Source of the DNA: Candidatus Micrarchaeota archaeon
GTDB taxonomy: Archaea; Micrarchaeota; Micrarchaeia; Norongarragalinales; SBBD01
NCBI GenBank assembly: GCA_038046605.1
Contig: JBBSVW010000073.1
Location: forward strand, 196-64,195
Direction: 5' to 3'
Length of the DNA stretch: 64,000 nt
Part shown: piece by piece, positions 1 through 64,000 of the stretch
How the letters are laid out: the number at the start of each line of letters is the position of its first letter
Numbering within the stretch: the stretch's first letter is position 1
The notes under the pieces: generated by a model
Told to the model about the DNA's origin: nothing
Databases searched by the model: none
Seen by the model: only the letters and a program-made list of their open reading frames with translations
Program-made: the position numbers and the translations under genes

Positions 1-717
1 GATTATGGGGACGAATCGGCCTTCGTTCAGTTTAGGGGGCCATCGATATTCCTCATCCAGGCAAGTTTCCAAACCAACTGCGCCAAGTATGTGGCATATT
101 GGACCGTGTCAAAAGCGCCATTCCCGGTATTGGAAGTTGATTTCAGGCAGGTTGATATCGGGGAACGAGTTTGCATGAAATGCCTGGGAATGGATCATGT
201 GACTGCAGTGCTCAACCTTTCGTACGTGGATTCTCCTACCCTTCTTGAAAAAATTATAATAAAACGGGAGGGCAAACTTATTGCAGAAAAAATATTCAAG
301 GGCGCATTTTGTGGAGGAATTGCCGCATTCCAATGTCCATCTGGCTATGAGTGCATGCTTGATGGCTCTTATCCGGATGCCGGCGGCGAATGTATTCTAG
401 GCATTGGGGTGCTTCAGGGAAATGTTGCGCTAGGCCCCATTTGTCCCGTTGAACGGCAGGATGTGCCGTGCCCCGTGCCTCCTGAGGCGTATACAAGTAG
501 GAAGCTGATTGCAACAGGCCCCTTGCCCTTTGAAAAAGCGACCCAAATTAACATCAATGCTTCCGGCAGCTACTCGATCAATTTAGCCCCCGGCACTTAC
601 TCGATAAGTCTAAATGATCAAAGCATGGGGAGAGGAAGCAATTTGCCTGCAACCGTTACAATAAGGGCCGGTGAAGCAACTACCTTCGATGTAGACATCG
701 ATACGGGCATCCGCTAG
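1..717 (+). CDS. Cys-rich secreted/extracellular protein, 5'-partial, with C-terminal carboxypeptidase-regulatory-like beta-sandwich repeat (SYSINLAPGTYSISL...TVTIRAGE)
   Basis: Frame 1 is open from position 1 with no stop before the listed Met at 91. Multiple Cys pairs; C-terminal Ig-like motif. Confidence 0.45.
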   Translation, partial: DYGDESAFVQFRGPSIFLIQASFQTNCAKYVAYWTVSKAPFPVLEVDFRQVDIGERVCMKCLGMDHVTAVLNLSYVDSPTLLEKIIIKREGKLIAEKIFKGAFCGGIAAFQCPSGYECMLDGSYPDAGGECILGIGVLQGNVALGPICPVERQDVPCPVPPEAYTSRKLIATGPLPFEKATQININASGSYSINLAPGTYSISLNDQSMGRGSNLPATVTIRAGEATTFDVDIDTGIR

Positions 718-800
718 TAAAAAATATATTAAAAAGCGCCATGCTTCGCGCAATCCTTGATATTTGAAAATACCCCATTGCACAAGTTGGGCTATTATTA

Positions 801-1817
801 ATGGCCCGAATACATTATTTTATGCAAAAAATACTCGTTTTGTTAATTAGCCTCTTTCTGCTTGGCTGTACCCAGCCAAATCCGCCAAATGTCGAGAATG
901 CGATTTCGCCCATTTCCTCCTCAACAATAATTGCTACTGATGCAATCCAACCTACCCTTTCCCAAACCCCAACAATTGGGCCAACTCTGGAAGAAATGAA
1001 GGCAGAATGCAGGCGGTTTACCTTGCCATCCGATTGCAATGACGTGCCCGCGGAAAACGGGGGAGATTTCTGCAGGAAGTGCAAGGATTTGGGGATTGCG
1101 GCAAGCGCCATCCCTTCTGAACAGGCAATTGCCAATGCAAGCCCCTCAATTAATGCCCCAACGCAGGTAATGTGGCAATACATTGACGAATGGAAGCCCA
1201 ATGCTGCGCCTCCTGCTTGCCCTGAAAAAATAATCTCCCAAGTGCCGGTAGATTTTAGCAAGGCAACTTCGATTCTTTATCCGGGGCAGGTGCGTGGAGG
1301 AAATTACAAACCCCACGGGGGCATAAGGTTTGACAATTCGAATAACAATATCAAAGTCTATGCACCCCCCGAAGGCATATTTTTCCGCGGCAGCCGCTAT
1401 CTGGAAAATGGTGAACTCCAATACCTGATTGACATCATGCATCCGTGCGGAATTATGCATAGGTTCGACCATTTAATGGAGCTTTCACCCAAATTTGCCA
1501 AGGAGGCTCAAAAGTTTCGTCAAGCAGTTGAGGGCGATTCAAGGACAACCGAAATTGAGCCACTAGAAATTGAGGCTGGAGAACTTATTGCAACGAAAAT
1601 AGGCAAGATTGGCAATACGGGTATGGATTGGGGGGTGTATGATTTAAGGCAAAAGAATGATGCTTCAAAAAATCCGGTTTGGCTTTCGCAGCATCCAGGC
1701 CAGCTTACCCCGCATGCGCTTTGCTGGCTTGAACTGTTGCCTCCATCTGACAAGGAACGGGCATACTCTCTCCCCGGCGGTGATTTTTACTCTGGAAAGC
1801 AAAGCGACTATTGTTAG
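801..1817 (+). CDS. Putative lipoprotein / secreted protein (Ser/Thr-rich linker, Cys-containing domain)
   Basis: N-terminal hydrophobic segment followed by lipobox-like LLGC. Low-complexity S/T/P linker after the signal peptide. Confidence 0.5.
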   Translation: MARIHYFMQKILVLLISLFLLGCTQPNPPNVENAISPISSSTIIATDAIQPTLSQTPTIGPTLEEMKAECRRFTLPSDCNDVPAENGGDFCRKCKDLGIAASAIPSEQAIANASPSINAPTQVMWQYIDEWKPNAAPPACPEKIISQVPVDFSKATSILYPGQVRGGNYKPHGGIRFDNSNNNIKVYAPPEGIFFRGSRYLENGELQYLIDIMHPCGIMHRFDHLMELSPKFAKEAQKFRQAVEGDSRTTEIEPLEIEAGELIATKIGKIGNTGMDWGVYDLRQKNDASKNPVWLSQHPGQLTPHALCWLELLPPSDKERAYSLPGGDFYSGKQSDYC

Positions 1818-1961
1818 GCATTGAAAGAATGCTCCTAATGACTCTTAATGCAAAGGCCGCCTGCAAGAAATACCCCGAGAAGATTGCCAATGCAAGATAC
1901 CCCTAAAATATTCCTTAACTTAACCAAATGCTTAAATATGTGATTACACTTATGCTTATGC

Positions 1962-2213
1962 GTGATAAATATGGCAAATGTTACCCTATTCATTCCGGAT
2001 GAACTGAAAAGGCGGATGAGTAGGCACAAGGATATCCGCTGGTCAAGTGCAATCAGGACCCTAATTGAGGATAGGCTGGATATGTATGAGGAGTCCGAAA
2101 TACTTGCACAGGGCAGCAGACTAACCGATAAGGACGTAGCTTTCCTAACTCAAAAAGTGGATGCGGCAACACGCAAACACGTAAAGGCGCTAATGAATGC
2201 GAATCGTAATTGA
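1962..2213 (+). CDS. Ribbon-helix-helix (CopG/VapB-like) antitoxin
   Basis: Small basic protein, N-terminal VTLFIPDELKRRM beta-strand typical of RHH. Overlaps the downstream PIN gene. Confidence 0.55.
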   Translation: MINMANVTLFIPDELKRRMSRHKDIRWSSAIRTLIEDRLDMYEESEILAQGSRLTDKDVAFLTQKVDAATRKHVKALMNANRN

Positions 2214-2607
2214 TGCCAACATTTTGTTTGCCGCACTTCTCCGCAAGGGCTTGACCCGGCGCCTATTGTTCAATTCAGACATCAAATTGCTAGCGCCTGG
2301 ATTTATCCTAGCCGAGTTCATAAAGCACAGGAACTATTTGATTGGAAAGTTCGATCATAGCCCTGACGAATTCGATGAACTATCCTCTAATATACTTTCG
2401 GTAATCGAGCTTGTTCCCGACAATGAACTCGAACCCTATCTGGGCGCCTCCAAAACACTCGTTACCGACTTGAAGGATTGCCTATATATCGCGGTTGCAT
2501 TAAAGGAAAATGCCGCAATTTGGTCGAATGATGGTGGGATGAAAACGCAGCGCAGGATTAAGGTTTACACAACGGATGAACTCGCATCGGAATTTGGACT
2601 GCTATAA
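2197..2607 (+). CDS. vapC: PIN-domain ribonuclease (VapC-like toxin)
   Basis: MRIVIDANIL N-terminus with Asp6. Further acidic residues (TDLKD, SND) at PIN positions. 136 aa; translationally coupled to the upstream RHH gene. Confidence 0.75.
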   Translation: MRIVIDANILFAALLRKGLTRRLLFNSDIKLLAPGFILAEFIKHRNYLIGKFDHSPDEFDELSSNILSVIELVPDNELEPYLGASKTLVTDLKDCLYIAVALKENAAIWSNDGGMKTQRRIKVYTTDELASEFGLL

Positions 2608-2609
2608 AT

Positions 2610-2621
2610 AATGCTCCAAAC
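2610..2621. repeat. Direct repeat copy of tRNA-Glu 3' end (atgctccaaacg), att-like
   Basis: Exact 12-mer identical to 4729-4740, the tRNA-Glu 3' acceptor/T-stem region. Confidence 0.5.
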
Positions 2622-2657
2622 GAACTCGGTGGGCAAAATACTAATGCTCTAATCCAA

Positions 2658-3356
2658 TCAGTTTGAGCGCATTCCAACTTTCCTGGCTTGAATAAATCCA
2701 AAAAATGCATCGCTGTGTGCAATTGCCTCGGTTAGCGAATTGAACATAAATCCTTCCTTTTGCAGTTGCCTAAGTCCGCGCTTCGGATCCACCTTGGTTT
2801 TATGGATTGCCAAGGAGCGCTCTACTGAACCCCCCTTGGTGCCTACAATATTCCTTAGAATCCCCCTAAGCCGCATTTGCTTTTGGAATATCCTGTTAAC
2901 GGCTTCTGTTTTAGGAGATTTTGGCTCAACTCTTTTGAGAAGATCTACATTAATGGTCGCTATCCCACTTTTACGTACAGTTGCATTTACCGATTTCCAA
3001 CCTTGCGCCCATCCAAGCTCCCAATTCCGCAGATTGTGATATTCCTGCCTTACTTCCGGAGGCAACATGGAAAAAAAGCCAAGCTCCCTGGCCCGCTTCT
3101 CGATCTGCATTCGCCTAATCGTCCTTTCCGTCCTTTGCTGTTCCATTTGTCTTGTCAATACGCGAGGGTGTATTTCGAAAGTTCTTACGACTACTTCCCC
3201 TTCCCTGCGGCCTGGCCTAATTGCTACTGCTTTTACCCCGGTCGAAGTAAATTGCCCGCGATTACTTCTTTGCATTATCGTAAGCGTCCCGGTCGGGAGT
3301 GTTTCATACTTAGGTTCCCGTTGCCTTTTGCCGCTTCTTGGAATTATCCTACCCAT
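2658..3356 (-). CDS. Hypothetical basic (Arg/Lys-rich) protein, candidate cargo of an integrated element
   Basis: Longest ORF in the interval. Bounded by att-like repeats at 2610 and 3419. No recognisable catalytic motif. Confidence 0.4.
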   Translation of the reverse strand: MGRIIPRSGKRQREPKYETLPTGTLTIMQRSNRGQFTSTGVKAVAIRPGRREGEVVVRTFEIHPRVLTRQMEQQRTERTIRRMQIEKRARELGFFSMLPPEVRQEYHNLRNWELGWAQGWKSVNATVRKSGIATINVDLLKRVEPKSPKTEAVNRIFQKQMRLRGILRNIVGTKGGSVERSLAIHKTKVDPKRGLRQLQKEGFMFNSLTEAIAHSDAFFGFIQARKVGMRSN

Positions 3357-3386
3357 TTCAAAATTAATGGTCGAAAGACTATATAA

Positions 3387-3460
3387 TCCAAACGGAGCAT
3401 TAGCTGGTAAAAAACGGATGCTCCAAACGAGAAACAGTAGCCACGGAACGGATGCTCCTA
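3387..3460. repeat. Cluster of degenerate tRNA-Glu 3'-end copies (att scars)
   Basis: tccaaacggagcat (3387-3400), acggatgctccaaacg (3414-3430) and acggatgctcc (3447-3460) all match the tRNA-Glu 3' end, atgctccaaacgg. Confidence 0.5.
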
Positions 3461-3504
3461 TTTTTGCAATAGGAATATGGGTGAAAAGTTATATTAACTT
3501 GCTC

Positions 3505-4170
3505 TTAAGAAATTTTGGCTTCCTTATCTCCTTTCATATCAAGAAATAGGTCGTTGTTTACGAGAGCCATTAATGCCCCATTCAAGTATAAGTCTTCAGA
3601 ATATTTACTTGAAAAAAGTATTTCTAAAAACTGCTTTTTTGCAAATTTGTGCGAGGCGTCAACTGCTTCGGAAGCCGTACTTCCATTTATTAACGATTTT
3701 GGGATTTGATTCGAAGCCTCCAAAACCGGCCTTGCCATTGGATCCTTTAACGGCCTTGCGATGTATTCGTACTGAAATGGAATTATGAACTCTTTTTTGT
3801 AACCGATGAAAGCTCGCCCCCCTTTCATAATAGATGCTTCGCCTAACTCCTCTAAGCAATTACAGGCTCTTATGAACGTCACCGTATTTGCTAAAGCTTC
3901 TGCCGAAGAGAGTGTAATCACTTCTTCAAGATTATGCCCACAATAGCTATCCTTGCTGCCATGGCCATTAAGAAATACGAAATCGGGTTTTACTGAATTG
4001 AGTCTTCCAATAATATTTTTTTGGGTTACTTCATCTCCCCTAACATCGGTTACATTATAGCCGGAACTTTTCGCTTCTGTAATAATTTCCTCGCTCCAAA
4101 AGAATAAGTAGTTTGTGCCATTGTCATAATTAGGGCGGGCAATCAGTATCTTTTTCATGAATTTAATCAC
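3505..4170 (-). CDS. Compact caspase/hemoglobinase-fold-like putative cysteine peptidase (His-Gly ... Ala-Cys dyad)
   Basis: FVFLNGHGS followed ~35 aa later by FIRACNC. N-terminal KKILIARPNY beta-strand start. 221 aa. Confidence 0.45.
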   Translation of the reverse strand: MIKFMKKILIARPNYDNGTNYLFFWSEEIITEAKSSGYNVTDVRGDEVTQKNIIGRLNSVKPDFVFLNGHGSKDSYCGHNLEEVITLSSAEALANTVTFIRACNCLEELGEASIMKGGRAFIGYKKEFIIPFQYEYIARPLKDPMARPVLEASNQIPKSLINGSTASEAVDASHKFAKKQFLEILFSSKYSEDLYLNGALMALVNNDLFLDMKGDKEAKIS

Positions 4171-4387
4171 TTAGAGTAGCTGAAAGGCGGGGCATCTGTT
4201 TAATGAACTCCAGTTGCATATCCACTATTGCCTTGCCCGTATCGGTTTCCTTCCGTACTTCGCTGATTAATTCCTCCTTTGTATACGTTCCATGACTTCC
4301 AATGGAAAAGCCCACATTAGGGGGCATTGTCTGAAGCCGGGCCACAACTAATTTCTTTATTATTTCAGCATATGCCATCTTTACCAC
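4163..4387 (-). CDS. Small hypothetical protein (74 aa), operon partner of the His-Cys protein
   Basis: 8-nt overlap with the downstream gene. No known motif. Confidence 0.4.
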   Translation of the reverse strand: MVKMAYAEIIKKLVVARLQTMPPNVGFSIGSHGTYTKEELISEVRKETDTGKAIVDMQLEFIKQMPRLSATLSD

Positions 4388-4392
4388 CTGTT

Positions 4393-4626
4393 CTACAATA
4401 AACTTGCCTCTTTTAAGAATTTAAGGATTTTGTTCCCCTTTTCGGTATTATTGCTTATTTCGAGATATGCAGAAAACCAAGAATAGGTTTGCTCATCCAC
4501 AACCGCTATAATTTCCCCCCTCAGGGGCCCAGGTACTGATGCAAATAGCTTCAGGAAGCTGGGTCTGAGAGTTTCAAGATCCTCGCCCATATTATCATCC
4601 ATTCGGGATACTAGAACTCGCAGCAA
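4393..4626 (-). CDS. Small hypothetical protein (77 aa), first gene of three-gene cassette
   Basis: 5-nt spacing to the next gene on the same strand. Acidic N-terminus. Confidence 0.4.
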   Translation of the reverse strand: MLRVLVSRMDDNMGEDLETLRPSFLKLFASVPGPLRGEIIAVVDEQTYSWFSAYLEISNNTEKGNKILKFLKEASLL

Positions 4627-4693
4627 ATATATAATCCAGTAGGCTTTGCTGAGTCTTTAGGCTGCGGAAGGATGTACCGAAATCTCTCTTTTC

Positions 4694-4715
4694 TTCCAAA
4701 CGGATTTACAAACCG
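4694..4715. repeat. Degenerate copy of tRNA-Glu T-arm/3' end (tccaaacggatttacaaaccg)
   Basis: 18/21 identity to 4732-4752 of the adjacent tRNA-Glu. Confidence 0.45.
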
Positions 4716-4728
4716 AAAAGAAAAAAAA

Positions 4729-4886
4729 TGCTCCAAACGGGATTTGAACCCGTGTCGAAGGCTTTTTCCACCAAAAGAAATCATCCTTAATTTCTTTCTT
4801 TTGGACCCCTAGTTTTCTTTCTTTCCAAAAGAAAGAAAAATGGGGTTGAGAAGCCCTTATCCTTGACCGAGCTAGACGATTGGAGC
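4729..4886 (-). tRNA. tRNA-Glu (anticodon CUC) with ~83-nt intron at canonical 37/38 position (approx 4764-4846)
   Basis: Hand-folded. Acceptor GCUCCAA/UUGGAGC, U8, A14, D-stem GUCU/GGAU, anticodon stem AGGGC/GCCUU, loop UUCUCAA, T-arm ACGGG-UUCAAAU-CCCGU, A73. CCA not encoded. Confidence 0.75.
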
Positions 4887-4962
4887 AGCTGATCGGGACT
4901 ATATTCTGGTCCAGCACATTATTAATTATTGGTCGGCAGCTTGAAAATCAGTTTCTTTTGCC

Positions 4963-5247
4963 CTACAAGAGCGCCTGCCCATCCTTCGTGCAGAATTTCG
5001 TGTCCAAAGGATATTCCGTTTTGCATTTCTGGCAAACAAGGAATAGTTTGGTGCCATCATCCGGGCAGAATTTCATGCCAAGGTCAGCAATTTTCTTCTT
5101 GCATTTTGGGCATTGCCTAGGGCCTGGAGCCTTTACGCCTTGTATTCCCTTATTCACCGCCCCGGAAACGCCCGAAGAAATTCCGCCCGCCGCCTTATTG
5201 CTCAAATCCGTTGTGACTCTTCCAACAATACTATCAAATATTCCCAT
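4963..5247 (-). CDS. Double zinc-ribbon domain protein
   Basis: Two CPxC...C..DG motifs (CPKC...FCPDDG; CQKC...FCTKDG). Confidence 0.45.
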   Translation of the reverse strand: MGIFDSIVGRVTTDLSNKAAGGISSGVSGAVNKGIQGVKAPGPRQCPKCKKKIADLGMKFCPDDGTKLFLVCQKCKTEYPLDTKFCTKDGQALL

Positions 5248-5331
5248 ATGACCACCAAAAAGCTACGAATTATGGATTATTAATTATTGGGTTTCTTCTA
5301 CTTTGGGGGCCTATTTCTAAAGTGTTGTGCC

Positions 5332-5898
5332 ATGGCAAAAATCTACACCAAAACAGGCGACTCCGGCGAAACCTCGTTCTATGGGGGGAAACGCATCCCA
5401 AAGCACGATCTGCGGCTGGAGGTATACGGTTCACTTGACGAGCTTAATTCCATTCTGGGGATGGCAAGGTCGCTATATGATCTGGGGGCAAAAACCGGCA
5501 TGCTGAATGATAGCGCTGAAATTGAGCCGCTCCTGAAAAGCCTCCAGGATGACCTATTTGTGGTGGGTTCGGATCTAGCAGCTCCGGAACACAACAAAAT
5601 CGCGCGGGTTTCCCCCAAAATGGTTGAAAGGCTCGAAAAGGAAATAGATGCGCTTGATTCCAAGCTGCCGCCACTTGCCAATTTCATCCTCCCAAGCGGC
5701 ACAATTGCGGCATCAACAATCCATCATGCAAGGACAGTTTGCCGTAGGGCGGAAAGAAAACTCTCAGATCTCAACTCCAAGGAAAAGATAAATCCGGAGC
5801 TATTGAAATATATCAATAGGCTCTCAGATCTACTATTTGTAATGGCAAGATCCGAGAACCATGCCGCTGGCTTTGGGGATGAGGTTTGGAAACCCTAA
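5332..5898 (+). CDS. PduO-type ATP:cob(I)alamin (corrinoid) adenosyltransferase
   Basis: IYTKTGDSGETS...R.EVYGSLDELNS N-terminal signature of the MMAB/PduO family. Start moved to internal ATG at 5332. Confidence 0.75.
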   Translation: MAKIYTKTGDSGETSFYGGKRIPKHDLRLEVYGSLDELNSILGMARSLYDLGAKTGMLNDSAEIEPLLKSLQDDLFVVGSDLAAPEHNKIARVSPKMVERLEKEIDALDSKLPPLANFILPSGTIAASTIHHARTVCRRAERKLSDLNSKEKINPELLKYINRLSDLLFVMARSENHAAGFGDEVWKP

Positions 5899-5915
5899 CC
5901 TAATAAAAAAAAATA

Positions 5916-6094
5916 TGCAGGGGAAGGGATTTTCATGCCTTGCCGCTAAATTCGGCGGAGCCGCAAAAGTGTTTTCTTTGGCGGCGCCATCGCCTTTCTT
6001 TTTCAAAAGAAAGGCAAGGCGATTTGAACCCTCGAACCCCTAAGGGATCAGACCCTGAATCTGACGCATTTGACCAGTCTTTGCTACCCCTGCA
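5916..6094 (-). tRNA. tRNA-Leu (anticodon CAG) with ~94-nt non-canonical intron in the T-loop/T-stem junction (approx 5929-6022)
   Basis: Acceptor GCAGGGG pairs perfectly with CCCCUGC at 5917-5923; A73 at 5916. D-arm GCAA...UGC, anticodon arm UCAGA-UUCAGGG-UCUGA, long variable arm. T-stem GAGGG + UUCAAAU, then intron, then CCCUU. Confidence 0.6.
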
Positions 6095-6180
6095 TAAGGG
6101 TTAGGATTAGAGACGGTGAAGAATAAAAATAATGGGATTTGGATGAAATCCGATTCTGAAAACAAATGGGAATGCGCATA

Positions 6181-6630
6181 TCAACGGTTGATTGGCGGGG
6201 TTGTAAAATTTCTTTCCCCAAAATCGCCCATGCAAATCAAATCCCTATTGCTAACTATGCATTTTCCCTTCAATTCCCCGCGTGGGTTTTGCACTGCGCA
6301 GGCATCCCCATCTGATTTTCCCTTGCAGGCAGTCAACGCTTCTTGCATCCTTTGCTTTTGCATCTGCGCTCTTTGTTCATCCGTCATGTTCCCAAATGTT
6401 CCGTTCCCAAAGCCGCCAATTCCGCTTCCGTTCCCCCCAAAGCTCCCATTGCGAGGCCCTCCAAATGTCCCATTCCTAAATCCGGAGCCGTTGCGATAGC
6501 CATCTCCTGGCCTTCCCTGATATGGCGCGCCATTCCCTCCGTCCTGATTGCCATTTTCGGTGCATCCCATGAGAAGGAATGACGATGCGATTATTGCCAT
6601 TGTCAAAATCCGAAATGTTATTTTTTTCAC
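6181..6630 (-). CDS. Gly/Asn-rich lipoprotein
   Basis: Signal peptide with LLMGC lipobox. Repetitive GNGS/GFGNGT low-complexity region. Cys-containing C-terminal domain. Confidence 0.5.
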   Translation of the reverse strand: MKKITFRILTMAIIASSFLLMGCTENGNQDGGNGAPYQGRPGDGYRNGSGFRNGTFGGPRNGSFGGNGSGIGGFGNGTFGNMTDEQRAQMQKQRMQEALTACKGKSDGDACAVQNPRGELKGKCIVSNRDLICMGDFGERNFTTPPINR

Positions 6631-6695
6631 TCTTAATCACCCAATAAATTCTCCTAAATAAACGATTTTTTCAAATTTAGATTCAATTGGGGTGG

Positions 6696-7967
6696 TCATT
6701 CGTAGCGCAATGACTCTACGGGCTGCAATTTCGCAGCATTCCTTGCCGGCAATGCGCCGGATACTATGCCAACGACTCCCGAAAATGCCAGCGCCATAAG
6801 CGCCAGATCAAACGTGATCAGGCTGGGCACTGAAAATGCCGCCAAAATTTGTGAAACAATTAGGCTGAGGATGATTCCAAGCATTCCGCCCGCAAGCCCT
6901 ATGATTGCAGCTTCCGTCAGGAACATTGCCGTCACCTCCGAATCCTTCATCCCAAGCGATTTCAAAATCCCAATTTCCCTAGTTCGCTCAAGCACGCTCA
7001 TGAACATGGTGTTTGCAACCCCAATTGCGCCGACCAGAAGGGAAATTGCGGCAATCCCCCCAAGGAATAGTGCCAGCATGTTTGTCACATCGGAAACCGT
7101 GGACTGCAGGAACGAAGCCGTTGTGATTGTGAAATCCGCCTTGTCGGCAGTGAGGCGATGCAACTCCAAAAGCTTAGTTTCTATTTTGGCTGCCACCTCA
7201 TCGGGGGATTTTCCAGGCGCTACCTTTATGAAAATCTGGTTTGCATTTTCCGATTCGTTAAGGATGGCTTTGGCAACCTCGATTGGAACATAAATAACAT
7301 TATCCGATGTAGTAAGGGAACCCGATGTTTGGTTGAGAAGGCCAACAACCCTAAGGGAATAATCGCCAATTTTAATTTGCCTATTTAGGAGCTCCTCCCC
7401 CCCGAACGTTGCGGAATGGACACGATAGCCAAGCACGACTGAAAAGCGGTCATTTGGGTTTAGCAGTTTCCCATCTAATAATGTGGTCGTGCTAATTTGG
7501 TTGAAAGCAGAAGGGTCAATCCCAACAATTTGAACCGTGGAGTTCCTGCCCTTGAATGATGCGCGCTTGCTTGCCTGTAACCTTGCATCAACGGCAATTA
7601 CCCCCTCTATCAATTTCAAATCCTGCGCTTCTGAAAATTTTAATTCATTAGTTCCCTGGTTGATCCTTCCCCCAAAAGTTCCCCCACCACCCGGAGGGCC
7701 GCCTCCACCAAAGCCTCCGCCGCCCCCGCCAATGAATACTCCCCCTCCCTCCCTAATCGAGCGGCTTGCTCCGGGGGTGATTTGAATCACATCATTCCCA
7801 AGCTGGTTAAGCCGAGAGCTCACCTGCTGATTTACTCCATTTGCAAGTGAGATCAGGATAATGATTGAAGCAACCGCTATCACTATCCCAAGGACCGTAA
7901 GCATTGCCCTAAGCTTCCTTCCCCTCATATTGTTAACTGACAAAAACGCAACATCCTTGTACTTCAT
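6696..7967 (-). CDS. ABC transporter permease, MacB/FtsX family, with poly-Gly insert in extracytoplasmic domain
   Basis: N-terminal TM, large extracytoplasmic domain, C-terminal FtsX-like 3-TM region. 4-nt overlap with the upstream COG1361 gene. Confidence 0.8.
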   Translation of the reverse strand: MKYKDVAFLSVNNMRGRKLRAMLTVLGIVIAVASIIILISLANGVNQQVSSRLNQLGNDVIQITPGASRSIREGGGVFIGGGGGGFGGGGPPGGGGTFGGRINQGTNELKFSEAQDLKLIEGVIAVDARLQASKRASFKGRNSTVQIVGIDPSAFNQISTTTLLDGKLLNPNDRFSVVLGYRVHSATFGGEELLNRQIKIGDYSLRVVGLLNQTSGSLTTSDNVIYVPIEVAKAILNESENANQIFIKVAPGKSPDEVAAKIETKLLELHRLTADKADFTITTASFLQSTVSDVTNMLALFLGGIAAISLLVGAIGVANTMFMSVLERTREIGILKSLGMKDSEVTAMFLTEAAIIGLAGGMLGIILSLIVSQILAAFSVPSLITFDLALMALAFSGVVGIVSGALPARNAAKLQPVESLRYE

Positions 7968-9244
7968 TTATGGCGCCTCCTATACCATTTGTAGCCAAAG
8001 AACGCCGCAACAAGCAGAATCAAAATTCCTCCAATCACAATTGGCTGAATTCCCAATATTGTGAATTGCTGCGAGTTCCTTCCAAATCTTTGGTTGGTTC
8101 CGGTTATCCCATCTGCGGTATTGCCCGTTCCGATGCCGCCAAAACCTGCAACTGCCCCAATCTCGAATTCCTTTTGCTGTATATGTTCGGCATTCAATGA
8201 ATCCTTGTAGGACACTTTGATGTAAACTTTCCCTGCTCCTTGTGTGCCGCTCATTGGCAACAAGCTAAGGGACATGCTAACCGAATCGTCCAAATTTAGC
8301 GTGCCAAAGAACTTTTCGGATGCGCCGCTAAACCTGAAATCATCCGATTCCGCGGAAATAAAAACGCCCCGAACCGGTGTATCGCCCACATTTGCAACGC
8401 CTACAACCAGGAGCTGGCCTGTGGCGCTCGTTGTAGTGGAGCTTGTATCCGCGCTCACAAGAAGGTCCGTATTGGATTCAACCTTGATGCCAAAAGTTTG
8501 CGTGATTGTCGGCTGGGCGACCTTGTCGACCTTATAGGTGATGAGAAGTGTTATGGGGTAATAGCCCGGGTCTGCGGATGGGCTTATTCCCGCATCAAAC
8601 TCAATAGTCTTTTCCGAATCAAGGGCTATTCCCTCAATATATTTCCGGTCAGAGCCTATTGGCAAAAGGACATTTCCCGGGGTGTATTGCATCTGCACGA
8701 TCACATCCTGCGCATCCCTTGCGCCCACGTTCCTTATTGTGATTGGAAGTTTTACGGTATCCCCGGAAAACACCAACAAATTCCCCCCCACATTGGCAAT
8801 GAGCGCATTTGATAATTGGGGCTCATAAATTGTCAGCTGTATCTGCGCCACCTGCGCCTGCCCCCCTGATGCACCTTGCGCATAAACATAAATATCATAG
8901 TTTCCAGGCTTTGTGGCATTTTGAACCTTGAAATTGACAGAAATTCCTTTCTTTGCACCTACTGCCAAATCATCCAGGAAATAATTGCTTGTCTGTGAGA
9001 GGAATGGAACTAGCACTTTTGCTTCCACATTCCCAATAGCCTCGCCTCCCACGTTTTGAAGATTGAATTGCAGCCTAACCTCATCGCCTGGGTAAATCCT
9101 GTCGGGAGTTTGGATAAGATCGCTAATGGTGATGCCCGATTCGTAGGTTCCGGCAATTCTTGTGACATTGAATGTTGCCGCATTAGCATTTATTGCAAAT
9201 AACAGCACGATCAATCCCAGCATTCCAATTATTCCTCTTACCAT
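7964..9244 (-). CDS. COG1361-type S-layer-domain/CARDB-like exported protein with C-terminal TM anchor
   Basis: Signal peptide, beta-rich repeats, C-terminal hydrophobic segment plus RRRHK. Co-operonic with the ABC ATPase and permease. Confidence 0.6.
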   Translation of the reverse strand: MVRGIIGMLGLIVLLFAINANAATFNVTRIAGTYESGITISDLIQTPDRIYPGDEVRLQFNLQNVGGEAIGNVEAKVLVPFLSQTSNYFLDDLAVGAKKGISVNFKVQNATKPGNYDIYVYAQGASGGQAQVAQIQLTIYEPQLSNALIANVGGNLLVFSGDTVKLPITIRNVGARDAQDVIVQMQYTPGNVLLPIGSDRKYIEGIALDSEKTIEFDAGISPSADPGYYPITLLITYKVDKVAQPTITQTFGIKVESNTDLLVSADTSSTTTSATGQLLVVGVANVGDTPVRGVFISAESDDFRFSGASEKFFGTLNLDDSVSMSLSLLPMSGTQGAGKVYIKVSYKDSLNAEHIQQKEFEIGAVAGFGGIGTGNTADGITGTNQRFGRNSQQFTILGIQPIVIGGILILLVAAFFGYKWYRRRHK

Positions 9245-9258
9245 GCCTCAACACCTCG

Positions 9259-10014
9259 TCATTTCAATTTCAAGTTTTTTTCCTTAATGGCTATTGGTTT
9301 ATCCTCATACTCTATTCTTCCATCACGCAAATGGATGATGCGCTTGCTATACTGCGCAACAGCCGGTTCGTGCGTGACCAGGACTATTGTTGCCCCCCCT
9401 TTTCCAAGTTCCGATATAAGCTCCATTACCTCCTCCCCGGATTTCGAATCCAAATTGCCTGTTGGCTCATCGGCAAGGAGGAAGGAGGGGTTGTTTGCAA
9501 GCGCGCGCGCAATTGCCACTCTTTGCTTTTCGCCTCCGCTAAGTTCCCTTGGCCGATGGTTTTTCCTATCGGTCAAGCCTACTTTTTCCAATAGCTTTAG
9601 GGCGCGTTCCCGCCTCTGGTCGGAATCCATCTCATTGATAGCCATTGCAATTTCCACATTCTCAAGCGCGCTCAGGTTGGATAGCAAATTGAACGCCTGG
9701 AAAACGAACCCTATTTTTCTGCACCGAACCTCCGCCAGGCGGTTTGCGCCAAAAGTGGAAATATCCTCCCCATCTATGAAAACCTTCCCAAACGTTGGGA
9801 GGTCAAGGCATCCTATCATCTGAAGCATCGTGCTTTTTCCGCTTCCGGATGGGCCCATGATGGAAACGAATTCGCCCTTCCTAACCGTGAAGGATATTTC
9901 ATTCAGGACGCGCAGCTTCCGGTCCCCGATAGGGTATTCCTTCGAAACCTTTTCAAATTTGATTACCTCTTTTTCTGCCGCTGCTACCAACTTTACCCCT
10001 TCTTTTAATTTCAA
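9259..10014 (-). CDS. ABC transporter ATP-binding protein (MacB/LolD-type)
   Basis: Walker A GPSGSGKST, signature LSGGEKQRVAIARAL, Walker B LLADEPTGNLD. Confidence 0.9.
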   Translation of the reverse strand: MKLKEGVKLVAAAEKEVIKFEKVSKEYPIGDRKLRVLNEISFTVRKGEFVSIMGPSGSGKSTMLQMIGCLDLPTFGKVFIDGEDISTFGANRLAEVRCRKIGFVFQAFNLLSNLSALENVEIAMAINEMDSDQRRERALKLLEKVGLTDRKNHRPRELSGGEKQRVAIARALANNPSFLLADEPTGNLDSKSGEEVMELISELGKGGATIVLVTHEPAVAQYSKRIIHLRDGRIEYEDKPIAIKEKNLKLK

Positions 10015-10110
10015 GTCATTTCAGATAGCAATGATTATAATGGTAATGGGATATATTAGTTGTGTGAAATAACCTGAAATAAGTAATGAATTGAAATCAT
10101 TTCAGCTTAT
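10015..10110. promoter_or_regulatory. Divergent promoter region with repeated atttcag/ctgaaat heptamers (candidate operator)
   Basis: atttcag at 10018-10024 and 10099-10105; inverted ctgaaat at 10074-10080; related gtgaaat at 10064-10070. AT-rich. Confidence 0.35.
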
Positions 10111-10141
10111 TTATGGCAATTTGCTGTTTGGGGTGGTTCAA

Positions 10142-10696
10142 ATGAAAGAACTTCGGATCCTTGGCTATGTATCCCTCATATACGGTGGCTTTCTTGTGAT
10201 CGCCTACCTCGCGCTTGCTTATTCCGCAATCTGGAGGAATGAATTCCTTCCGGTATTTCCCGAAAACCCGCGGTTTGCATCTCAGGGGAGTTTGAGCGGA
10301 TCAATAAACAATGGTTCTTTTCCCCCGCAGGATTTTGAGCGCTTCCGGCAGGTGCGCGATCCCTATTCCCTTGTTTTTTCGCCCCAATCCCTTGGCATAT
10401 TGCTAACTGGAATGCTGCTCATCATAAACGGTTACTATCTCCAAAAGCATTTGCGGCAAAAGGAGAACAAGGAAACCAAGAAATTCCTGCTCTCGACCCT
10501 GCTTACGGATGAGGAGAAGACAATTTATGACGAACTGGTAAAGGCAGGCGGCCAATTGACGCAAAAGCAGCTTGCAATCAAGGGGGGCTTTTCAGCCGTC
10601 AAGACTTTCCGCATCCTTCGACGCATGGAGGACAAGAAGCTGCTTAAATCCTTCGAGTTTGGCATGACTAAAAAGATTGTGCTTAACGAAGGCTGA
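10142..10696 (+). CDS. Membrane-anchored winged-helix transcription regulator (TrmB/MarR-like C-terminal wHTH)
   Basis: Two predicted N-terminal TM helices. C-terminal LTQKQLAIKGGFSAVKTFRILRRMEDKKLL wHTH. Start moved to ATG 10142. Confidence 0.5.
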   Translation: MKELRILGYVSLIYGGFLVIAYLALAYSAIWRNEFLPVFPENPRFASQGSLSGSINNGSFPPQDFERFRQVRDPYSLVFSPQSLGILLTGMLLIINGYYLQKHLRQKENKETKKFLLSTLLTDEEKTIYDELVKAGGQLTQKQLAIKGGFSAVKTFRILRRMEDKKLLKSFEFGMTKKIVLNEG

Positions 10697-10763
10697 ATGC
10701 AATGATGGATAGGCCTGTGATGTAATCACTTGCCCATCGTAAAGTGTTAATAATTACTCCCGA

Positions 10764-11813
10764 ATGCCTTTAATGGTAAACATGGCCCTAAACGACGAGC
10801 AAAAAGCGCAAATAGAGCGCCAGCTTGCAAGGCATCACCATGAAAGTTTCAGGACCGACCTCTGGTATGGCAAAACCCATCTTAAGGGCTTTTCCATCCA
10901 TGCAAAAGTCCATCGGCCGGACATAATGGGCGGATCCCAAGTGATGGCGACATTTTTAGCCGAGCATCCGGAATATTACAAAGGCTTCCATGCGCTTGAC
11001 ATGGGCTGCGGCTCTGGCATCCTAGGCACGGTCATGGCGAAAAACGGGGCCTACAAAGTGGTGATGGCTGACAACTCCCGCCCAGCGGTTGCAAATAGCC
11101 AGGAAAACATCGAAAACTTCGGCCTTAAGGATAGGGCTAGCGCCATTGAAAGCGACCTCTTTTCGAAAATCAAGGGCAAATCCCACCTAATCGTTTTCAA
11201 CCATCCCTTCTTTCCCGGAGATCCTGCGGATTATAGGGATAGCCCGGCGGCAGCAACCATGCTTGATGAGGGTTCCTTGCTCAAACGGTTCCTTAGAGAT
11301 GCTCATAAGCACCTATTGCCCGGGGGCAGAATCCTCATGCCCTTTTTCCACCTTGCAGGCGAGACCAGCAATCCCGAAATCCGTGCAAAGGAGCATGGCT
11401 ATGATGTAAAGAAAGTATTCGGCACTAATTCGACGGATTCCATTCAAAAGGGGGAAATCTCAATTTACGAGCTCACCCTAAAAGCGCATTCCGACCTAGC
11501 AGCTGCAAGGGAACATCCCATAGTAAAATTGGCAATTTCCCCGATAAATTCGCGCACGCGCCTTTTTGCATCGGTGATTGGCAATGGCAGGAAGGCGATA
11601 TTAAAGGTTGAATCGCCCGTTGCCTCCGACCTGATTAAGGCATTGCATAGGAATGATATTCGATCAAGCGAAATTACCAGTACACTTAAAACCAAATACC
11701 ATAGGATAATTGTCCATAATTTGGACGAGCCTTCGGCTTCCCTGATAAATGCCCTGAGGGTAATTAGGGATGAAAAAAATATGTTGCGTCAAGGGAAAAA
11801 GAAGGAAAAATAA
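10764..11813 (+). CDS. Class I SAM-dependent methyltransferase (MTS/RsmC-like, NHPFF motif IV) with ~130-aa C-terminal extension
   Basis: Motif I LDMGCGSGILG, acidic motif II VVMADN, motif IV FNHPFFPG. Confidence 0.6.
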   Translation: MPLMVNMALNDEQKAQIERQLARHHHESFRTDLWYGKTHLKGFSIHAKVHRPDIMGGSQVMATFLAEHPEYYKGFHALDMGCGSGILGTVMAKNGAYKVVMADNSRPAVANSQENIENFGLKDRASAIESDLFSKIKGKSHLIVFNHPFFPGDPADYRDSPAAATMLDEGSLLKRFLRDAHKHLLPGGRILMPFFHLAGETSNPEIRAKEHGYDVKKVFGTNSTDSIQKGEISIYELTLKAHSDLAAAREHPIVKLAISPINSRTRLFASVIGNGRKAILKVESPVASDLIKALHRNDIRSSEITSTLKTKYHRIIVHNLDEPSASLINALRVIRDEKNMLRQGKKKEK

Positions 11814-11824
11814 TAAAGAGGGAT

Positions 11825-12166
11825 TTACCTCTTCGAGGTCGCATCCTCCTTCATGATCATCTTCACAATCATGAAAACGACAAATGCCACGACCAGGAAA
11901 TCGATCAGCACTCCAAGGAAATCGCCGTACTTGAAGGAATTTGTGACCGTCCCATCGGCGGCCTTTGCAAGCACAATCTCCCATGTTCTCCAATCGCCGC
12001 CGGGCGTTACGATGGAAACAAGGGGCATGATGAAATCCGCAACCAGTGCGGTCACCAATTTCCCTGCTGCCGCGCCTATGATGAATGCAACCGCAAGCCC
12101 AAGCACCTGGTATTTTTTCAAAAATTCCTTAAACTCGCCTGTAAAACGCATTATTCCCCGCCTCAA
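11825..12166 (-). CDS. mscL: Large-conductance mechanosensitive channel MscL
   Basis: FKEFL...GLAVAFIIGAAAGKLVTALVADFIMP N-terminal signature, two TMs, charged C-terminus. Confidence 0.8.
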   Translation of the reverse strand: MRRGIMRFTGEFKEFLKKYQVLGLAVAFIIGAAAGKLVTALVADFIMPLVSIVTPGGDWRTWEIVLAKAADGTVTNSFKYGDFLGVLIDFLVVAFVVFMIVKMIMKEDATSKR

Positions 12167-12212
12167 GTATTGGATGTAACGGGAAGAACGTGGAAATTTA
12201 TAAACCTAAAGC

Positions 12213-12821
12213 GTGTATTCAATTCCCCCTTCAATAAGCGAATATTTGGCGATTCCCATGCTCGACCTCCAGATGATCCTCAAAATAAGCTTCCTGCTAA
12301 ATCCCCTCTCCTCCATACCCGTTCTTTTTGTTGCCTACCACCAAAAACTCAATGTGAAATCAATTGCATTCAAATCGGTGCTGCTAGGCTTTGCGGTCGC
12401 AATTGCATTCGTTTTGATTGGGCCATACCTTTTCAATATCTATGGGATCGATATCAATTCCTTCAGGGCAGCCGGAGGGCTTGTCATCCTCCTATTGGGT
12501 TTGAGCATGGCGCGCGAAAAGAAGGACTATTCCTCCGAACACCCAGACGCCCTTGTTTCCCTCATAGCAACTCCCCTGCTAACGGGTCCAGCCACGATGT
12601 CATTCCTAATTCTCACTGCAGCTGAAGTAGGTGTAAGCTCAGTTCTTGCCAATCTTGTGTTCTCATTCCTGATAGTCGGCTCATTTTTCGTGGTAATTGC
12701 TTATATGATCCCGCATGTCAATTTGGAATACGTGCGCTTTGTCAGCCGCCTCCTTGGCCTGTTTCTCATCGCGCTTGGATTGGAAATGATGGTTTTGGGG
12801 CTCAAGGCAATTGCGTTTTGA
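12213..12821 (+). CDS. MarC-family (UPF0056) integral membrane protein
   Basis: ~200 aa, 6 predicted TM helices. Confidence 0.4.
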   Translation: MYSIPPSISEYLAIPMLDLQMILKISFLLNPLSSIPVLFVAYHQKLNVKSIAFKSVLLGFAVAIAFVLIGPYLFNIYGIDINSFRAAGGLVILLLGLSMAREKKDYSSEHPDALVSLIATPLLTGPATMSFLILTAAEVGVSSVLANLVFSFLIVGSFFVVIAYMIPHVNLEYVRFVSRLLGLFLIALGLEMMVLGLKAIAF

Positions 12822-12974
12822 AAAAATTGGTGCAATGCTTTTCCCCAGCATAAGCTCGCTTTTACATTTTTTACGCGGTACACATTTAGCGCCTCCGACC
12901 CGGATTGGTTTTTGCTTACGCCCCCACTTTAGAGTTACATATCGATTAAAAACGATCTCCGATATTACCTAATC

Positions 12975-13772
12975 ATGATAAAGTTACCTGCAATATTTGC
13001 GCTTGCTGTTTTTTCAATTCTACTCTTTGGCTGCACCCAAACTTCTCCGGACAACACCCCCAAGGGCTCCTATTTTGAAATCGTCCGGGAGGGCAAGGCG
13101 CTTGGGGATCTTGGCTCAAAGGAATACCTCCTAACTGGCGAAGGCCTTCTTCTTCGCAAAATAAAGGTGGAATTTTCCGGTAGGCCTCCGCTCCCAACGG
13201 ACATTTCAATTTGGCGCATTCCAAAGGAGAATGCAGTTCCTCTCATGCTGCAGGTAAGGGGTGAAACAAAATCCGTATTCGAGGAGTGCGACAATTGCGC
13301 AACCTACCATCTCTTCTATGGTGATTCGACCGGAATCAAGGTTTTTGAGGCGCCGGAATACAAGACGCCCAAATTCATAACCGATCTTCCCGGAAGGATG
13401 GAAGACATCATCAAAACGGCGGCAAGGGAAGAAACGTTTTTTGCCTCCATGGTCTATTCGAAAAGGGGGATAATTTACGATTACCACATTTTTGGTGACG
13501 GAACAGTCATTTATGAGGAATTTGGCTATTCCCCCGCGACAATGGCAAATGCCAAAGTGCAAAGGATGAATACGGGGCAATTTTTCACCACAATCCCCGA
13601 TGCATTCTTTGAGGAAAAGGATTCTGGGAATGGCTGCAACCGTGACGGCTTCGATTACGGCTATGTTGAGATCGCAAAGGGCGAAAAAACCAACTTCATT
13701 TTCACCTGCGGAAATGGGCAAAACCCTTCCGATCTTGTTTTTAATCAATTGATGAATTTGGTGGAAAAATGA
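12975..13772 (+). CDS. Putative lipoprotein
   Basis: Signal peptide with LLFGC lipobox. Confidence 0.5.
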   Translation: MIKLPAIFALAVFSILLFGCTQTSPDNTPKGSYFEIVREGKALGDLGSKEYLLTGEGLLLRKIKVEFSGRPPLPTDISIWRIPKENAVPLMLQVRGETKSVFEECDNCATYHLFYGDSTGIKVFEAPEYKTPKFITDLPGRMEDIIKTAAREETFFASMVYSKRGIIYDYHIFGDGTVIYEEFGYSPATMANAKVQRMNTGQFFTTIPDAFFEEKDSGNGCNRDGFDYGYVEIAKGEKTNFIFTCGNGQNPSDLVFNQLMNLVEK

Positions 13773-13791
13773 TTGCAAATTACTTGGTGGT

Positions 13792-14796
13792 GTGCAAATG
13801 AGGCAATTAACTCTCGTTTCAATTTTCCTCCTTATCGCCATTAGTTTTGTTCATGCAATCGTAATCATCCCGCCGGTTGTTTATTTTGTGACCCTATCAA
13901 TTAGCACCTTCATCTCAAGCTCGGTTGTTTCCCTCCTCCTCTTTGGCGCCCTTAAGGGCTTTGCTGATAGGAAATACTTCGGCAAATCCCTATTTGACAT
14001 ATTGCAAAAAATCAAGTCCGGAGTTTCAACATTCATCATGGCAATATCGTGCATGTTTCTTGCGCTTCTTGCCATTTATCCGATTGATTTGGAAAGCACC
14101 CTTATTGCGGCGGCCATTTCCGCGGCATTGTTCCTCCTCCTAAAATTCGTTTTTTCACTTAGGGAATTTGGCGCTTTGGGAAGCTCCAAAAAGCGATCCC
14201 TTCTAATCAGCTGGCTGGCCCTAGCCCTATTCATCGGCATCGCGTTTTCATTTTCTGCCCTCCTTTCCATCCAATCCTATCGTGTAATTACCGGATCTGG
14301 CGGCGGCTATCCCTCCCAGCAGGCCGAAAAAAGCCCCCTTGCGCCGCTTGCAGAATTGCTAACCGGTCAAGGCGCGCCATCATCTGCGGAAAGCCAAAAT
14401 TTGCTTATTGCCCCAACAGAAAGTAAAAAATCATCATCAGTGCCTTCTGAAGCGCAGGGTAGCGAATTAATTGGGGCCATTCAAGCACCTTCCCCATCCA
14501 AGGCAGCGGCATCCCCAACATCGGCTCCCGCTTCTTTGCCGGAGCAAAAAATATGGTTCATCCCCCAAAGCGCAGCGCCATGCACCATTTTTGCGGATTC
14601 TTCCGTGCAATCCTTCACTCCTTCCTATTCGTGCCTCTCGGAGGAAAACGGCAAAAGACAACGCATCTTTTGCCCCGTTTATATTTCCCACGACCAGGTA
14701 CCGATGAGAGGGGAAGTTGAATTCAAGGCAACGGGTTCATGCGTTGGGGTTGTCATGACAATTGTGGCTGAAAACGGATTTGAAAACATAAGGTAA
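13792..14796 (+). CDS. Membrane protein with S/A/P-rich linker and Cys-containing C-terminal domain
   Basis: Multiple N-terminal TM helices; low-complexity linker. Confidence 0.4.
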   Translation: MQMRQLTLVSIFLLIAISFVHAIVIIPPVVYFVTLSISTFISSSVVSLLLFGALKGFADRKYFGKSLFDILQKIKSGVSTFIMAISCMFLALLAIYPIDLESTLIAAAISAALFLLLKFVFSLREFGALGSSKKRSLLISWLALALFIGIAFSFSALLSIQSYRVITGSGGGYPSQQAEKSPLAPLAELLTGQGAPSSAESQNLLIAPTESKKSSSVPSEAQGSELIGAIQAPSPSKAAASPTSAPASLPEQKIWFIPQSAAPCTIFADSSVQSFTPSYSCLSEENGKRQRIFCPVYISHDQVPMRGEVEFKATGSCVGVVMTIVAENGFENIR

Positions 14797-14802
14797 TCGT
14801 AC

Positions 14803-16191
14803 ATGGATATCGGGCAACTTGATTTGGACCTGGCAAATGCCGCCAAACGCAATATTATCTTCGGAAAAGAGCCCCTTGTGCTTGCACGAACCGAAAATTC
14901 CGACCTCCTATCGGCATCCAAGGAATCCGGAGTTGAATTCTTTGAACGCGTTTTTTCTTCAGATGGGCCGCTTTGGCGCATGTACCAGGAAGCCCGCCTT
15001 GGCTACCTCCCGGAAAATGCCTCCCACCTCAATTTTATTGCGGGAAGGATGTATTTCCTTAGGAATGTTGAGAAAAAATACCTGCGATCCTCCGGCATGG
15101 AAAAAAATTATGCGTGGAGTGATGGAAAATTAACGGAATTTGCGCCCATCTCCCCCCAAAACGCCCTTCTGTTCATCTCATCGCCATTTGGAATGCTCTC
15201 GCAGGCGCTCGACATTTCCTTGCTTCCCCTCTATGTTGACGAAAAGATGCGCGAATTTGGCACCTTCAAGGAAAAAACCCTGCGCTATTATTCCGAGCAC
15301 AAGGGTTCAACTGCGCATCCGGTGGAACTGGCAAAAGAATCGCTGGCAAATGCCGTGCAATCGATGCACTATTCGTTTATTTCATCCCTTGCCGCCGCAT
15401 TCAAAATCAAAATGCGCAATTCCGGGCAATGGGGGGTTTGCGAAGCCGAAACGCTATTTCATCTATTGGAGAAGGGCGATATTGATGGGGCAGCAAGGCA
15501 ATACGGATTCCATTCGGTTTCCCCCTACGACATATCCGCTGCAAGATTCCACGAGGATCTCAAATATGCCAAAAGAAAGCCCGTTCCCTTCCCTCTGGAT
15601 CCCTATGCGCGCCTGCGTGAGAACGCCAAATTCCAATGCTCCCGCTACCTTGATTTGATGCGTGATGCATATGTTTCAATTGGCGAGGAATCCGGCATTG
15701 GCGGGCTTGTGTTCTACTTGAAAACCGACGAATTGGAATCCACCATAGCCGACCCCCGCAAATGGAAGGAGGAGGCGCAAAGAAGGAAAAAGGAATATGA
15801 TGGATGGGCGGGGCTGGATTTGCCTGATACCTTTGTTTATGCAAATGGTGCTTGGGTCGAATACGCGGAGAAATCGCCCTCTATAGTTGGAATTCCGGCA
15901 GGCGCCCCGATGGAGGCAAAGGGCGAAGCTGTTTTCATCAACGAGGAAAAGGATTATTCCAAAAGCGTTGGCGGTAAAATCATCATCTCAAAAACTTTCT
16001 CCCCAAACCTTGCCTCGATCTTGAAGGGTTCAGCCGGAATAATCAGCTCATCCGGAGGGGTGCTTGCACATACGGCAATAATTGCCAGGGAGATGGGAAT
16101 TCCGTGCATAGTTTCAGCTAAAGGCGTTGATGGCATAAAGGAAGGGCAAATCGTAACAATTGATGGAAAAAGTGGCAAGATTTCCATTTGA
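14803..16191 (+). CDS. Protein with C-terminal PEP-utilising-enzyme mobile (swivel phosphohistidine) domain and novel ~350-aa N-terminal region
   Basis: C-terminal GGVLAHTAIIAREMGIPCIVSAKG...GQIVTIDGKSGKI matches the PEP-utilizers phosphohistidine domain. No ATP-grasp or TIM-barrel domain seen. Confidence 0.6.
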   Translation: MDIGQLDLDLANAAKRNIIFGKEPLVLARTENSDLLSASKESGVEFFERVFSSDGPLWRMYQEARLGYLPENASHLNFIAGRMYFLRNVEKKYLRSSGMEKNYAWSDGKLTEFAPISPQNALLFISSPFGMLSQALDISLLPLYVDEKMREFGTFKEKTLRYYSEHKGSTAHPVELAKESLANAVQSMHYSFISSLAAAFKIKMRNSGQWGVCEAETLFHLLEKGDIDGAARQYGFHSVSPYDISAARFHEDLKYAKRKPVPFPLDPYARLRENAKFQCSRYLDLMRDAYVSIGEESGIGGLVFYLKTDELESTIADPRKWKEEAQRRKKEYDGWAGLDLPDTFVYANGAWVEYAEKSPSIVGIPAGAPMEAKGEAVFINEEKDYSKSVGGKIIISKTFSPNLASILKGSAGIISSSGGVLAHTAIIAREMGIPCIVSAKGVDGIKEGQIVTIDGKSGKISI

Positions 16192-16440
16192 ATTCTAAAG
16201 TGTTTTGTTTGAGCTCAAATAAGTCCCATCTGATCACTAATCTTGAATTTCCTCCTTCGCGAAACTCTTATTAATCGGCTTTTTCATATTCTCCTGATGC
16301 TATATGGAACTTGACAAGCTTGATAAGATTTTTTGGGTTGGGCTGATACTGGCAGCAATAATACTGTACTTTTGGCTTAAGTCGTTTTTCGGCTAGTTAA
16401 GCTCCCACTTAAGCATTGCAAAACCGATATATTCGCCCCT

Positions 16441-17145
16441 TTGGCTAACTATTGCGTGGTCTATATGGACATGAAACTTAACAAAAGGAAAGAAATGGGA
16501 AAGCGCAGCATAGGCATATTGCTATTGATGCTTGTTGCAATAGGCGCCCTCTATTACCAGAACGTGATCTCATTTGATGCATTTTATACTTTACAAGGGG
16601 GGCAAATCCAGCCTCTTGATGGCCCGCCCCTCCTAAGCGCTAGCTCCAATTCGCAGGCGCAAAAGGATGCCATTGCGCAGGATGCGGCAATTGGGGCGGA
16701 TCAGAAACGAATCGCAGCGCCACTTGCGGCTCCAGCCGCACTTGCAATTGAATCACAGGCGCAAACAATCACAACGGAAACCTACCGTGAAAAAGGCGCC
16801 CTTCAGGATCCGGGCCTATATTATGCGGCAATTGGGATCGTAGGCTTGCTGTTGTTCATGAGCATATTCAAGGTCTCATTCCAAAGCGCGGCGGTTTTTG
16901 ATTCGGATATTTTCAAAACCCTCTCTTCGGAAACTCGCGTTGAGATGCTCTACGCTCTCCAGGAAAGAAGGAAAACACTCTCCGAGCTGGCATTGCAGGC
17001 GGGCATTTCCCTTCCCGGTGCAAAGCAGCACCTGGCCCTTCTTGAAACCAAGGGACTGGTTAGGAAAATGGATGAAGGAAGGAAGTGGAAGTACTATGAG
17101 CTAACGGATCAGGGAAAGAGCATAATCGCCGAGCGTTTTTCCTAA
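16441..17145 (+). CDS. Membrane-anchored ArsR-family wHTH regulator
   Basis: Internal TM segments. C-terminal ETRVEMLYALQERRKTLSELALQAGISLPGAKQHLALLETKGLV (ArsR HTH). Confidence 0.5.
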   Translation: MANYCVVYMDMKLNKRKEMGKRSIGILLLMLVAIGALYYQNVISFDAFYTLQGGQIQPLDGPPLLSASSNSQAQKDAIAQDAAIGADQKRIAAPLAAPAALAIESQAQTITTETYREKGALQDPGLYYAAIGIVGLLLFMSIFKVSFQSAAVFDSDIFKTLSSETRVEMLYALQERRKTLSELALQAGISLPGAKQHLALLETKGLVRKMDEGRKWKYYELTDQGKSIIAERFS

Positions 17146-17497
17146 ATTAGGTTTGAATGGAAAAAACCCATAATTGAACTATTTTCCCTATTTGCGCCAA
17201 ACCCTAGCCGTAAAATTTCTTCCCGCCTCCATAGCCAATTTATTATTGGGAAGGTGCAAGCGCAAAGGGAAGCGTGAATTCCAGGTATATCTCAATTAGC
17301 AAAACCGCGATGAACACGGATACGAAGGTCACAATCAGCATCAATATCACTTTTGGCGCCTTCTCATACTTGTTTGCCAGCCAATCATAAAAAAAGCTCA
17401 TCAGGAAGACAAGCGGGAAAACCAGGAATGTGGCAACTACCGAAAGGAGGAATATGAGCCACCCCTGCGAGAGCATGAAGGTCAAATCTGCCATGAA

Positions 17498-18202
17498 TTG
17501 GTTATTTGCGCCCGATATTTAATACCTACTTTTAGGCGAAAAAAATGGTTTGGCAATATAAGCTCCCTTCGCGAACGTTTTATTAACAATTGCTGCATAT
17601 CCCTATTCCTTCTTGTGGTAAACATGGTCGTATTCCAGATAATCGCATTCACCGTTGCTGTCTTCATTGCCAATGTGATTTCAGGGGGGTTAATCAACAA
17701 TTATTTTGCCCTCACTCCCTCGACATTCCTAACGCAACCCTGGACAATAGTCACCTCCATATTTCTCCATGGCAATCTCATGCATATTTTCTTCAACATG
17801 TTCGGATTGTTCATGTTCGGCCCGTATTTGCAGGCAAAAATTGGCACCAAAAACTTCCTTTATTTGTATTTTGCGAGCGGAATAGTTGGCAATATGGGCT
17901 ATATGATCACTTCCGGCTTTGGCTCAGTTCCCGTCGTTGGGGCGTCAGGCGCAATTTTTGGCGTGCTTGGGACTTTGGCGATTTTGCAGCCAAACCTCAT
18001 GATTTTCGTTGGATTCATCCCAATGCCAATATGGATGGCTTCAATCTTTTGGCTTATTACTGAAACAGTATATGGCTTTGGGCAGCTCCAGGCAGGCGTT
18101 GCCAATTTCGCGCACGTCTTTGGCCTTTTTGGCGGCTTGCTATTTGGGGGTATTTTCAAGAAGCAGATAATTGCAAAAGGCGGATGGCTCCACGATGAAT
18201 GA
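17498..18202 (+). CDS. Rhomboid-family intramembrane serine protease
   Basis: GASGAIFGVLG (GxSG catalytic Ser) and downstream His in FAHVFGLFGG. 6 TM. True start may be the internal Met at 17624. Confidence 0.75.
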   Translation: MVICARYLIPTFRRKKWFGNISSLRERFINNCCISLFLLVVNMVVFQIIAFTVAVFIANVISGGLINNYFALTPSTFLTQPWTIVTSIFLHGNLMHIFFNMFGLFMFGPYLQAKIGTKNFLYLYFASGIVGNMGYMITSGFGSVPVVGASGAIFGVLGTLAILQPNLMIFVGFIPMPIWMASIFWLITETVYGFGQLQAGVANFAHVFGLFGGLLFGGIFKKQIIAKGGWLHDE

Positions 18203-18633
18203 TTTCTTTTTATCCAAGTAATGTGATCCTTCCTTTGCCTTCTGAAATAATAAAAAAAGCGGAACTCATTTGCTTTCCGGATATTTGATGAAGAGCAGCG
18301 TCAGGCCGATCACCATGAATATGAGCGGTAATGGTTCATAGGCGGGATTTGCAATACCGAGATTGTAATTGTTTCCTGCCAATTGATTTAGTATTGCCGA
18401 CGTATCTGCAGAGTTTAGGTAATAAATCGCCTTTATTCCTTCTTTGATGAATTCTGTGAATCCATAAACGAACAATCCGCTTCCAACCAATTTTCCGGCG
18501 ATTTCAGTCATATTCCATCCCATGCGATCACCTATTCAACTAGGCTTAGCCGGTATTAAAACATGACGAAGGCAGGGATGTAATTTCTAAGGGAGCGCCC
18601 CCATCGCAAGATTCATATATCGCCCTCCTCTAA

Positions 18634-20079
18634 TTGTTGTTGATTTCCATGAGCATCTTCAAGGGCTATGACATCCGCGGGGTTTACGGTGAAACGCTAA
18701 ACGAAAAGATCGCTGTGGGGATTGGCAAGGCGTTTGCAACGCTCCTGCTGAAAAAAAAGCTCCCAAACCGCAAATTATTCATCGGCAGGGACAATCGCAG
18801 ATCCTCCCCTGGGCTTAGGAACGCAATTGCAAATCCGCTCCATTTCGCGGGCTTTGACATTGTGGATCTGGGCGTGGCTTCCACTCCCCTAGTGCAATAT
18901 GCCATCTCGCGGGAAAAATGCGCCGGCGCCGTGATTGTAACTGCCTCCCACAACCCTGCACAATACAACGGCTTCAAACTATACCTGAAAAACCTTCCCC
19001 TAATGGGCGCCGATATGCATGGGATGGAGCGGATTTTCAAGAGCGGAAAGTTCCTCTCGACAGGAAAGCAGGGGCATGAGCTAAGCCGGCCAATTGAGGG
19101 GGAATATATCGGGGATGTACTTGGGAGGGTGCGCCTTTACCGCAAAATGCGCGTTGTGATAGATTCCGGGAATGGCACATGCGGCGCTGTTGCCCGCGAG
19201 CTATTGACAAGAATGGGCTGCTCCGTAATTTCCCTCTTCGAGGATATGGAAAGCGCGTTCCTCAACCATATTGCAGACCCCCATGACCCCAAAAACCTCA
19301 AATGGCTATCCGAAGAGGTCGTAAGGCAAAGGGCGGATTTAGGCATCGCCTTTGATGGCGATGGCGACCGCGCAGGCTTTGTTGACAATGCAGGAAAACC
19401 AATCAGGGAAGATGATGTTGCAATCCTGTTTTTGAGGCATGAGCTGGAAAAAGCTGGCCGGGATGGGGGCAAAAAAGGATCGATAGGCAAAAAGGTCAAG
19501 CTTCCCAAATCGAGCCGATCAATCGTCTATGATTTGCGCCTTAGCCGGGCAGTTCCCGAAGAAGTGAAAAAACTAAGAGGAAAGCCAATCATGAGCAAGG
19601 CCGGAAGGATTGCAATCAGGGAAAATCTCATCGCGCAAAAAGCGCTTTTCGGAGGGGAGGTTTCGGGCCATTACTTCTTTGCCGACCACTTTGGATTTGA
19701 TGATGGCATTTACGCCGGCGCGAAAATGTGCGAAATTGTCAGCGGGCTTGGAATGCGCCTTTCTGATGCCGTAAAATCCATTTCCCACTACCCGGCGACC
19801 CCCGAAATACGCCTCCACTGCGACAATGAAAAGAAATTCAAACTGGTTGAAAATGTGAAAAAAATCCTCCGGAAGAAATACGGCTCGAAAATCCTGACAA
19901 TTGATGGCGTCTACCTCAATTTGGAGGATGCATGGGGCCTTCTTCGCGTCTCCAATACCGAGCCTGCAATAACCCTTCGTTTCGAGGGAAAAACGAAAAA
20001 GGACTTTAAGGATGTTTATGGGATTTTTGGGAAGCTACTGAAAGGTGAGGGGATAAAACTGCCTATTCTGCCTACTTAA
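18634..20079 (+). CDS. Phosphoglucomutase/phosphomannomutase
   Basis: Active-site TASHNPAQYNG. Mg-binding DGDGDR. Four-domain length. Confidence 0.9.
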   Translation: MLLISMSIFKGYDIRGVYGETLNEKIAVGIGKAFATLLLKKKLPNRKLFIGRDNRRSSPGLRNAIANPLHFAGFDIVDLGVASTPLVQYAISREKCAGAVIVTASHNPAQYNGFKLYLKNLPLMGADMHGMERIFKSGKFLSTGKQGHELSRPIEGEYIGDVLGRVRLYRKMRVVIDSGNGTCGAVARELLTRMGCSVISLFEDMESAFLNHIADPHDPKNLKWLSEEVVRQRADLGIAFDGDGDRAGFVDNAGKPIREDDVAILFLRHELEKAGRDGGKKGSIGKKVKLPKSSRSIVYDLRLSRAVPEEVKKLRGKPIMSKAGRIAIRENLIAQKALFGGEVSGHYFFADHFGFDDGIYAGAKMCEIVSGLGMRLSDAVKSISHYPATPEIRLHCDNEKKFKLVENVKKILRKKYGSKILTIDGVYLNLEDAWGLLRVSNTEPAITLRFEGKTKKDFKDVYGIFGKLLKGEGIKLPILPT

Positions 20080-21235
20080 TTTTTCTAACTATTCCTTTAT
20101 TCGCATCCACTTCGAGCATATCGCCGTCCTTGAAAACCTTCGTTGCAATTTTTGTGCCAACAATGCAGGGTTTTCCAAATTCACGGCTCACAATTGCGGC
20201 GTGCGAGAGCAGTCCCCCTTCGTTAGTAACTATTGCGGCAGCCTTTTCCATCGCCGGAACAAATGCAGGCATCGTAGACGAGGCAACCAATATGTCCCCG
20301 TTCATTACCCTGCCTATTTCTGTTATGGAGTGGATTATAATTGCCTTTCCGATTGCATGACCCGCTGAAACCGCCATTCCCTTCAATTCTGAAATATGGG
20401 AGAATTGGCCTACAACCTTGCGTTCCTTCCGGTTATACCCCCTTAGCTCTTCCCCTTCGTATAATGTGATTTTGCCGCCCTCCCATACGATGGCGCAATC
20501 CTTATACCTATCCGCAATCCTTCTTTTGAACGCGCCATCGAAAACCACATTTTTTTCCAATGCTTCCTTAATTTCAGAACTGCGCATTTCAATTATTTCA
20601 TTTGTGGAAAGGCCAAGCCTCCTCCCGATTTCCTCGAAGAGCCGCTTGCTTTTGTGAGTAAACAAGCCGTAGGTTTCATCCCCTTCCATGGAAAGCCATG
20701 TCCAAAGCGATGCGGTCTCAATTTGTGTTTTCTCCTCCTTTGATAATAGCCAATCGCGCCTAAGTTGTTTACCGTATTCGTCTTTTTGCCTCTGATTTGC
20801 CATAAGCCCCAATTCAAGTTTCAGCCCCTTTTCCAGTATATCCCCTGCGCGTTTCCGGATGCTTTTTTCCGTGTAAGGTTCGCCGTAAAAAACATAATGC
20901 CCCAAATGGGCATAATTCGAAACGTGGGCCTTTATGGCAGAATCGACTGATTGGTCTTGCGCTTCCATCATCCCTGCAATTCCGACTAGGGATTTCCTTT
21001 CCTTCACCATGCCCGTTTTCTTTTCCATGCTGGTGAGGGCGGAGAGCAGTTCCATCTGCTTGTGGGGGTCCTTTTCCCTCTTGGAGACAATTTCAATTAT
21101 TAAATCGGGATAGAATCGGTTGATGATTATGTATTGGTAGGCCGTGACGTAAACGCGCCTTTGCACATCGCATAGCCTCTCAAATTCCAAAGCCAAGGCT
21201 GAATTGGATAATTTATTCCAATTTGTTCCTTCCAA
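20072..21235 (-). CDS. Second protein with C-terminal PEP-utilising-enzyme mobile domain and novel N-terminal region
   Basis: C-terminal GGLLSHAAIVSREFGKPCIVGTK...GDMLEVDANKGIV. N-terminal ~300 aa unrelated to ATP-grasp. Confidence 0.6.
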   Translation of the reverse strand: MEGTNWNKLSNSALALEFERLCDVQRRVYVTAYQYIIINRFYPDLIIEIVSKREKDPHKQMELLSALTSMEKKTGMVKERKSLVGIAGMMEAQDQSVDSAIKAHVSNYAHLGHYVFYGEPYTEKSIRKRAGDILEKGLKLELGLMANQRQKDEYGKQLRRDWLLSKEEKTQIETASLWTWLSMEGDETYGLFTHKSKRLFEEIGRRLGLSTNEIIEMRSSEIKEALEKNVVFDGAFKRRIADRYKDCAIVWEGGKITLYEGEELRGYNRKERKVVGQFSHISELKGMAVSAGHAIGKAIIIHSITEIGRVMNGDILVASSTMPAFVPAMEKAAAIVTNEGGLLSHAAIVSREFGKPCIVGTKIATKVFKDGDMLEVDANKGIVRKIK

Positions 21236-21296
21236 CTTGTGGCATTCCCCCTTAAACGCCTTTATCCATTCCTCCGCGTGCCTGCCGGTCTTATAG

Positions 21297-21782
21297 CTAA
21301 TCTCTTAAATATTCATACATTTTAGGCATGTTGTTAGGGTCGTCGAAAATCTTCCGTAAACGATACTTCACGCCTGCCACAGTTCTCAACGCACGGTTTG
21401 ACAAATCCCTTCGCCCTGGCTTCCAGCAAGGCTCCGCCGGGTTAAGCTCAGGTGCGTACTTCGGAAAACGAATTAAACGAAAACTCTTGCGGTGATTGTG
21501 AATGAATTCGTCCACGCGTTTTCCTTTGTGGCAAGGCCCGCTGTCAACAAACAAAGCAACCTTGTTAAAACGCCCGACGACCTGTTTGCAATGCTGAACG
21601 AACTGCTTCTGTTTTTTTCTCTTGAAAAAAGTGTAAACCAACGCCCGCTTCGTACGAGTGGCAAACACGTTCGTATACTTCCGCTGGAAGTTTATGGGCG
21701 CCGTGGGGCGGCTCCCTTTGGGAGCCCAGCCTCGCGTGACGTTGGGAAGAAGTCCAAATGAGGCCTCATCCTCGCAGCCCAC
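21297..21782 (-). CDS. IS630-family transposase DDE_3 catalytic part (OrfB)
   Basis: ALFVDSGPCH...YAPELNPAE (D...D...E, cf. YSPDLNPIE). Confidence 0.7.
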   Translation of the reverse strand: MGCEDEASFGLLPNVTRGWAPKGSRPTAPINFQRKYTNVFATRTKRALVYTFFKRKKQKQFVQHCKQVVGRFNKVALFVDSGPCHKGKRVDEFIHNHRKSFRLIRFPKYAPELNPAEPCWKPGRRDLSNRALRTVAGVKYRLRKIFDDPNNMPKMYEYLRD

Positions 21783-22356
21783 AACAAAACCTTTTTTTCG
21801 GTAGTACCGCGCGATTCGCCGCGCTTTTTTTTAAAAGCGTCCTGCTCTTCTTTGCCAGGCGATTTGTAATGCCTCGGCCTCGGTACAAGCAAGGAAAAAC
21901 CGCAGGCGATAAGCAATCGCCAGACGTGTTGCGGCGTGTACGTCACGCCGAACTTTTTCTTGATTAACGCGAGGACTTCTTTCGAAGTCCATAAACGCGA
22001 AGGAGCGCGAGGGTTGCCTTTCTCAAGAATTTTTAGCAAATGCAGGCGCTGTCTTTTCGTAAGGTGCGGCGGGCGGCCTTCTTGTTTTACTGCGCGTGCA
22101 GCCTGTTGACCTTTTTCTGCGAAACGGTGCAGAATGCTTACGACGGTTTGCTTTGACGCGGCGCACGCTTCCGCAACGGCGTCCAAGGATTTGCCTTGTT
22201 TACGGTGGATGGCGATGAGCCATCGGAGTTTGGATTTTGCGTTGGTTTCTGCCGCCATGTGTTGTTTAAGCTCTTGAAGTGAAACGTGCGGCATGAACAT
22301 TTCTCCACGAGCGAGATCCCAAGTCATACAATTATTAGGAAGTATGAATATATAAG
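21304..22356 (-). mobile_element. IS630 (Tc1/mariner)-family insertion sequence, ~1.05 kb, imperfect terminal inverted repeats cttaaatattcatac / cttatatattcatac
   Basis: Two overlapping transposase ORFs (HTH then DDE_3), IRs at both ends, locally elevated GC. Confidence 0.7.
21692..22327 (-). CDS. IS630-family transposase N-terminal part (HTH/winged-helix, OrfA)
   Basis: HTH_Tnp_IS630-like region. Overlaps OrfB by 91 nt. A7G slippery run (aaaaaaag on minus strand, ~21792-21800). Confidence 0.7.
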   Translation of the reverse strand: MTWDLARGEMFMPHVSLQELKQHMAAETNAKSKLRWLIAIHRKQGKSLDAVAEACAASKQTVVSILHRFAEKGQQAARAVKQEGRPPHLTKRQRLHLLKILEKGNPRAPSRLWTSKEVLALIKKKFGVTYTPQHVWRLLIACGFSLLVPRPRHYKSPGKEEQDAFKKKRGESRGTTEKKVLLWAARMRPHLDFFPTSREAGLPKGAAPRRP

Positions 22357-22667
22357 TTATTCGCTATTAATGAGAAAATCAGGATCCTTACCTAGCTCTA
22401 TTTTCAGTAGCGAAATCCATTCTTTGATCTCGTTTGAATCATGCCACCTTGCCCCGTTGAATTGCCTAAAGAATTTCAAATTGAAATCCACTCCTAATAG
22501 TTCCGAAAGGTAGCCTTCCTGGAACCCTTCACATGCAAGGTCCATTGCCAGAACCGCGTGGTTCCTTCCCCTCCTTGCTATTTCCTCCCAAATTGGAGCT
22601 GAATTTATCGACATAACCCACTTTTCTCCCTTAATTTTCCGGGCAATAATCTGCAATCTCCCTTAAA

Positions 22668-23390
22668 TCAATATCCCATCATTTCCAACTTCAAATTCAA
22701 TATCCCCCCAAGCATCCTAGCGGTATCGGAAAACTTAACCTTCCCCTCCTTCTTGTGGTGCCATTCAATTCCGATTTCGGAAATTGCAAACCCGTGCTTT
22801 TTTGCCTTTGCAATCAGTTCCACATCCCATTCAAAACCCTTAAGCTTGATTAGTGGCAGGAGTTTTTTTGCGGCCTTTTTCCGGATCCCCTTAAAGCCGC
22901 ATTGCGTATCATTGATTTTCAGGTTGAAAAGAAGGTTTACCAGCGCATTGAATGAACGGCTAGCAAGCTTCCTTCTTAATGGGATTTTGCCGTAAATGTC
23001 GCTATTCTTGTGCGCCCTGCTGCCAATAACCAGGTCGTATTTTTCAAGTTCGCTAAGCATTTTTGGGATCTCGCGCGGAGGGATTGCGCCATCCGCATCA
23101 TAGGTGATAATGGGATCCCCCTTTGCCAACCGGAAGCCTTCCATGAGCCCGCCTCCTTTCCCCAGCCTTTTTGGATAGTGGCAAATGCGGATTTTCCCCT
23201 CCCCGCTCCGGAATTGCCCGACTTTTTGGGCTGTCCTATCCAAGCCATCATCAATTACAAGAACCTCATATTCGCCCCTCTTGTAGCTCTTTTCAAGGAA
23301 GAAAAATAGCGCCTCAAGTGTCTCTTCTATGCGGTTCTCCTCGTTGTGCGTTGGTATTAGCATTGTGAACATTTGATTCCAGGGATACAT
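22668..23390 (-). CDS. GT2 glycosyltransferase (dolichyl-phosphate hexose synthase-like)
   Basis: Conserved YEVLVIDDG and YDADG acidic motifs. Confidence 0.8.
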   Translation of the reverse strand: MYPWNQMFTMLIPTHNEENRIEETLEALFFFLEKSYKRGEYEVLVIDDGLDRTAQKVGQFRSGEGKIRICHYPKRLGKGGGLMEGFRLAKGDPIITYDADGAIPPREIPKMLSELEKYDLVIGSRAHKNSDIYGKIPLRRKLASRSFNALVNLLFNLKINDTQCGFKGIRKKAAKKLLPLIKLKGFEWDVELIAKAKKHGFAISEIGIEWHHKKEGKVKFSDTARMLGGILNLKLEMMGY

Positions 23391-24488
23391 CTGAAAATTA
23401 TCATATTAAAGGCTTGGGGTTCTATAAATTCGCTGATAGAAATGGCGGACATCACGGATCGGATCTGGGAAATGGAAGGGGGGAAGCCCAAAACATGGTG
23501 GTGGTGGTTTTGGCTATTTTACATTGATAATCCCAAGGACCCCAAAAAGCCAAGGCAGCTCATGATCCTTTGGAGCGTGAAACGCGAAAAGCACATCCTT
23601 TGCAATGATGTCCTGCTTGATATGGATGGCGATGTCGTGAACGAAGGGGGAAAGATTAGTTTCAAGGGCGCAACCGCAAGCTGGTTTTTCGATGGCAATA
23701 GTATGCATGAGGACTTCCTTGTGGCTCCATCGAATATTACAATCAACGGGAATGGAAAACGTAATTTGGATGCAGAAAAAAGTAAATTCGCCCAAAAAGG
23801 GAAGGAATTCCGCGTTTTCATTGATGGCAGGCAGGCGCAGGTGGATTTCAAGTGCCGTATGCTGCCAAATACCCCTCCAATCCACAAGGACCACAACTTC
23901 CTTGGCACGCTGGGCTACGATATTCTCAAAATAAATCGCCTATCCCTGACCGGAACAATAAAACAGAAGGGAAAAATCGAAAAAATCTCCGGCACCGCCT
24001 ACTTCCAGAAGGTATTTGTGACTGGGCCGGTAATTCCCTGGCAGTGGGGGCTTGTGCACTTTGAAAATGGGAGCATTTTGAGCTACAACATAGGCCGGAT
24101 TGGGGAGTCGTTTTTTGCAGAGCGTAATTCGCCCCTTGATTTAAAACTACGAAGGAAGCTCGAGTTCTACGATTCGAAAACAAGAAAGCATTACCTGTTC
24201 GGGGATGTTAGAATCCATCGCACTAAAGGCGATCTTCCGGCTTTTATCCTGGAGGCAAAAAACAATGCGGCAGGAGGGCAAAATCTCAAAATCACCCTAC
24301 AATCCTACTCGCGCGCGCTTTGGCGCCTCCAGAAATCAAGGCGGCATGCCCTTAACACCCTCTATTACCATGAATTCTGCGTCAACGCGGATGATTTCTC
24401 ATTCACCACCGGTGGTAAAACCATTTCATTAGGGGAGGTGGGGGAGGGGGTTGGCAATTGCGAGGATTCAAAAGGAATGCTTGTTTAG
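23373..24488 (+). CDS. Hypothetical protein (Trp-rich N-terminal motif WWWWFWLFY)
   Basis: ORF only. Confidence 0.35.
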   Translation: MIPGIHLKIIILKAWGSINSLIEMADITDRIWEMEGGKPKTWWWWFWLFYIDNPKDPKKPRQLMILWSVKREKHILCNDVLLDMDGDVVNEGGKISFKGATASWFFDGNSMHEDFLVAPSNITINGNGKRNLDAEKSKFAQKGKEFRVFIDGRQAQVDFKCRMLPNTPPIHKDHNFLGTLGYDILKINRLSLTGTIKQKGKIEKISGTAYFQKVFVTGPVIPWQWGLVHFENGSILSYNIGRIGESFFAERNSPLDLKLRRKLEFYDSKTRKHYLFGDVRIHRTKGDLPAFILEAKNNAAGGQNLKITLQSYSRALWRLQKSRRHALNTLYYHEFCVNADDFSFTTGGKTISLGEVGEGVGNCEDSKGMLV

Positions 24489-24508
24489 AACTTAATGGGT
24501 AGATTGCT

Positions 24509-25414
24509 ATGAAGGTTACGGATCATTCGCCAAATGGATCGCAAAGCGCAAAGGCGCTTTTCTCCCAATTCGAAAATTCCGGCTTCCAGGCATCCGAGCT
24601 ATTCGCCGCATCAAATGCGCTAAATGGAATGCTATCCGACAAGGAATGCACGCGCTTTTTGGCATTCACTGGAAATATGGCGGCAAGCGGACTTCGTGGC
24701 ATTTTTGCGGACATGCTAAAACGTAAAATGTTCGATGCGGTGGTTACAACCGGGGGGGCAATCGACCACGACCTGATGCGCTCCTTTTCCAAGTATGAAC
24801 TGGGCGATTTCCAGCAGGATGATGTTGCGCTGCACAAAAAGGGGATCAACCGCCTAGGAAACATACTCGTTGACAATAAAAATTACATCGCGCTCGAAAA
24901 GAAAATGCAGCCTCTCCTAAAGAAATTGCATTCGCAAAAGGGCATAGTATCCGGGCGCGAACTTATTTCCGAAATCGCAAAGGGAATCGATGACAAGAAC
25001 TCCTTCCTTTACTGGAGCCAAAAAAACAACATCCCAATCTTCTCCCCCGGGCTGATCGATTCGGCAATTGGCCTTCAGCTTTTCTTCTACAAGCAGGACC
25101 ACAAGGATTTTGTCCTCGATGCAACCGGTGACATGAAGGAGCTTGCCAATCTTGTTCTGACGGCAAAGCGGACCGGTGCGCTCATTTTGGGAGGGGGTAT
25201 TTCCAAGCACTACACAATTGCCAGCAACCTCCTTCGCGGCGGGCTTGATTATTCCGTCTACATTACAACCGCAAGTGCATATGATGGCTCCCTTTCAGGC
25301 GCCTACCCCAAGGAAGCCAAAAGCTGGGGAAAAATCAAGGAAAAGGGGAAGACGGCGGTAGTTTACGGGGATGCGACGATTTTGCTTCCGCTTCTGTACT
25401 CGTCACTAATATAG
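24509..25414 (+). CDS. dys: Deoxyhypusine synthase
   Basis: AVVTTGGAIDHD and ILGGGISKHY motifs characteristic of DHS. Confidence 0.85.
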   Translation: MKVTDHSPNGSQSAKALFSQFENSGFQASELFAASNALNGMLSDKECTRFLAFTGNMAASGLRGIFADMLKRKMFDAVVTTGGAIDHDLMRSFSKYELGDFQQDDVALHKKGINRLGNILVDNKNYIALEKKMQPLLKKLHSQKGIVSGRELISEIAKGIDDKNSFLYWSQKNNIPIFSPGLIDSAIGLQLFFYKQDHKDFVLDATGDMKELANLVLTAKRTGALILGGGISKHYTIASNLLRGGLDYSVYITTASAYDGSLSGAYPKEAKSWGKIKEKGKTAVVYGDATILLPLLYSSLI

Positions 25415-25507
25415 TGCAGGATAGATGTGGGATTTGCGGATGGAATTTTCCGTATTGGGATGGCCGAGTATTGTTTCCGCCGGTTTTGGCCCCTTAAATC
25501 CGCGTCC

Positions 25508-25843
25508 TCATTTGTCAAAAACGCCCCTCAATATCCTTATGGCCCTTTTTTGCACCTCGAATTCCATGAATATCCTGCGCAGGCGGACCATTGCTGCAAT
25601 AATTATGATGTAGGCGATAAGCGAAAGCAGGTCGTCCAAATCGCCCTTGGGGAAACTGATGTTCAAAACGCCAAGATCCTGCGCGATGCCAACTACTGCC
25701 TGCAGTACAAGCAGGAGAAAGCCGTTCAATAGGAGCCTTAGGGAAGCCTGCAGTTTCGTATCGCTCATCACATGGTAAAATCTGTAGGTGTAATAGAAAA
25801 GAAGGGAGCTTCCAAGGAAGCTTGCAAATTCGAGCGCGAGCAT
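25508..25843 (-). CDS. Small membrane protein (paralog pair, copy 2)
   Basis: 3 predicted TM, 111 aa. Same architecture as the adjacent gene. Confidence 0.4.
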   Translation of the reverse strand: MLALEFASFLGSSLLFYYTYRFYHVMSDTKLQASLRLLLNGFLLLVLQAVVGIAQDLGVLNISFPKGDLDDLLSLIAYIIIIAAMVRLRRIFMEFEVQKRAIRILRGVFDK

Positions 25844-25849
25844 ATTTTT

Positions 25850-26188
25850 TCACCTAAGGAATTCATGAAGAATTTTAACGAGCTTGTTTTCGACACGCAG
25901 GATGTTGACAATCTTGTTCAACCTGATAATTGCAACGGCAAAAAGAAGGTATGCAAGCGCCTGGAAGAGCTCTTCAACAGAAATGAAGTTGATGAATGAA
26001 ATGGCTACGCCAGTAAGTGCCGCATGGATGCCAAGCGCGCCCCTGAACGTATAGAGCAAAAATGCGGCAGATAAAATGTCCAGCTCTTGCTTTACCTTAG
26101 TCCCCCGGAAAATCCCATATAGGGAATAGATTGCAAGAAGCATGAGGGCGCCAAGAAGCGTCCTAATTATCTCGAGCCAAAGTGCCAT
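25850..26188 (-). CDS. Small membrane protein (paralog pair, copy 1)
   Basis: 3 predicted TM, 112 aa. Confidence 0.4.
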   Translation of the reverse strand: MALWLEIIRTLLGALMLLAIYSLYGIFRGTKVKQELDILSAAFLLYTFRGALGIHAALTGVAISFINFISVEELFQALAYLLFAVAIIRLNKIVNILRVENKLVKILHEFLR

Positions 26189-26345
26189 TCAAATCGGAAT
26201 CATTATCTCGTGGCCGTATTTATAGATATTGATTTGTTGCCATCCGCATCAGGTTTGCGTGGGCGCAATCAAAATGGTGGTTATCTGAATATTCCTAATC
26301 GTGGTTATACTTGCGGATTTTGGGAAATTTTGCCGCCTTTTCTTG

Positions 26346-28679
26346 CTATTCTGCACTAAGCTCCTCCACAACCGCCCTATCGCCGGAGTCCTTGTCGCGC
26401 TCGAAATAGAACACCTTCGAGGATGCGCCCTCCTTAAGCGCCTCATCGTGCGTTATGATGAATGTCTGCTCGACAATTTTAGGGATCTCATCCCTAAGCG
26501 CGCGGTTTAGGAGGTTCACCGCCTGGCTGTCGAGGTTGTGGGTGGGCTCGTCCAGGATGAGCCAGGAAAGATTTGGCGTAAGCACCATGGCAAATGCCAC
26601 GCGAAGCGTCAAGGCCGCGCAGCTCTTTTCCCCGCCGGAGCAATTCTCAATCCCGATCCACTGCCCATCCGGAGTTTGGAGCATCAATTCGTAATCATCG
26701 AAGCTTGGGCTTAGCATCAAGGCGCGATAATCGCCATAAGGGTAGATGCTCCCCCAAAGCGAATTCATGGCTTCGTTCATCGCCTCAATTAGCTGCGAGC
26801 GCATCAGTGTTTGCGTTTCCAAAACAGCCTCCTGGAATGAGATTAATTTTTGCGCCTTTTTTGCGAGTTCCAAAAGCTCCTCCTCCCTTGCCTTCAAATC
26901 GGCAATTTTTTGCCTTAACTGCTTGAATGCGCTTTCCAGTGTTAGCAAATTCCGCGAAATTGCCGCGTGCTGCGATTCGAGGCTTGCGGATTCCCGTTCT
27001 TCCTTGATCAATTCCATTCTTAAATGGGCAATTTTTTCGGGGCTGTGCGAAATCCTTGCAATTTCAGCATTCAAATCGATAATTTCCCCATCCAGCCCCT
27101 CGATTTCCACCCTGATTTTGGGCGCTTTTTGGGCATTCAAAAGCTCCCGTTCCAATCCTAATATTTTACCGGAGATTTCCGAGCCGTTTATTTGCGCCTC
27201 ATCCCTCCCCCTTTTAAGTTTTGGCTCATCCCCCCCGAGTTTTTCCAATTCATTGGAGCATTCCAAAAGATCCCTGGCAACATCCCCGAATTCCACGAGC
27301 CTAGCCTCATAAGTTTGCGCTTCCATGATTAGGCTTGAGAGTTTTTCTATTTTCCCTCTTTCCTCCGATGCGCGCGAATGCAAGCGCTTGATTTCCTCCC
27401 CAAGCCTTGCAATGTGCGCATGCCTTTGCTCCTCGAGCTGCCTTTTCCTTCCTGGCGTTAAGTCCGATTCGCAAATCGGGCATTTCGCATCCGCATGATG
27501 AAGCGCTTGTTGGGATTTTTCAAGCTCTTTGTTTTGCGCCTCTTTTGTTGCAAGAAGGGATGTGGTTTGCGAAAATTCCCCCTGGGCAATTTCATGTGCA
27601 AGCTTTAGGGCGCTTGCCTGCCCAATTGCCTTTGCCTTTTCAAGCAGGCTATGCCTCTCCAAAGCCCTGCGGTCAAGTTTGCCCTTTTCTGCCAATAGTA
27701 CCTTGATTCTTGCCAAAGCATTTGAGTGCTTATTGGCATTCTCCTGGCGCAGGCTCTCAATTTTTACCGCCTGCCCCCCTAGGGATTTGATTTCAGATAT
27801 GAGTTTTTCCGCATCATTTGCCCCAATCAATTTCTCCGCTTCCGCCAGTTCCCGTTTTTTTCCATTCAATAGCCCCTCTTTTCCAGCGAGCGTTTTTTCA
27901 AGGCGGGTAAATTCCCGCTCCGCCAATTCGAGCTTTTGAAGTTGCTTATTCCCTTCGTGGATTTTTTCCTTCACATGCGCCAATTTTTTCCCAGCCTCTT
28001 TGATTCCCTCCTTCAATTTTGCAATTTCCGCCTCCTTTTCCGTTTCCTCCTGCCTCAATTTGGCAATTCCTGCCCCTTCCAGATACCGTTCCAGTTCTGA
28101 TTTTTTCGAGGAGAGCTTTGATGCGGCAAGGCCGGCATTTTGCCTGGCGGCCTCAAACCTTGCAATTCCAAGCAGTTCATCGATTTGCCTTTTCCGCTCG
28201 CCTTTTTGCAGTGTCAGAATGTAATCGATTTTATTTTGCTCTGCGTAAATGATGCGCGAAAAAAGGTCGTAATCCACCCCGAGGATGCTTTCAATCAGTT
28301 CGGTAACCCTGGAAGTTTGCGCTTCCATTAGTTTGCCATCCTCGAATAGTTGCGCAGTTGTTGCCTTCTCGCCAAATTGCCTAACCGCCCTGTAGTTTTT
28401 CCCCACATGGGTGAATTCCAGCTCGACTATCCCGGCGGAATGCTTTTTTGGCCGCTGCATCACCAGCTCTTCCAATTTCACCTTCCGGCTTTTGAGCGCA
28501 GGAAACGTGCCAAATAGCGCAAAGCTTATCGCATCCATTACTGAACTCTTCCCGGATCCCATCTTTCCGATGAACAGGTTGCTCCCTTTCCCAAACCGTA
28601 GGCTGGTTTCCTCATGCGATTTCCAATTCTTCAAAAGAAGGCTATTTATCACAATTCCCCACAAGATAGGAATGGGCAA
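26346..28679 (-). CDS. rad50: Rad50/SbcC-type SMC-like ATPase
   Basis: Walker A GKMGSGKSS, long coiled-coils, central CPIC zinc hook, C-terminal signature SGGEKS and D-loop ILDEPTHNLD. Confidence 0.85.
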   Translation of the reverse strand: MPIPILWGIVINSLLLKNWKSHEETSLRFGKGSNLFIGKMGSGKSSVMDAISFALFGTFPALKSRKVKLEELVMQRPKKHSAGIVELEFTHVGKNYRAVRQFGEKATTAQLFEDGKLMEAQTSRVTELIESILGVDYDLFSRIIYAEQNKIDYILTLQKGERKRQIDELLGIARFEAARQNAGLAASKLSSKKSELERYLEGAGIAKLRQEETEKEAEIAKLKEGIKEAGKKLAHVKEKIHEGNKQLQKLELAEREFTRLEKTLAGKEGLLNGKKRELAEAEKLIGANDAEKLISEIKSLGGQAVKIESLRQENANKHSNALARIKVLLAEKGKLDRRALERHSLLEKAKAIGQASALKLAHEIAQGEFSQTTSLLATKEAQNKELEKSQQALHHADAKCPICESDLTPGRKRQLEEQRHAHIARLGEEIKRLHSRASEERGKIEKLSSLIMEAQTYEARLVEFGDVARDLLECSNELEKLGGDEPKLKRGRDEAQINGSEISGKILGLERELLNAQKAPKIRVEIEGLDGEIIDLNAEIARISHSPEKIAHLRMELIKEERESASLESQHAAISRNLLTLESAFKQLRQKIADLKAREEELLELAKKAQKLISFQEAVLETQTLMRSQLIEAMNEAMNSLWGSIYPYGDYRALMLSPSFDDYELMLQTPDGQWIGIENCSGGEKSCAALTLRVAFAMVLTPNLSWLILDEPTHNLDSQAVNLLNRALRDEIPKIVEQTFIITHDEALKEGASSKVFYFERDKDSGDRAVVEELSAE

Positions 28680-28869
28680 GGGAAATTAAAAAATGGCTGA
28701 TAAGGCGGAAAATTGCGGATTTGTTGCTAGCAGCCACGAATATCCGCTGCACCCGATTAAATGCGCCCTTTACTAATATTGATACACAAATCAAAATTGA
28801 GGCGGAACGCCCAATCCGGGCAATGCCCGGATTCCCATAGAATACGGATATGCCTAGACTCGAAGTCTT

Positions 28870-31194
28870 GTGCAGGGGGAGGCACTCCCCCGTCGCGGAT
28901 TTCCAAAGCAATTTATATTCAGGGGGTATAACGCTTTAGGTAAGGCTATGGTTGGCGAATTCGTTGTCAAAAGCGAGGGCGGTAGGCGCCAGCTCATCAT
29001 CAATTACAAGGGCTCCCCGTATGGGGCAGACATTGCGCAGTATGCGCCTTGCATGAAGGATGTTGTCGAAAAACTAAGGGAAGTCGATGCGGATGAGGTC
29101 GTGCTCTCCGAATACTATGAAAAGATCTACAATGCCGAACAAGTCGGGCTTCTTAGGGGAATAAGCGATCTTATCCAAAAGCTCGAAGCGCAGGCAGTAT
29201 GGTCGCCAAGCAACCTTGGAAATACGAATGATTCCAAGCTACTGGCGCCAAGGCACGATGCCATAATGCAAGCCCTTGATTTGCTTCCGGGAGACCCCTT
29301 CCGCGCCTACCTGGCAATTTTACAGGAAATAAAAACCCAGATGGCGCGCGCGCAAGCCTCGAATGAAGCGGCGCTTGATGACCTCAAGGTCTATCTCAAA
29401 ACGCTTGGATTCATGCGAAGCGAGCTGGAAAAAACGCAGCTAATCTCCTCAATGAAAAAATACCTGTTGCAGCTTGCAACAATCCCAACTGACCGCAACA
29501 TCTACCGCACGCTTTTCGAAGCGGCAATAAAGCCATCCTTCATAGGCTCGCGCATCTTCTTTACCGGCTCTGAAAACCTGCAGCTAATCGACCAGTATGA
29601 TGTGATTGGCACGAAGGTTTACATCTACAAGCACCCGGAAAAAGTCGAGCTTCTCTACTATATCAACCCTCCCGAATACACCCTTTCGCCCGAAAAATAT
29701 TTCCTCCTGGAAAAGACAAAGGAGGTCGTTTCAACCCACCGCCCGGCGTCCGTATCCTTCCTTGACATGCAGCAGGCGCGCAAGTATTTCCGCAAGATTT
29801 ACATGGCAACAATCAACGATTTGGCAACCCAAAACAACATAAAAATATCCGCAGAGGAAAAAGATGAGCTTTCGACCATTGTCAGCAGGTACACAATTGG
29901 CTACGGAATCATGGAAATCCTCCTATCCGACAGGCAGCTCACCGACGTGTATGTTGATTCCCCGCTCGGCGAAAAGCCCATCTACCTCGTCCATAGCAAA
30001 TACGGCCAGTGCCAAACAAATGTGATATTTTCCCAGGAGGAGGCAAAAAGCCTGATTTCAAGGTTCCGCGCACTATCTGGGCGGCCCTTTGATGAAGCCC
30101 ACCCCATCCTGGATTTTGATCTGCCCGATTTGCAAACCCGCATTGCAGCAATTGGCAGGCCCCTTGCGGTTGACGGGACGGCCTTTGCCTTGCGTTTGCA
30201 CAAGGAAACACCCTGGACGCTCACGCAATTTTTGGATTTCCGCATGTTCAATCCCCTAACCGCCGGGCTTTTGTCATTCATGGTGGATGCTCAGGCATCA
30301 ATGCTGATTGTTGGAAGCAGGGGCGCGGGCAAGACGTCGATCCTTCAAAGTTTAATGCAGGAAATTCCTCAAAACCTAAGGATAATTGTGCAGGAAGACA
30401 CTTTAGAATTGCCTGTCCATTCCCTCAAGCGCCTTGGCTTTTCCATCCAGCGGCTCAAAACAAGGGCGCCCCTTGGGATGCAAAGCGAATCCGAGGTGTC
30501 CGCTGAGGATGCGCTTAGGACTGCCCTTCGTTTGGGCGATTCGGTATTAATTGTAGGGGAGGTGAGGTCCGTTGAAGCTAGGGCCCTATTCGAAGCCATG
30601 AGGGTAGGGGCGGTTGGAAACGTTGTAATGGGGACCATCCATGGCGAGAGCGCGTATTCCATTTGGGATCGAATTGTTAATGATTTGGGGGTTCCAACTA
30701 CCTCATTCAAGGCAACTGATTTTGCAATTGTTGCAACGCAGATCAGGTTCAAAGGATCGCTCAAGCGCCAAAGGAGGCTTATTGAAATCACGGAAGTCAA
30801 AAAGCATTGGACGCAGGATCCGGATAAGGAGGATGGCTTCCTTAACTGGATGATGTTTGATGCTGCAAAGGATGATTTGGAGTTTTTTGAGGAAAAAATC
30901 AAGGAATCCGAATGGCTAGATAAGCTGCAAAAAACCCGTGGGCTAAAGTTGGAGCAGATTTGGGATGAAATCCATGCGCGGGCGGATGCAAAGCAATACC
31001 TTGTGGATCTCAAGCGCAAATACTCCATTCCTAAGCTTTTAGAAGCTGAAAACACATTGCCGGCGCACAGCCGCTATATGCTGCTATCAGAAGCGCAGCG
31101 CGAGGAGAATGGCAGTGTCGATCACAAGCAGCTGCTTAAGGATTACCGGGCGTGGGTCGATGATTACCTTGCCAAACCATTACTGAAGAAATAA
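28870..31194 (+). CDS. Secretion-superfamily ATPase (GspE/FlaI/VirB11/TadA-type) with ~330-aa N-terminal extension
   Basis: Walker A VGSRGAGKTS, Asp box SVLIVGEVR, His box MGTIHGES. 774 aa. Confidence 0.8.
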   Translation: MQGEALPRRGFPKQFIFRGYNALGKAMVGEFVVKSEGGRRQLIINYKGSPYGADIAQYAPCMKDVVEKLREVDADEVVLSEYYEKIYNAEQVGLLRGISDLIQKLEAQAVWSPSNLGNTNDSKLLAPRHDAIMQALDLLPGDPFRAYLAILQEIKTQMARAQASNEAALDDLKVYLKTLGFMRSELEKTQLISSMKKYLLQLATIPTDRNIYRTLFEAAIKPSFIGSRIFFTGSENLQLIDQYDVIGTKVYIYKHPEKVELLYYINPPEYTLSPEKYFLLEKTKEVVSTHRPASVSFLDMQQARKYFRKIYMATINDLATQNNIKISAEEKDELSTIVSRYTIGYGIMEILLSDRQLTDVYVDSPLGEKPIYLVHSKYGQCQTNVIFSQEEAKSLISRFRALSGRPFDEAHPILDFDLPDLQTRIAAIGRPLAVDGTAFALRLHKETPWTLTQFLDFRMFNPLTAGLLSFMVDAQASMLIVGSRGAGKTSILQSLMQEIPQNLRIIVQEDTLELPVHSLKRLGFSIQRLKTRAPLGMQSESEVSAEDALRTALRLGDSVLIVGEVRSVEARALFEAMRVGAVGNVVMGTIHGESAYSIWDRIVNDLGVPTTSFKATDFAIVATQIRFKGSLKRQRRLIEITEVKKHWTQDPDKEDGFLNWMMFDAAKDDLEFFEEKIKESEWLDKLQKTRGLKLEQIWDEIHARADAKQYLVDLKRKYSIPKLLEAENTLPAHSRYMLLSEAQREENGSVDHKQLLKDYRAWVDDYLAKPLLKK

Positions 31195-31667
31195 TGGGGT
31201 AGGGGCGACACGCGTAGGGGAAATGTGTTCCCCTAGAGGTGTCGATTACAAGGAGTGGGTTGACAACTATTTAGCGAAACCATTGCTCAAAAAATGAGGG
31301 GGTAGAGGCAACACGAGTAGGGGGATACTTCCCCCTGTAGGTGTCGATTACAAGCAATGGGTTGACGACTACTTGGCAAAACCATTATTAAAGAAATAAT
31401 GGGGTAGAGGCGATGTTGGAGTTGAAAGACAACTACGACATAAGTAGAGGCAAGCTCTACGCTACACGAGTAGGGGAAATGTGTTCCCCTATGGGTGTCG
31501 ATTACAAGCAATGGGTGGACGGCTATTTGGCGAAGCCGCTGCTGAAGAAATAAATTCAATTAAATTGATACGCAGAAGTAACTAGGGGGGAGGCGGCGAC
31601 ACGTGGTGGGGGCTTAGCCCCCATTGGGTGTCGATGATTATTTGGCGAAGCCGCTTCTGAAGAAATA
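31195..31667 (+). repeat. Array of four degenerate repeat units, each a GC-rich nested hairpin plus an in-frame copy of the ATPase 3' terminal codons ending ...YLAKPLLKK-stop
   Basis: Units at 31195-31297, 31298-31399, 31400-31553 (carries a 57-nt insertion) and 31585-31667. Hairpin stems are conserved while loops vary. The coding tails differ mainly at synonymous positions. Confidence 0.8.
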
Positions 31668-31795
31668 GGACTTGCAATTAAGCTCACGTGTTTTACTATT
31701 TGCACCTTAACCCTTTTTATTCCTCATTTCAAAAAAATTATAGATTTTGCAACAGTTTAAAAGCCTCTTTTCCTTCAATTTTGCGAGGGGTATAG

Positions 31796-33064
31796 TTGAA
31801 AATTGGGATACTGACAGGCACTAGGCCTGACATCATCAAAATGGCGCCGGTCTACTGGGAGGCAAAGCGCTGGGGGCATAGGCCGGTTCTAATCCACACC
31901 TCGCAGCACTTCCCCTACCACCTATTCGAGGGCGTTTACCGGGATTTGGATTTGCCCTTCCCCCCTGATTATTTGGTGCAGTATGGCATTGTAAAGAAGC
32001 TGGGCGTGCACGTTTCAAAGGCGGCCTATCATTTGGATGAGGGCGCTAATCTAGGGCTCTCCAAAAAATTCGAGAATCTTGCAACCAAAATCACCTCAAG
32101 AAGGCCAAATCCCGCTGCAACGGTGGGGAGCATAATGCTGGAGCTTAATTCCCTTTTCCAGGGCGAACTTAAGGATCTTGACATCCTGCTTGTGCATGGC
32201 GATACCCTGACAAACATGGCCGGCGCGCTTGCTGCTTCCCTTAACCTCATTCCCGTTGGCCATGTGGAGGCGGGCCTTCGAACTTTTTCAAAAGAGCCCT
32301 TTCCCGAGCAGATAGATACGCGTGTTGCGGATGCATGCTCCGATGTATATTTTGCAGCAACGAAAACCAACGAAATCAACCTGATAAATGAGGGGTATCA
32401 AAGAGACCGGATCTTTGTTGTTGGCAATACCGTAGTTGATGCGGCGATATTTGCTGCCAGGAAAGGGAAATCGAGCCGCGCCTTTTTTGAGAAATTGGGC
32501 TTTGATTTTTCAAAAAAGCTGGTGTATTTCTCATGCCATCGCAGGGAGAGCCTCATGCATGAGCAAAGGTTTAGGGCAATTGTTTTTGCAATGGCTAATC
32601 TTAGCGATCTTGGCTACCAAGTCCTTTGGTCGGTTAGGCCCGGGACACAAGAAGCTATCAATAAATACGGCCTGAATCCCATGCTGAAGGACCATCCAAA
32701 CCTTCGCCGGGTATCTGAAATTCCAAGGTATTCCGATATTATGTTTTTCATTTCAAAATGCCATCTAGTTGCAACCGATTCCGGAAGCATGCAGGAGGAA
32801 ACTGCCGCCCTTCATGTGCCAACTGTTACCCTAAGATTTGTCACGGATAGGCCAGAGAGCGTAGATGCGGGAGTAAACATATTGGCACCGCCAACATCGG
32901 AAAAGGCAATCCGGTCGATACTTGATACTGCCTCCTCTCCCAAGGTTAATAAGCAAATGCGCCTAAAAAAGAATCCTTACGGGGATGGCAAATCCGCCTT
33001 AAAAATAATTTCGTCACTAGAAAAGCTGGAGGGCAAATTTATCCGGTGGGAGCATGGAAAATAG
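31796..33064 (+). CDS. wecB: UDP-N-acetylglucosamine 2-epimerase (non-hydrolysing, WecB-like)
   Basis: IKMAPV N-terminus; VGHVEAGLRTF motif. Confidence 0.85.
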   Translation: MKIGILTGTRPDIIKMAPVYWEAKRWGHRPVLIHTSQHFPYHLFEGVYRDLDLPFPPDYLVQYGIVKKLGVHVSKAAYHLDEGANLGLSKKFENLATKITSRRPNPAATVGSIMLELNSLFQGELKDLDILLVHGDTLTNMAGALAASLNLIPVGHVEAGLRTFSKEPFPEQIDTRVADACSDVYFAATKTNEINLINEGYQRDRIFVVGNTVVDAAIFAARKGKSSRAFFEKLGFDFSKKLVYFSCHRRESLMHEQRFRAIVFAMANLSDLGYQVLWSVRPGTQEAINKYGLNPMLKDHPNLRRVSEIPRYSDIMFFISKCHLVATDSGSMQEETAALHVPTVTLRFVTDRPESVDAGVNILAPPTSEKAIRSILDTASSPKVNKQMRLKKNPYGDGKSALKIISSLEKLEGKFIRWEHGK

Positions 33065-34535
33065 GGTGCTACTAGGGATTGCATTGTTTGCGGCAATTTC
33101 CCTAGCGGGCTTTTTCCTATCGCTCTATGCAGTTTCTGGAAATGCGGCATACTGGTGGGATGAGGCTGAATACGGCATCCTATCAAGGAGCATGACCCAA
33201 AACGGCTACTTCGGGTTTTTTGGCGGCCCAAGCTATAGGCCCCCAATGCTCCCAGTTTACATCGCAATCCTGCGCGGCCTTGTTGGGGAATTGGCCTGGA
33301 TATTGATAATTCCCCTCTTTTCCGCCCTAAGCGCCGGGGCAATTTTCATCCTTTCAAGGAAGCTGTTTGGCGAAACTGCAGCGGTCATCGCCTCAATTCT
33401 CATGCTCTCTTCTAGCCTTTACATCTTCTATTCCGGCAGGCTATTAACCGAGGTTCCGGGCATCTTCTTTAGCGCCCTATCCGCTTACTTTTTCTTCAAA
33501 GCCTTTGAGGAAAAGCGCCCGCGCGATTTCCTCCTCCTCTGCCTTTTTTCCCTGACCGCGTTCCTGGTATACTATCGGTTTTCCATGATGCTTGTTTCGA
33601 TGGCACTCTTTGCCCTATTATTCCGGACAAAGGGCATTTTGGAAAATCTTAAGCCCATTTTGGCATCCCTGGCAATCTTTTTGATTTTGCTTGCGCCCCT
33701 CCTTCTCTACAGCAACTCCTATTTCGGATCGTTCATCGGCCTATTTTCCTCCTCGTATTCCGGCCAGCAACCCGAGCCCCTTGATTGGTTTATTTCCAAC
33801 ATAGGGCACATTTTCTCAAACATGTATGTTGTGGCATTCACAATTATTGCATTTATTTACGCTCTTGCATTTGGCCAAAAGCCAATCCGTTTCCTTGCGC
33901 TTCTTACAATTATCTCCTTCATTTCCGCAAGCGTGCTTCTTAACCACAAGGAGGATAGATACCTGATGCCCCTATTTCCAATCGTATTCATGCTTATTGC
34001 CGGCTTTTGCGCCGTGGTTTTGGAAAAAGCATATTCTGCAATAAAGGGCTTTTCGTCGGCGCACATGGAAAAGGGTGCAATCTATATTTCGGCAAGCATT
34101 CTTGTCCTTTTCCTGCTCTACCAATCAACACTTGCAAATATGGGGCAGGGCCTTTCGCTTTTCGAATCGAAAAAAGCCTCATTTGGGGATGTGAAGGAAG
34201 CGGCGCTATTTGTCCGCGACTCGACCCTGCCTCAAGATGCCGTAATGTCGGATTCCGTAACCGCCATGTTTTATATGGATCGCTATAGCGCGGGCTTTTC
34301 GTCAAGCAACATATCCTATGTCCAGGGGCTTCTTGAAAGCAAAAAGCCCAAATACCTTCTCATCACTGCCTACGAATCCAGGGATGCGTACATCAACGCG
34401 ATAAATAATATGAAAAATCTTAAGGTTGCAGCAAATTCGGTGGAATATGTGTTCCTCCATCCGGAAAAATTCCAGCTTGAGAAGGTATTCCCAACTGAAA
34501 CTTCCCCATACGTGATGGTTTTCAAAATAATTTGA
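33054..34535 (+). CDS. GT-C fold membrane glycosyltransferase (ArnT/PMT-like)
   Basis: First-loop WWDEAEY acidic motif after TM1. ~12 TM. Confidence 0.55.
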   Translation: MENRVLLGIALFAAISLAGFFLSLYAVSGNAAYWWDEAEYGILSRSMTQNGYFGFFGGPSYRPPMLPVYIAILRGLVGELAWILIIPLFSALSAGAIFILSRKLFGETAAVIASILMLSSSLYIFYSGRLLTEVPGIFFSALSAYFFFKAFEEKRPRDFLLLCLFSLTAFLVYYRFSMMLVSMALFALLFRTKGILENLKPILASLAIFLILLAPLLLYSNSYFGSFIGLFSSSYSGQQPEPLDWFISNIGHIFSNMYVVAFTIIAFIYALAFGQKPIRFLALLTIISFISASVLLNHKEDRYLMPLFPIVFMLIAGFCAVVLEKAYSAIKGFSSAHMEKGAIYISASILVLFLLYQSTLANMGQGLSLFESKKASFGDVKEAALFVRDSTLPQDAVMSDSVTAMFYMDRYSAGFSSSNISYVQGLLESKKPKYLLITAYESRDAYINAINNMKNLKVAANSVEYVFLHPEKFQLEKVFPTETSPYVMVFKII

Positions 34536-34536
34536 T

Positions 34537-35847
34537 GTGATTTCCATGAAAATAGCATTCATTGGAGCGGGGTATGTGGGCCTAGTATCTGCCGTAGGCT
34601 ACGCCCTTGCTGGAAACGATAGCGTATGCATAGAAATTGATGAGCGCAAAATTGCGCAAATCAATGGCGGCAAGGCGCCAATTTATGAGGGGGGGCTTGA
34701 TGATGCGCTGTTGAAACTAACCCGCGATGGTAAACTTTTGGCAACCTCCGATTATAACGGCATAGCCTCCGCCCAGGCAATTTTCATCTGCGTTGGCACG
34801 CCTTCGGCGCAGGATGGTTCAATTGACCTGCGGTATATTGAGGATTCCTGCGCTAAAATAGCCTCAATTCTCCCAAAAATGAAGGGATACCCAATTGTCG
34901 TGGTCAAGAGCACGGTAATTCCAGGGACCACAAGCGGCCTTGTCAAGGGAATTTTGGAAAAGGGGAGCAAACTGCGCGCAGGAAGGGATTTTGGGCTTGC
35001 CATGATGCCAGAATTCCTTAGGGAGGGAACCGCACTTGCTGATTTCAAGCATCCGGATAGGATTGTCATTGGAACCATGGATGAAAAAACAAGGAAGGTG
35101 CTAATGGGTCTGCATTCAAAATTCCCAGGCGAAAAACTCATTGTCAGCCCCTCCGCGGCAGAGATGATCAAGTACGCAAGCAACTCATTTTTGGCAACCA
35201 AAATCTCATTTGTGAACCAGCTTGCGCTGCTTTGTGAAAAAACCGGCATTGATGTTGATGATGTTGCAAGGGGGATGGGACTTGACAATAGGATAGCGAT
35301 GCCATTCCTTCGAGCGGGCCCGGGTTTTGGAGGAAGCTGCTTTCCTAAGGATGTTAGGGCCCTGATGCATTTTTCAGGCAAGGAAGGGGTTGAACCCACA
35401 ATTCTCGAATCCGTAATGTTGGTAAATTCCCTGCAGCCGCTTTGGCTAATTGGGGCGGCGCAGGAAAAAATGCCCCTTAAGGGCAAAACAATTTGCATCC
35501 TTGGCCTTGCATTCAAGCCGGATACCGACGATGTGCGCGAATCGCCTGCGATCCCAGTCATTTCGCAGCTTTTGAAAATGGGATGCAAGGTTTTGGCATA
35601 CGATCCCAAAGGAATGGCAAATTTCAAAAAGCTATTTCCCAAGTTGGATTATGCCAATTCAATGGATGATGCGCTTAAAGGCGCCGATGCCTGCATGATA
35701 ATAACCGATTGGAAGGAATTCAAAAAGCCAATTGCCCATTATGAGAGGCTAATGAAAAATCCACTCATTTTGGATTCAAGAAGGATACTTGATCCAAAAA
35801 CCGCAATTACTGCAAGTTATATTTCGCTTGGAAGGGGAATTGCATGA
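34537..35847 (+). CDS. Nucleotide-sugar 6-dehydrogenase (UDP-glucose / UDP-ManNAc dehydrogenase family)
   Basis: N-terminal IGAGYVGL Rossmann motif; catalytic [10 protein letters not shown]. Confidence 0.9.
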
Positions 35848-36794
35848 AAGTATTTGTCACCGGAGGCGCGGGATTCATAGGGAGCCACGTATGCGAAAAA
35901 TTGGTATCACTTGGGCATGAGGTAATTGCAATTGACAATTTCGATCCTTACTACGGAAAGGGGCAAAAGATCGCCAATATTTCCCCCCTTAAGAAAAGCA
36001 AAAAATTCCACTTTTTGGAAATGTCCATCCTATCCCCCGAATTTCCCGCCTATCTGAAGGAATCCGGCGCGGATTCGATAATCCACCTTGCTGCAAGGCC
36101 CGGCGTTAGGCCCTCGCTTGCCGATCCATTCATTTACCAGAAAATAAATGTGGAGGGCACCCTTAGGGTTTTGGAGGCATGCCGAATTGCGGATATTTCC
36201 AATCTTGTTTCCATTTCCTCCTCATCAGTTTATGGAAATTGCAAAACCAAGCCCTGGAAGGAAACTGATACCCCCCTTCCGGCTTCCCCCTATGGCGCAT
36301 CCAAGCTTGCCGGTGAGGCCTACGTCCGCGCTTACCACGAACTATATTCCATTTCCGCCAAATGCCTTAGGTATTTTTCAGTATACGGTGAAAGGCAGCG
36401 GCCCGACCTTGCACTTGCGCTCTTCGCCAATGCAATGATGGAAAATAAGCCCATCAGGATGTTTGGGGATGGCTCATCTCTTAGGGATTACACCTATATC
36501 TCCGATGCCGTCGATGGCACGATTTCAGCCCTTTTGGCAAATCCGGATTTCGAGATTTTCAATATAGGCAATTCAAAGCCAGTTGCGCTCAAGCGTTTAA
36601 TTAACCTACTGGAGCAAAATCTTGGAGTGAGCGCCAAAATTGAGCGCCTCCCGGAGCAAAAGGGCGATTTGTCGGATACGTATGCTGACATTAGCAAGGC
36701 AAAAAAAATGCTGAATTATTCCCCAAAGGTTGGAATTGAATGGGGGGTAAAAAAATACATCGAGTGGAGGAAAAAGGCATGGATTGGGAAGTGA
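35844..36794 (+). CDS. NAD-dependent nucleotide-sugar epimerase/dehydratase (SDR-extended)
   Basis: [11 protein letters not shown]; YGASKLAGE (YxxxK). Confidence 0.85.
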
Positions 36795-36890
36795 TTAATG
36801 CATTTCGTAGTCATATTGCGCAAATTGCAAAAAATCCAGGCTTACCATTTGAATTGCAATCCAACGGATGAAAAAGGCGAAAAATCAAAT

Positions 36891-37835
36891 ATGTTAATTT
36901 CAATAGTAATCCCGGTATTCAACGAAAAGGAAAACATCCAACCCCTGGTTGCAGAAATTGGCAAAACAGCTTTTTCCCTTCGTAAAAAGGGCATGCAAAC
37001 CGAGCTGATCCTTGTGGATGATGGCAGCACCGATGGCACATTCAAGGAAATCCAAAGGCTAAAAGTGCAATCCCCAAATATCCGGGCCATAAGATTCCGG
37101 AGGAATTTTGGCCAGACGGCGGCCTTTGATGCGGGTTTTGCGCAGGCCAAGGGCGAGGTTGTAATCACAATGGATGGCGATTTGCAAAACGATCCTGCCG
37201 ACATCCCCTTGCTTTTAGATAAACTGAACGAAGGGTATGATGTTGTTTCGGGATGGCGCTTTGAACGCAAGGACGCCGCCTTTTCAAAAAAGCTCCCCTC
37301 ATTGTTTTCGAACTATCTTGCAAGGTCCCTAACAGGCCTTAAGCTGCATGATTTCGGCTGCTCGCTTAAGGCATACCGACGCGAAGCACTCAAGGATCTG
37401 CGCCTATTTGGCGAAATGCATCGTTTCGTTCCTGCAATCCTGTTTACAAAGGGCTTTCGGATCGCGGAGGTAAAAGTCCGCCACAGGCCCCGGAAATTTG
37501 GCAAAACCAAGTATAATTTTACGCGCCTGCTAAAGGGCTTCCTCGACTTGCTCTACATCAAGTTCTGGTCCTCCTTTTCCACAAGGCCCCTTCACCTATT
37601 TGGCCTCATGGGCTTTTCCATGCTGTTCGTATCCGGCCTGATTGCGGCATACAAGTTTCTTGCATTGGTGTTCTTTTCGCAGCCAATCGAGGTCACCCCC
37701 GCACTATTGTTATCAGTTTTGCTTGCAATCCTTGGCTTATTGTTCATAATGTTTGGCTTCCTTGGCGAGGTGCAGGTTAGGACCTACTACAACACTTCTA
37801 AGGAGCACGAATATGAAATCGAAAGGAAAATATGA
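36891..37835 (+). CDS. GT2 polyprenol-phosphate hexosyltransferase (DPM1/GtrB-like) with C-terminal TM helices
   Basis: ISIVIPVFNE, VDDGSTDGT, MDGDLQND motifs. Two C-terminal TMs. Confidence 0.8.
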   Translation: MLISIVIPVFNEKENIQPLVAEIGKTAFSLRKKGMQTELILVDDGSTDGTFKEIQRLKVQSPNIRAIRFRRNFGQTAAFDAGFAQAKGEVVITMDGDLQNDPADIPLLLDKLNEGYDVVSGWRFERKDAAFSKKLPSLFSNYLARSLTGLKLHDFGCSLKAYRREALKDLRLFGEMHRFVPAILFTKGFRIAEVKVRHRPRKFGKTKYNFTRLLKGFLDLLYIKFWSSFSTRPLHLFGLMGFSMLFVSGLIAAYKFLALVFFSQPIEVTPALLLSVLLAILGLLFIMFGFLGEVQVRTYYNTSKEHEYEIERKI

Positions 37836-38022
37836 GAAAAAAACGGAAAATAGGAGCAAATGGAAAAATATGAATCTAAAATAATGCATTGATTGGAATT
37901 CGATCCAAAATATAACGATACTTAAAATTCAGCCAACTAAATAATGATAATTGATAATCTCACCAGGCAAATCCATCCAATATAGCATTCAAATCTGAAA
38001 ACAAACCGATGTGTGATAATTT

Positions 38023-39105
38023 ATGCGTTGGGGACTGCTCAAACTTCTGGAATGCATCAAATGCAGATCTTCATTAAGCCTGCGCACTCTTGAAGAGGAT
38101 GGGGATGAGATTGTTGAAGGTGCGTTGGAGTGCAAAAAATGCGGTGAAAAATACCCCATAATAAGGGCTGTCCCCCGGATGCTTCCGCCGCACTTCATGG
38201 CCGAGCTTGTATATCCCAAATACCCCGAATTTTTCAGCAAGCACAGGAAGCATTTTCCGCTTGCAAATTCCAGCGCAATTGTTGGATTTGAAAACAACGC
38301 AAAGGCAAAAACTTCCAAGAGCTTTGGGTATGAGTGGAAGAAATTCCCCCATTTCCACAGGATTTACAAGCGCCAATTCATCGACTGGCTATCCCCCAAC
38401 AAGCCCTCCATGTTCGAAGGGAAATTGGTGCTGGACGCCGGCTGCGGCATGGGCCGCCACCTTGCGGTCGCATCCGATTATGCCCGGGAAATTGTGGGTA
38501 TTGACTTAAGCGAGGCGGTTGATGCATCCTACGGCAACTTGCGCTCAAGGAAAAACGTTCACCTGGTCCAGGCCGACATTTACAATCTTCCCTTTGGAAG
38601 GCCCTTTGATCTTGCCTATTCGATTGGCGTTTTGCATCACCTCCCAAATCCGCAGGCTGGTTTCAAATCAATCCTGACCCACATTAGGCGCGGGGGCCAA
38701 ATATTTGTGTGGGTTTATGGCCACGAGGGGAATTTTGTGATGGTAAATATCATCGAGCCCTTCAGGAAGCTTTTCACATCCCGTTTGCCCCATGGCGCGC
38801 TATACCTTCTTTGCCATCCTGTGACAATTGCCCTTGAGCTCTCCTGCCTCCTCTACCAGTTGCTTAATGCAATTCCTCTTGTCAACATTGCAGCAAAATA
38901 CCTCCCAAGCAACACCTATCTTTTATACATTGCAAACTTTTCCTTCCGGCACAAGCTGGCAATTGTGTTCGATTTCCTCTCTGCGCCCCTTGCGCGCTAC
39001 TACCGCAAGGCTGAATTTGCCAAATGGTTTGCAAATGCAAAGCTTAAAGCAAAATTATATCCACATAATGGCAACAGCTGGAAGGCGCTTTCGCAGGTGA
39101 ATTAG
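38023..39105 (+). CDS. Zinc-ribbon (Trm112-like) + class I SAM methyltransferase
   Basis: N-terminal CIKC...CKKC; motif I VLDAGCGMGRH. Confidence 0.7.
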   Translation: MRWGLLKLLECIKCRSSLSLRTLEEDGDEIVEGALECKKCGEKYPIIRAVPRMLPPHFMAELVYPKYPEFFSKHRKHFPLANSSAIVGFENNAKAKTSKSFGYEWKKFPHFHRIYKRQFIDWLSPNKPSMFEGKLVLDAGCGMGRHLAVASDYAREIVGIDLSEAVDASYGNLRSRKNVHLVQADIYNLPFGRPFDLAYSIGVLHHLPNPQAGFKSILTHIRRGGQIFVWVYGHEGNFVMVNIIEPFRKLFTSRLPHGALYLLCHPVTIALELSCLLYQLLNAIPLVNIAAKYLPSNTYLLYIANFSFRHKLAIVFDFLSAPLARYYRKAEFAKWFANAKLKAKLYPHNGNSWKALSQVN

Positions 39106-41052
39106 ATGTGCGGCATTGCCGGGGTTATTGGCTTATCTGATAAATCGCTCATCAGGAAAATGTGCGATATCATCGCTCATCGCGGCCCAAACCATGGCGG
39201 CTACCATATTGATAAGGATGCATCAATTGGCTATCGTCGCCTGGCCATAATTGACGTAAAGGGCGGAAACCAGCCGATTTACAATGAGCAGGGCGATATC
39301 TGCATCGTCTTCAACGGCGAAATATACAATTATTTGGATCTAAAGCCCGCGCTTGAAAAAAAGGGGCACAAATTTACGACCAATTCCGACAGTGAAACCA
39401 TTTTGCATGGCTACGAGGAATATGGCGAAGGGATTGTTTCCAAGCTTCGCGGCATGTTCGCTTTTGCAATATGGGATTCGCGCAAAAAAAAGCTCCTGGT
39501 TGCGCGCGATAGGTTTGGGAAAAAGCCGGTTTATTTCACCCATGCAAATGGCGCATTCGGCTTTGCATCCGAAATAAAATCCCTCCTGCTCATGCCGGAT
39601 TTTAGCAAGGAGCTTGATTATTCTGCAATTGATTCTCTTCTAGCTTTCCGCTTCATACCTTCGCCGAATACGATTTTCAAGAATGTAAAAAAGCTTCCCG
39701 CCTCCCACTTTTTAATTTTTGAGAAAGGGAAACTTTTGCTTAAACGGTACTGGTCGCTGAATTATTCGCCAGTTGAGAGGACGGATTCCCTTGCTGCAAA
39801 AAAGGTGCGCACCCTATTGGAAGAATCCGTACGAATAAGGCTAATGTCCGAAGTCCCTCTTGGCGCTTACCTTTCCGGGGGGCTTGATTCATCGGCAGTT
39901 GTAGGCTACATGTCAAAGCTGATGGACTCCGAAGTGAAAACCTTTTCGGTTGGCTTTGGCGTTGAAAAATACGACGAGCTAAAATATGCCAGGGAGGTCT
40001 CGGAGGCGTTTTCAACGGACCATCATGAGATTATCATTTTGCCGGACTCAATCAAGCACTTGCCGCAAATAATATGGCACCTGGATGAACCCATGGCGGA
40101 TCCAACCGTTATCCCAACCTACCTCCTCTCTAAATTTGCAAAGAAAAAGGTCACGGTGGTCCTAACCGGCGAAGGAGGGGATGAGATGTTTGCCGGCTAC
40201 GAGCAGTACAAATTCATGGACCTTGCATTCCGCCACGGGAAAAAATTCCCAAAATTCATCCGCCGACACATAATTGCAAATGCCGTTAGGAAGGCGCCTA
40301 AAAAACTGCTTGATTCCTTGTTCAAATACTCCTCGGCGCTTGGCACAAAAGGGCTTGATCGGTTTTCGGATTTCATCTCCGACCTTGATTCCCCTGCAAG
40401 GAGCTATCTTGAGCTTGTGCAGGTATATACCCAAAAGGAGAGGGATGCCCTATATGGCGCGCATCAGGATTTGCCAAAGGGTAAAAATATGCCCGCCGCT
40501 GTTGATTTTTCCAATAAATATTCCAATTCGTTTTCCCCTTCATTTGCCCATGGCGATCTTCTTTCCCAAATGCAGCTTTTTGATGTTCAAACGCAGCTAG
40601 TTGATGATCTTCTGATGAAGGTTGATAAAATGGCAATGGCCGCTTCAGTTGAGGCAAGGGCGCCCCTTTTGGATCAGGAGCTTGCGGCTCTTGCCTTCAC
40701 CCTAACTCCCGATCAAAAAATCCGGGGAAAGGTGGAAAAATTCATGCTAAGGAAGGCCACATCACAAATTCTTCCTAAAAGCGCAAAGGATAGGAAAAAA
40801 GCGCGCTTTTTTGTTCCGCTTGATTATTGGTTCAAGGACGGGCTTTTGGATATTGCAAGCAACCTCCTAATTGAGGGCGATAGGGGCCTTTTCGACAAAA
40901 CGCAGATTCAAAAGGTGATCGATTCATATTCCAATTCCAGGGCATATGCGGCTCGGCAGCTTTGGTGCCTCATATCCCTTGAGATGTGGATGCGAACCTA
41001 CCTTGATAATGACGGTAAAGCGCCTCTTAATTATAATGAGCTCGTAGGTTGA
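39106..41052 (+). CDS. asnB: Asparagine synthase (glutamine-hydrolysing) family amidotransferase
   Basis: MCGIAG N-terminal nucleophile; SGGLDSS PP-loop. Confidence 0.9.
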
Positions 41053-41143
41053 AATATTATTAAGCAGGAGATGGGAAAAGAAAATTTCAAATAATGCGCA
41101 ATATTCAGGCATTTTTCATTCACAAAATCGTGAAATTAATCTT

Positions 41144-42625
41144 ATGAAGAAATTTGATATCACAGGAAAAACATATGGGCGGATGCTTCTTTGCCTCCTG
41201 GCCATTTTGGCAATTGAGCTTGCCTTCCTCATGCTCCATCCGCTTGTGCATATCGATTCCGGCTGGACTGCTGAGGTATCCAATATGCTGGCATCGGAAG
41301 GAAGGATGGCCGCGCCCTCCTGGAGCGGCTTTCTTAACCAGGAGGATTACTTCTTTTGGAGGCCTCCGCTCTTTTTTGTTTTTGAGGCGGCAATTTTCAA
41401 GCTCCTTGGTTTTGGCCTGCTTCAAGTTGGCCTTTTGAATGCGTTCATCATCCTTGCAACATTTGCAATTGTCATAACGGAAGCAAAAAAACTTTATGGC
41501 AAGCCAGCTGCAATAGTTGCCAGCGCCGTACTAGCCTCTAATTTCATGTATCTTCTTCACGGCGTCTTCCATGGAAGGCCCGATCCATTGGTTGGCCTTC
41601 TCAATCTCATTTCCATGAAATACCTTCTAGAATATTCTTCAACAAGGGCGAAAAAAGCATTCCTTCTTAGCGCTTTTTTTGCATCCCTAAGCGCCCTAAC
41701 CCACGAGCTTGGGCTTCTTATGGTCGCTACAGTAGCAATTGTGCTGGTTAAGGAAAATGGCATGAAGGATTTATTGCGCACCCTTTTGCAATTGGTGAAA
41801 ATGGCTGCAATTTTCATCGCCGTTTTCATTCCCTACCTCCTATACGCCTCAATGCAACCCGCAATTTTTTCCGAGCAGGTTGGCTGGCTTTTGGGCAGGC
41901 ATGGCTCAATCCAGAATGTCATCCAAGATGAGGTGATACGCTATTACTGGGCCTTTACCACAAATAGCGGTGCCATGGCCCCCTGGTTCGCTTTTTTCAT
42001 GGCCCTCATGATTTTTACCGCAATTCGCAGGGATTTTTCGCCAATCCCCCTTGCAATTTTTATGCATTTGTTTTTGATGTTTTTTATCGGAAATAAGGCC
42101 ACCTATTACTACATTGCAATTGTTCCCCTTGCCGCCCTTCTTGCCGGCAAAATCTTTTCGGAAATTTCAATGGATGAAATGAAAAGTAGGATTGCAATTG
42201 GAGCGGTTTTGCTAACCTTCCTTTCCTCAATTGCATTATTCGGCTATTTTGCCCTAAAGGTTTCGCCCCAATTCGATTTCTTTGCCCTAAATTCTGCGCT
42301 TGCATCTGAAAAATATGGTATGGTGGTTGCCCAGCCGGCCTATTACTATGCGATGCAGGGAAGGATGTACTCTGCATACGCCATATTCAACAGAATTGAC
42401 CGCGGGGAAAGCCTTCCGTCAGTCATTTCCCAATTGAAGCCCGGTGCATTCTATTACGACCCCCTAAATCTGGAGGCTTCCTCCCCGCCGGAATTCAAGC
42501 AATATTTATTGGAGGAAACCGCCTTGGTAAAAATAGTTTGCGCAAGAAACGGCAGGGTTTATTATGATGCGGATTGCAAGGATGATAAGTACAGGGTGGA
42601 GATTTACAAGCCAAAACAAGCCTGA
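41144..42625 (+). CDS. Polytopic membrane protein, probable GT-C glycosyltransferase
   Basis: ~12 TM; no soluble domain. Confidence 0.45.
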   Translation: MKKFDITGKTYGRMLLCLLAILAIELAFLMLHPLVHIDSGWTAEVSNMLASEGRMAAPSWSGFLNQEDYFFWRPPLFFVFEAAIFKLLGFGLLQVGLLNAFIILATFAIVITEAKKLYGKPAAIVASAVLASNFMYLLHGVFHGRPDPLVGLLNLISMKYLLEYSSTRAKKAFLLSAFFASLSALTHELGLLMVATVAIVLVKENGMKDLLRTLLQLVKMAAIFIAVFIPYLLYASMQPAIFSEQVGWLLGRHGSIQNVIQDEVIRYYWAFTTNSGAMAPWFAFFMALMIFTAIRRDFSPIPLAIFMHLFLMFFIGNKATYYYIAIVPLAALLAGKIFSEISMDEMKSRIAIGAVLLTFLSSIALFGYFALKVSPQFDFFALNSALASEKYGMVVAQPAYYYAMQGRMYSAYAIFNRIDRGESLPSVISQLKPGAFYYDPLNLEASSPPEFKQYLLEETALVKIVCARNGRVYYDADCKDDKYRVEIYKPKQA

Positions 42626-42635
42626 GTGTTTGGGA

Positions 42636-43196
42636 CTAGCCTTTTTTTATGGCCCTCATCTCGAGATGTATCGTGGATACGATGTTGTTCAGGTACCGTT
42701 TTGCGATCCCATCAAGCCCAACGAGCCTAAGCATCCAGTAAAGCCTGCCCCCCTCCAGTTCGAGCCTGTCAATCCTGTAGCGTGCCTTTGTGTAGTAATT
42801 CAGGCTCGAATACTCCCGTGCGCCATCTTCAGTGAAGCAGTCAAAGGAATTTTCCACGTATCCGCGCGTATGCTGGAGATCCGCGAAGGTATAGTATGAG
42901 TTCCAATAGGGGATGAACGCTGTAAGTTTTCCTCCCGGCTTCAAAATCCTGTGTATTTCCTCCATGGTAAAAAAAATATTGTCTACGTGCTCAAGGACAA
43001 AGCGTGCCAGCACCTCGTCCACTGAACTGTCCTCTATAGGGAGCTTCTTGTTGAGGTCAGCTACGATGTCGACGCCAGGAAGCTTTACGCTATCGAGGCC
43101 AACATACCCCTTTTTCTTTGCTAGGCCGCAGCCCAGATCCAATTTTACAATCTTACTCTTGAACTTGTTTTTTTTCATTTCCTGCCATTTCCCCAT
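42636..43196 (-). CDS. Class I SAM-dependent methyltransferase
   Basis: Motif I LDLGCGLAKK; LKPGGKL motif. Confidence 0.7.
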   Translation of the reverse strand: MGKWQEMKKNKFKSKIVKLDLGCGLAKKKGYVGLDSVKLPGVDIVADLNKKLPIEDSSVDEVLARFVLEHVDNIFFTMEEIHRILKPGGKLTAFIPYWNSYYTFADLQHTRGYVENSFDCFTEDGAREYSSLNYYTKARYRIDRLELEGGRLYWMLRLVGLDGIAKRYLNNIVSTIHLEMRAIKKG

Positions 43197-44280
43197 AAAG
43201 CGCCAAGTACTTCGATATCACGGCATCCCGGGTAAAAAGCCGCTTCACCCGTGATAACGCCTTGTCGCTGTAATGCCTGTACTTCTTCTGATTGGTCAGC
43301 AACGTTTTTATTGCGTTCGCAAGCCTAGCTGAATCGCCTTTTTTTACCACGATGCCCCCATCGCCAATCGCGTCGGGTATGCCTCCATCATCGGAGCCTA
43401 CAACTGGCTTTCCTTGGGCCATTGCCTCAATTATGACAAATCCCATCCCTTCGCGGCGAATCGAGGGCAAAACAAGTATGTCACAATTCCTATACAGCTT
43501 TGGGAGTTCCCCTTCACCAACAAAACCCAAAAATTTTACCTTGTCGGCAATGCAAAGCCTCCTTGCCTCATTTTTCGCCTTTTGCAATTCAATTGGCGGC
43601 CCTGCAATACTGAGTTGGTAATCCAAACCCTTCAATCTGGCTAGCGCATCGAATAGAACGTATATGCCTTTGTCCTCCGATAGCCTGCCTGCAAAAAGGA
43701 TGCGCCCCTTCCCGGATTGCGGCTTTGGCCTTGGGGCAATCTGAAACAAGGTGTCATCAAGCCAATTTGTGATAGTTGTCACCTTCCTAGAGGGGAATAG
43801 GCGCGAAACTTTCCTCTCGAGAATCCAGCTCAGGGTCGTTATCCGGCTGCTGGATTCAAAGGCCCACCTGACAAGGGGCCATTTCAGGCGGCTTGCCCTT
43901 TGCCAATCTAAAAGCTCCCATTCAAAAAGGGTGATCATATGTGGAAGCCCTTCGAGCGCGGATATGAGGGATGCGGAAATGATCGCAGGCATGGTGTAGA
44001 AGCTATGTATGGCATCTATTTTTTCACGTTTGGAAATCCAAAGGCCGGCGAAGAAATATGCAAGGCTTCTGATGAAAAAGTTGCGCATGAGGGGCAGGTA
44101 GATCAGGTGGATGGTCAGGCACTTTTTGCTGTAGCTCCAATTCTTCTTCCCCTTCCAGTTTGGCGTTAAGACATGGACCTTATGCCCCTTTGCGCTAGCA
44201 TATTCTGCAAGGCCCATTACATGCCTTTCAGTTCCGCCCTGCAATGGGTAGGAAAAATCAGAAATGAGCAATATTTTCAT
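43153..44280 (-). CDS. GT4 glycosyltransferase
   Basis: C-terminal EGMGFVIIEAMAQGKPVV (E-x7-E). Start set at MKILLISDF. Confidence 0.85.
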   Translation of the reverse strand: MKILLISDFSYPLQGGTERHVMGLAEYASAKGHKVHVLTPNWKGKKNWSYSKKCLTIHLIYLPLMRNFFIRSLAYFFAGLWISKREKIDAIHSFYTMPAIISASLISALEGLPHMITLFEWELLDWQRASRLKWPLVRWAFESSSRITTLSWILERKVSRLFPSRKVTTITNWLDDTLFQIAPRPKPQSGKGRILFAGRLSEDKGIYVLFDALARLKGLDYQLSIAGPPIELQKAKNEARRLCIADKVKFLGFVGEGELPKLYRNCDILVLPSIRREGMGFVIIEAMAQGKPVVGSDDGGIPDAIGDGGIVVKKGDSARLANAIKTLLTNQKKYRHYSDKALSRVKRLFTRDAVISKYLALYGEMAGNEKKQVQE

Positions 44281-44326
44281 TTTACGAACCCTTTGGCGCA
44301 ATTTGCTAGCATTGCCTAAAAATGGG

Positions 44327-44572
44327 CTATTTTTTCCTGGCATCCCTAACGGCTTCCTCTTGGAGGTCAAGGCACGTCACATCGTTGCCGTTGTCCTTGA
44401 TGATGCTGCCGATGTATCCCCCGCCGCTACCGATATCCAATATCTTATGGCCAGTGCCGCATAGCTCAAAGAGCTTCCTCATCTTCTTGTAATCGTTTGA
44501 CTTCTTGTATTCATCAATGGATATGCCTGAAATGTAGTGCAACTGTGCCCGTTCTATCTTGCCTTTCCTCAT
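44327..44572 (-). pseudogene. Truncated N-terminal fragment of a class I SAM methyltransferase (81 aa)
   Basis: Motif I ILDIGSGGGYIG and motif II VTCLDL present. The rest of the methyltransferase fold is absent. Confidence 0.35.
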
Positions 44573-44678
44573 GCTATCACGATATTATTCGGTTGTAAAT
44601 GTTTATATTCCGTTGCAACCCGTTGGCGATTTTTTTAAGATATTTAAACTCCAAGCGCATCTATTATCTCAATCCAAA

Positions 44679-45071
44679 ATGCTCTTTGACCCTGCCCACC
44701 GGCAGCTTTTGAAATTTGCGCTCGTAGGCGCCTTTGGGTCAGTTGTAAATCTTGCCATGCTCTACCTGATCAGGGAATTAGGTGGTGTGCATTATATCTT
44801 CGCGGCTCTATTGAGCTCACAAATTGCTCTGACCGTAAATTTCATTGCCAACGATGCCTGGACATTCAAGGGGAGCAAAAGGCACGGATATCTGGCAAGG
44901 TTTGGCCGCTACTGGCTGATCTCCCATGGCACCATCCTCCTGGATCTGGGGATCTTGTATTTCCTTACAACATTCTTCTCGCTCTACTACATCATTTCTA
45001 TGCTGATTGCTATCCTGGTTTCAGCCTCGATCAACTACCTGCTGAACATGAAGCATACCTTCCATGCTTGA
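44679..45071 (+). CDS. GtrA-family membrane protein
   Basis: FALVGAFGSVVNL...NDAWTF; 4 TM. Confidence 0.65.
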   Translation: MLFDPAHRQLLKFALVGAFGSVVNLAMLYLIRELGGVHYIFAALLSSQIALTVNFIANDAWTFKGSKRHGYLARFGRYWLISHGTILLDLGILYFLTTFFSLYYIISMLIAILVSASINYLLNMKHTFHA

Positions 45072-45184
45072 GGTATATTTAGGGGGCTTGGGGCGCCCTA
45101 TTTTTAGCCGAATTGGTTTTTCCATTCGCCCTCGACGCTAGTAGCGACCAATATCTGGCGAATTGATTTTCAATTACTTCCCAT

Positions 45185-46747
45185 TCATTTCATAAGGCTC
45201 TTGATTGGGCCAAGCTCTATGGAAAGCTTGCCTTCGATTGCTTCGACCATTTTAACATCCAGCGGATCGAATGCCTTGAGGGCAAAAAGCATGAGGGCAT
45301 AAGCCGCGATAGTGGCAATTCCGATGAGGGCAAGATTGACAAGGCTTCCTCCAACGTCCAGGTAAATTGATGCCACAAGCGGTATGGCAAGGGTTACGGT
45401 CCCTGCAGCAAGGATCCTGAAGGTCGTTTTTGCCATTGGCCAAAAGCCAATGAGGCGCTTTACCTGATATGCGGAAATTGCCCCGTATGCCAGGAGGGAT
45501 ATTCCCGTGCCAAGCGCAGCTCCGGAAATGCCGTAGGCGGGGATCAGGGCCAAGTTAAGTGCAATGCTCATAACGGCGGCAATGAGGCTATTTATGAGCA
45601 GGTCCTTTGACCTGCCTGCCGAGGATAGCACAAATGTTGCGGAAAGGGTCAGTGAATAAAACAGGTTGGCAACCGAAAGGATGACAAGGGATGGCCCGGC
45701 CTTGGCGTATTCCTGGCCAAAGAGGATTGTAAGTGCTTGGGATGGGAATAGGGCCATCACCAATAGCGCCGGAAGGTTAAGGAGGAAAATCCATTTGTTT
45801 GCCGTCTGGTAGGTCCGCCCCAGCTCAAAGCGCTTCTTTTTGGCAAGCAGATCGGAAACCAGGGGGGCGAGCAGGGTAGTAAGCGCATTTGGGAACATGA
45901 GTAATAGCCCCGCTGTCGGAAGGGCAGTATTGTACACGCCTACTTCTGATACGCTCCTATAGATCCCAAGCAGGATAGAATCAGTCCAGTTGATGAAAAG
46001 GAAAACCACCCCGCTTAGCATGAGTGGAATTGAGAATTTCAATAATTCGAAGTGCCTGGGCTTTGCCTTGTAAGCTTTGCCAAAAAAAGGGAAAACCCTC
46101 TTTTCCATGAAATAAAACGACAGGAGGAAGGTGGCGAAGATGGAAATTAAGTATGCAACCGAGACGCCCAAAAGGCCATAGCCTAGCAATATCGCAAATG
46201 CTGCAAGGATCAAACGGATGAAGCTTTCGCCTATGGTTTTTGAAACCACGTCATACTGGTTCTTGAAAAACGAGTTGATAACGGCAAGGAACAGCCCCGT
46301 GAATGCATAGAATGGGAGGCCAATGGCCAGTATTTTGATGACAATCGATACCCTGCCGTCGTGGAACATGCTTTGCGCAATCCAATCCGAGAGGAAAAAC
46401 ATCAGGAGTAAGAGCAGGATGCTTGTCACGCTGGCTATCTGCAGGGCTGATTTGAGGAAGCTTGCGATGCCATCCATCCTACCCCCTGCCCGTTCCTTTG
46501 GTAGGTAGCGATAAAGGCCAGTTGTCATGCCTAAAAATGAGAGCATGCCGGCAATTGAAAAAATCGTAAACCCGAGCGAAAATACGCCATAAAGTTCCGC
46601 CCCTTCCCTGGCAATAAGCAGCCTGAAAATATATTGCGAGCCCTTAGTCAATGCAAGCCCAAGGAATGCAAGGCCAGCACCCTTTAGGAGTATTTTAAGG
46701 GGGCCAAGTTCGCTTAATTCAATCGGTTCATTTCCATTCTTTCCCAT
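45185..46747 (-). CDS. Wzx-type polysaccharide flippase (MOP superfamily)
   Basis: ~14 TM. Polysaccharide-biosynthesis-protein architecture. Confidence 0.7.
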   Translation of the reverse strand: MGKNGNEPIELSELGPLKILLKGAGLAFLGLALTKGSQYIFRLLIAREGAELYGVFSLGFTIFSIAGMLSFLGMTTGLYRYLPKERAGGRMDGIASFLKSALQIASVTSILLLLLMFFLSDWIAQSMFHDGRVSIVIKILAIGLPFYAFTGLFLAVINSFFKNQYDVVSKTIGESFIRLILAAFAILLGYGLLGVSVAYLISIFATFLLSFYFMEKRVFPFFGKAYKAKPRHFELLKFSIPLMLSGVVFLFINWTDSILLGIYRSVSEVGVYNTALPTAGLLLMFPNALTTLLAPLVSDLLAKKKRFELGRTYQTANKWIFLLNLPALLVMALFPSQALTILFGQEYAKAGPSLVILSVANLFYSLTLSATFVLSSAGRSKDLLINSLIAAVMSIALNLALIPAYGISGAALGTGISLLAYGAISAYQVKRLIGFWPMAKTTFRILAAGTVTLAIPLVASIYLDVGGSLVNLALIGIATIAAYALMLFALKAFDPLDVKMVEAIEGKLSIELGPIKSLMK

Positions 46748-46868
46748 ATGGATATTCCTTGTTATTTCGGGTTGAAAAATGCATGCATTATTTGGAAAAT
46801 GTGCGGGTTGGCGGTTAATTGGCATCTTTAGCCTGCCTGTTTTTGCCTCGGCGGTTATTTGCTAAACC

Positions 46869-48575
46869 CTACTTCAAATCGTATATGAAGATCACATGCC
46901 CGACCTTGGCAGTTGGTGTTATGCCCCTAAGCCATTTGTAGCAATCATGGTTGCGAAGGATATTGCCATTAAGGTTTGATGCGCTAATTGCAATAGTTCC
47001 TGTAGTTGGGCTGCATTCCTCTCCTCCCCTGCCAAAACCAGATGGGAGAAGTTCATGTTTGATTCCGTAATATTGCGGAGGAACCGATCCATAGTAACTA
47101 TACTTGACCGATTGAATCCCATTCGCATCAATATATTCCTTTAAGGCAAAATCCGACTGCCCCCAATCAAGGTCCGATTGCGAGAGGAATTTGTAGCCGT
47201 TATCCGCCCCGCCTGCAAGCTCGTTGAAATAAGGTATGTAAAATGGTGAAGCCGCCAGGGCGCTTATTGCATACCAGATGGCCAATATGGAAAATAAGCC
47301 GATATGGATTTTGCCCCCATTGAAAAGCCCATCTGGCTGCTTTCCTTGGAAAATCCTTCCCATGAATACAAAAAGGAAAGGGAATAGGCTCAGGATATAG
47401 CGGACTCCCGTATTGATCGGCACAAGGAAGCTGAAATAGATGAATATGAATATGATTGGGACAAGAAGGAATAGCTCCTCGAACCTAATTCCTGCTTTCC
47501 GGACCGAATAAACCGCGGCTATGAGGAAAATGATGAATGGGATTGGTGATTTGAGGAGGATCGCAATGATGTAGTAGTACCAAATGCCGCTTGTGTGGAT
47601 TTCCCCGAAAAGGTAATTCACCTGGGGATCCTTTTGGTGGATGAATTGGAGCGCAATATCCCTTATGTAGAAATTAAAGGGCACTGTGGCCTCCTCCAAT
47701 GCAAAATGCACAATTTTGCCAACTGCTGTTGCGTTGCTGAATATCCCCTCATTTGGAACATATTTGTTGATTCCCTTTGGATAAACCGCCCCAACCTTGA
47801 ACTGGTAGGTTGCAAGGACAATGAAACCTGAAATAAGTGCAAGTAGGATGAATAGGCAAAGGGCGTATTTTGCCCCCCTCATTTTTTTCAATTTCCAGAA
47901 TTTTGGGAGGGGCATTTTTTTAAGGTAGGCTGCCAAAAGGAGGATTCCATACATGGCAAATAGGTGCGTTCCTGCCATCTTGCTGGCAATTGCCATGCCC
48001 GTTGCCACTCCCATAAATGCAAAACTTCGCATCGATGGCTTTTCCCAAAATCTCCAAAACAAGAATGCGGAAAGGAAGACGAAAAAAGCCGTTCCCATGT
48101 CCAGGGCAGCAAGCGTTCCGTGCGCTAAAATGATCGGATAGAACGCGAAGAGGAAGAGGGAAAACAATGCCGCCTTCTCCCCATAAAGGCGCCTTCCCCA
48201 AACGAAAACCAAAAGCGCTGTCAGCACCATCAGGATAAGGGCCGGCAGCCTTGATAGGAAGATCATGTCCTTTGGAGGGATAGTGGATTTGAATAGGATT
48301 TGGAATTCAACGGCATCTGGCTTGTCAAAGCCGGTGACATACTCATTTGGCAGGCGGATCCCCATGAGGTAAGGGAGCGTCCCGGCGAAATACTTCAAAA
48401 GCGGGGGGTTTCCCTTCCCAAAATCAAAATCACCGCTTTGATACTGTGCAATTCCCTGTGCCACATATGAGGGCTCATCGAAGGTAAGGGAATTCGACCT
48501 GATCGCATGCAGCCCCTGCACGATTAGCGCCGCAGCCAGAAGCACGACAATCGAATTTATTCCAGGAAATTTCAT
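46869..48575 (-). CDS. GT-C fold membrane glycosyltransferase (ArnT/PMT-like)
   Basis: TFDEPSY acidic loop motif after TM1. Many TM. Confidence 0.6.
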   Translation of the reverse strand: MKFPGINSIVVLLAAALIVQGLHAIRSNSLTFDEPSYVAQGIAQYQSGDFDFGKGNPPLLKYFAGTLPYLMGIRLPNEYVTGFDKPDAVEFQILFKSTIPPKDMIFLSRLPALILMVLTALLVFVWGRRLYGEKAALFSLFLFAFYPIILAHGTLAALDMGTAFFVFLSAFLFWRFWEKPSMRSFAFMGVATGMAIASKMAGTHLFAMYGILLLAAYLKKMPLPKFWKLKKMRGAKYALCLFILLALISGFIVLATYQFKVGAVYPKGINKYVPNEGIFSNATAVGKIVHFALEEATVPFNFYIRDIALQFIHQKDPQVNYLFGEIHTSGIWYYYIIAILLKSPIPFIIFLIAAVYSVRKAGIRFEELFLLVPIIFIFIYFSFLVPINTGVRYILSLFPFLFVFMGRIFQGKQPDGLFNGGKIHIGLFSILAIWYAISALAASPFYIPYFNELAGGADNGYKFLSQSDLDWGQSDFALKEYIDANGIQSVKYSYYGSVPPQYYGIKHELLPSGFGRGGEECSPTTGTIAISASNLNGNILRNHDCYKWLRGITPTAKVGHVIFIYDLK

Positions 48576-48694
48576 TGAATTCTTCCCCCGTTTCCATGTT
48601 GACCTTTATTTTTAAGTCAAAATATAGTTTTTTAAGATACAATAACATTTAAATTGCTGGCTATTTACGAATTCTCTGGTTTTTAGGGTTTCAT

Positions 48695-49405
48695 ATGACG
48701 AAAAGAGTAAATTACCAGGATACAACGGTAATAGTGCCGACGCTAAACGAACGGAAAAACATCGGTATTTTGGTGCGCAGGCTATTTTTCCTCTATCCGA
48801 AAATACGGGTATTGGTTGTAGATGATGGTTCGAGGGACGGGACAATAGAATCTGTCAAGTCTCTCGCAAGAAGAAACCCCAATTTGCGCTTGCTTGATCG
48901 TACACAGGCAATGATTCACGGACTGACGGCTAGCGTTATAGACGGCCTTCTTGCGTGCACAACCCGCTTCTCTACCGTGATGGATGGGGATATGCAGCAT
49001 CCACCAGAGAAGGTGGGGGAAATCGTAGGGCTTTTACGCGGAAATGCCGAGATCGTCGTTGGTGTAAGGAAAGGAGAGATAAAAGGTTGGGCTTTGCATC
49101 GAAGGCTTATTTCAAATGCCGCGACCCTGTTGGGCAAACTGCGGTTATTATTTTCTGGCAAGGATGCTGCCGACGTATTATCTGGTTTTTTTGGAATTCG
49201 AAGCGCACTCGCAAAAAAGATAATCGAAAAGGGGAGGGGCCGTTTTGAGGAACGCGGATATAAGGTTCTATTTGATATACTTAAGCAAGTCAGTTCAGAA
49301 ACAAAGCTCAGCGAGGTCGGTTACAGGTTTGGAATGCGCCAGGGCGGCAGTTCGAAGATACGGACAAAGCATATCCTTTTTTTCATCTATTCCTTGGTTA
49401 AATGA
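48695..49405 (+). CDS. GT2 polyprenol-phosphate hexosyltransferase (DPM1-like)
   Basis: VIVPTLNE, VVDDGSRDGT, DGDMQHPP. Confidence 0.8.
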   Translation: MTKRVNYQDTTVIVPTLNERKNIGILVRRLFFLYPKIRVLVVDDGSRDGTIESVKSLARRNPNLRLLDRTQAMIHGLTASVIDGLLACTTRFSTVMDGDMQHPPEKVGEIVGLLRGNAEIVVGVRKGEIKGWALHRRLISNAATLLGKLRLLFSGKDAADVLSGFFGIRSALAKKIIEKGRGRFEERGYKVLFDILKQVSSETKLSEVGYRFGMRQGGSSKIRTKHILFFIYSLVK

Positions 49406-49467
49406 CCCATTATTCAGTTGGAAAGCTATAGTATGTTTTTAAAAAATAAATTGGGTGTCGTTCCGAA

Positions 49468-50442
49468 ATGGAATCCGAAAAAGAATTTTCAAAACATGAT
49501 TTGGTTTACACTAGTTGTCCACTTTGCGGTGCGAACGAGTTCCGAACGGAGCTTGCGAGCGGGCAGTTGAGGCTTGTGAAGTGCAATAAGTGTGGCTTTG
49601 TTTACCTAAACCCTCGTCTCAAAACCCCTACCTTGATGAAATTGTATAACGAAGGCGCATTTTCTTCTCCTGATTATTACGCGGAAACTTCCGAAGCGGA
49701 CAAGAGAAGCTTTGAAGATAGGTTGGCAATGATCGAATCCTTCACAAACAAAGGGAAGATTTTGGATGCCGGATGCTCCGTTGGATCCTTTTTGGAGATC
49801 GCAAAAAATAGGGGCTGGAAGGTAACTGGTTTTGATATAAACCGGAAGGCGATAACGGAATGCCGCCGCAAGGGCATCGATGCGGTATGTACTACTCTAG
49901 AAGAAACGAATTTCCCTCCGAATTATTTTGATGCCATAAGCATGAATGATTTCATAGAGCACGTGCCGGATCCGCTTGCGACCCTGAAAGGCGCAAATCG
50001 CTTGCTTAAGAATGACGGAATACTTTTCATTTCAACCCCCAAGATAAACAGCCTGCTTTACCGGATTTTCAGAAAGCGTTGGATTCACCTGAAGCCGTGG
50101 CAGCATCTGTCCTTTTTTACCCCCATAACGATAAATAAAATTCTTAGGAAGGCTGGCTTTAAGGTCGTCCGTTGCTTCACATTGGGCCGGCACAGGAGCG
50201 TAAAGATACTCATCAACAAATCCGAAGCCTATGTTGGAAAAATCCTGAGGAAAGTACTTTGGCGGATCGCACCTAAAAGCATTCGGGATCGCACAATATA
50301 TTTCGACCCAGGCGATGAGATGGGCATCATTGCAATCAAAACGAACCAATCTAGACAAAGAAACCGAACAGATCAAGTAGGCAGCGGAGGTATGCATCGC
50401 CCGCAGAAAACCTTAAAAAGAAAGCCAAACTTAAAAGCCTAA
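49468..50442 (+). CDS. Zinc-ribbon + class I SAM methyltransferase
   Basis: CPLCG...CNKCG; motif I LDAGCSVGSF. Confidence 0.7.
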   Translation: MESEKEFSKHDLVYTSCPLCGANEFRTELASGQLRLVKCNKCGFVYLNPRLKTPTLMKLYNEGAFSSPDYYAETSEADKRSFEDRLAMIESFTNKGKILDAGCSVGSFLEIAKNRGWKVTGFDINRKAITECRRKGIDAVCTTLEETNFPPNYFDAISMNDFIEHVPDPLATLKGANRLLKNDGILFISTPKINSLLYRIFRKRWIHLKPWQHLSFFTPITINKILRKAGFKVVRCFTLGRHRSVKILINKSEAYVGKILRKVLWRIAPKSIRDRTIYFDPGDEMGIIAIKTNQSRQRNRTDQVGSGGMHRPQKTLKRKPNLKA

Positions 50443-50583
50443 ATCTTTATCACCATTTGTGCGGCTTTTATTTATGTGGGCAAAGTGCGGGGTTAGGTCG
50501 GGTCTTTGGAAGGTTTGCTTTTTCGATAGTTCGGCGCATTTTTGATATTTTGCCATTCTTTCAAATAATAGGGGAGTTGAAGG

Positions 50584-52356
50584 ATGAAATTCGACAGGGT
50601 AACTCTTATTTTGTTTGGCATTGCCGCGATATTCCTCTTCAATGTGCTTGCGAACTTCAATCCCGCAGTCCGATATTCGCCGATGCTGGACGAATTCCTC
50701 GCTTTGGGAACACTCGAAATTTTCAAGGATAACCTTCTATCCGGCAAAAACCCCCTCGAAAACCAGCAATGGTGGTGCGGCAACTATTCTCCAATCAATG
50801 ACGGCCTTACCCAGTTGTGGTTTCTCCCATCGCCCATAATCTACACTTTGTTTGGGGAAATGACCTACGTCAAGCTTGCATACCTATTTGCCATGGCGCT
50901 TTCTGGCATTTTCTTTTGGTACTTCTCGAGGGAGTTAACGGATTCGGATAGCGCGCGCCTCTTTGGGTCCTTGATGTACATGCTTGGCGGAGTAGTTGTT
51001 GGGCTTATTTATTGGGGCCCGTGGGAGCACTTACTGGCATTCCCCCTGCTGCCCCTTTGCCTGATGTACGGCCTAAGGGCGCTCCATAAGGAGGACAATA
51101 TAAGCGTCCTCAAGGCGGCGGCCGTAATTTCTGTCATGATCTACCTTGGCACGCCCTATTTCACAGGATACATTTTCATGATCCTGACCTTTGCCCTCTT
51201 CTTTCCATTTGAGGACGAGCGCAAATGGAGCAGGGCAATAACCCTTGGAAAAATCCTCGCCGTGAGCCTGCTCCTCTCCGCCCCAAGGCTGCTTACGATC
51301 CAATACCCCGATATTCGCGTCGCCGATGTGAACGGGCTTGATTTTGGCGAGATAATCAACCATTTTCTAGGAAGGCGCCAGGCGTGGTATGAGGTCCGTG
51401 CCCGCCAGCTCTACATGGGGTTAATCCCAATTGGCCTTGCGTTATTTGCCCTGCTTTCCGAAAACAAGAAAAAAGCCCTCTTAATTGTTTCCATGCTGTG
51501 GTTTTTGAATTGGGCTGAAGGCACAAATAGCATCATGGCATTTCTCCCATTCAAAATCCCCCTCGAAAACATGCTAAGGGACTATCGCTTTACCATGTGG
51601 ACTTTTCCCCTCCTCATAAGCGCGCTTGCGGTCATTGGCCTTAAGGATGTGGAATCAAAATTCAAGGTGAAATCGCCCCTTTTCATCCTCTTTGCGTTTT
51701 TCATAATTGCACAGGGCCTAACCTCCATGATCCAGCCAACCGGCATATCCAGTTTCATTGATTACAAGCAACAATTCTATTTCATCCCTAATATGGCGGA
51801 TCTTCTAAGCAATATCATTCCCCTCATCGGTGTCCTTGCGCTTACATACGTTGCCCTGCGGGAAGTCAAGGCCTCGCCCCAGGTGATTGCGCTCACTTTG
51901 CTTGCGGTGTTTCACATCATCACAATCACCCTGCCAATCCTTAGGCCCTATCCGGACTATGCGCAGGATCCAGATATCAAGGCGGTTGCGGCGGAAATAG
52001 GCAAGGACACGTGGGTGTATGTGAATCTCGACAGTTTTGGCTCGAGGATCGTCTACGGCCTTACATTCAATGACGTTAAGGTAGCCAATTTGCCCTTCCA
52101 ACCCTCTTTCAAGGTGACCCAAACCAATATGGCATGCGGCAAATACCTAATTTCCTCGCAAGAGCTACCTGAGGTGGTTCCGATAATAACCAACCTGCCC
52201 GCTCCCAACACATACGCCGTTAAAATCTCCAAATTCTCGACGCACGGAAAACTAATAGTCTACAAGATAGAGCAGCTTGGCATTGCACAAAATCCCCAGC
52301 AGGGTGTTGCTGTTTGGGACCTGAAATACGGCTCAAACCTGTACGAGAAAGCGTGA
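50584..52356 (+). CDS. Large polytopic membrane protein, unknown function
   Basis: 590 aa, >10 TM. Confidence 0.45.
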   Translation: MKFDRVTLILFGIAAIFLFNVLANFNPAVRYSPMLDEFLALGTLEIFKDNLLSGKNPLENQQWWCGNYSPINDGLTQLWFLPSPIIYTLFGEMTYVKLAYLFAMALSGIFFWYFSRELTDSDSARLFGSLMYMLGGVVVGLIYWGPWEHLLAFPLLPLCLMYGLRALHKEDNISVLKAAAVISVMIYLGTPYFTGYIFMILTFALFFPFEDERKWSRAITLGKILAVSLLLSAPRLLTIQYPDIRVADVNGLDFGEIINHFLGRRQAWYEVRARQLYMGLIPIGLALFALLSENKKKALLIVSMLWFLNWAEGTNSIMAFLPFKIPLENMLRDYRFTMWTFPLLISALAVIGLKDVESKFKVKSPLFILFAFFIIAQGLTSMIQPTGISSFIDYKQQFYFIPNMADLLSNIIPLIGVLALTYVALREVKASPQVIALTLLAVFHIITITLPILRPYPDYAQDPDIKAVAAEIGKDTWVYVNLDSFGSRIVYGLTFNDVKVANLPFQPSFKVTQTNMACGKYLISSQELPEVVPIITNLPAPNTYAVKISKFSTHGKLIVYKIEQLGIAQNPQQGVAVWDLKYGSNLYEKA

Positions 52357-52362
52357 CCTACC

Positions 52363-52944
52363 ATGAAAATACCCCGGATTTCCGTGATCGTTCCAGTCGG
52401 CAAGCATCGCTTGGCGGAGCTGAACGGCCTTAGGGAATCACTCAGGTTGCAAACCTACCGGAATTTTGAGTTGATTGTTGAGCAGGGCAGTAACGTAGCG
52501 GCAAACCGGAACCGCGGGGCCAAAAAAGCCAGGGGTGCCATGCTGCTTTTCCTGGATAGCGACATCCGCATATCAAAAGGCATGCTGCAGCTGGTGGCGG
52601 ATACCTTGGAGCAAAAGCAAATCCTTGTTTTCTGGAAAGCGACCGCATTCGCAGCCCTGTTTAAAAATGATTTTGTGCCCTTCGACGAAACCTTCAGGTA
52701 TGCCGAGGATACAAAATGGTTCCCCGAATTGGAATCCCGAGGCGTGAGGATCGTGGAACTTATAGAAAACACCGGCAACCCTTCGATTCAAACCATCCTG
52801 AAGAAAAGCTTCACGAATCCATTCGATTGGCGGCGAACGCCGGGCATTAGCATGAGGCGGGCTTTCCTATCGGCCGCATTTGATATCCTAAAAAGGCTCA
52901 CTACGATGGCGGGCATACTTTTATCCTTCGTAATCAGAAAATAG
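52363..52944 (+). CDS. Short GT2-like glycosyltransferase
   Basis: ISVIVPVGK and FLDSDI (DxD) motifs. Confidence 0.55.
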   Translation: MKIPRISVIVPVGKHRLAELNGLRESLRLQTYRNFELIVEQGSNVAANRNRGAKKARGAMLLFLDSDIRISKGMLQLVADTLEQKQILVFWKATAFAALFKNDFVPFDETFRYAEDTKWFPELESRGVRIVELIENTGNPSIQTILKKSFTNPFDWRRTPGISMRRAFLSAAFDILKRLTTMAGILLSFVIRK

Positions 52945-53010
52945 GGCGCGGAAGCATCGGGAATATTTGGCATCATTTCCTGGCTAATTGGGCTTAGTTC
53001 CCCCCTCGGA

Positions 53011-53518
53011 TCATTTTTTCACTTTGAGCTTAATTTCAATCTCATGGATGAAAATAGGGTAAAGGGGGTTTATCAGCCCGATAAGCCCAATTCCCCCAAA
53101 ATTGGCCACCCTGCCATTAAGTTTTAGCCTGGATTCTATCAGTTCAAATTCGCCGGTAATGTCGCAATAATTATTCGGCTCGAGCCTTGTGAAAAACCTA
53201 AAGCTCCTCTCCGTGAAAAAGTGGACGTGGGTCGGCTCATCGTAGCAGTTCTGGTGGTTGAAATACGGCACCTTGATTTGGATCGTAGCCCCATTCCTGC
53301 CGATCCGGTGCAATTCCTTCATCACCGCGATGATGTCCGGCAGATGCTCAATGATGTGCTCCCGCGTTCACCTTCTCGACGGTGCTTTTTTTGAACGGGT
53401 ATGGGAATTTGTTCAGGTCGTGCACCACATCGACGCCTTCGCTCTTTACGATATCGAGGTTCACCCACCCTTCCTTTTGCTTGGTTATCCCCGACCCCCG
53501 GTTAAGTTTCATTTCTTT
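53011..53518 (-). pseudogene. Frameshifted class I SAM methyltransferase (Methyltransf_11-like)
   Basis: N-terminal MKLNRGSGITKQKEGWVNLDI...VEKVNAGAHH hits a stop at ~53331. Downstream +1 frame continues EHIIEHLPDIIAVMKELHRIGRNGATIQIKVPYF. Confidence 0.45.
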
Positions 53519-53641
53519 TCACCTTCAATGCTTGAATTGCAATTATTTATCGTGCCCATGCCCAACTGGCCATTGTTGGGATCTGCCGTGCCAGTTTTCC
53601 CCCTTGGATGATGGCGCTTTGAATGGATTAGCCTTTTATGC

Positions 53642-54505
53642 TCATCTCAACAATCCCCTGACGTATTCCTTCAATTCCCTTCCCATGTCCTTGCGGGCCA
53701 TTCCCATCTTCACAAATGACTTTGCGTAATCCAGTTTATTGCCTATATCGAACCTTTCTCCTTCGAACCTGCAAGCATACATCTTCTGCTTCAATGCAAG
53801 GGAATTAAGCGCGTCCGTAAGCTGGACCTCCCCGCCTTTTCCGGCTTTTGTGCGGCTTAATTCCTCGAAAATCTCGGGTGTCAATATATACCTGCCGATA
53901 ATCCCCAGGTTGGATGGCGCCTTTTCCGCGGATGGCTTTTCCACAAGCGATTCGATCTCGAATGCGTCGTTTGTGATTTTCCTTCCCTTGACGATCCCAT
54001 ACTTGTGGATATTTTCCTTCTCAATCTCCTCGACTGCAATGATGCTGCCGTGGTACTTTTCATAATTGGCAATCAGCTGCTTTAGGCAGGGCACTTTGCT
54101 TTCTACAATGGTGTCACCAAGCAGAAGTGCAAACGGCTTGCCTCCGATATGCTCCCTTGCGCAGAGCACCGCATCCCCAAGGCCATTTGGCTCCCGCTGC
54201 CTCACATAATGTATCGATGCAAGGGATGAAATGCGCTCCAGCTCATCAAGTTTATCCATCTCCCCCTTGCGCTTGAGGTACTCCTCGAGTTCATATGATT
54301 TGTCAAAATGATCCTCAATTGACCTTTTTCCCCGGCCAGTAATGATTAGGATGTCTGTGATCCCCGAATTGACCGCCTCTTCAATCACATACTGTATTGT
54401 TGGCTTGTCAATTATCGGCAGCATCTCCTTTGGCTGCGCTTTGGTCGCGGGAAGGAATCTTGTGCCAAGGCCCGCCGCCGGTATTACTGCATGCTTGATG
54501 GGCAT
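53642..54505 (-). CDS. galU: UTP--glucose-1-phosphate uridylyltransferase
   Basis: AVIPAAGLGTRFLPATKAQPKEMLPI. Confidence 0.9.
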   Translation of the reverse strand: MPIKHAVIPAAGLGTRFLPATKAQPKEMLPIIDKPTIQYVIEEAVNSGITDILIITGRGKRSIEDHFDKSYELEEYLKRKGEMDKLDELERISSLASIHYVRQREPNGLGDAVLCAREHIGGKPFALLLGDTIVESKVPCLKQLIANYEKYHGSIIAVEEIEKENIHKYGIVKGRKITNDAFEIESLVEKPSAEKAPSNLGIIGRYILTPEIFEELSRTKAGKGGEVQLTDALNSLALKQKMYACRFEGERFDIGNKLDYAKSFVKMGMARKDMGRELKEYVRGLLR

Positions 54506-54672
54506 ATGCCATGATTTATCACGGCGTATATTTTATACCTTTGCCAGGATCCATTGGGCTGCGCGTAAAAATTAGCTGAATTTGAATGCAACTTCCCATG
54601 CGGAAATTTTAGGGTGCGTGGATTCCACCCGATTTTTTCCCCATTCCGTTAATGGAAATTTGGCTTCATCGC

Positions 54673-55674
54673 TTAAAGGAGCTTGGATGGCTTACCATCA
54701 AGGAAATTGCCATACCACTCAATTGTGCGCCTAAGCCCGGTTTCGAGATCGTATTCGGGCTCCCAGCCAAGGACGCGCCTGGCTTTTTCTATGGAAAGGT
54801 ACTGTTCGGGAATTTCCTTCCCAGCGGTATTGGTCCATTGGGGCTTAGCATTCGATTTGAGCAGTTTTAGCATCAAATCCACCACTTCCCTAACCCTGAT
54901 TACTTTGCCTGAGCTGAAATTGAACGCCTCGCCCGAAACCCCCTTCCTTTTGGCCTCAGTTCCAAGAAGCATGTACGCCCGGACAATATCGTCGATGTAG
55001 ACAAAGTCGCGTTTTGGGGATCCGTCGCTTCGCATTACAAGGGGAGTGCCGTATTTGACATACTTGATGACTTTTGGGATTAGCCTCTTGAAATTAAGAT
55101 CGCCCCCCCCGTAAGTATTCCCACAGCGCGCAACCGTTACGGGCAGGCCGTACGTCTCGAAATAGGAACGCGCAATCAGGTCTACGCAGGATTTGGAGAC
55201 TTCATATGGGAACGCGCCTTTCATGGGCATGTCCTCGGTGTATGGCAACTTGTCGGAAATGCCATATGCCTTGTCGCTGGATGCGACTACAACGGATTCT
55301 ACGCTCGAAGAGTTCCTTGCGGCCTCAAGCACGTTGCCAGAACCAATGATATTTGCATAAAATGTGCCCATCGGGTCCGATAGCGCCGTTGTCACCTGGG
55401 TCTGCGCCCCCATGTGGTAAATAACCTGGATTTCGTATTCCGCAAGGGTGCGCTTGATTAGGTCGTAGTCCTCCAATTTGCCGTGGACCATTACCGTATC
55501 CTTGTAAAGGCCGGTTGCAAATAACTGTGATTTGGGCACGAAGTCGCGCACAAGTGAAACCGTGTTGGCGCCGCAATTTTCCAAATGCTTGAGGATGGCC
55601 CCGCCAATGAAGCCCGATGCCCCCGTTATCATCACATTCTTGTCGTGCCAAAACTGGCCATCTGTTGCGCCCAT
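54673..55674 (-). CDS. CDP-glucose 4,6-dehydratase-like SDR
   Basis: FWHDKNVMITGASGFIGG N-terminus typical of the RfbG/DdhB family; YxxxK. Confidence 0.65.
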   Translation of the reverse strand: MGATDGQFWHDKNVMITGASGFIGGAILKHLENCGANTVSLVRDFVPKSQLFATGLYKDTVMVHGKLEDYDLIKRTLAEYEIQVIYHMGAQTQVTTALSDPMGTFYANIIGSGNVLEAARNSSSVESVVVASSDKAYGISDKLPYTEDMPMKGAFPYEVSKSCVDLIARSYFETYGLPVTVARCGNTYGGGDLNFKRLIPKVIKYVKYGTPLVMRSDGSPKRDFVYIDDIVRAYMLLGTEAKRKGVSGEAFNFSSGKVIRVREVVDLMLKLLKSNAKPQWTNTAGKEIPEQYLSIEKARRVLGWEPEYDLETGLRRTIEWYGNFLDGKPSKLL

Positions 55675-55785
55675 GTATATCCCCCGTACTGCTCAATATT
55701 CCCCTATTTTTTAGGAATGTGGCATTTAATAAGTTTTTATGCCAGTTGAATGTTCCCTGCATTGCATTTGCCACTGGGCAATGGC

Positions 55786-56310
55786 TTACTTTTGGGCGCT
55801 TTTGAAGGTGATCTTGCTATTCATGACGTAATTGTACATGAATGTCATGCCTATTGCAATGGCCATTGATAAAAGATAGAACATTTTTGCATATTCTGTC
55901 AGCAACAATAGGATGGCAATATTTGCAACCTGGCTTGTTATGTATATGGCCTCAAAATTAAGGAACCTTGAAAGGACTGGCTTTGCCTTGTCCCTTTTTG
56001 CAAAAGTCCAGTTGTCGTGCAAAACAAAATTCCAAATTATCGAGATCTGCGTTGCCAAAGCAGCTGAGATCAGGTAATGGACCTTTAGGATGTCCGTAAA
56101 CACCCAAAGAAGGCTAATTGTCAGGATCGTTGCACTAAGCCCAACAAGCAAGAATTTTGAAAAATCCTCGCCATGTTCCTTGATTTTTGTTAAAGCCTTT
56201 GCCCGTATTGACATGTTCCAATTCATCAGTTGGCGGCATTCAGAAATTAAGCGCCTGCCGATAACCATTCCGATATGTGCATTATTATTGCATTTGCCTG
56301 CCGGATCCAA
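55786..56310 (-). CDS. GtrA-family membrane protein
   Basis: 4 TM; HDNWTF motif. Confidence 0.65.
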   Translation of the reverse strand: MDPAGKCNNNAHIGMVIGRRLISECRQLMNWNMSIRAKALTKIKEHGEDFSKFLLVGLSATILTISLLWVFTDILKVHYLISAALATQISIIWNFVLHDNWTFAKRDKAKPVLSRFLNFEAIYITSQVANIAILLLLTEYAKMFYLLSMAIAIGMTFMYNYVMNSKITFKSAQK

Positions 56311-56316
56311 GGCGGA

Positions 56317-57567
56317 TCAATCGATCCGGTATACCCTGAACTTGCCGGAATATACCGCCTTGAAGCCGCATGCGGCCAATTCAGCCTTCCCTGATATCAC
56401 GTACCTAGATCCCGTATACCCCGAAAATTCCCTAATTGATCCGCATTCCGTTGTTACTTCCATGTATTTTTCAATGAGTGCAGCATCCCCTGCCGGGTCA
56501 TAATTCCCCAAGGGGCTGGAAAATCCCCTAGCCGCAAGGACCGAATAGGCAGTCGTTGGCACATCCCTTAAAAGGAAATACTTCCCATCCAATTCCAGGG
56601 CTGGAAAATCATCCCCCAGCTGCGGTGGGAAATATGCCGCCTTCCCAAGGCCATATCCTATCAGCAGCAGGGCAATCCCGATCGAGGCAACGGACCTGTA
56701 TTTGATGATGAATAATCCCGCTGCAATCAATATCAAAAGGCCGCCTACAAGCAAAATGTAGCCCGAAAGGGCAATGCCGACAATCGATGGCTTGTTGCTC
56801 GCTGATATGAAAGGGGCCCAGAAAAGAATTGATGGGGCAAGGCCTGCTATCGATATTGCAAGCGCATTTTTTATCCTCCCATTCATCTTTCCCTTGATGG
56901 CAATGAGCGCTCCCCCCATTATGGCAAGAAAGCCCAGAAGGATGATTGATTCAAGGAAATGCGTAAGCGAGGCTAACAGGGATGCGATGAATACAAATGC
57001 AATGGACCGGTTTGACGGTTTCCTAAGATATTGGGCAATGGCCAAAATCCAAAGGAACAGCATCACAAAGCCTGCAAATTCGCCGTACCTGCCGGAGTTG
57101 AAAAAGCGGCCAACTGATATGGTCGATGAAAGAATCACGGCGCAGGCAAATGCGCCATCGATGCTTTCCCTTCCAAGGGCCCTTGCCAGTTGCAGGCAGA
57201 TCCAAAGGAGCATGATTTGCAAAAGCAGCATCGATAACGCAAGCGCCAGCCCCAAATTCCCTACAGCGAAATAAGCAAAGGTATCTATCAGGACTGAAAC
57301 CGGGGGATAGTACATGAAAAGGGATGTGCCATTGTACCATTCCTTTGTGTATGAGTAGTCCTCAAGGAAAAAATACGGCCTTATTGCATGGGAAGAAAAA
57401 TCCGAATCGTTGGATAAAAGGTCGATTGAAAATAGCTGGTAATTTTTCAGGGCGATGATGCCAATTGCCAGGGCCATTATTGCATACATCGCAAACCTGT
57501 ATGAGGCATTTTTTCCCATTTTACCAACTGGATAAGATGAATTGATAGGTATTTTAGCTTTCGGCAT
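56317..57567 (-). CDS. Polytopic membrane protein (possible glycosyltransferase / oligosaccharide polymerase)
   Basis: >10 TM. Located in the glycan locus. Confidence 0.45.
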   Translation of the reverse strand: MPKAKIPINSSYPVGKMGKNASYRFAMYAIMALAIGIIALKNYQLFSIDLLSNDSDFSSHAIRPYFFLEDYSYTKEWYNGTSLFMYYPPVSVLIDTFAYFAVGNLGLALALSMLLLQIMLLWICLQLARALGRESIDGAFACAVILSSTISVGRFFNSGRYGEFAGFVMLFLWILAIAQYLRKPSNRSIAFVFIASLLASLTHFLESIILLGFLAIMGGALIAIKGKMNGRIKNALAISIAGLAPSILFWAPFISASNKPSIVGIALSGYILLVGGLLILIAAGLFIIKYRSVASIGIALLLIGYGLGKAAYFPPQLGDDFPALELDGKYFLLRDVPTTAYSVLAARGFSSPLGNYDPAGDAALIEKYMEVTTECGSIREFSGYTGSRYVISGKAELAACGFKAVYSGKFRVYRID

Positions 57568-57616
57568 TTGCCTGTTCGATTTTTTTCCCGGGCTGGCCTG
57601 CCCCCTTTATTGGCCT

Positions 57617-58381
57617 TCATTTGGATAGGATAAACTTGCTGTTTTTGGCAATCCCTTTCTTGTGCAGCCAGAACTCCGCCATTTCGCTTAGGATGTTGAG
57701 GGAATACTTGACCAGCTGCATGGGCGTTGGCGAGTGCGCCTCCTTGCCATAATGCGTCGGGATTGGCATTTCAACTATCCGGAATTTGAGCAATTTTGCC
57801 TGTATCAGGATGTCGGTGTCGAAATGGTAATCGTTTGAGCATTTATCGAACCTGACCTTGCGCAATGCCTTGCAGCTATAGATTCGGTAACCCGAATGGT
57901 ATTCAGAAAGGTCCATCCCAAGGACCAGGTTTTCCACCCAGGTCAGGAACTTGTTTCCCATATATCGGATGATTGGCATCCCTCCGCCTAGGGGGTTCCC
58001 CTTCATCCTAGAGCCAAAAACCAAATCCGCCTTCCCCTGCTCAATTGGCAAAAGGAGTTTTGGCAACAGTTCCGGGGCATACTGCGCATCGCCATGCAGC
58101 ATCACCACGATGTCGTATTTCTTCCTAAGCACATATTCGTATGCCTTCTTTTGCGATCCGCCATAGCCCAGGTTATGCTCATTCCGTATTACATTCAGGT
58201 TCGATAGCCCCTTTTCCTGCTTATAGCCAATAGCCGTGAGGTATGTGTTGTCGGGGCTTGCGTTGTCAATCACAATGATTTCCTTTACGCGCTTTTTGAT
58301 TTCCCTAGGTATGCGGTCAATCACCCTTGGCAATGTGTGCGCCGCATTGTATGTCGGTATGAATATTGCTATTTTTTTCAT
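57617..58381 (-). CDS. GT2 glycosyltransferase
   Basis: IAIFIPTYNA, DNASPD, HGDAQYAPE. Confidence 0.8.
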   Translation of the reverse strand: MKKIAIFIPTYNAAHTLPRVIDRIPREIKKRVKEIIVIDNASPDNTYLTAIGYKQEKGLSNLNVIRNEHNLGYGGSQKKAYEYVLRKKYDIVVMLHGDAQYAPELLPKLLLPIEQGKADLVFGSRMKGNPLGGGMPIIRYMGNKFLTWVENLVLGMDLSEYHSGYRIYSCKALRKVRFDKCSNDYHFDTDILIQAKLLKFRIVEMPIPTHYGKEAHSPTPMQLVKYSLNILSEMAEFWLHKKGIAKNSKFILSK

Positions 58382-58494
58382 TCAAAGCACTTTTTTTTGA
58401 ATTCTTGCCAAATTTATTTTATGGTATATTGCCGGCTTGATGATGCCTTATCCCGTGGTTGTTTTTTTTGCAATCCGCTTCATTCCATTTATTC

Positions 58495-59802
58495 TCATTT
58501 CTTGAGGAATTCGCCCATTTTTTTTAGCATGTAATTGCATTCAGCTTCGGCTATCCCCGGGTACACTCCGAGGAAAAACGAATTTTCCATGACAATATCG
58601 GAGTTTTCAAGCCCGCCTGATATGCGGTATTTTGCCTCCCTATATGCCGGCTGCTTTGTAAGATTGCCGCTAAACAGCCTCCTGCTCTCGATCCCCGCCC
58701 CATCCAGGAACAGCTGCAGCTCGCGTATCTTAAAGCCCGATTCCTTCCTTATGGTTAAAGGGAATCCGAACCATGACACTTCCGCTTTTTTGTGCCATTT
58801 TGGCAGCATGAATGCTTCGGAGTGCTTTTGCATCCCCTCATATAGGCGCTTGAAATTGCGCTTCCTTGCCTCCACAAACGAAGGCAGCTTTCTTAGCTGC
58901 TCAAGGCCAATTGCCGCCTGCATCTCAAGGGGCTTAAGGTTGTAGCCGATATTATCGTAGATGTATTTGTGATCGTAGGGAACGCCTCCTATTTTGAAAT
59001 CAAACCTTACGCCGCAGGTGTTCGATTTCCCAGGGTCGCACCAGCAGCTCCTGCCCCAATCCCTAATCGAGCGCAATATCTTATCCAGGAGTTTTGTATC
59101 CGTCGCAATCGCTCCACCCTCCCCCATGGTAATGTGATGGGCTGGATAGAACGAGAATGTTGCCATCTGCCCAAATGAGCCCAGGGGCTTACCATCAAAT
59201 TTCCCCCCAAGGGCATCGCAGCAATCCTCAATCAGTAGCAAATTGTGCTTTGCTGCAAATTCAGTTATGGCCTGCATATCCGGCGGGTTCCCAAGCGTGT
59301 GGGCAAACATTATGGCCCTTGTCTTATCACTTACTGCCGCCTCAAGCTTGCTTATATCGATTGCATACGAGCCAAGCTCCACATCCACGAAAACGGGCAC
59401 AAGATTGTTTTGTATCATGGGATTTACTGTTGTTGGGAATCCTGCGGCTACGGTTATGACTTCATCCCCGGCATGCAGCCTTCTTGAGTACATCCAAGAG
59501 CAGGCGGCGCTGACCGCAAGCAGGTTTGCAGAGGAGCCTGAATTAGTGAGGACGCCGTACTTTAAGCCCAAAATTTGAGAAATCTCCCTCTCAAATTGCG
59601 CTCCCCTCCCCCCTAGCGTCAAATAGAATTCCAATAAAGTATCAAGCGATGCGAGCATCTCCTTTTCATCAAAGACCCTCCCCGCATAATTGATTTTGGA
59701 CTTGCCAGGCTCGAATTTCCCCTTTGCATGCGCAATCTTATGGTATTCGATGAGCAAATCCCTCATCTCATCCCTTAGCTTTGCCTTCCTTATTTCATCC
59801 AT
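58495..59802 (-). CDS. DegT/DnrJ/EryC1/StrS-family PLP enzyme, RfbH-like (CDP-4-keto-6-deoxyglucose 3-dehydrase-like)
   Basis: 435 aa. N-terminal YAGRVFDEKE. Adjacent to a CDP-glucose 4,6-dehydratase-like gene. Confidence 0.7.
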   Translation of the reverse strand: MDEIRKAKLRDEMRDLLIEYHKIAHAKGKFEPGKSKINYAGRVFDEKEMLASLDTLLEFYLTLGGRGAQFEREISQILGLKYGVLTNSGSSANLLAVSAACSWMYSRRLHAGDEVITVAAGFPTTVNPMIQNNLVPVFVDVELGSYAIDISKLEAAVSDKTRAIMFAHTLGNPPDMQAITEFAAKHNLLLIEDCCDALGGKFDGKPLGSFGQMATFSFYPAHHITMGEGGAIATDTKLLDKILRSIRDWGRSCWCDPGKSNTCGVRFDFKIGGVPYDHKYIYDNIGYNLKPLEMQAAIGLEQLRKLPSFVEARKRNFKRLYEGMQKHSEAFMLPKWHKKAEVSWFGFPLTIRKESGFKIRELQLFLDGAGIESRRLFSGNLTKQPAYREAKYRISGGLENSDIVMENSFFLGVYPGIAEAECNYMLKKMGEFLKK

Positions 59803-59803
59803 T

Positions 59804-60682
59804 TTAATTCTCCATTTTAGCTTTGATAATTTTCAGGGCATCAAGCAAAGGCAAAGGTTCAATGCCAGTTTCCTTCAATAGTTTTTCGCAAACCAACCCC
59901 CCAAAAAGGGGCCTTTTTGCTGCTGTTCCTAGATCGGATGCCTTTACCCCGACTATTAATCCCTCTGGAAGGTTAAAAAACTTCGCAACCTGCATCGACA
60001 GGTCGTAGCGGCTGATGGTTTCCTTGCCAGCAACATTGTATGTCCCGCTTTTGCCAAGATCCAACAGCCTTCCGATTGCTCTTGCAATATGGCTTGCAAG
60101 GGTAGGCGTTGCGTAAAGGTCGGTTTGCGCTTTTGCTTCCTTTCCTTGCCTCAAATTGCCAATCAGCCTGACAACAAAATTCCTATCATCGTACCCATAA
60201 TCGAACACATTCCCCGTCCTAATTATCAAGCATCCGAGAACTTTCAAAGCCTCCTTTTCTCCATCTAATTTCGTCCTTCCATAAACGCTAATCGGCCCAG
60301 TTTTTGCATCCTCTTTGTATGGCCCAGCCTTCCCGTCAAAAACGTAGTCCGTCGAGAGGTAAACTAATCTGGCAGCATTTGTTATGCAAGCATCCGCCAC
60401 ATATTGGACCGCCAGATGGTTCATCCTTTGCGCCTCATCCGGATGGATTTCACAATAATCCACATTGGTGAGGGCGGCGCATAGGATCACGGAAAAGGGC
60501 TTTGTTTTGCCAATCAGCTCCCTAACCTCCTTTTCATTTGTGAAATCCAATTTGATCAAAGTTGCCTTAGGGTGGGTATTGTATGTGCCAATCAGTTCGA
60601 ACTGATCCCTTAAGGCCTCCATGCAAGCGCCCCCTATCTGGCCCGATGCGCCAATAACCAGCACTCTAGGTTTGCGTTCCAT
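59804..60682 (-). CDS. RmlD-like NAD(P)H-dependent 4-keto-sugar reductase
   Basis: VLVIGASGQIGGA; RmlD substrate-binding architecture. Confidence 0.7.
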   Translation of the reverse strand: MERKPRVLVIGASGQIGGACMEALRDQFELIGTYNTHPKATLIKLDFTNEKEVRELIGKTKPFSVILCAALTNVDYCEIHPDEAQRMNHLAVQYVADACITNAARLVYLSTDYVFDGKAGPYKEDAKTGPISVYGRTKLDGEKEALKVLGCLIIRTGNVFDYGYDDRNFVVRLIGNLRQGKEAKAQTDLYATPTLASHIARAIGRLLDLGKSGTYNVAGKETISRYDLSMQVAKFFNLPEGLIVGVKASDLGTAAKRPLFGGLVCEKLLKETGIEPLPLLDALKIIKAKMEN

Positions 60683-60827
60683 AATTCAACTAATAGTTTG
60701 GAATATACCGATTTTTAACCCGCTTGGGGCTAGGTGTAGATGCGGCGTTTTGCAATCAATTCGGGGAGTTCTTAAGCTCACAAAATATGTTATAAATGGG
60801 CGTGCACACAACCCTTCTGATGCAATT

Positions 60828-61694
60828 ATGGCAAAAGTGCTGGTAACCGGAGGCAGGGGGTTTATTGGATCACACCTCTCCAAATTCCTTGAGGGGAAGG
60901 GGCATGACGTTTCCATATTTTCCAAACGCGATGGGAAGGGAGGCGGAGACATAGCAGATTATGACTCCGTACTAAAGGCAACAAGCGGCATCGATTGGGT
61001 CTTCCATCTTGCAGGTGTATCGAGCGTTTCAAAAACCGGGGAGGGGAGCGATGAGATTTTCAAAAGCAACATTGCCGGTACGCATAATGTCCTGCTTGCT
61101 TGCCATCAAAACAAGGTAGAACGGGTGGTTTTTGCCTCCTCATCCTACGTTTATGGAAAACCACAAAGCATTCCTGTCTCCGAAAAATCAGCCCTTGCCC
61201 CACGAACCCTCTATGGCTTAAGCAAACTGGTTGGTGAGGAATATTGCCGCTATTATTCAAGGATTGGGCTCCAAACAATAATTGCCCGCCTTTTCAACGC
61301 TTTTGGGGAAGGCCAAACCGGAAGGGTGGTGCCCGACTTCATCTTGCGCTACAAAAAATCAAAATCCCCAGTTGAAATCCTTGGCAATAGCGCAGATTCA
61401 AGGGATTTCCTTTCCATTGATCAGGCATGCCTTGCCCTTTTGCTGCTCGCTGAAAAGGGCAAATCAGGGGAGGCTTACAATGTTGGCTCAGGAGTCGAAA
61501 CGCGCATTTTGGATTTGGCTAAACTGATAGCGCAGGAAATGGGCTCTAAAAACGATGCATTAAGAAAGGATTTAAATTATGAATATGATGAAGGAAGCGC
61601 TCTTCGCATGTTTGCGGATATTGGCAAGTTAAAAGCCCTGGGTTTTACCCCAAAATCGCTTGATGAAAGCCAGCTTTCCGCTATGATAAAATGA
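60828..61694 (+). CDS. NAD-dependent nucleotide-sugar epimerase (UDP-glucose 4-epimerase-like)
   Basis: VLVTGGRGFIGSHL; YGLSKLVGE. Start at internal ATG 60828. Confidence 0.8.
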   Translation: MAKVLVTGGRGFIGSHLSKFLEGKGHDVSIFSKRDGKGGGDIADYDSVLKATSGIDWVFHLAGVSSVSKTGEGSDEIFKSNIAGTHNVLLACHQNKVERVVFASSSYVYGKPQSIPVSEKSALAPRTLYGLSKLVGEEYCRYYSRIGLQTIIARLFNAFGEGQTGRVVPDFILRYKKSKSPVEILGNSADSRDFLSIDQACLALLLLAEKGKSGEAYNVGSGVETRILDLAKLIAQEMGSKNDALRKDLNYEYDEGSALRMFADIGKLKALGFTPKSLDESQLSAMIK

Positions 61695-61803
61695 TAATTT
61701 TCCCGTATTGGGATGGTTAGGCGAGTATGCAGGCAGGATAATAAATTACGGAAAACCCATATTTGCGCAAAATATTCCGCATGGATGAAATTTTAGTGAT
61801 AAA

Positions 61804-62763
61804 ATGGCAAAAAAGGCACTGATAACCGGAATAACGGGCCAGGATGGCTCCTATCTAGCTGAACTGCTTTTGAAAAAGGGTTATGAGGTTTGCGGCCTTG
61901 TTCGCCGCCAAAGCGCCCCAAATTATGCGCGCCTAGAGCACATTCTTGATAAAATCACCCTCATGGAAGGCGATCTTGCCGACCAGCAATCGATAAACCG
62001 CATCGTCAAGGAGGTATCGCCCGATGAGATTTACAACCTTGCGGCGCAATCCTTCGTATCCACCTCCTTCAAAGAGCCCCTCCATACCTCAGATATCACC
62101 GCCCTTGGCTGCCTTCGCATGCTGGAAGCCGTAAGGTACTATTCGCCGCATTCGAAATTCTACCAAGCATCGAGCAGCGAAATGTACGGCAAAGCGCTTG
62201 AAACCCCCCAAACGGAAACTACGCCCTTCCATCCAAGGTCGCCTTACGGCTTCTCAAAGGTATTCGCTCATTTCGCAACAATCAATTACCGCGAGAGCTA
62301 CAATCTCTTTGCCGGCTGCGGCATTTGCTTCAACCACGAATCCCCAAGGCGAGGAATTGAATTTGTCACCCGCAAGATTTCGGATGGAGTGGCCAAGATC
62401 AAGAAAGGGAAAGCAAAAAAGCTCATGCTTGGGAATCTTGATGCCTCAAGGGACTGGGGCTTTGCGGGGGATTACGTTGAAGCCATGTGGCTTATGCTCC
62501 AGCAAAAGAAGGCGGATGATTTCGTCATTGCTTCCGGGCAGACGCATACCGTAAGGGATTTTGTCGAGCTTGCCTTTGAGTCAGCCGGCATTGCGGATTA
62601 CCAGAAATATATCGAGATAAACAAGGAATTCCTAAGGCCAGCCGAGGTCGATTTGCTACTAGGGGATGCAGGGAAGGCAAAACGCGAGCTTGGCTGGAGC
62701 CCCAAAACGTCATTCCAATCACTTGTAAAAATGATGGTCGAGAGCGATATCGCAAGATACTGA
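61804..62763 (+). CDS. gmd: GDP-mannose 4,6-dehydratase
   Basis: [22 protein letters not shown]-terminus; YxxxK. Matches Gmd closely. Confidence 0.9.
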
Positions 62764-62886
62764 CGTTTGAATTTAAAGATTGGTAAAATAAAACTCGAAA
62801 CAATTAATTGCAAAATATTAACTAACACATCCCCATTTCTACCTCAAATATCTATATTTAAAAAAATCAATTTTGGTGTTCAATTC

Positions 62887-64000
62887 ATGCCCGAATTCAA
62901 GATTGGCGTTGGCACAGCCGACATAACCGAAACAGAAAAGCGCTATGTGCTGGATGCTCTCGAAAACAAGCGCCTCTCCTATGGCCCTTACATCCGCAGG
63001 TTTGAATCGCAGTTCTCAAGGCTGCACTCAAGGAAGCATGGCCTTATGTGCAACAGCGGAACTTCCGCCCTTCGCATCTCTGTTCTTGCATTGAAGGAAT
63101 TCTACAATTGGAAGGATGGTGATGAGGTTCTGGTTCCGGCGCTTACTTTCATTGCGACCTCGAATGTTGTCCTACAAAGCAGCCTAAAGCCCGTATTCGT
63201 GGATGTCGATCCGCTAACTTATGGGATAGATCCCAAATTAATTGAGGCAAAAATCACCTCCCGCACAAGGGCGATAATGCCGGTGCATCTGTTTGGCCTT
63301 CCCTGCGACATGGATCCCATCATGGAAATTGCCAAAAAGCATAAGCTTGCAATAATTGAGGATTCATGCGAAACCATGTTCGCCAAATACAAGGGAAAAT
63401 CCGTGGGTTCGTTCGGCGAGTTTGGTTGTTTTTCCACTTATATGGCGCATTTGATTGTGACCGGTGTTGGCGGATTGATTCTTTGCGACAACAATGAACT
63501 TGCGGTAATTGCAAGGAGCATGCTAAATCACGGCCGTGACAACATTTACATGTCAATTGATGATGACGATAATGTAGGGAAAAAGGAGCTTACCATGATC
63601 ATGGACCGCAGGTTCTCCTTTGTGCGCCTGGGTTACAGCTTCCGTGCAACAGAGCTTGAGGGAGCAATCGGCTGCGCGCAGCTTGAGCGCTGGGAGCAGA
63701 TTATAAAGGGTCGGCAGGCGAATGGCAAATATCTTATCGAGGGGCTGGAGCACCTATCTGATCGCATCCAGCTTCCATCCGCTCCAGCCGGAAGGGAGCA
63801 TGTTTTCATGATGTTCCCAATTGTTGTTAAGGATCCAAAGATTAAGCGCGATGAACTAACGCTCTATTTGGAGGAGCACGGAATCGAAACAAGGCACATG
63901 CTTCCCCTGATAAACCAGCCGATTTACCGGAAGCTCTTTGGCAACCTTGACCGCCAATTCCCCAATGCCGCCTTCATCAACGAGAACGGCTTTTACATCG
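62887..64000 (+). CDS. DegT/DnrJ/EryC1-family sugar aminotransferase (perosamine-synthase-like), 3'-partial at window end
   Basis: ORF open to the window end. YGPYIRRFESQF, CNSGTSAL. Downstream of gmd. Confidence 0.8.
   Translation, partial: MPEFKIGVGTADITETEKRYVLDALENKRLSYGPYIRRFESQFSRLHSRKHGLMCNSGTSALRISVLALKEFYNWKDGDEVLVPALTFIATSNVVLQSSLKPVFVDVDPLTYGIDPKLIEAKITSRTRAIMPVHLFGLPCDMDPIMEIAKKHKLAIIEDSCETMFAKYKGKSVGSFGEFGCFSTYMAHLIVTGVGGLILCDNNELAVIARSMLNHGRDNIYMSIDDDDNVGKKELTMIMDRRFSFVRLGYSFRATELEGAIGCAQLERWEQIIKGRQANGKYLIEGLEHLSDRIQLPSAPAGREHVFMMFPIVVKDPKIKRDELTLYLEEHGIETRHMLPLINQPIYRKLFGNLDRQFPNAAFINENGFYI

Follow-up and report, generated by a model that had tools for sequence, protein, structure and literature searches.

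The window, i.e., the whole stretch of 64,000 nucleotides that was analysed, comes from a Norongarragalinales-like archaeon of the Micrarchaeota (DPANN) from Hainich groundwater. From position 31,796 to the window end, the 27 intact genes are all related to glycans, as is one pseudogene, the content being confirmed by Pfam, NCBIfam and PDB sequence searches. Contig L002, which is 100% identical to the window, extends the cluster by at least 0.9 kb, with a further SDR fragment; the conspecific contigs available are all of this kind. Sugar-related genes number only about 2 of 32 in the left 31 kb, which shows that the glycan genes are not clustered by chance. Judged by gene content, the right half is confirmed as a real cluster of predicted genes for a cell-surface sugar coat, more than 32 kb long, as the sequence-only reading had proposed from 31.8 kb onwards. 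Its inventory includes an AsnB-type amidotransferase, three intact methyltransferases, one GT4, four small GT2, two GtrA proteins, one Wzx and four to five GT-C enzymes. The earlier assignment of AsnB, Wzx, two GtrA, four GT2, one GT4 and at least three GT-C proteins agrees with the profile searches, while the five methyltransferases and two pseudogenes counted at that time have to be corrected to three intact genes and one frameshifted pseudogene.

The first seven genes, all on the plus strand, constitute block A, which starts with the non-hydrolysing UDP-GlcNAc 2-epimerase WecB (31796..33064; TIGR00236, 262 bits, cut-off 210) and continues with a GT-C membrane glycosyltransferase of the PMT_2 family with 11 predicted TM segments (33054..34535), whose orthologues are found in L004, L017 and L018. 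The following NDP-sugar 6-dehydrogenase (34537..35847; TIGR03026, 440 bits) is nearest to the UDP-glucose dehydrogenases AglM and TuaD, with 433 bits for AglM and only 204 for UDP-ManNAc dehydrogenase; both WecB and a UDP-sugar 6-dehydrogenase had been recognised from the sequence. An SDR epimerase (35844..36794; Pfam, NCBIfam) has as its best solved match 6zl6, which is presumably a UDP-glucuronate 4-epimerase, and is followed by an ArnC/PgfS-like GT2 with C-terminal TM helices (36798..37835), a candidate polyprenyl-phosphate sugar synthase that matches Pfam and, below the cut-off, the ArnC model (E=3e-55). The block is closed by a SAM methyltransferase with an N-terminal Trm112-like zinc ribbon (38023..39105) and by the AsnB-type glutamine amidotransferase (39106..41052), both recognised by Pfam and NCBIfam; the latter would be involved in uronic acid amidation.

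The central part opens with a second PMT_2-type GT-C enzyme (41144..42625, plus strand; Pfam), next to which the minus strand encodes a short class I methyltransferase (42636..43196; Pfam) and a GT4 glycosyltransferase (43153..44370; Pfam, NCBIfam). The methyltransferase has only 186 aa, and its interpretation as a decayed gene is ruled out by a 187-aa orthologue with 67% identity in L022; a paralogue of it is the frameshifted pseudogene (53158..53518, minus strand), recovered by tblastn as two pieces in different frames. Conserved block B begins with a small membrane protein of the GtrA family (44559..45071, plus strand; Pfam), which is a candidate flippase for lipid-linked sugars. Then come, on the minus strand, a Wzx/MOP-family flippase (45185..46825; Pfam, NCBIfam) and a GT-C protein of the PMT/PMT_2 type (GT39; 46869..48575; Pfam) whose nearest homologues belong to Micrarchaeota. 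A small soluble GT2 with a weak AglJ/PgfS-like match (48695..49405) and a SAM methyltransferase (49468..50442), both on the plus strand and assigned by Pfam and NCBIfam, lack close orthologues among the relatives that were compared.

Also on the plus strand, a polytopic membrane protein of 590 aa (50584..52356) is unannotated, with zero Pfam matches and only 4 close homologues, the nearest in Micrarchaeota; members of PF10131, YfhO and DUF6541 are among its remote homologues. A fold search with its AF2 model (pLDDT 78, pTM 0.85) gave GT-C proteins as 20 of the 20 top PDB matches, with ArnT (5f15, E=3e-6) as the best, so that the modelled structure shows a predicted GT-C fold. Its partner is a short GT2-like protein (193 aa; 52363..52944, plus strand; Pfam), which is not a pseudogene since the length is kept in orthologues of 193-194 aa. 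A further neighbourhood of GtrA, GT-C and GT2 genes lies on the minus strand and includes the other GtrA-family protein (55786..56310; Pfam), a 416-aa polytopic membrane protein (56317..57567) and a small GT2 with a weak match to AglJ/dolichyl-phosphate hexose transferases (57617..58381; Pfam, NCBIfam). The 416-aa protein, which has an orthologue with 63% identity in L018, is probably GT-C-like on the basis of a weak PF10131 match and of an hhalign probability of 61% against the PMT_2 profile. The matches of the small GT2s to polyprenyl-phosphate transferase models are all below the cut-offs.

The remaining genes concern nucleotide sugars. The minus strand encodes the UTP-glucose-1-phosphate uridylyltransferase GalU (53642..54505; TIGR01099, 387 bits, cut-off 327), an NDP-hexose 4,6-dehydratase-like SDR (54673..55674), which comes nearest to the CDP-glucose 4,6-dehydratase model (186 bits, below the 278 cut-off), the RfbH-type PMP-dependent NDP-4-keto-6-deoxyhexose 3-dehydrase (58495..59802; NF011936, 606 bits, cut-off 423) and an RmlD-like NDP-4-ketohexose reductase (59804..60682; 198 bits, below the 224 cut-off). 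The plus strand carries the conserved SDR-Gmd-Per block, consisting of a 288-aa SDR (60828..61694), whose solved matches include GDP-6-deoxy-4-hexulose reductases, the GDP-mannose 4,6-dehydratase Gmd (61804..62763; TIGR01472, 443 bits, cut-off 415), with nearest homologues all in Micrarchaeota, and a perosamine-synthase-like DegT-family aminotransferase (62887..64000), which ends at about 64,077, past the window. The sequence assignments show the predicted supply lines: GalU provides UDP-Glc, converted by the AglM-like dehydrogenase to UDP-GlcA, on which the epimerase-like SDR would then act; WecB provides UDP-ManNAc; Gmd, the 288-aa SDR and the perosamine-synthase-like enzyme lead to a GDP-6-deoxy/amino sugar; an NDP-3,6-dideoxyhexose comes from RfbH together with two SDRs. 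The GDP-mannose route proposed earlier is retained, Gmd passing its model and the aminotransferase matching GDP-perosamine synthase (3bn1) best among PDB entries. In the proposed CDP-deoxyhexose route RfbH passes its model and the two SDRs score below their cut-offs; GalU yields UDP-glucose, supplies the dehydrogenase and belongs to the UDP route. Glucose-1-phosphate cytidylyltransferase (RfbF) and the E3 reductase (RfbI), both needed by the CDP branch, and ManC were not found within the window.

These data are best explained by a native, lineage-wide surface glycosylation super-locus of a groundwater Micrarchaeota archaeon that would operate by a Dol-P-sugar mechanism and is not an integrated foreign island, a reading that is probably correct. 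The three-component route is the most likely because GT2, GtrA and GT-C genes lie intermixed in four parts of the locus (33.0-42.6, 44.5-49.4, 50.6-52.9 and 55.8-58.4 kb). At the inner membrane face a small GT2 would charge dolichyl phosphate with a single sugar, GtrA or Wzx would flip the dolichyl-phosphate-bound sugar, and a GT-C enzyme at the outer face would pass it to a protein (S-layer or pilin) or to a lipid-linked glycan, with methyl and amide groups added to the glycan as decoration. Three-component lipid-sugar glycosylation systems are known in bacteria, as GtrA/GtrB/GtrC, ArnC/ArnT and CsbB/GtcA/YfhO. The locus resembles these systems in that genes for a small GT2, a GtrA-family protein and a GT-C transferase adjoin each other, and the 590-aa protein matches the ArnT fold best and has YfhO and PF10131 members among its remote relatives. 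In contrast to them, it would use archaeal dolichyl phosphate as carrier, and it brings together several modules, which are not phage-borne. A precedent in archaea for the Dol-P-sugar, flippase and GT-C step is AglD/AglR/AglS of Haloferax (PMC3871713).

The same organism offers an alternative, that of an AglB-dependent N-glycosylation (agl) cluster in which a lipid-linked oligosaccharide is assembled inside the cell, flipped by Wzx and moved en bloc to S-layer asparagines and the GT-C enzymes add terminal sugars only. The locus contains counterparts of AglF (GalU), AglM (the dehydrogenase), AglP (methyltransferases), AglR (Wzx), AglS (PMT_2 GT-C) and AglJ/AglD (GT2) (PMC3871713), and a cultivated Micrarchaeon has a glycosylated S-layer protein (bioRxiv 10.1101/2021.04.28.441871). 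Like the Haloferax volcanii agl clusters, it groups a Glc-1-P uridylyltransferase, a UDP-Glc dehydrogenase and SAM methyltransferases, and its content varies among related taxa, as theirs does within Haloferax (PMC3871713, PMC5867893); a Wzx-like flippase, dolichyl-phosphate GT2s and Dol-P-sugar-dependent GT-C enzymes are shared too, here as predictions from the genes. However, neither the window nor about 60 kb of related loci yielded an STT3/AglB, the WWDXG motif is absent after the last TM helix of the 590-aa protein, and one soluble GT4 is present versus four to five GT-C genes, of which Haloferax volcanii has one; an AglB-dependent cluster is therefore rather improbable. The locus also differs from the agl clusters in its additional deoxy/amino sugar branches (RfbH, Gmd/Per), in its reduced-genome DPANN host and, with respect to the low-GC alternative Haloferax cluster, in its native GC. 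An initiating phosphoglycosyltransferase is likewise not found within the window, and the core pathway may be located elsewhere.

The native super-locus is also indicated by related species, in three of which a glycan locus lies beside the same Rad50-ATPase pair. Block A, with unchanged gene order, lies 3' of this ATPase in GCA_041305345.1 and in the L009/L016/L017 lineage (L004/L021, L009, L016 and L017). Of the 27 genes, 24 have orthologues (44-76% aa identity) in GCA_016212475.1 (L007+L018+L022), where these lie within a single locus of over 40 kb adjoining the same pair. With respect to L004, island proteins are 52-74% identical and the flanking Rad50 and ATPase 47% and 82%, i.e., island and flank diverged to about the same degree. 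Locus and host GC also correspond in three genomes (0.43-0.44 vs 0.42, 0.53 vs 0.51 and 0.47 vs 0.47). Between species the blocks are kept while block order and filler genes vary; in L003 and L006 unrelated genes lie 3' of the ATPase, so that this junction is not universally conserved. The association of the locus with the Rad50-like and FlaI-like ATPase genes would predate the separation of these species, and the locus would evolve by shuffling of conserved blocks and turnover of filler genes.

At the left edge, the att-like repeat array of the sequence-only reading is real: in addition to the genuine 3' end of the FlaI/TadA-like ATPase gene it comprises four displaced copies of this end (31141..31668, plus strand; repeat and hairpin analysis), which correspond to the last 12-18 codons with the stop (31244-31297, 31346-31399, 31500-31553 and, truncated, 31630-31668). 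Each is preceded by a two-tier hairpin (CGACAC..AGGGG-loop-CCCCT..GTGTCG; z-scores -1.9 to -4.0). Of 26 substitutions, 17 fall at codon position 3 (P=8e-4), and these mostly synonymous differences imply that the copies diverged inside functional genes and were brought together later, which hints at recombination with diverged alleles at this boundary. Direct repeats of last codons at the edge of a variable region are typical of genomic islands at gene 3' ends, and the array could represent a stack of att scars left by site-specific entry of a strain-variable, horizontally exchanged island; one displaced copy in L004, the different gene content 3' of the ATPase among species and the single pseudogene are in line with this. 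On the other hand, only a hairpin of about 45 nt separates the copies, element remnants being absent, and hairpins of this family also occur in L006, behind an unrelated gene, and hence represent a general palindromic element. No repeat copy was found elsewhere in the window, including the distal 32 kb, and no integrase, recombinase or transposase in 31.8-64 kb, the sole IS of the window being an IS630-like element at 21,293-22,367, outside the glycan locus. The copies bear the 'DY' signature of the window's own lineage, so their donors were close kin, and an exchange between close relatives at this edge is possible. The composition check for foreign origin gave a native result, with a GC of 0.472 on both sides of the boundary, an RSCU correlation between the left and right parts of r=0.95 (random gene splits 0.967 +/- 0.010) and a tetranucleotide correlation of r=0.97. 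Since three other species also have the locus and its first block at this position, with a GC that has adapted to the respective host, an integrated island is unlikely; of the horizontal exchange suggested earlier, the variable content and order, the repeats and the decayed gene stand, and the foreign origin is not supported, the locus being ancestral.

A Wzx/Wzy-type capsule or exopolysaccharide locus producing a repeat-unit polymer is very unlikely: Wzx, GT4, RfbH, the 4,6-dehydratases, the RmlD-like reductase, Gmd and the perosamine-synthase-like enzyme, as well as the block mosaic with variable content between conserved neighbours, are shared with bacterial O-antigen (rfb) and capsule loci, but a Wzy-like polymerase, a chain-length regulator (Wzz), WaaL, an export protein and the initiating transferase, like RfbF and RfbI, were not found in the window, GC is typical, and both unannotated membrane proteins resolve as GT-C-type and not as polymerases. 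At the start of the locus, the TTG start codon of wecB, its upstream A/T box and a GAGGGG motif are all kept in L004 and L009.

Packed between 31,796 and the end of the window are 27 intact genes and one pseudogene, all sugar-related according to Pfam and NCBIfam, and the cluster extends beyond the window end on a contig 100% identical to the window (L002). The transferases and flippases comprise four GT2, one GT4, three PMT_2/GT39 GT-C proteins, two GtrA membrane proteins (PF04138, 82 and 87 bits against a cut-off of 26) and one Wzx; further genes encode an AsnB-type amidotransferase, several SDR epimerases, dehydratases and reductases, and three methyltransferases. These assignments bear out the sequence-only reading, which had listed four GT2, one GT4, at least three GT-C, two GtrA, a Wzx and an AsnB. 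In addition, WecB, GalU, RfbH and Gmd each exceed their curated NCBIfam equivalog cut-off.

The NDP-sugar 6-dehydrogenase scores 433 bits against the AglM UDP-glucose dehydrogenase model and 204 bits against the archaeal UDP-ManNAc dehydrogenase model, and the adjoining SDR has as top solved match 6zl6, a UDP-glucuronate 4-epimerase. GalU had been placed in a CDP route; it is a UDP-glucose enzyme that belongs with the dehydrogenase and is the sole nucleotidyltransferase of the window, in which no cytidylyltransferase (RfbF), E3 reductase (RfbI) or ManC was found. A member of the CDP-3,6-dideoxyhexose pathway is present in the form of the RfbH 3-dehydrase (NF011936, 606 bits against a cut-off of 423), and the glycan locus of a relative, GCA_016212475.1, contains an RfbF-like gene (L007 6917-7717) with 288 bits against a cut-off of 300. 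Gmd passes TIGR01472 and is followed by a DegT enzyme whose top solved matches are GDP-perosamine synthases (207 bits), giving a Gmd and 4-aminotransferase pair of a predicted GDP-perosamine/GDP-6-deoxyhexose pathway. Together, the nucleotide-sugar branches would yield glucose, hexuronic acids, ManNAc, a GDP-derived 6-deoxy/amino sugar and a 3,6-dideoxyhexose; the hexuronic acids could be amidated by the AsnB homologue and the methyltransferases would decorate the sugars. Two gene sets of the same relative are absent from the window: a SIS isomerase, a HAD phosphatase, a cytidylyl/adenylyltransferase-like protein and a PfkB kinase (L022 17417-20077), which look like a nucleotide-heptose pathway, and a GHMP kinase and nucleotidyltransferase pair within its glycan locus (L018 8214-9892).

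Gene decay is limited to one of the two methyltransferase pseudogenes previously proposed: the remnant at 53158-53518 (minus strand, in two frames) is a paralogue of the 186-aa methyltransferase (42636-43196, minus strand), and the second candidate is not decayed. Both this methyltransferase and the 193-aa GT2 (52363-52944, plus strand) are short with respect to the Pfam models, yet they have orthologues of the same length (61-67% identity) and are therefore intact genes rather than truncated pseudogenes.

The locus interleaves small GT2, GtrA/Wzx and GT-C genes and has only one soluble GT4, and this architecture probably matches a three-component GT2/GtrA/GT-C route in which a GT2 would load one sugar onto dolichyl phosphate, a small flippase (GtrA or Wzx) would carry the lipid-sugar across the membrane and a GT-C enzyme would transfer the sugar on the outside, with S-layer protein, pilin and lipid as candidate acceptors. 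An archaeal precedent for a route of GT2, flippase and GT-C transfer is provided by AglD/AglR/AglS of Haloferax (PMC3871713). The top NCBIfam matches of the small GT2 proteins are ArnC, PgfS, AglJ, Dol-P-hexose transferase and PpgS, and none of them reaches its cut-off. No family match to STT3/AglB and no WWD motif (sought as WWDXG) at a suitable position were detected in the window, and the genome may encode such an enzyme at another site; likewise, Wzx is the only component found there of a set that included Wzy polymerase, a chain-length regulator and an initiating phosphoglycosyltransferase.

The GT-C complement includes three PMT_2/PMT proteins that pass the cut-off, for which PDB sequence searches gave no match, and a 590-aa membrane protein (50584-52356, plus strand); each of the four lies 0-3 genes from a small GT2. 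The 590-aa protein has no Pfam match and only four close homologues, all in Micrarchaeota, and an exhaustive profile search recovered 153 remote representatives, some of them with PF10131, YfhO or DUF6541. An AlphaFold model from a 40-sequence alignment reached a pLDDT of 78 and a pTM of 0.85 (a 4-sequence alignment gave a pLDDT of 49 and an unusable model), and GT-C proteins account for all of its best 20 PDB fold matches, with ArnT first (E=3e-6) followed by STT3, PglB, AglB, DPY19 and AftD. Since profile-profile comparison of this family with the PMT_2 proteins of the window gave no signal, its assignment as a GT-C fold transferase rests on the remote homologues and the modelled fold. A 416-aa protein (56317-57567, minus strand) is probably also a GT-C, with a weak PF10131 match and an hhalign probability of 61% to the PMT_2 profile.

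The decisive evidence on whether the locus is a foreign island comes from relatives: three other species have it beside the same FlaI/TadA-like ATPase gene. In GCA_041305345.1 (L004/L021) WecB, GT-C, dehydrogenase, SDR, GT2, methyltransferase and AsnB lie downstream of the ATPase in the window order, these seven at 52-74% identity, and, after AsnB, a non-orthologous GT-C, an SDR-Gmd-Per block and other glycan genes extend over at least 22 kb. A second lineage (L009/L016/L017) has the ATPase followed by WecB, GT-C and dehydrogenase. In GCA_016212475.1, three loci that overlap or adjoin on one 320-kb contig (L007, L018 and L022) make up a glycan locus that exceeds 40 kb and adjoins the same Rad50/ATPase pair; it has orthologues of 24 of the 27 window genes (44-76% identity) in blocks that were moved and inverted. 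The 25th orthologue is the 590-aa gene, located outside that glycan locus (L011 10001-11770, JACRGC010000013.1; 74% identity), where it adjoins a DUF6541 membrane protein and a ribosomal protein operon. Recurrent blocks are WecB to AsnB, SDR-Gmd(-Per), GtrA-Wzx-GT39 (also in L020), GtrA-GT2-RfbH-RmlD (also in L013) and the 590-aa protein with the 193-aa GT2 (in L013).

The GC content of the locus follows that of the host in three genomes (0.43-0.44 vs 0.42, 0.53 vs 0.51 and 0.47 vs 0.47), and the divergence of its proteins is not above that of the flank proteins. The 17 nearest homologues of Gmd are from Micrarchaeota, ahead of the first bacterium, and the identity of the GT39 protein is 69% within Micrarchaeota, falling to 32% for all others. 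The shared site, the recurrent blocks, the host-tracking GC, the ordinary divergence and the Micrarchaeota homologues together indicate, at the level of sequence comparison, an ancestral and long-resident locus that is internally highly plastic. In three further loci (L003, L006 and L010) unrelated genes lie downstream of the ATPase; at such distances gene order on the left side of the ATPase is likewise kept only in patches, for example in L004. On that left side, PGM/PMM, a small GT2 (240 aa) and a conserved 371-aa protein of unknown function (window 18634-20079 and 22668-24488) keep their positions in relatives, so that sugar-related genes also occur on the "core" side of the supposed boundary.

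The proposal of a horizontally exchanged island is supported in so far as content and order vary between species, and is unsupported in that the composition is native, no integrase was found and the locus is kept beside the ATPase in three other species. The GC content is uniform across the window (0.44-0.50 in 2-kb windows) and equals 0.472 on either side of 31.5 kb; RSCU of left and right genes correlates with r=0.95, against 0.967 +/- 0.010 for random splits of the same genes (6% of splits as low or lower), and tetranucleotide profiles correlate at 0.97, so a deviating composition or codon usage of the 31.8-64 kb part is not borne out. No integrase, recombinase or transposase was found in 31.8-64 kb among the ORFs of at least 90 aa scanned. 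A complete IS630-like element with 26-nt inverted ends (21293-22367, minus strand), whose transposase is split over two overlapping frames (HTH 21692-22327, DDE_3 21297-21782), lies in the left flank, outside the locus, and is missing from the corresponding position in L003, L006 and L008. As a possible integration target, no tRNA adjoins the locus according to ARAGORN, and the only Rfam tRNA is a distant, intron-containing gene (4729-4886, minus strand; 158 nt, 40 bits) overlooked by ARAGORN. Direct repeats are seen at the left edge of the locus, and its right end falls outside the window. Haloferax is a well-known case of variable glycosylation clusters, in which a low-GC alternative cluster looks mobile (PMC5867893), unlike the native cluster of the window.

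The repeats at the left edge, regarded earlier as an integration-scar array, are real: the last 12-18 codons and stop codon of the ATPase gene recur four times downstream (31141-31668), and a two-tier hairpin, with covariation in its inner stem from copy to copy, lies ahead of each one. Among the copies, 17 of 26 minimal substitutions fall at third codon positions (P=8e-4), the amino-acid changes number just 2-3, and all copies retain a stop codon, with no frameshifts or premature stops; this is not expected of copies decaying in place, which argues that they diverged while serving as genuine gene ends and that the stacking came afterwards. The copies carry "DY" residues typical of the window's own lineage, and the donors were therefore close relatives. 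One such copy occurs in L004 (12265-12360), with three synonymous and zero non-synonymous changes, and none in the L009 lineage.

We read the array, from its substitution pattern, as a sign that recombination with diverged alleles took place at the junction; it would also fit a degree of exchange of neighbouring DNA between strains and does not support the view of the 32-kb locus as an integrated element. A specific att core is weakened as an explanation of the hairpin, since the same hairpin family (CAACACGAGTAGGGAACCTAGGTTCCCTATAGGTGTTG) directly follows the stop codon of the unrelated deoxyhypusine synthase gene in L006 (3990-4027), which suggests a general, lineage-wide palindromic element positioned after genes. 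It is an improbable though conceivable reading that the four stacked ATPase ends are the footprint of an undescribed type of hairpin-guided recombination that repeatedly imports DNA of diverged sister strains at the head of the locus, a built-in switch point for surface glycans in DPANN. A glycan cluster with repeats should not be called an imported island without checking relatives.

The locus is of a solid yet unsurprising kind, in an unusual host. The identical contigs originate from Hainich groundwater, the closest loci belong to Micrarchaeota/Norongarragalinales MAGs, and the left half of the window encodes archaeal HTH domains, deoxyhypusine synthase, a Rad50-like ATPase and the intron-containing tRNA. 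DPANN archaea have genomes of about 1 Mb and are thought to rely on hosts for building blocks. In the cultivated Ca. Micrarchaeum harzensis the S-layer is glycosylated, no genes for activated-sugar synthesis were found in the genome and host-supplied sugars were proposed (bioRxiv 10.1101/2021.04.28.441871). This contrast with the organism studied here is the most interesting biological point: the groundwater Micrarchaeote, like its relatives, sets aside more than 32-42 kb for making nucleotide sugars and for at least four GT-C transferases, among them a member of a small unannotated family. Such an investment suggests a surface coat that is elaborate, made by the cell itself and specific to the species, of relevance to host attachment and virus evasion. 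A groundwater virome study (PMC12960796) contained nothing specific to the glycan locus.

Further observations concern the ATPase gene and the start of the locus. Orthologues of the ATPase with inteins of about 500-530 aa occur in L006 (10085-15451), L007 (10001-13840), L008 and L014-L017, with one intein in the Walker A loop (GSRGAGK|C...VHN|T) and a second one in L006; the ATPase of the window (28870-31194) has no intein. In L007 (10001-16268) and L015 (2350-8666) the ATPase gene alone is inverted with respect to the neighbouring Rad50-like gene, its 3' end directed toward Rad50 and not the glycan locus. About 35 nt upstream of WecB lies an A/T box (TTTAAAAG / TTAAAAAG / TTAAAAAC; window 31700-31796, L004 and L009) that is kept in three lineages together with a GAGGGG motif and WecB's unusual TTG start codon, which suggests that the first operon has a conserved promoter.
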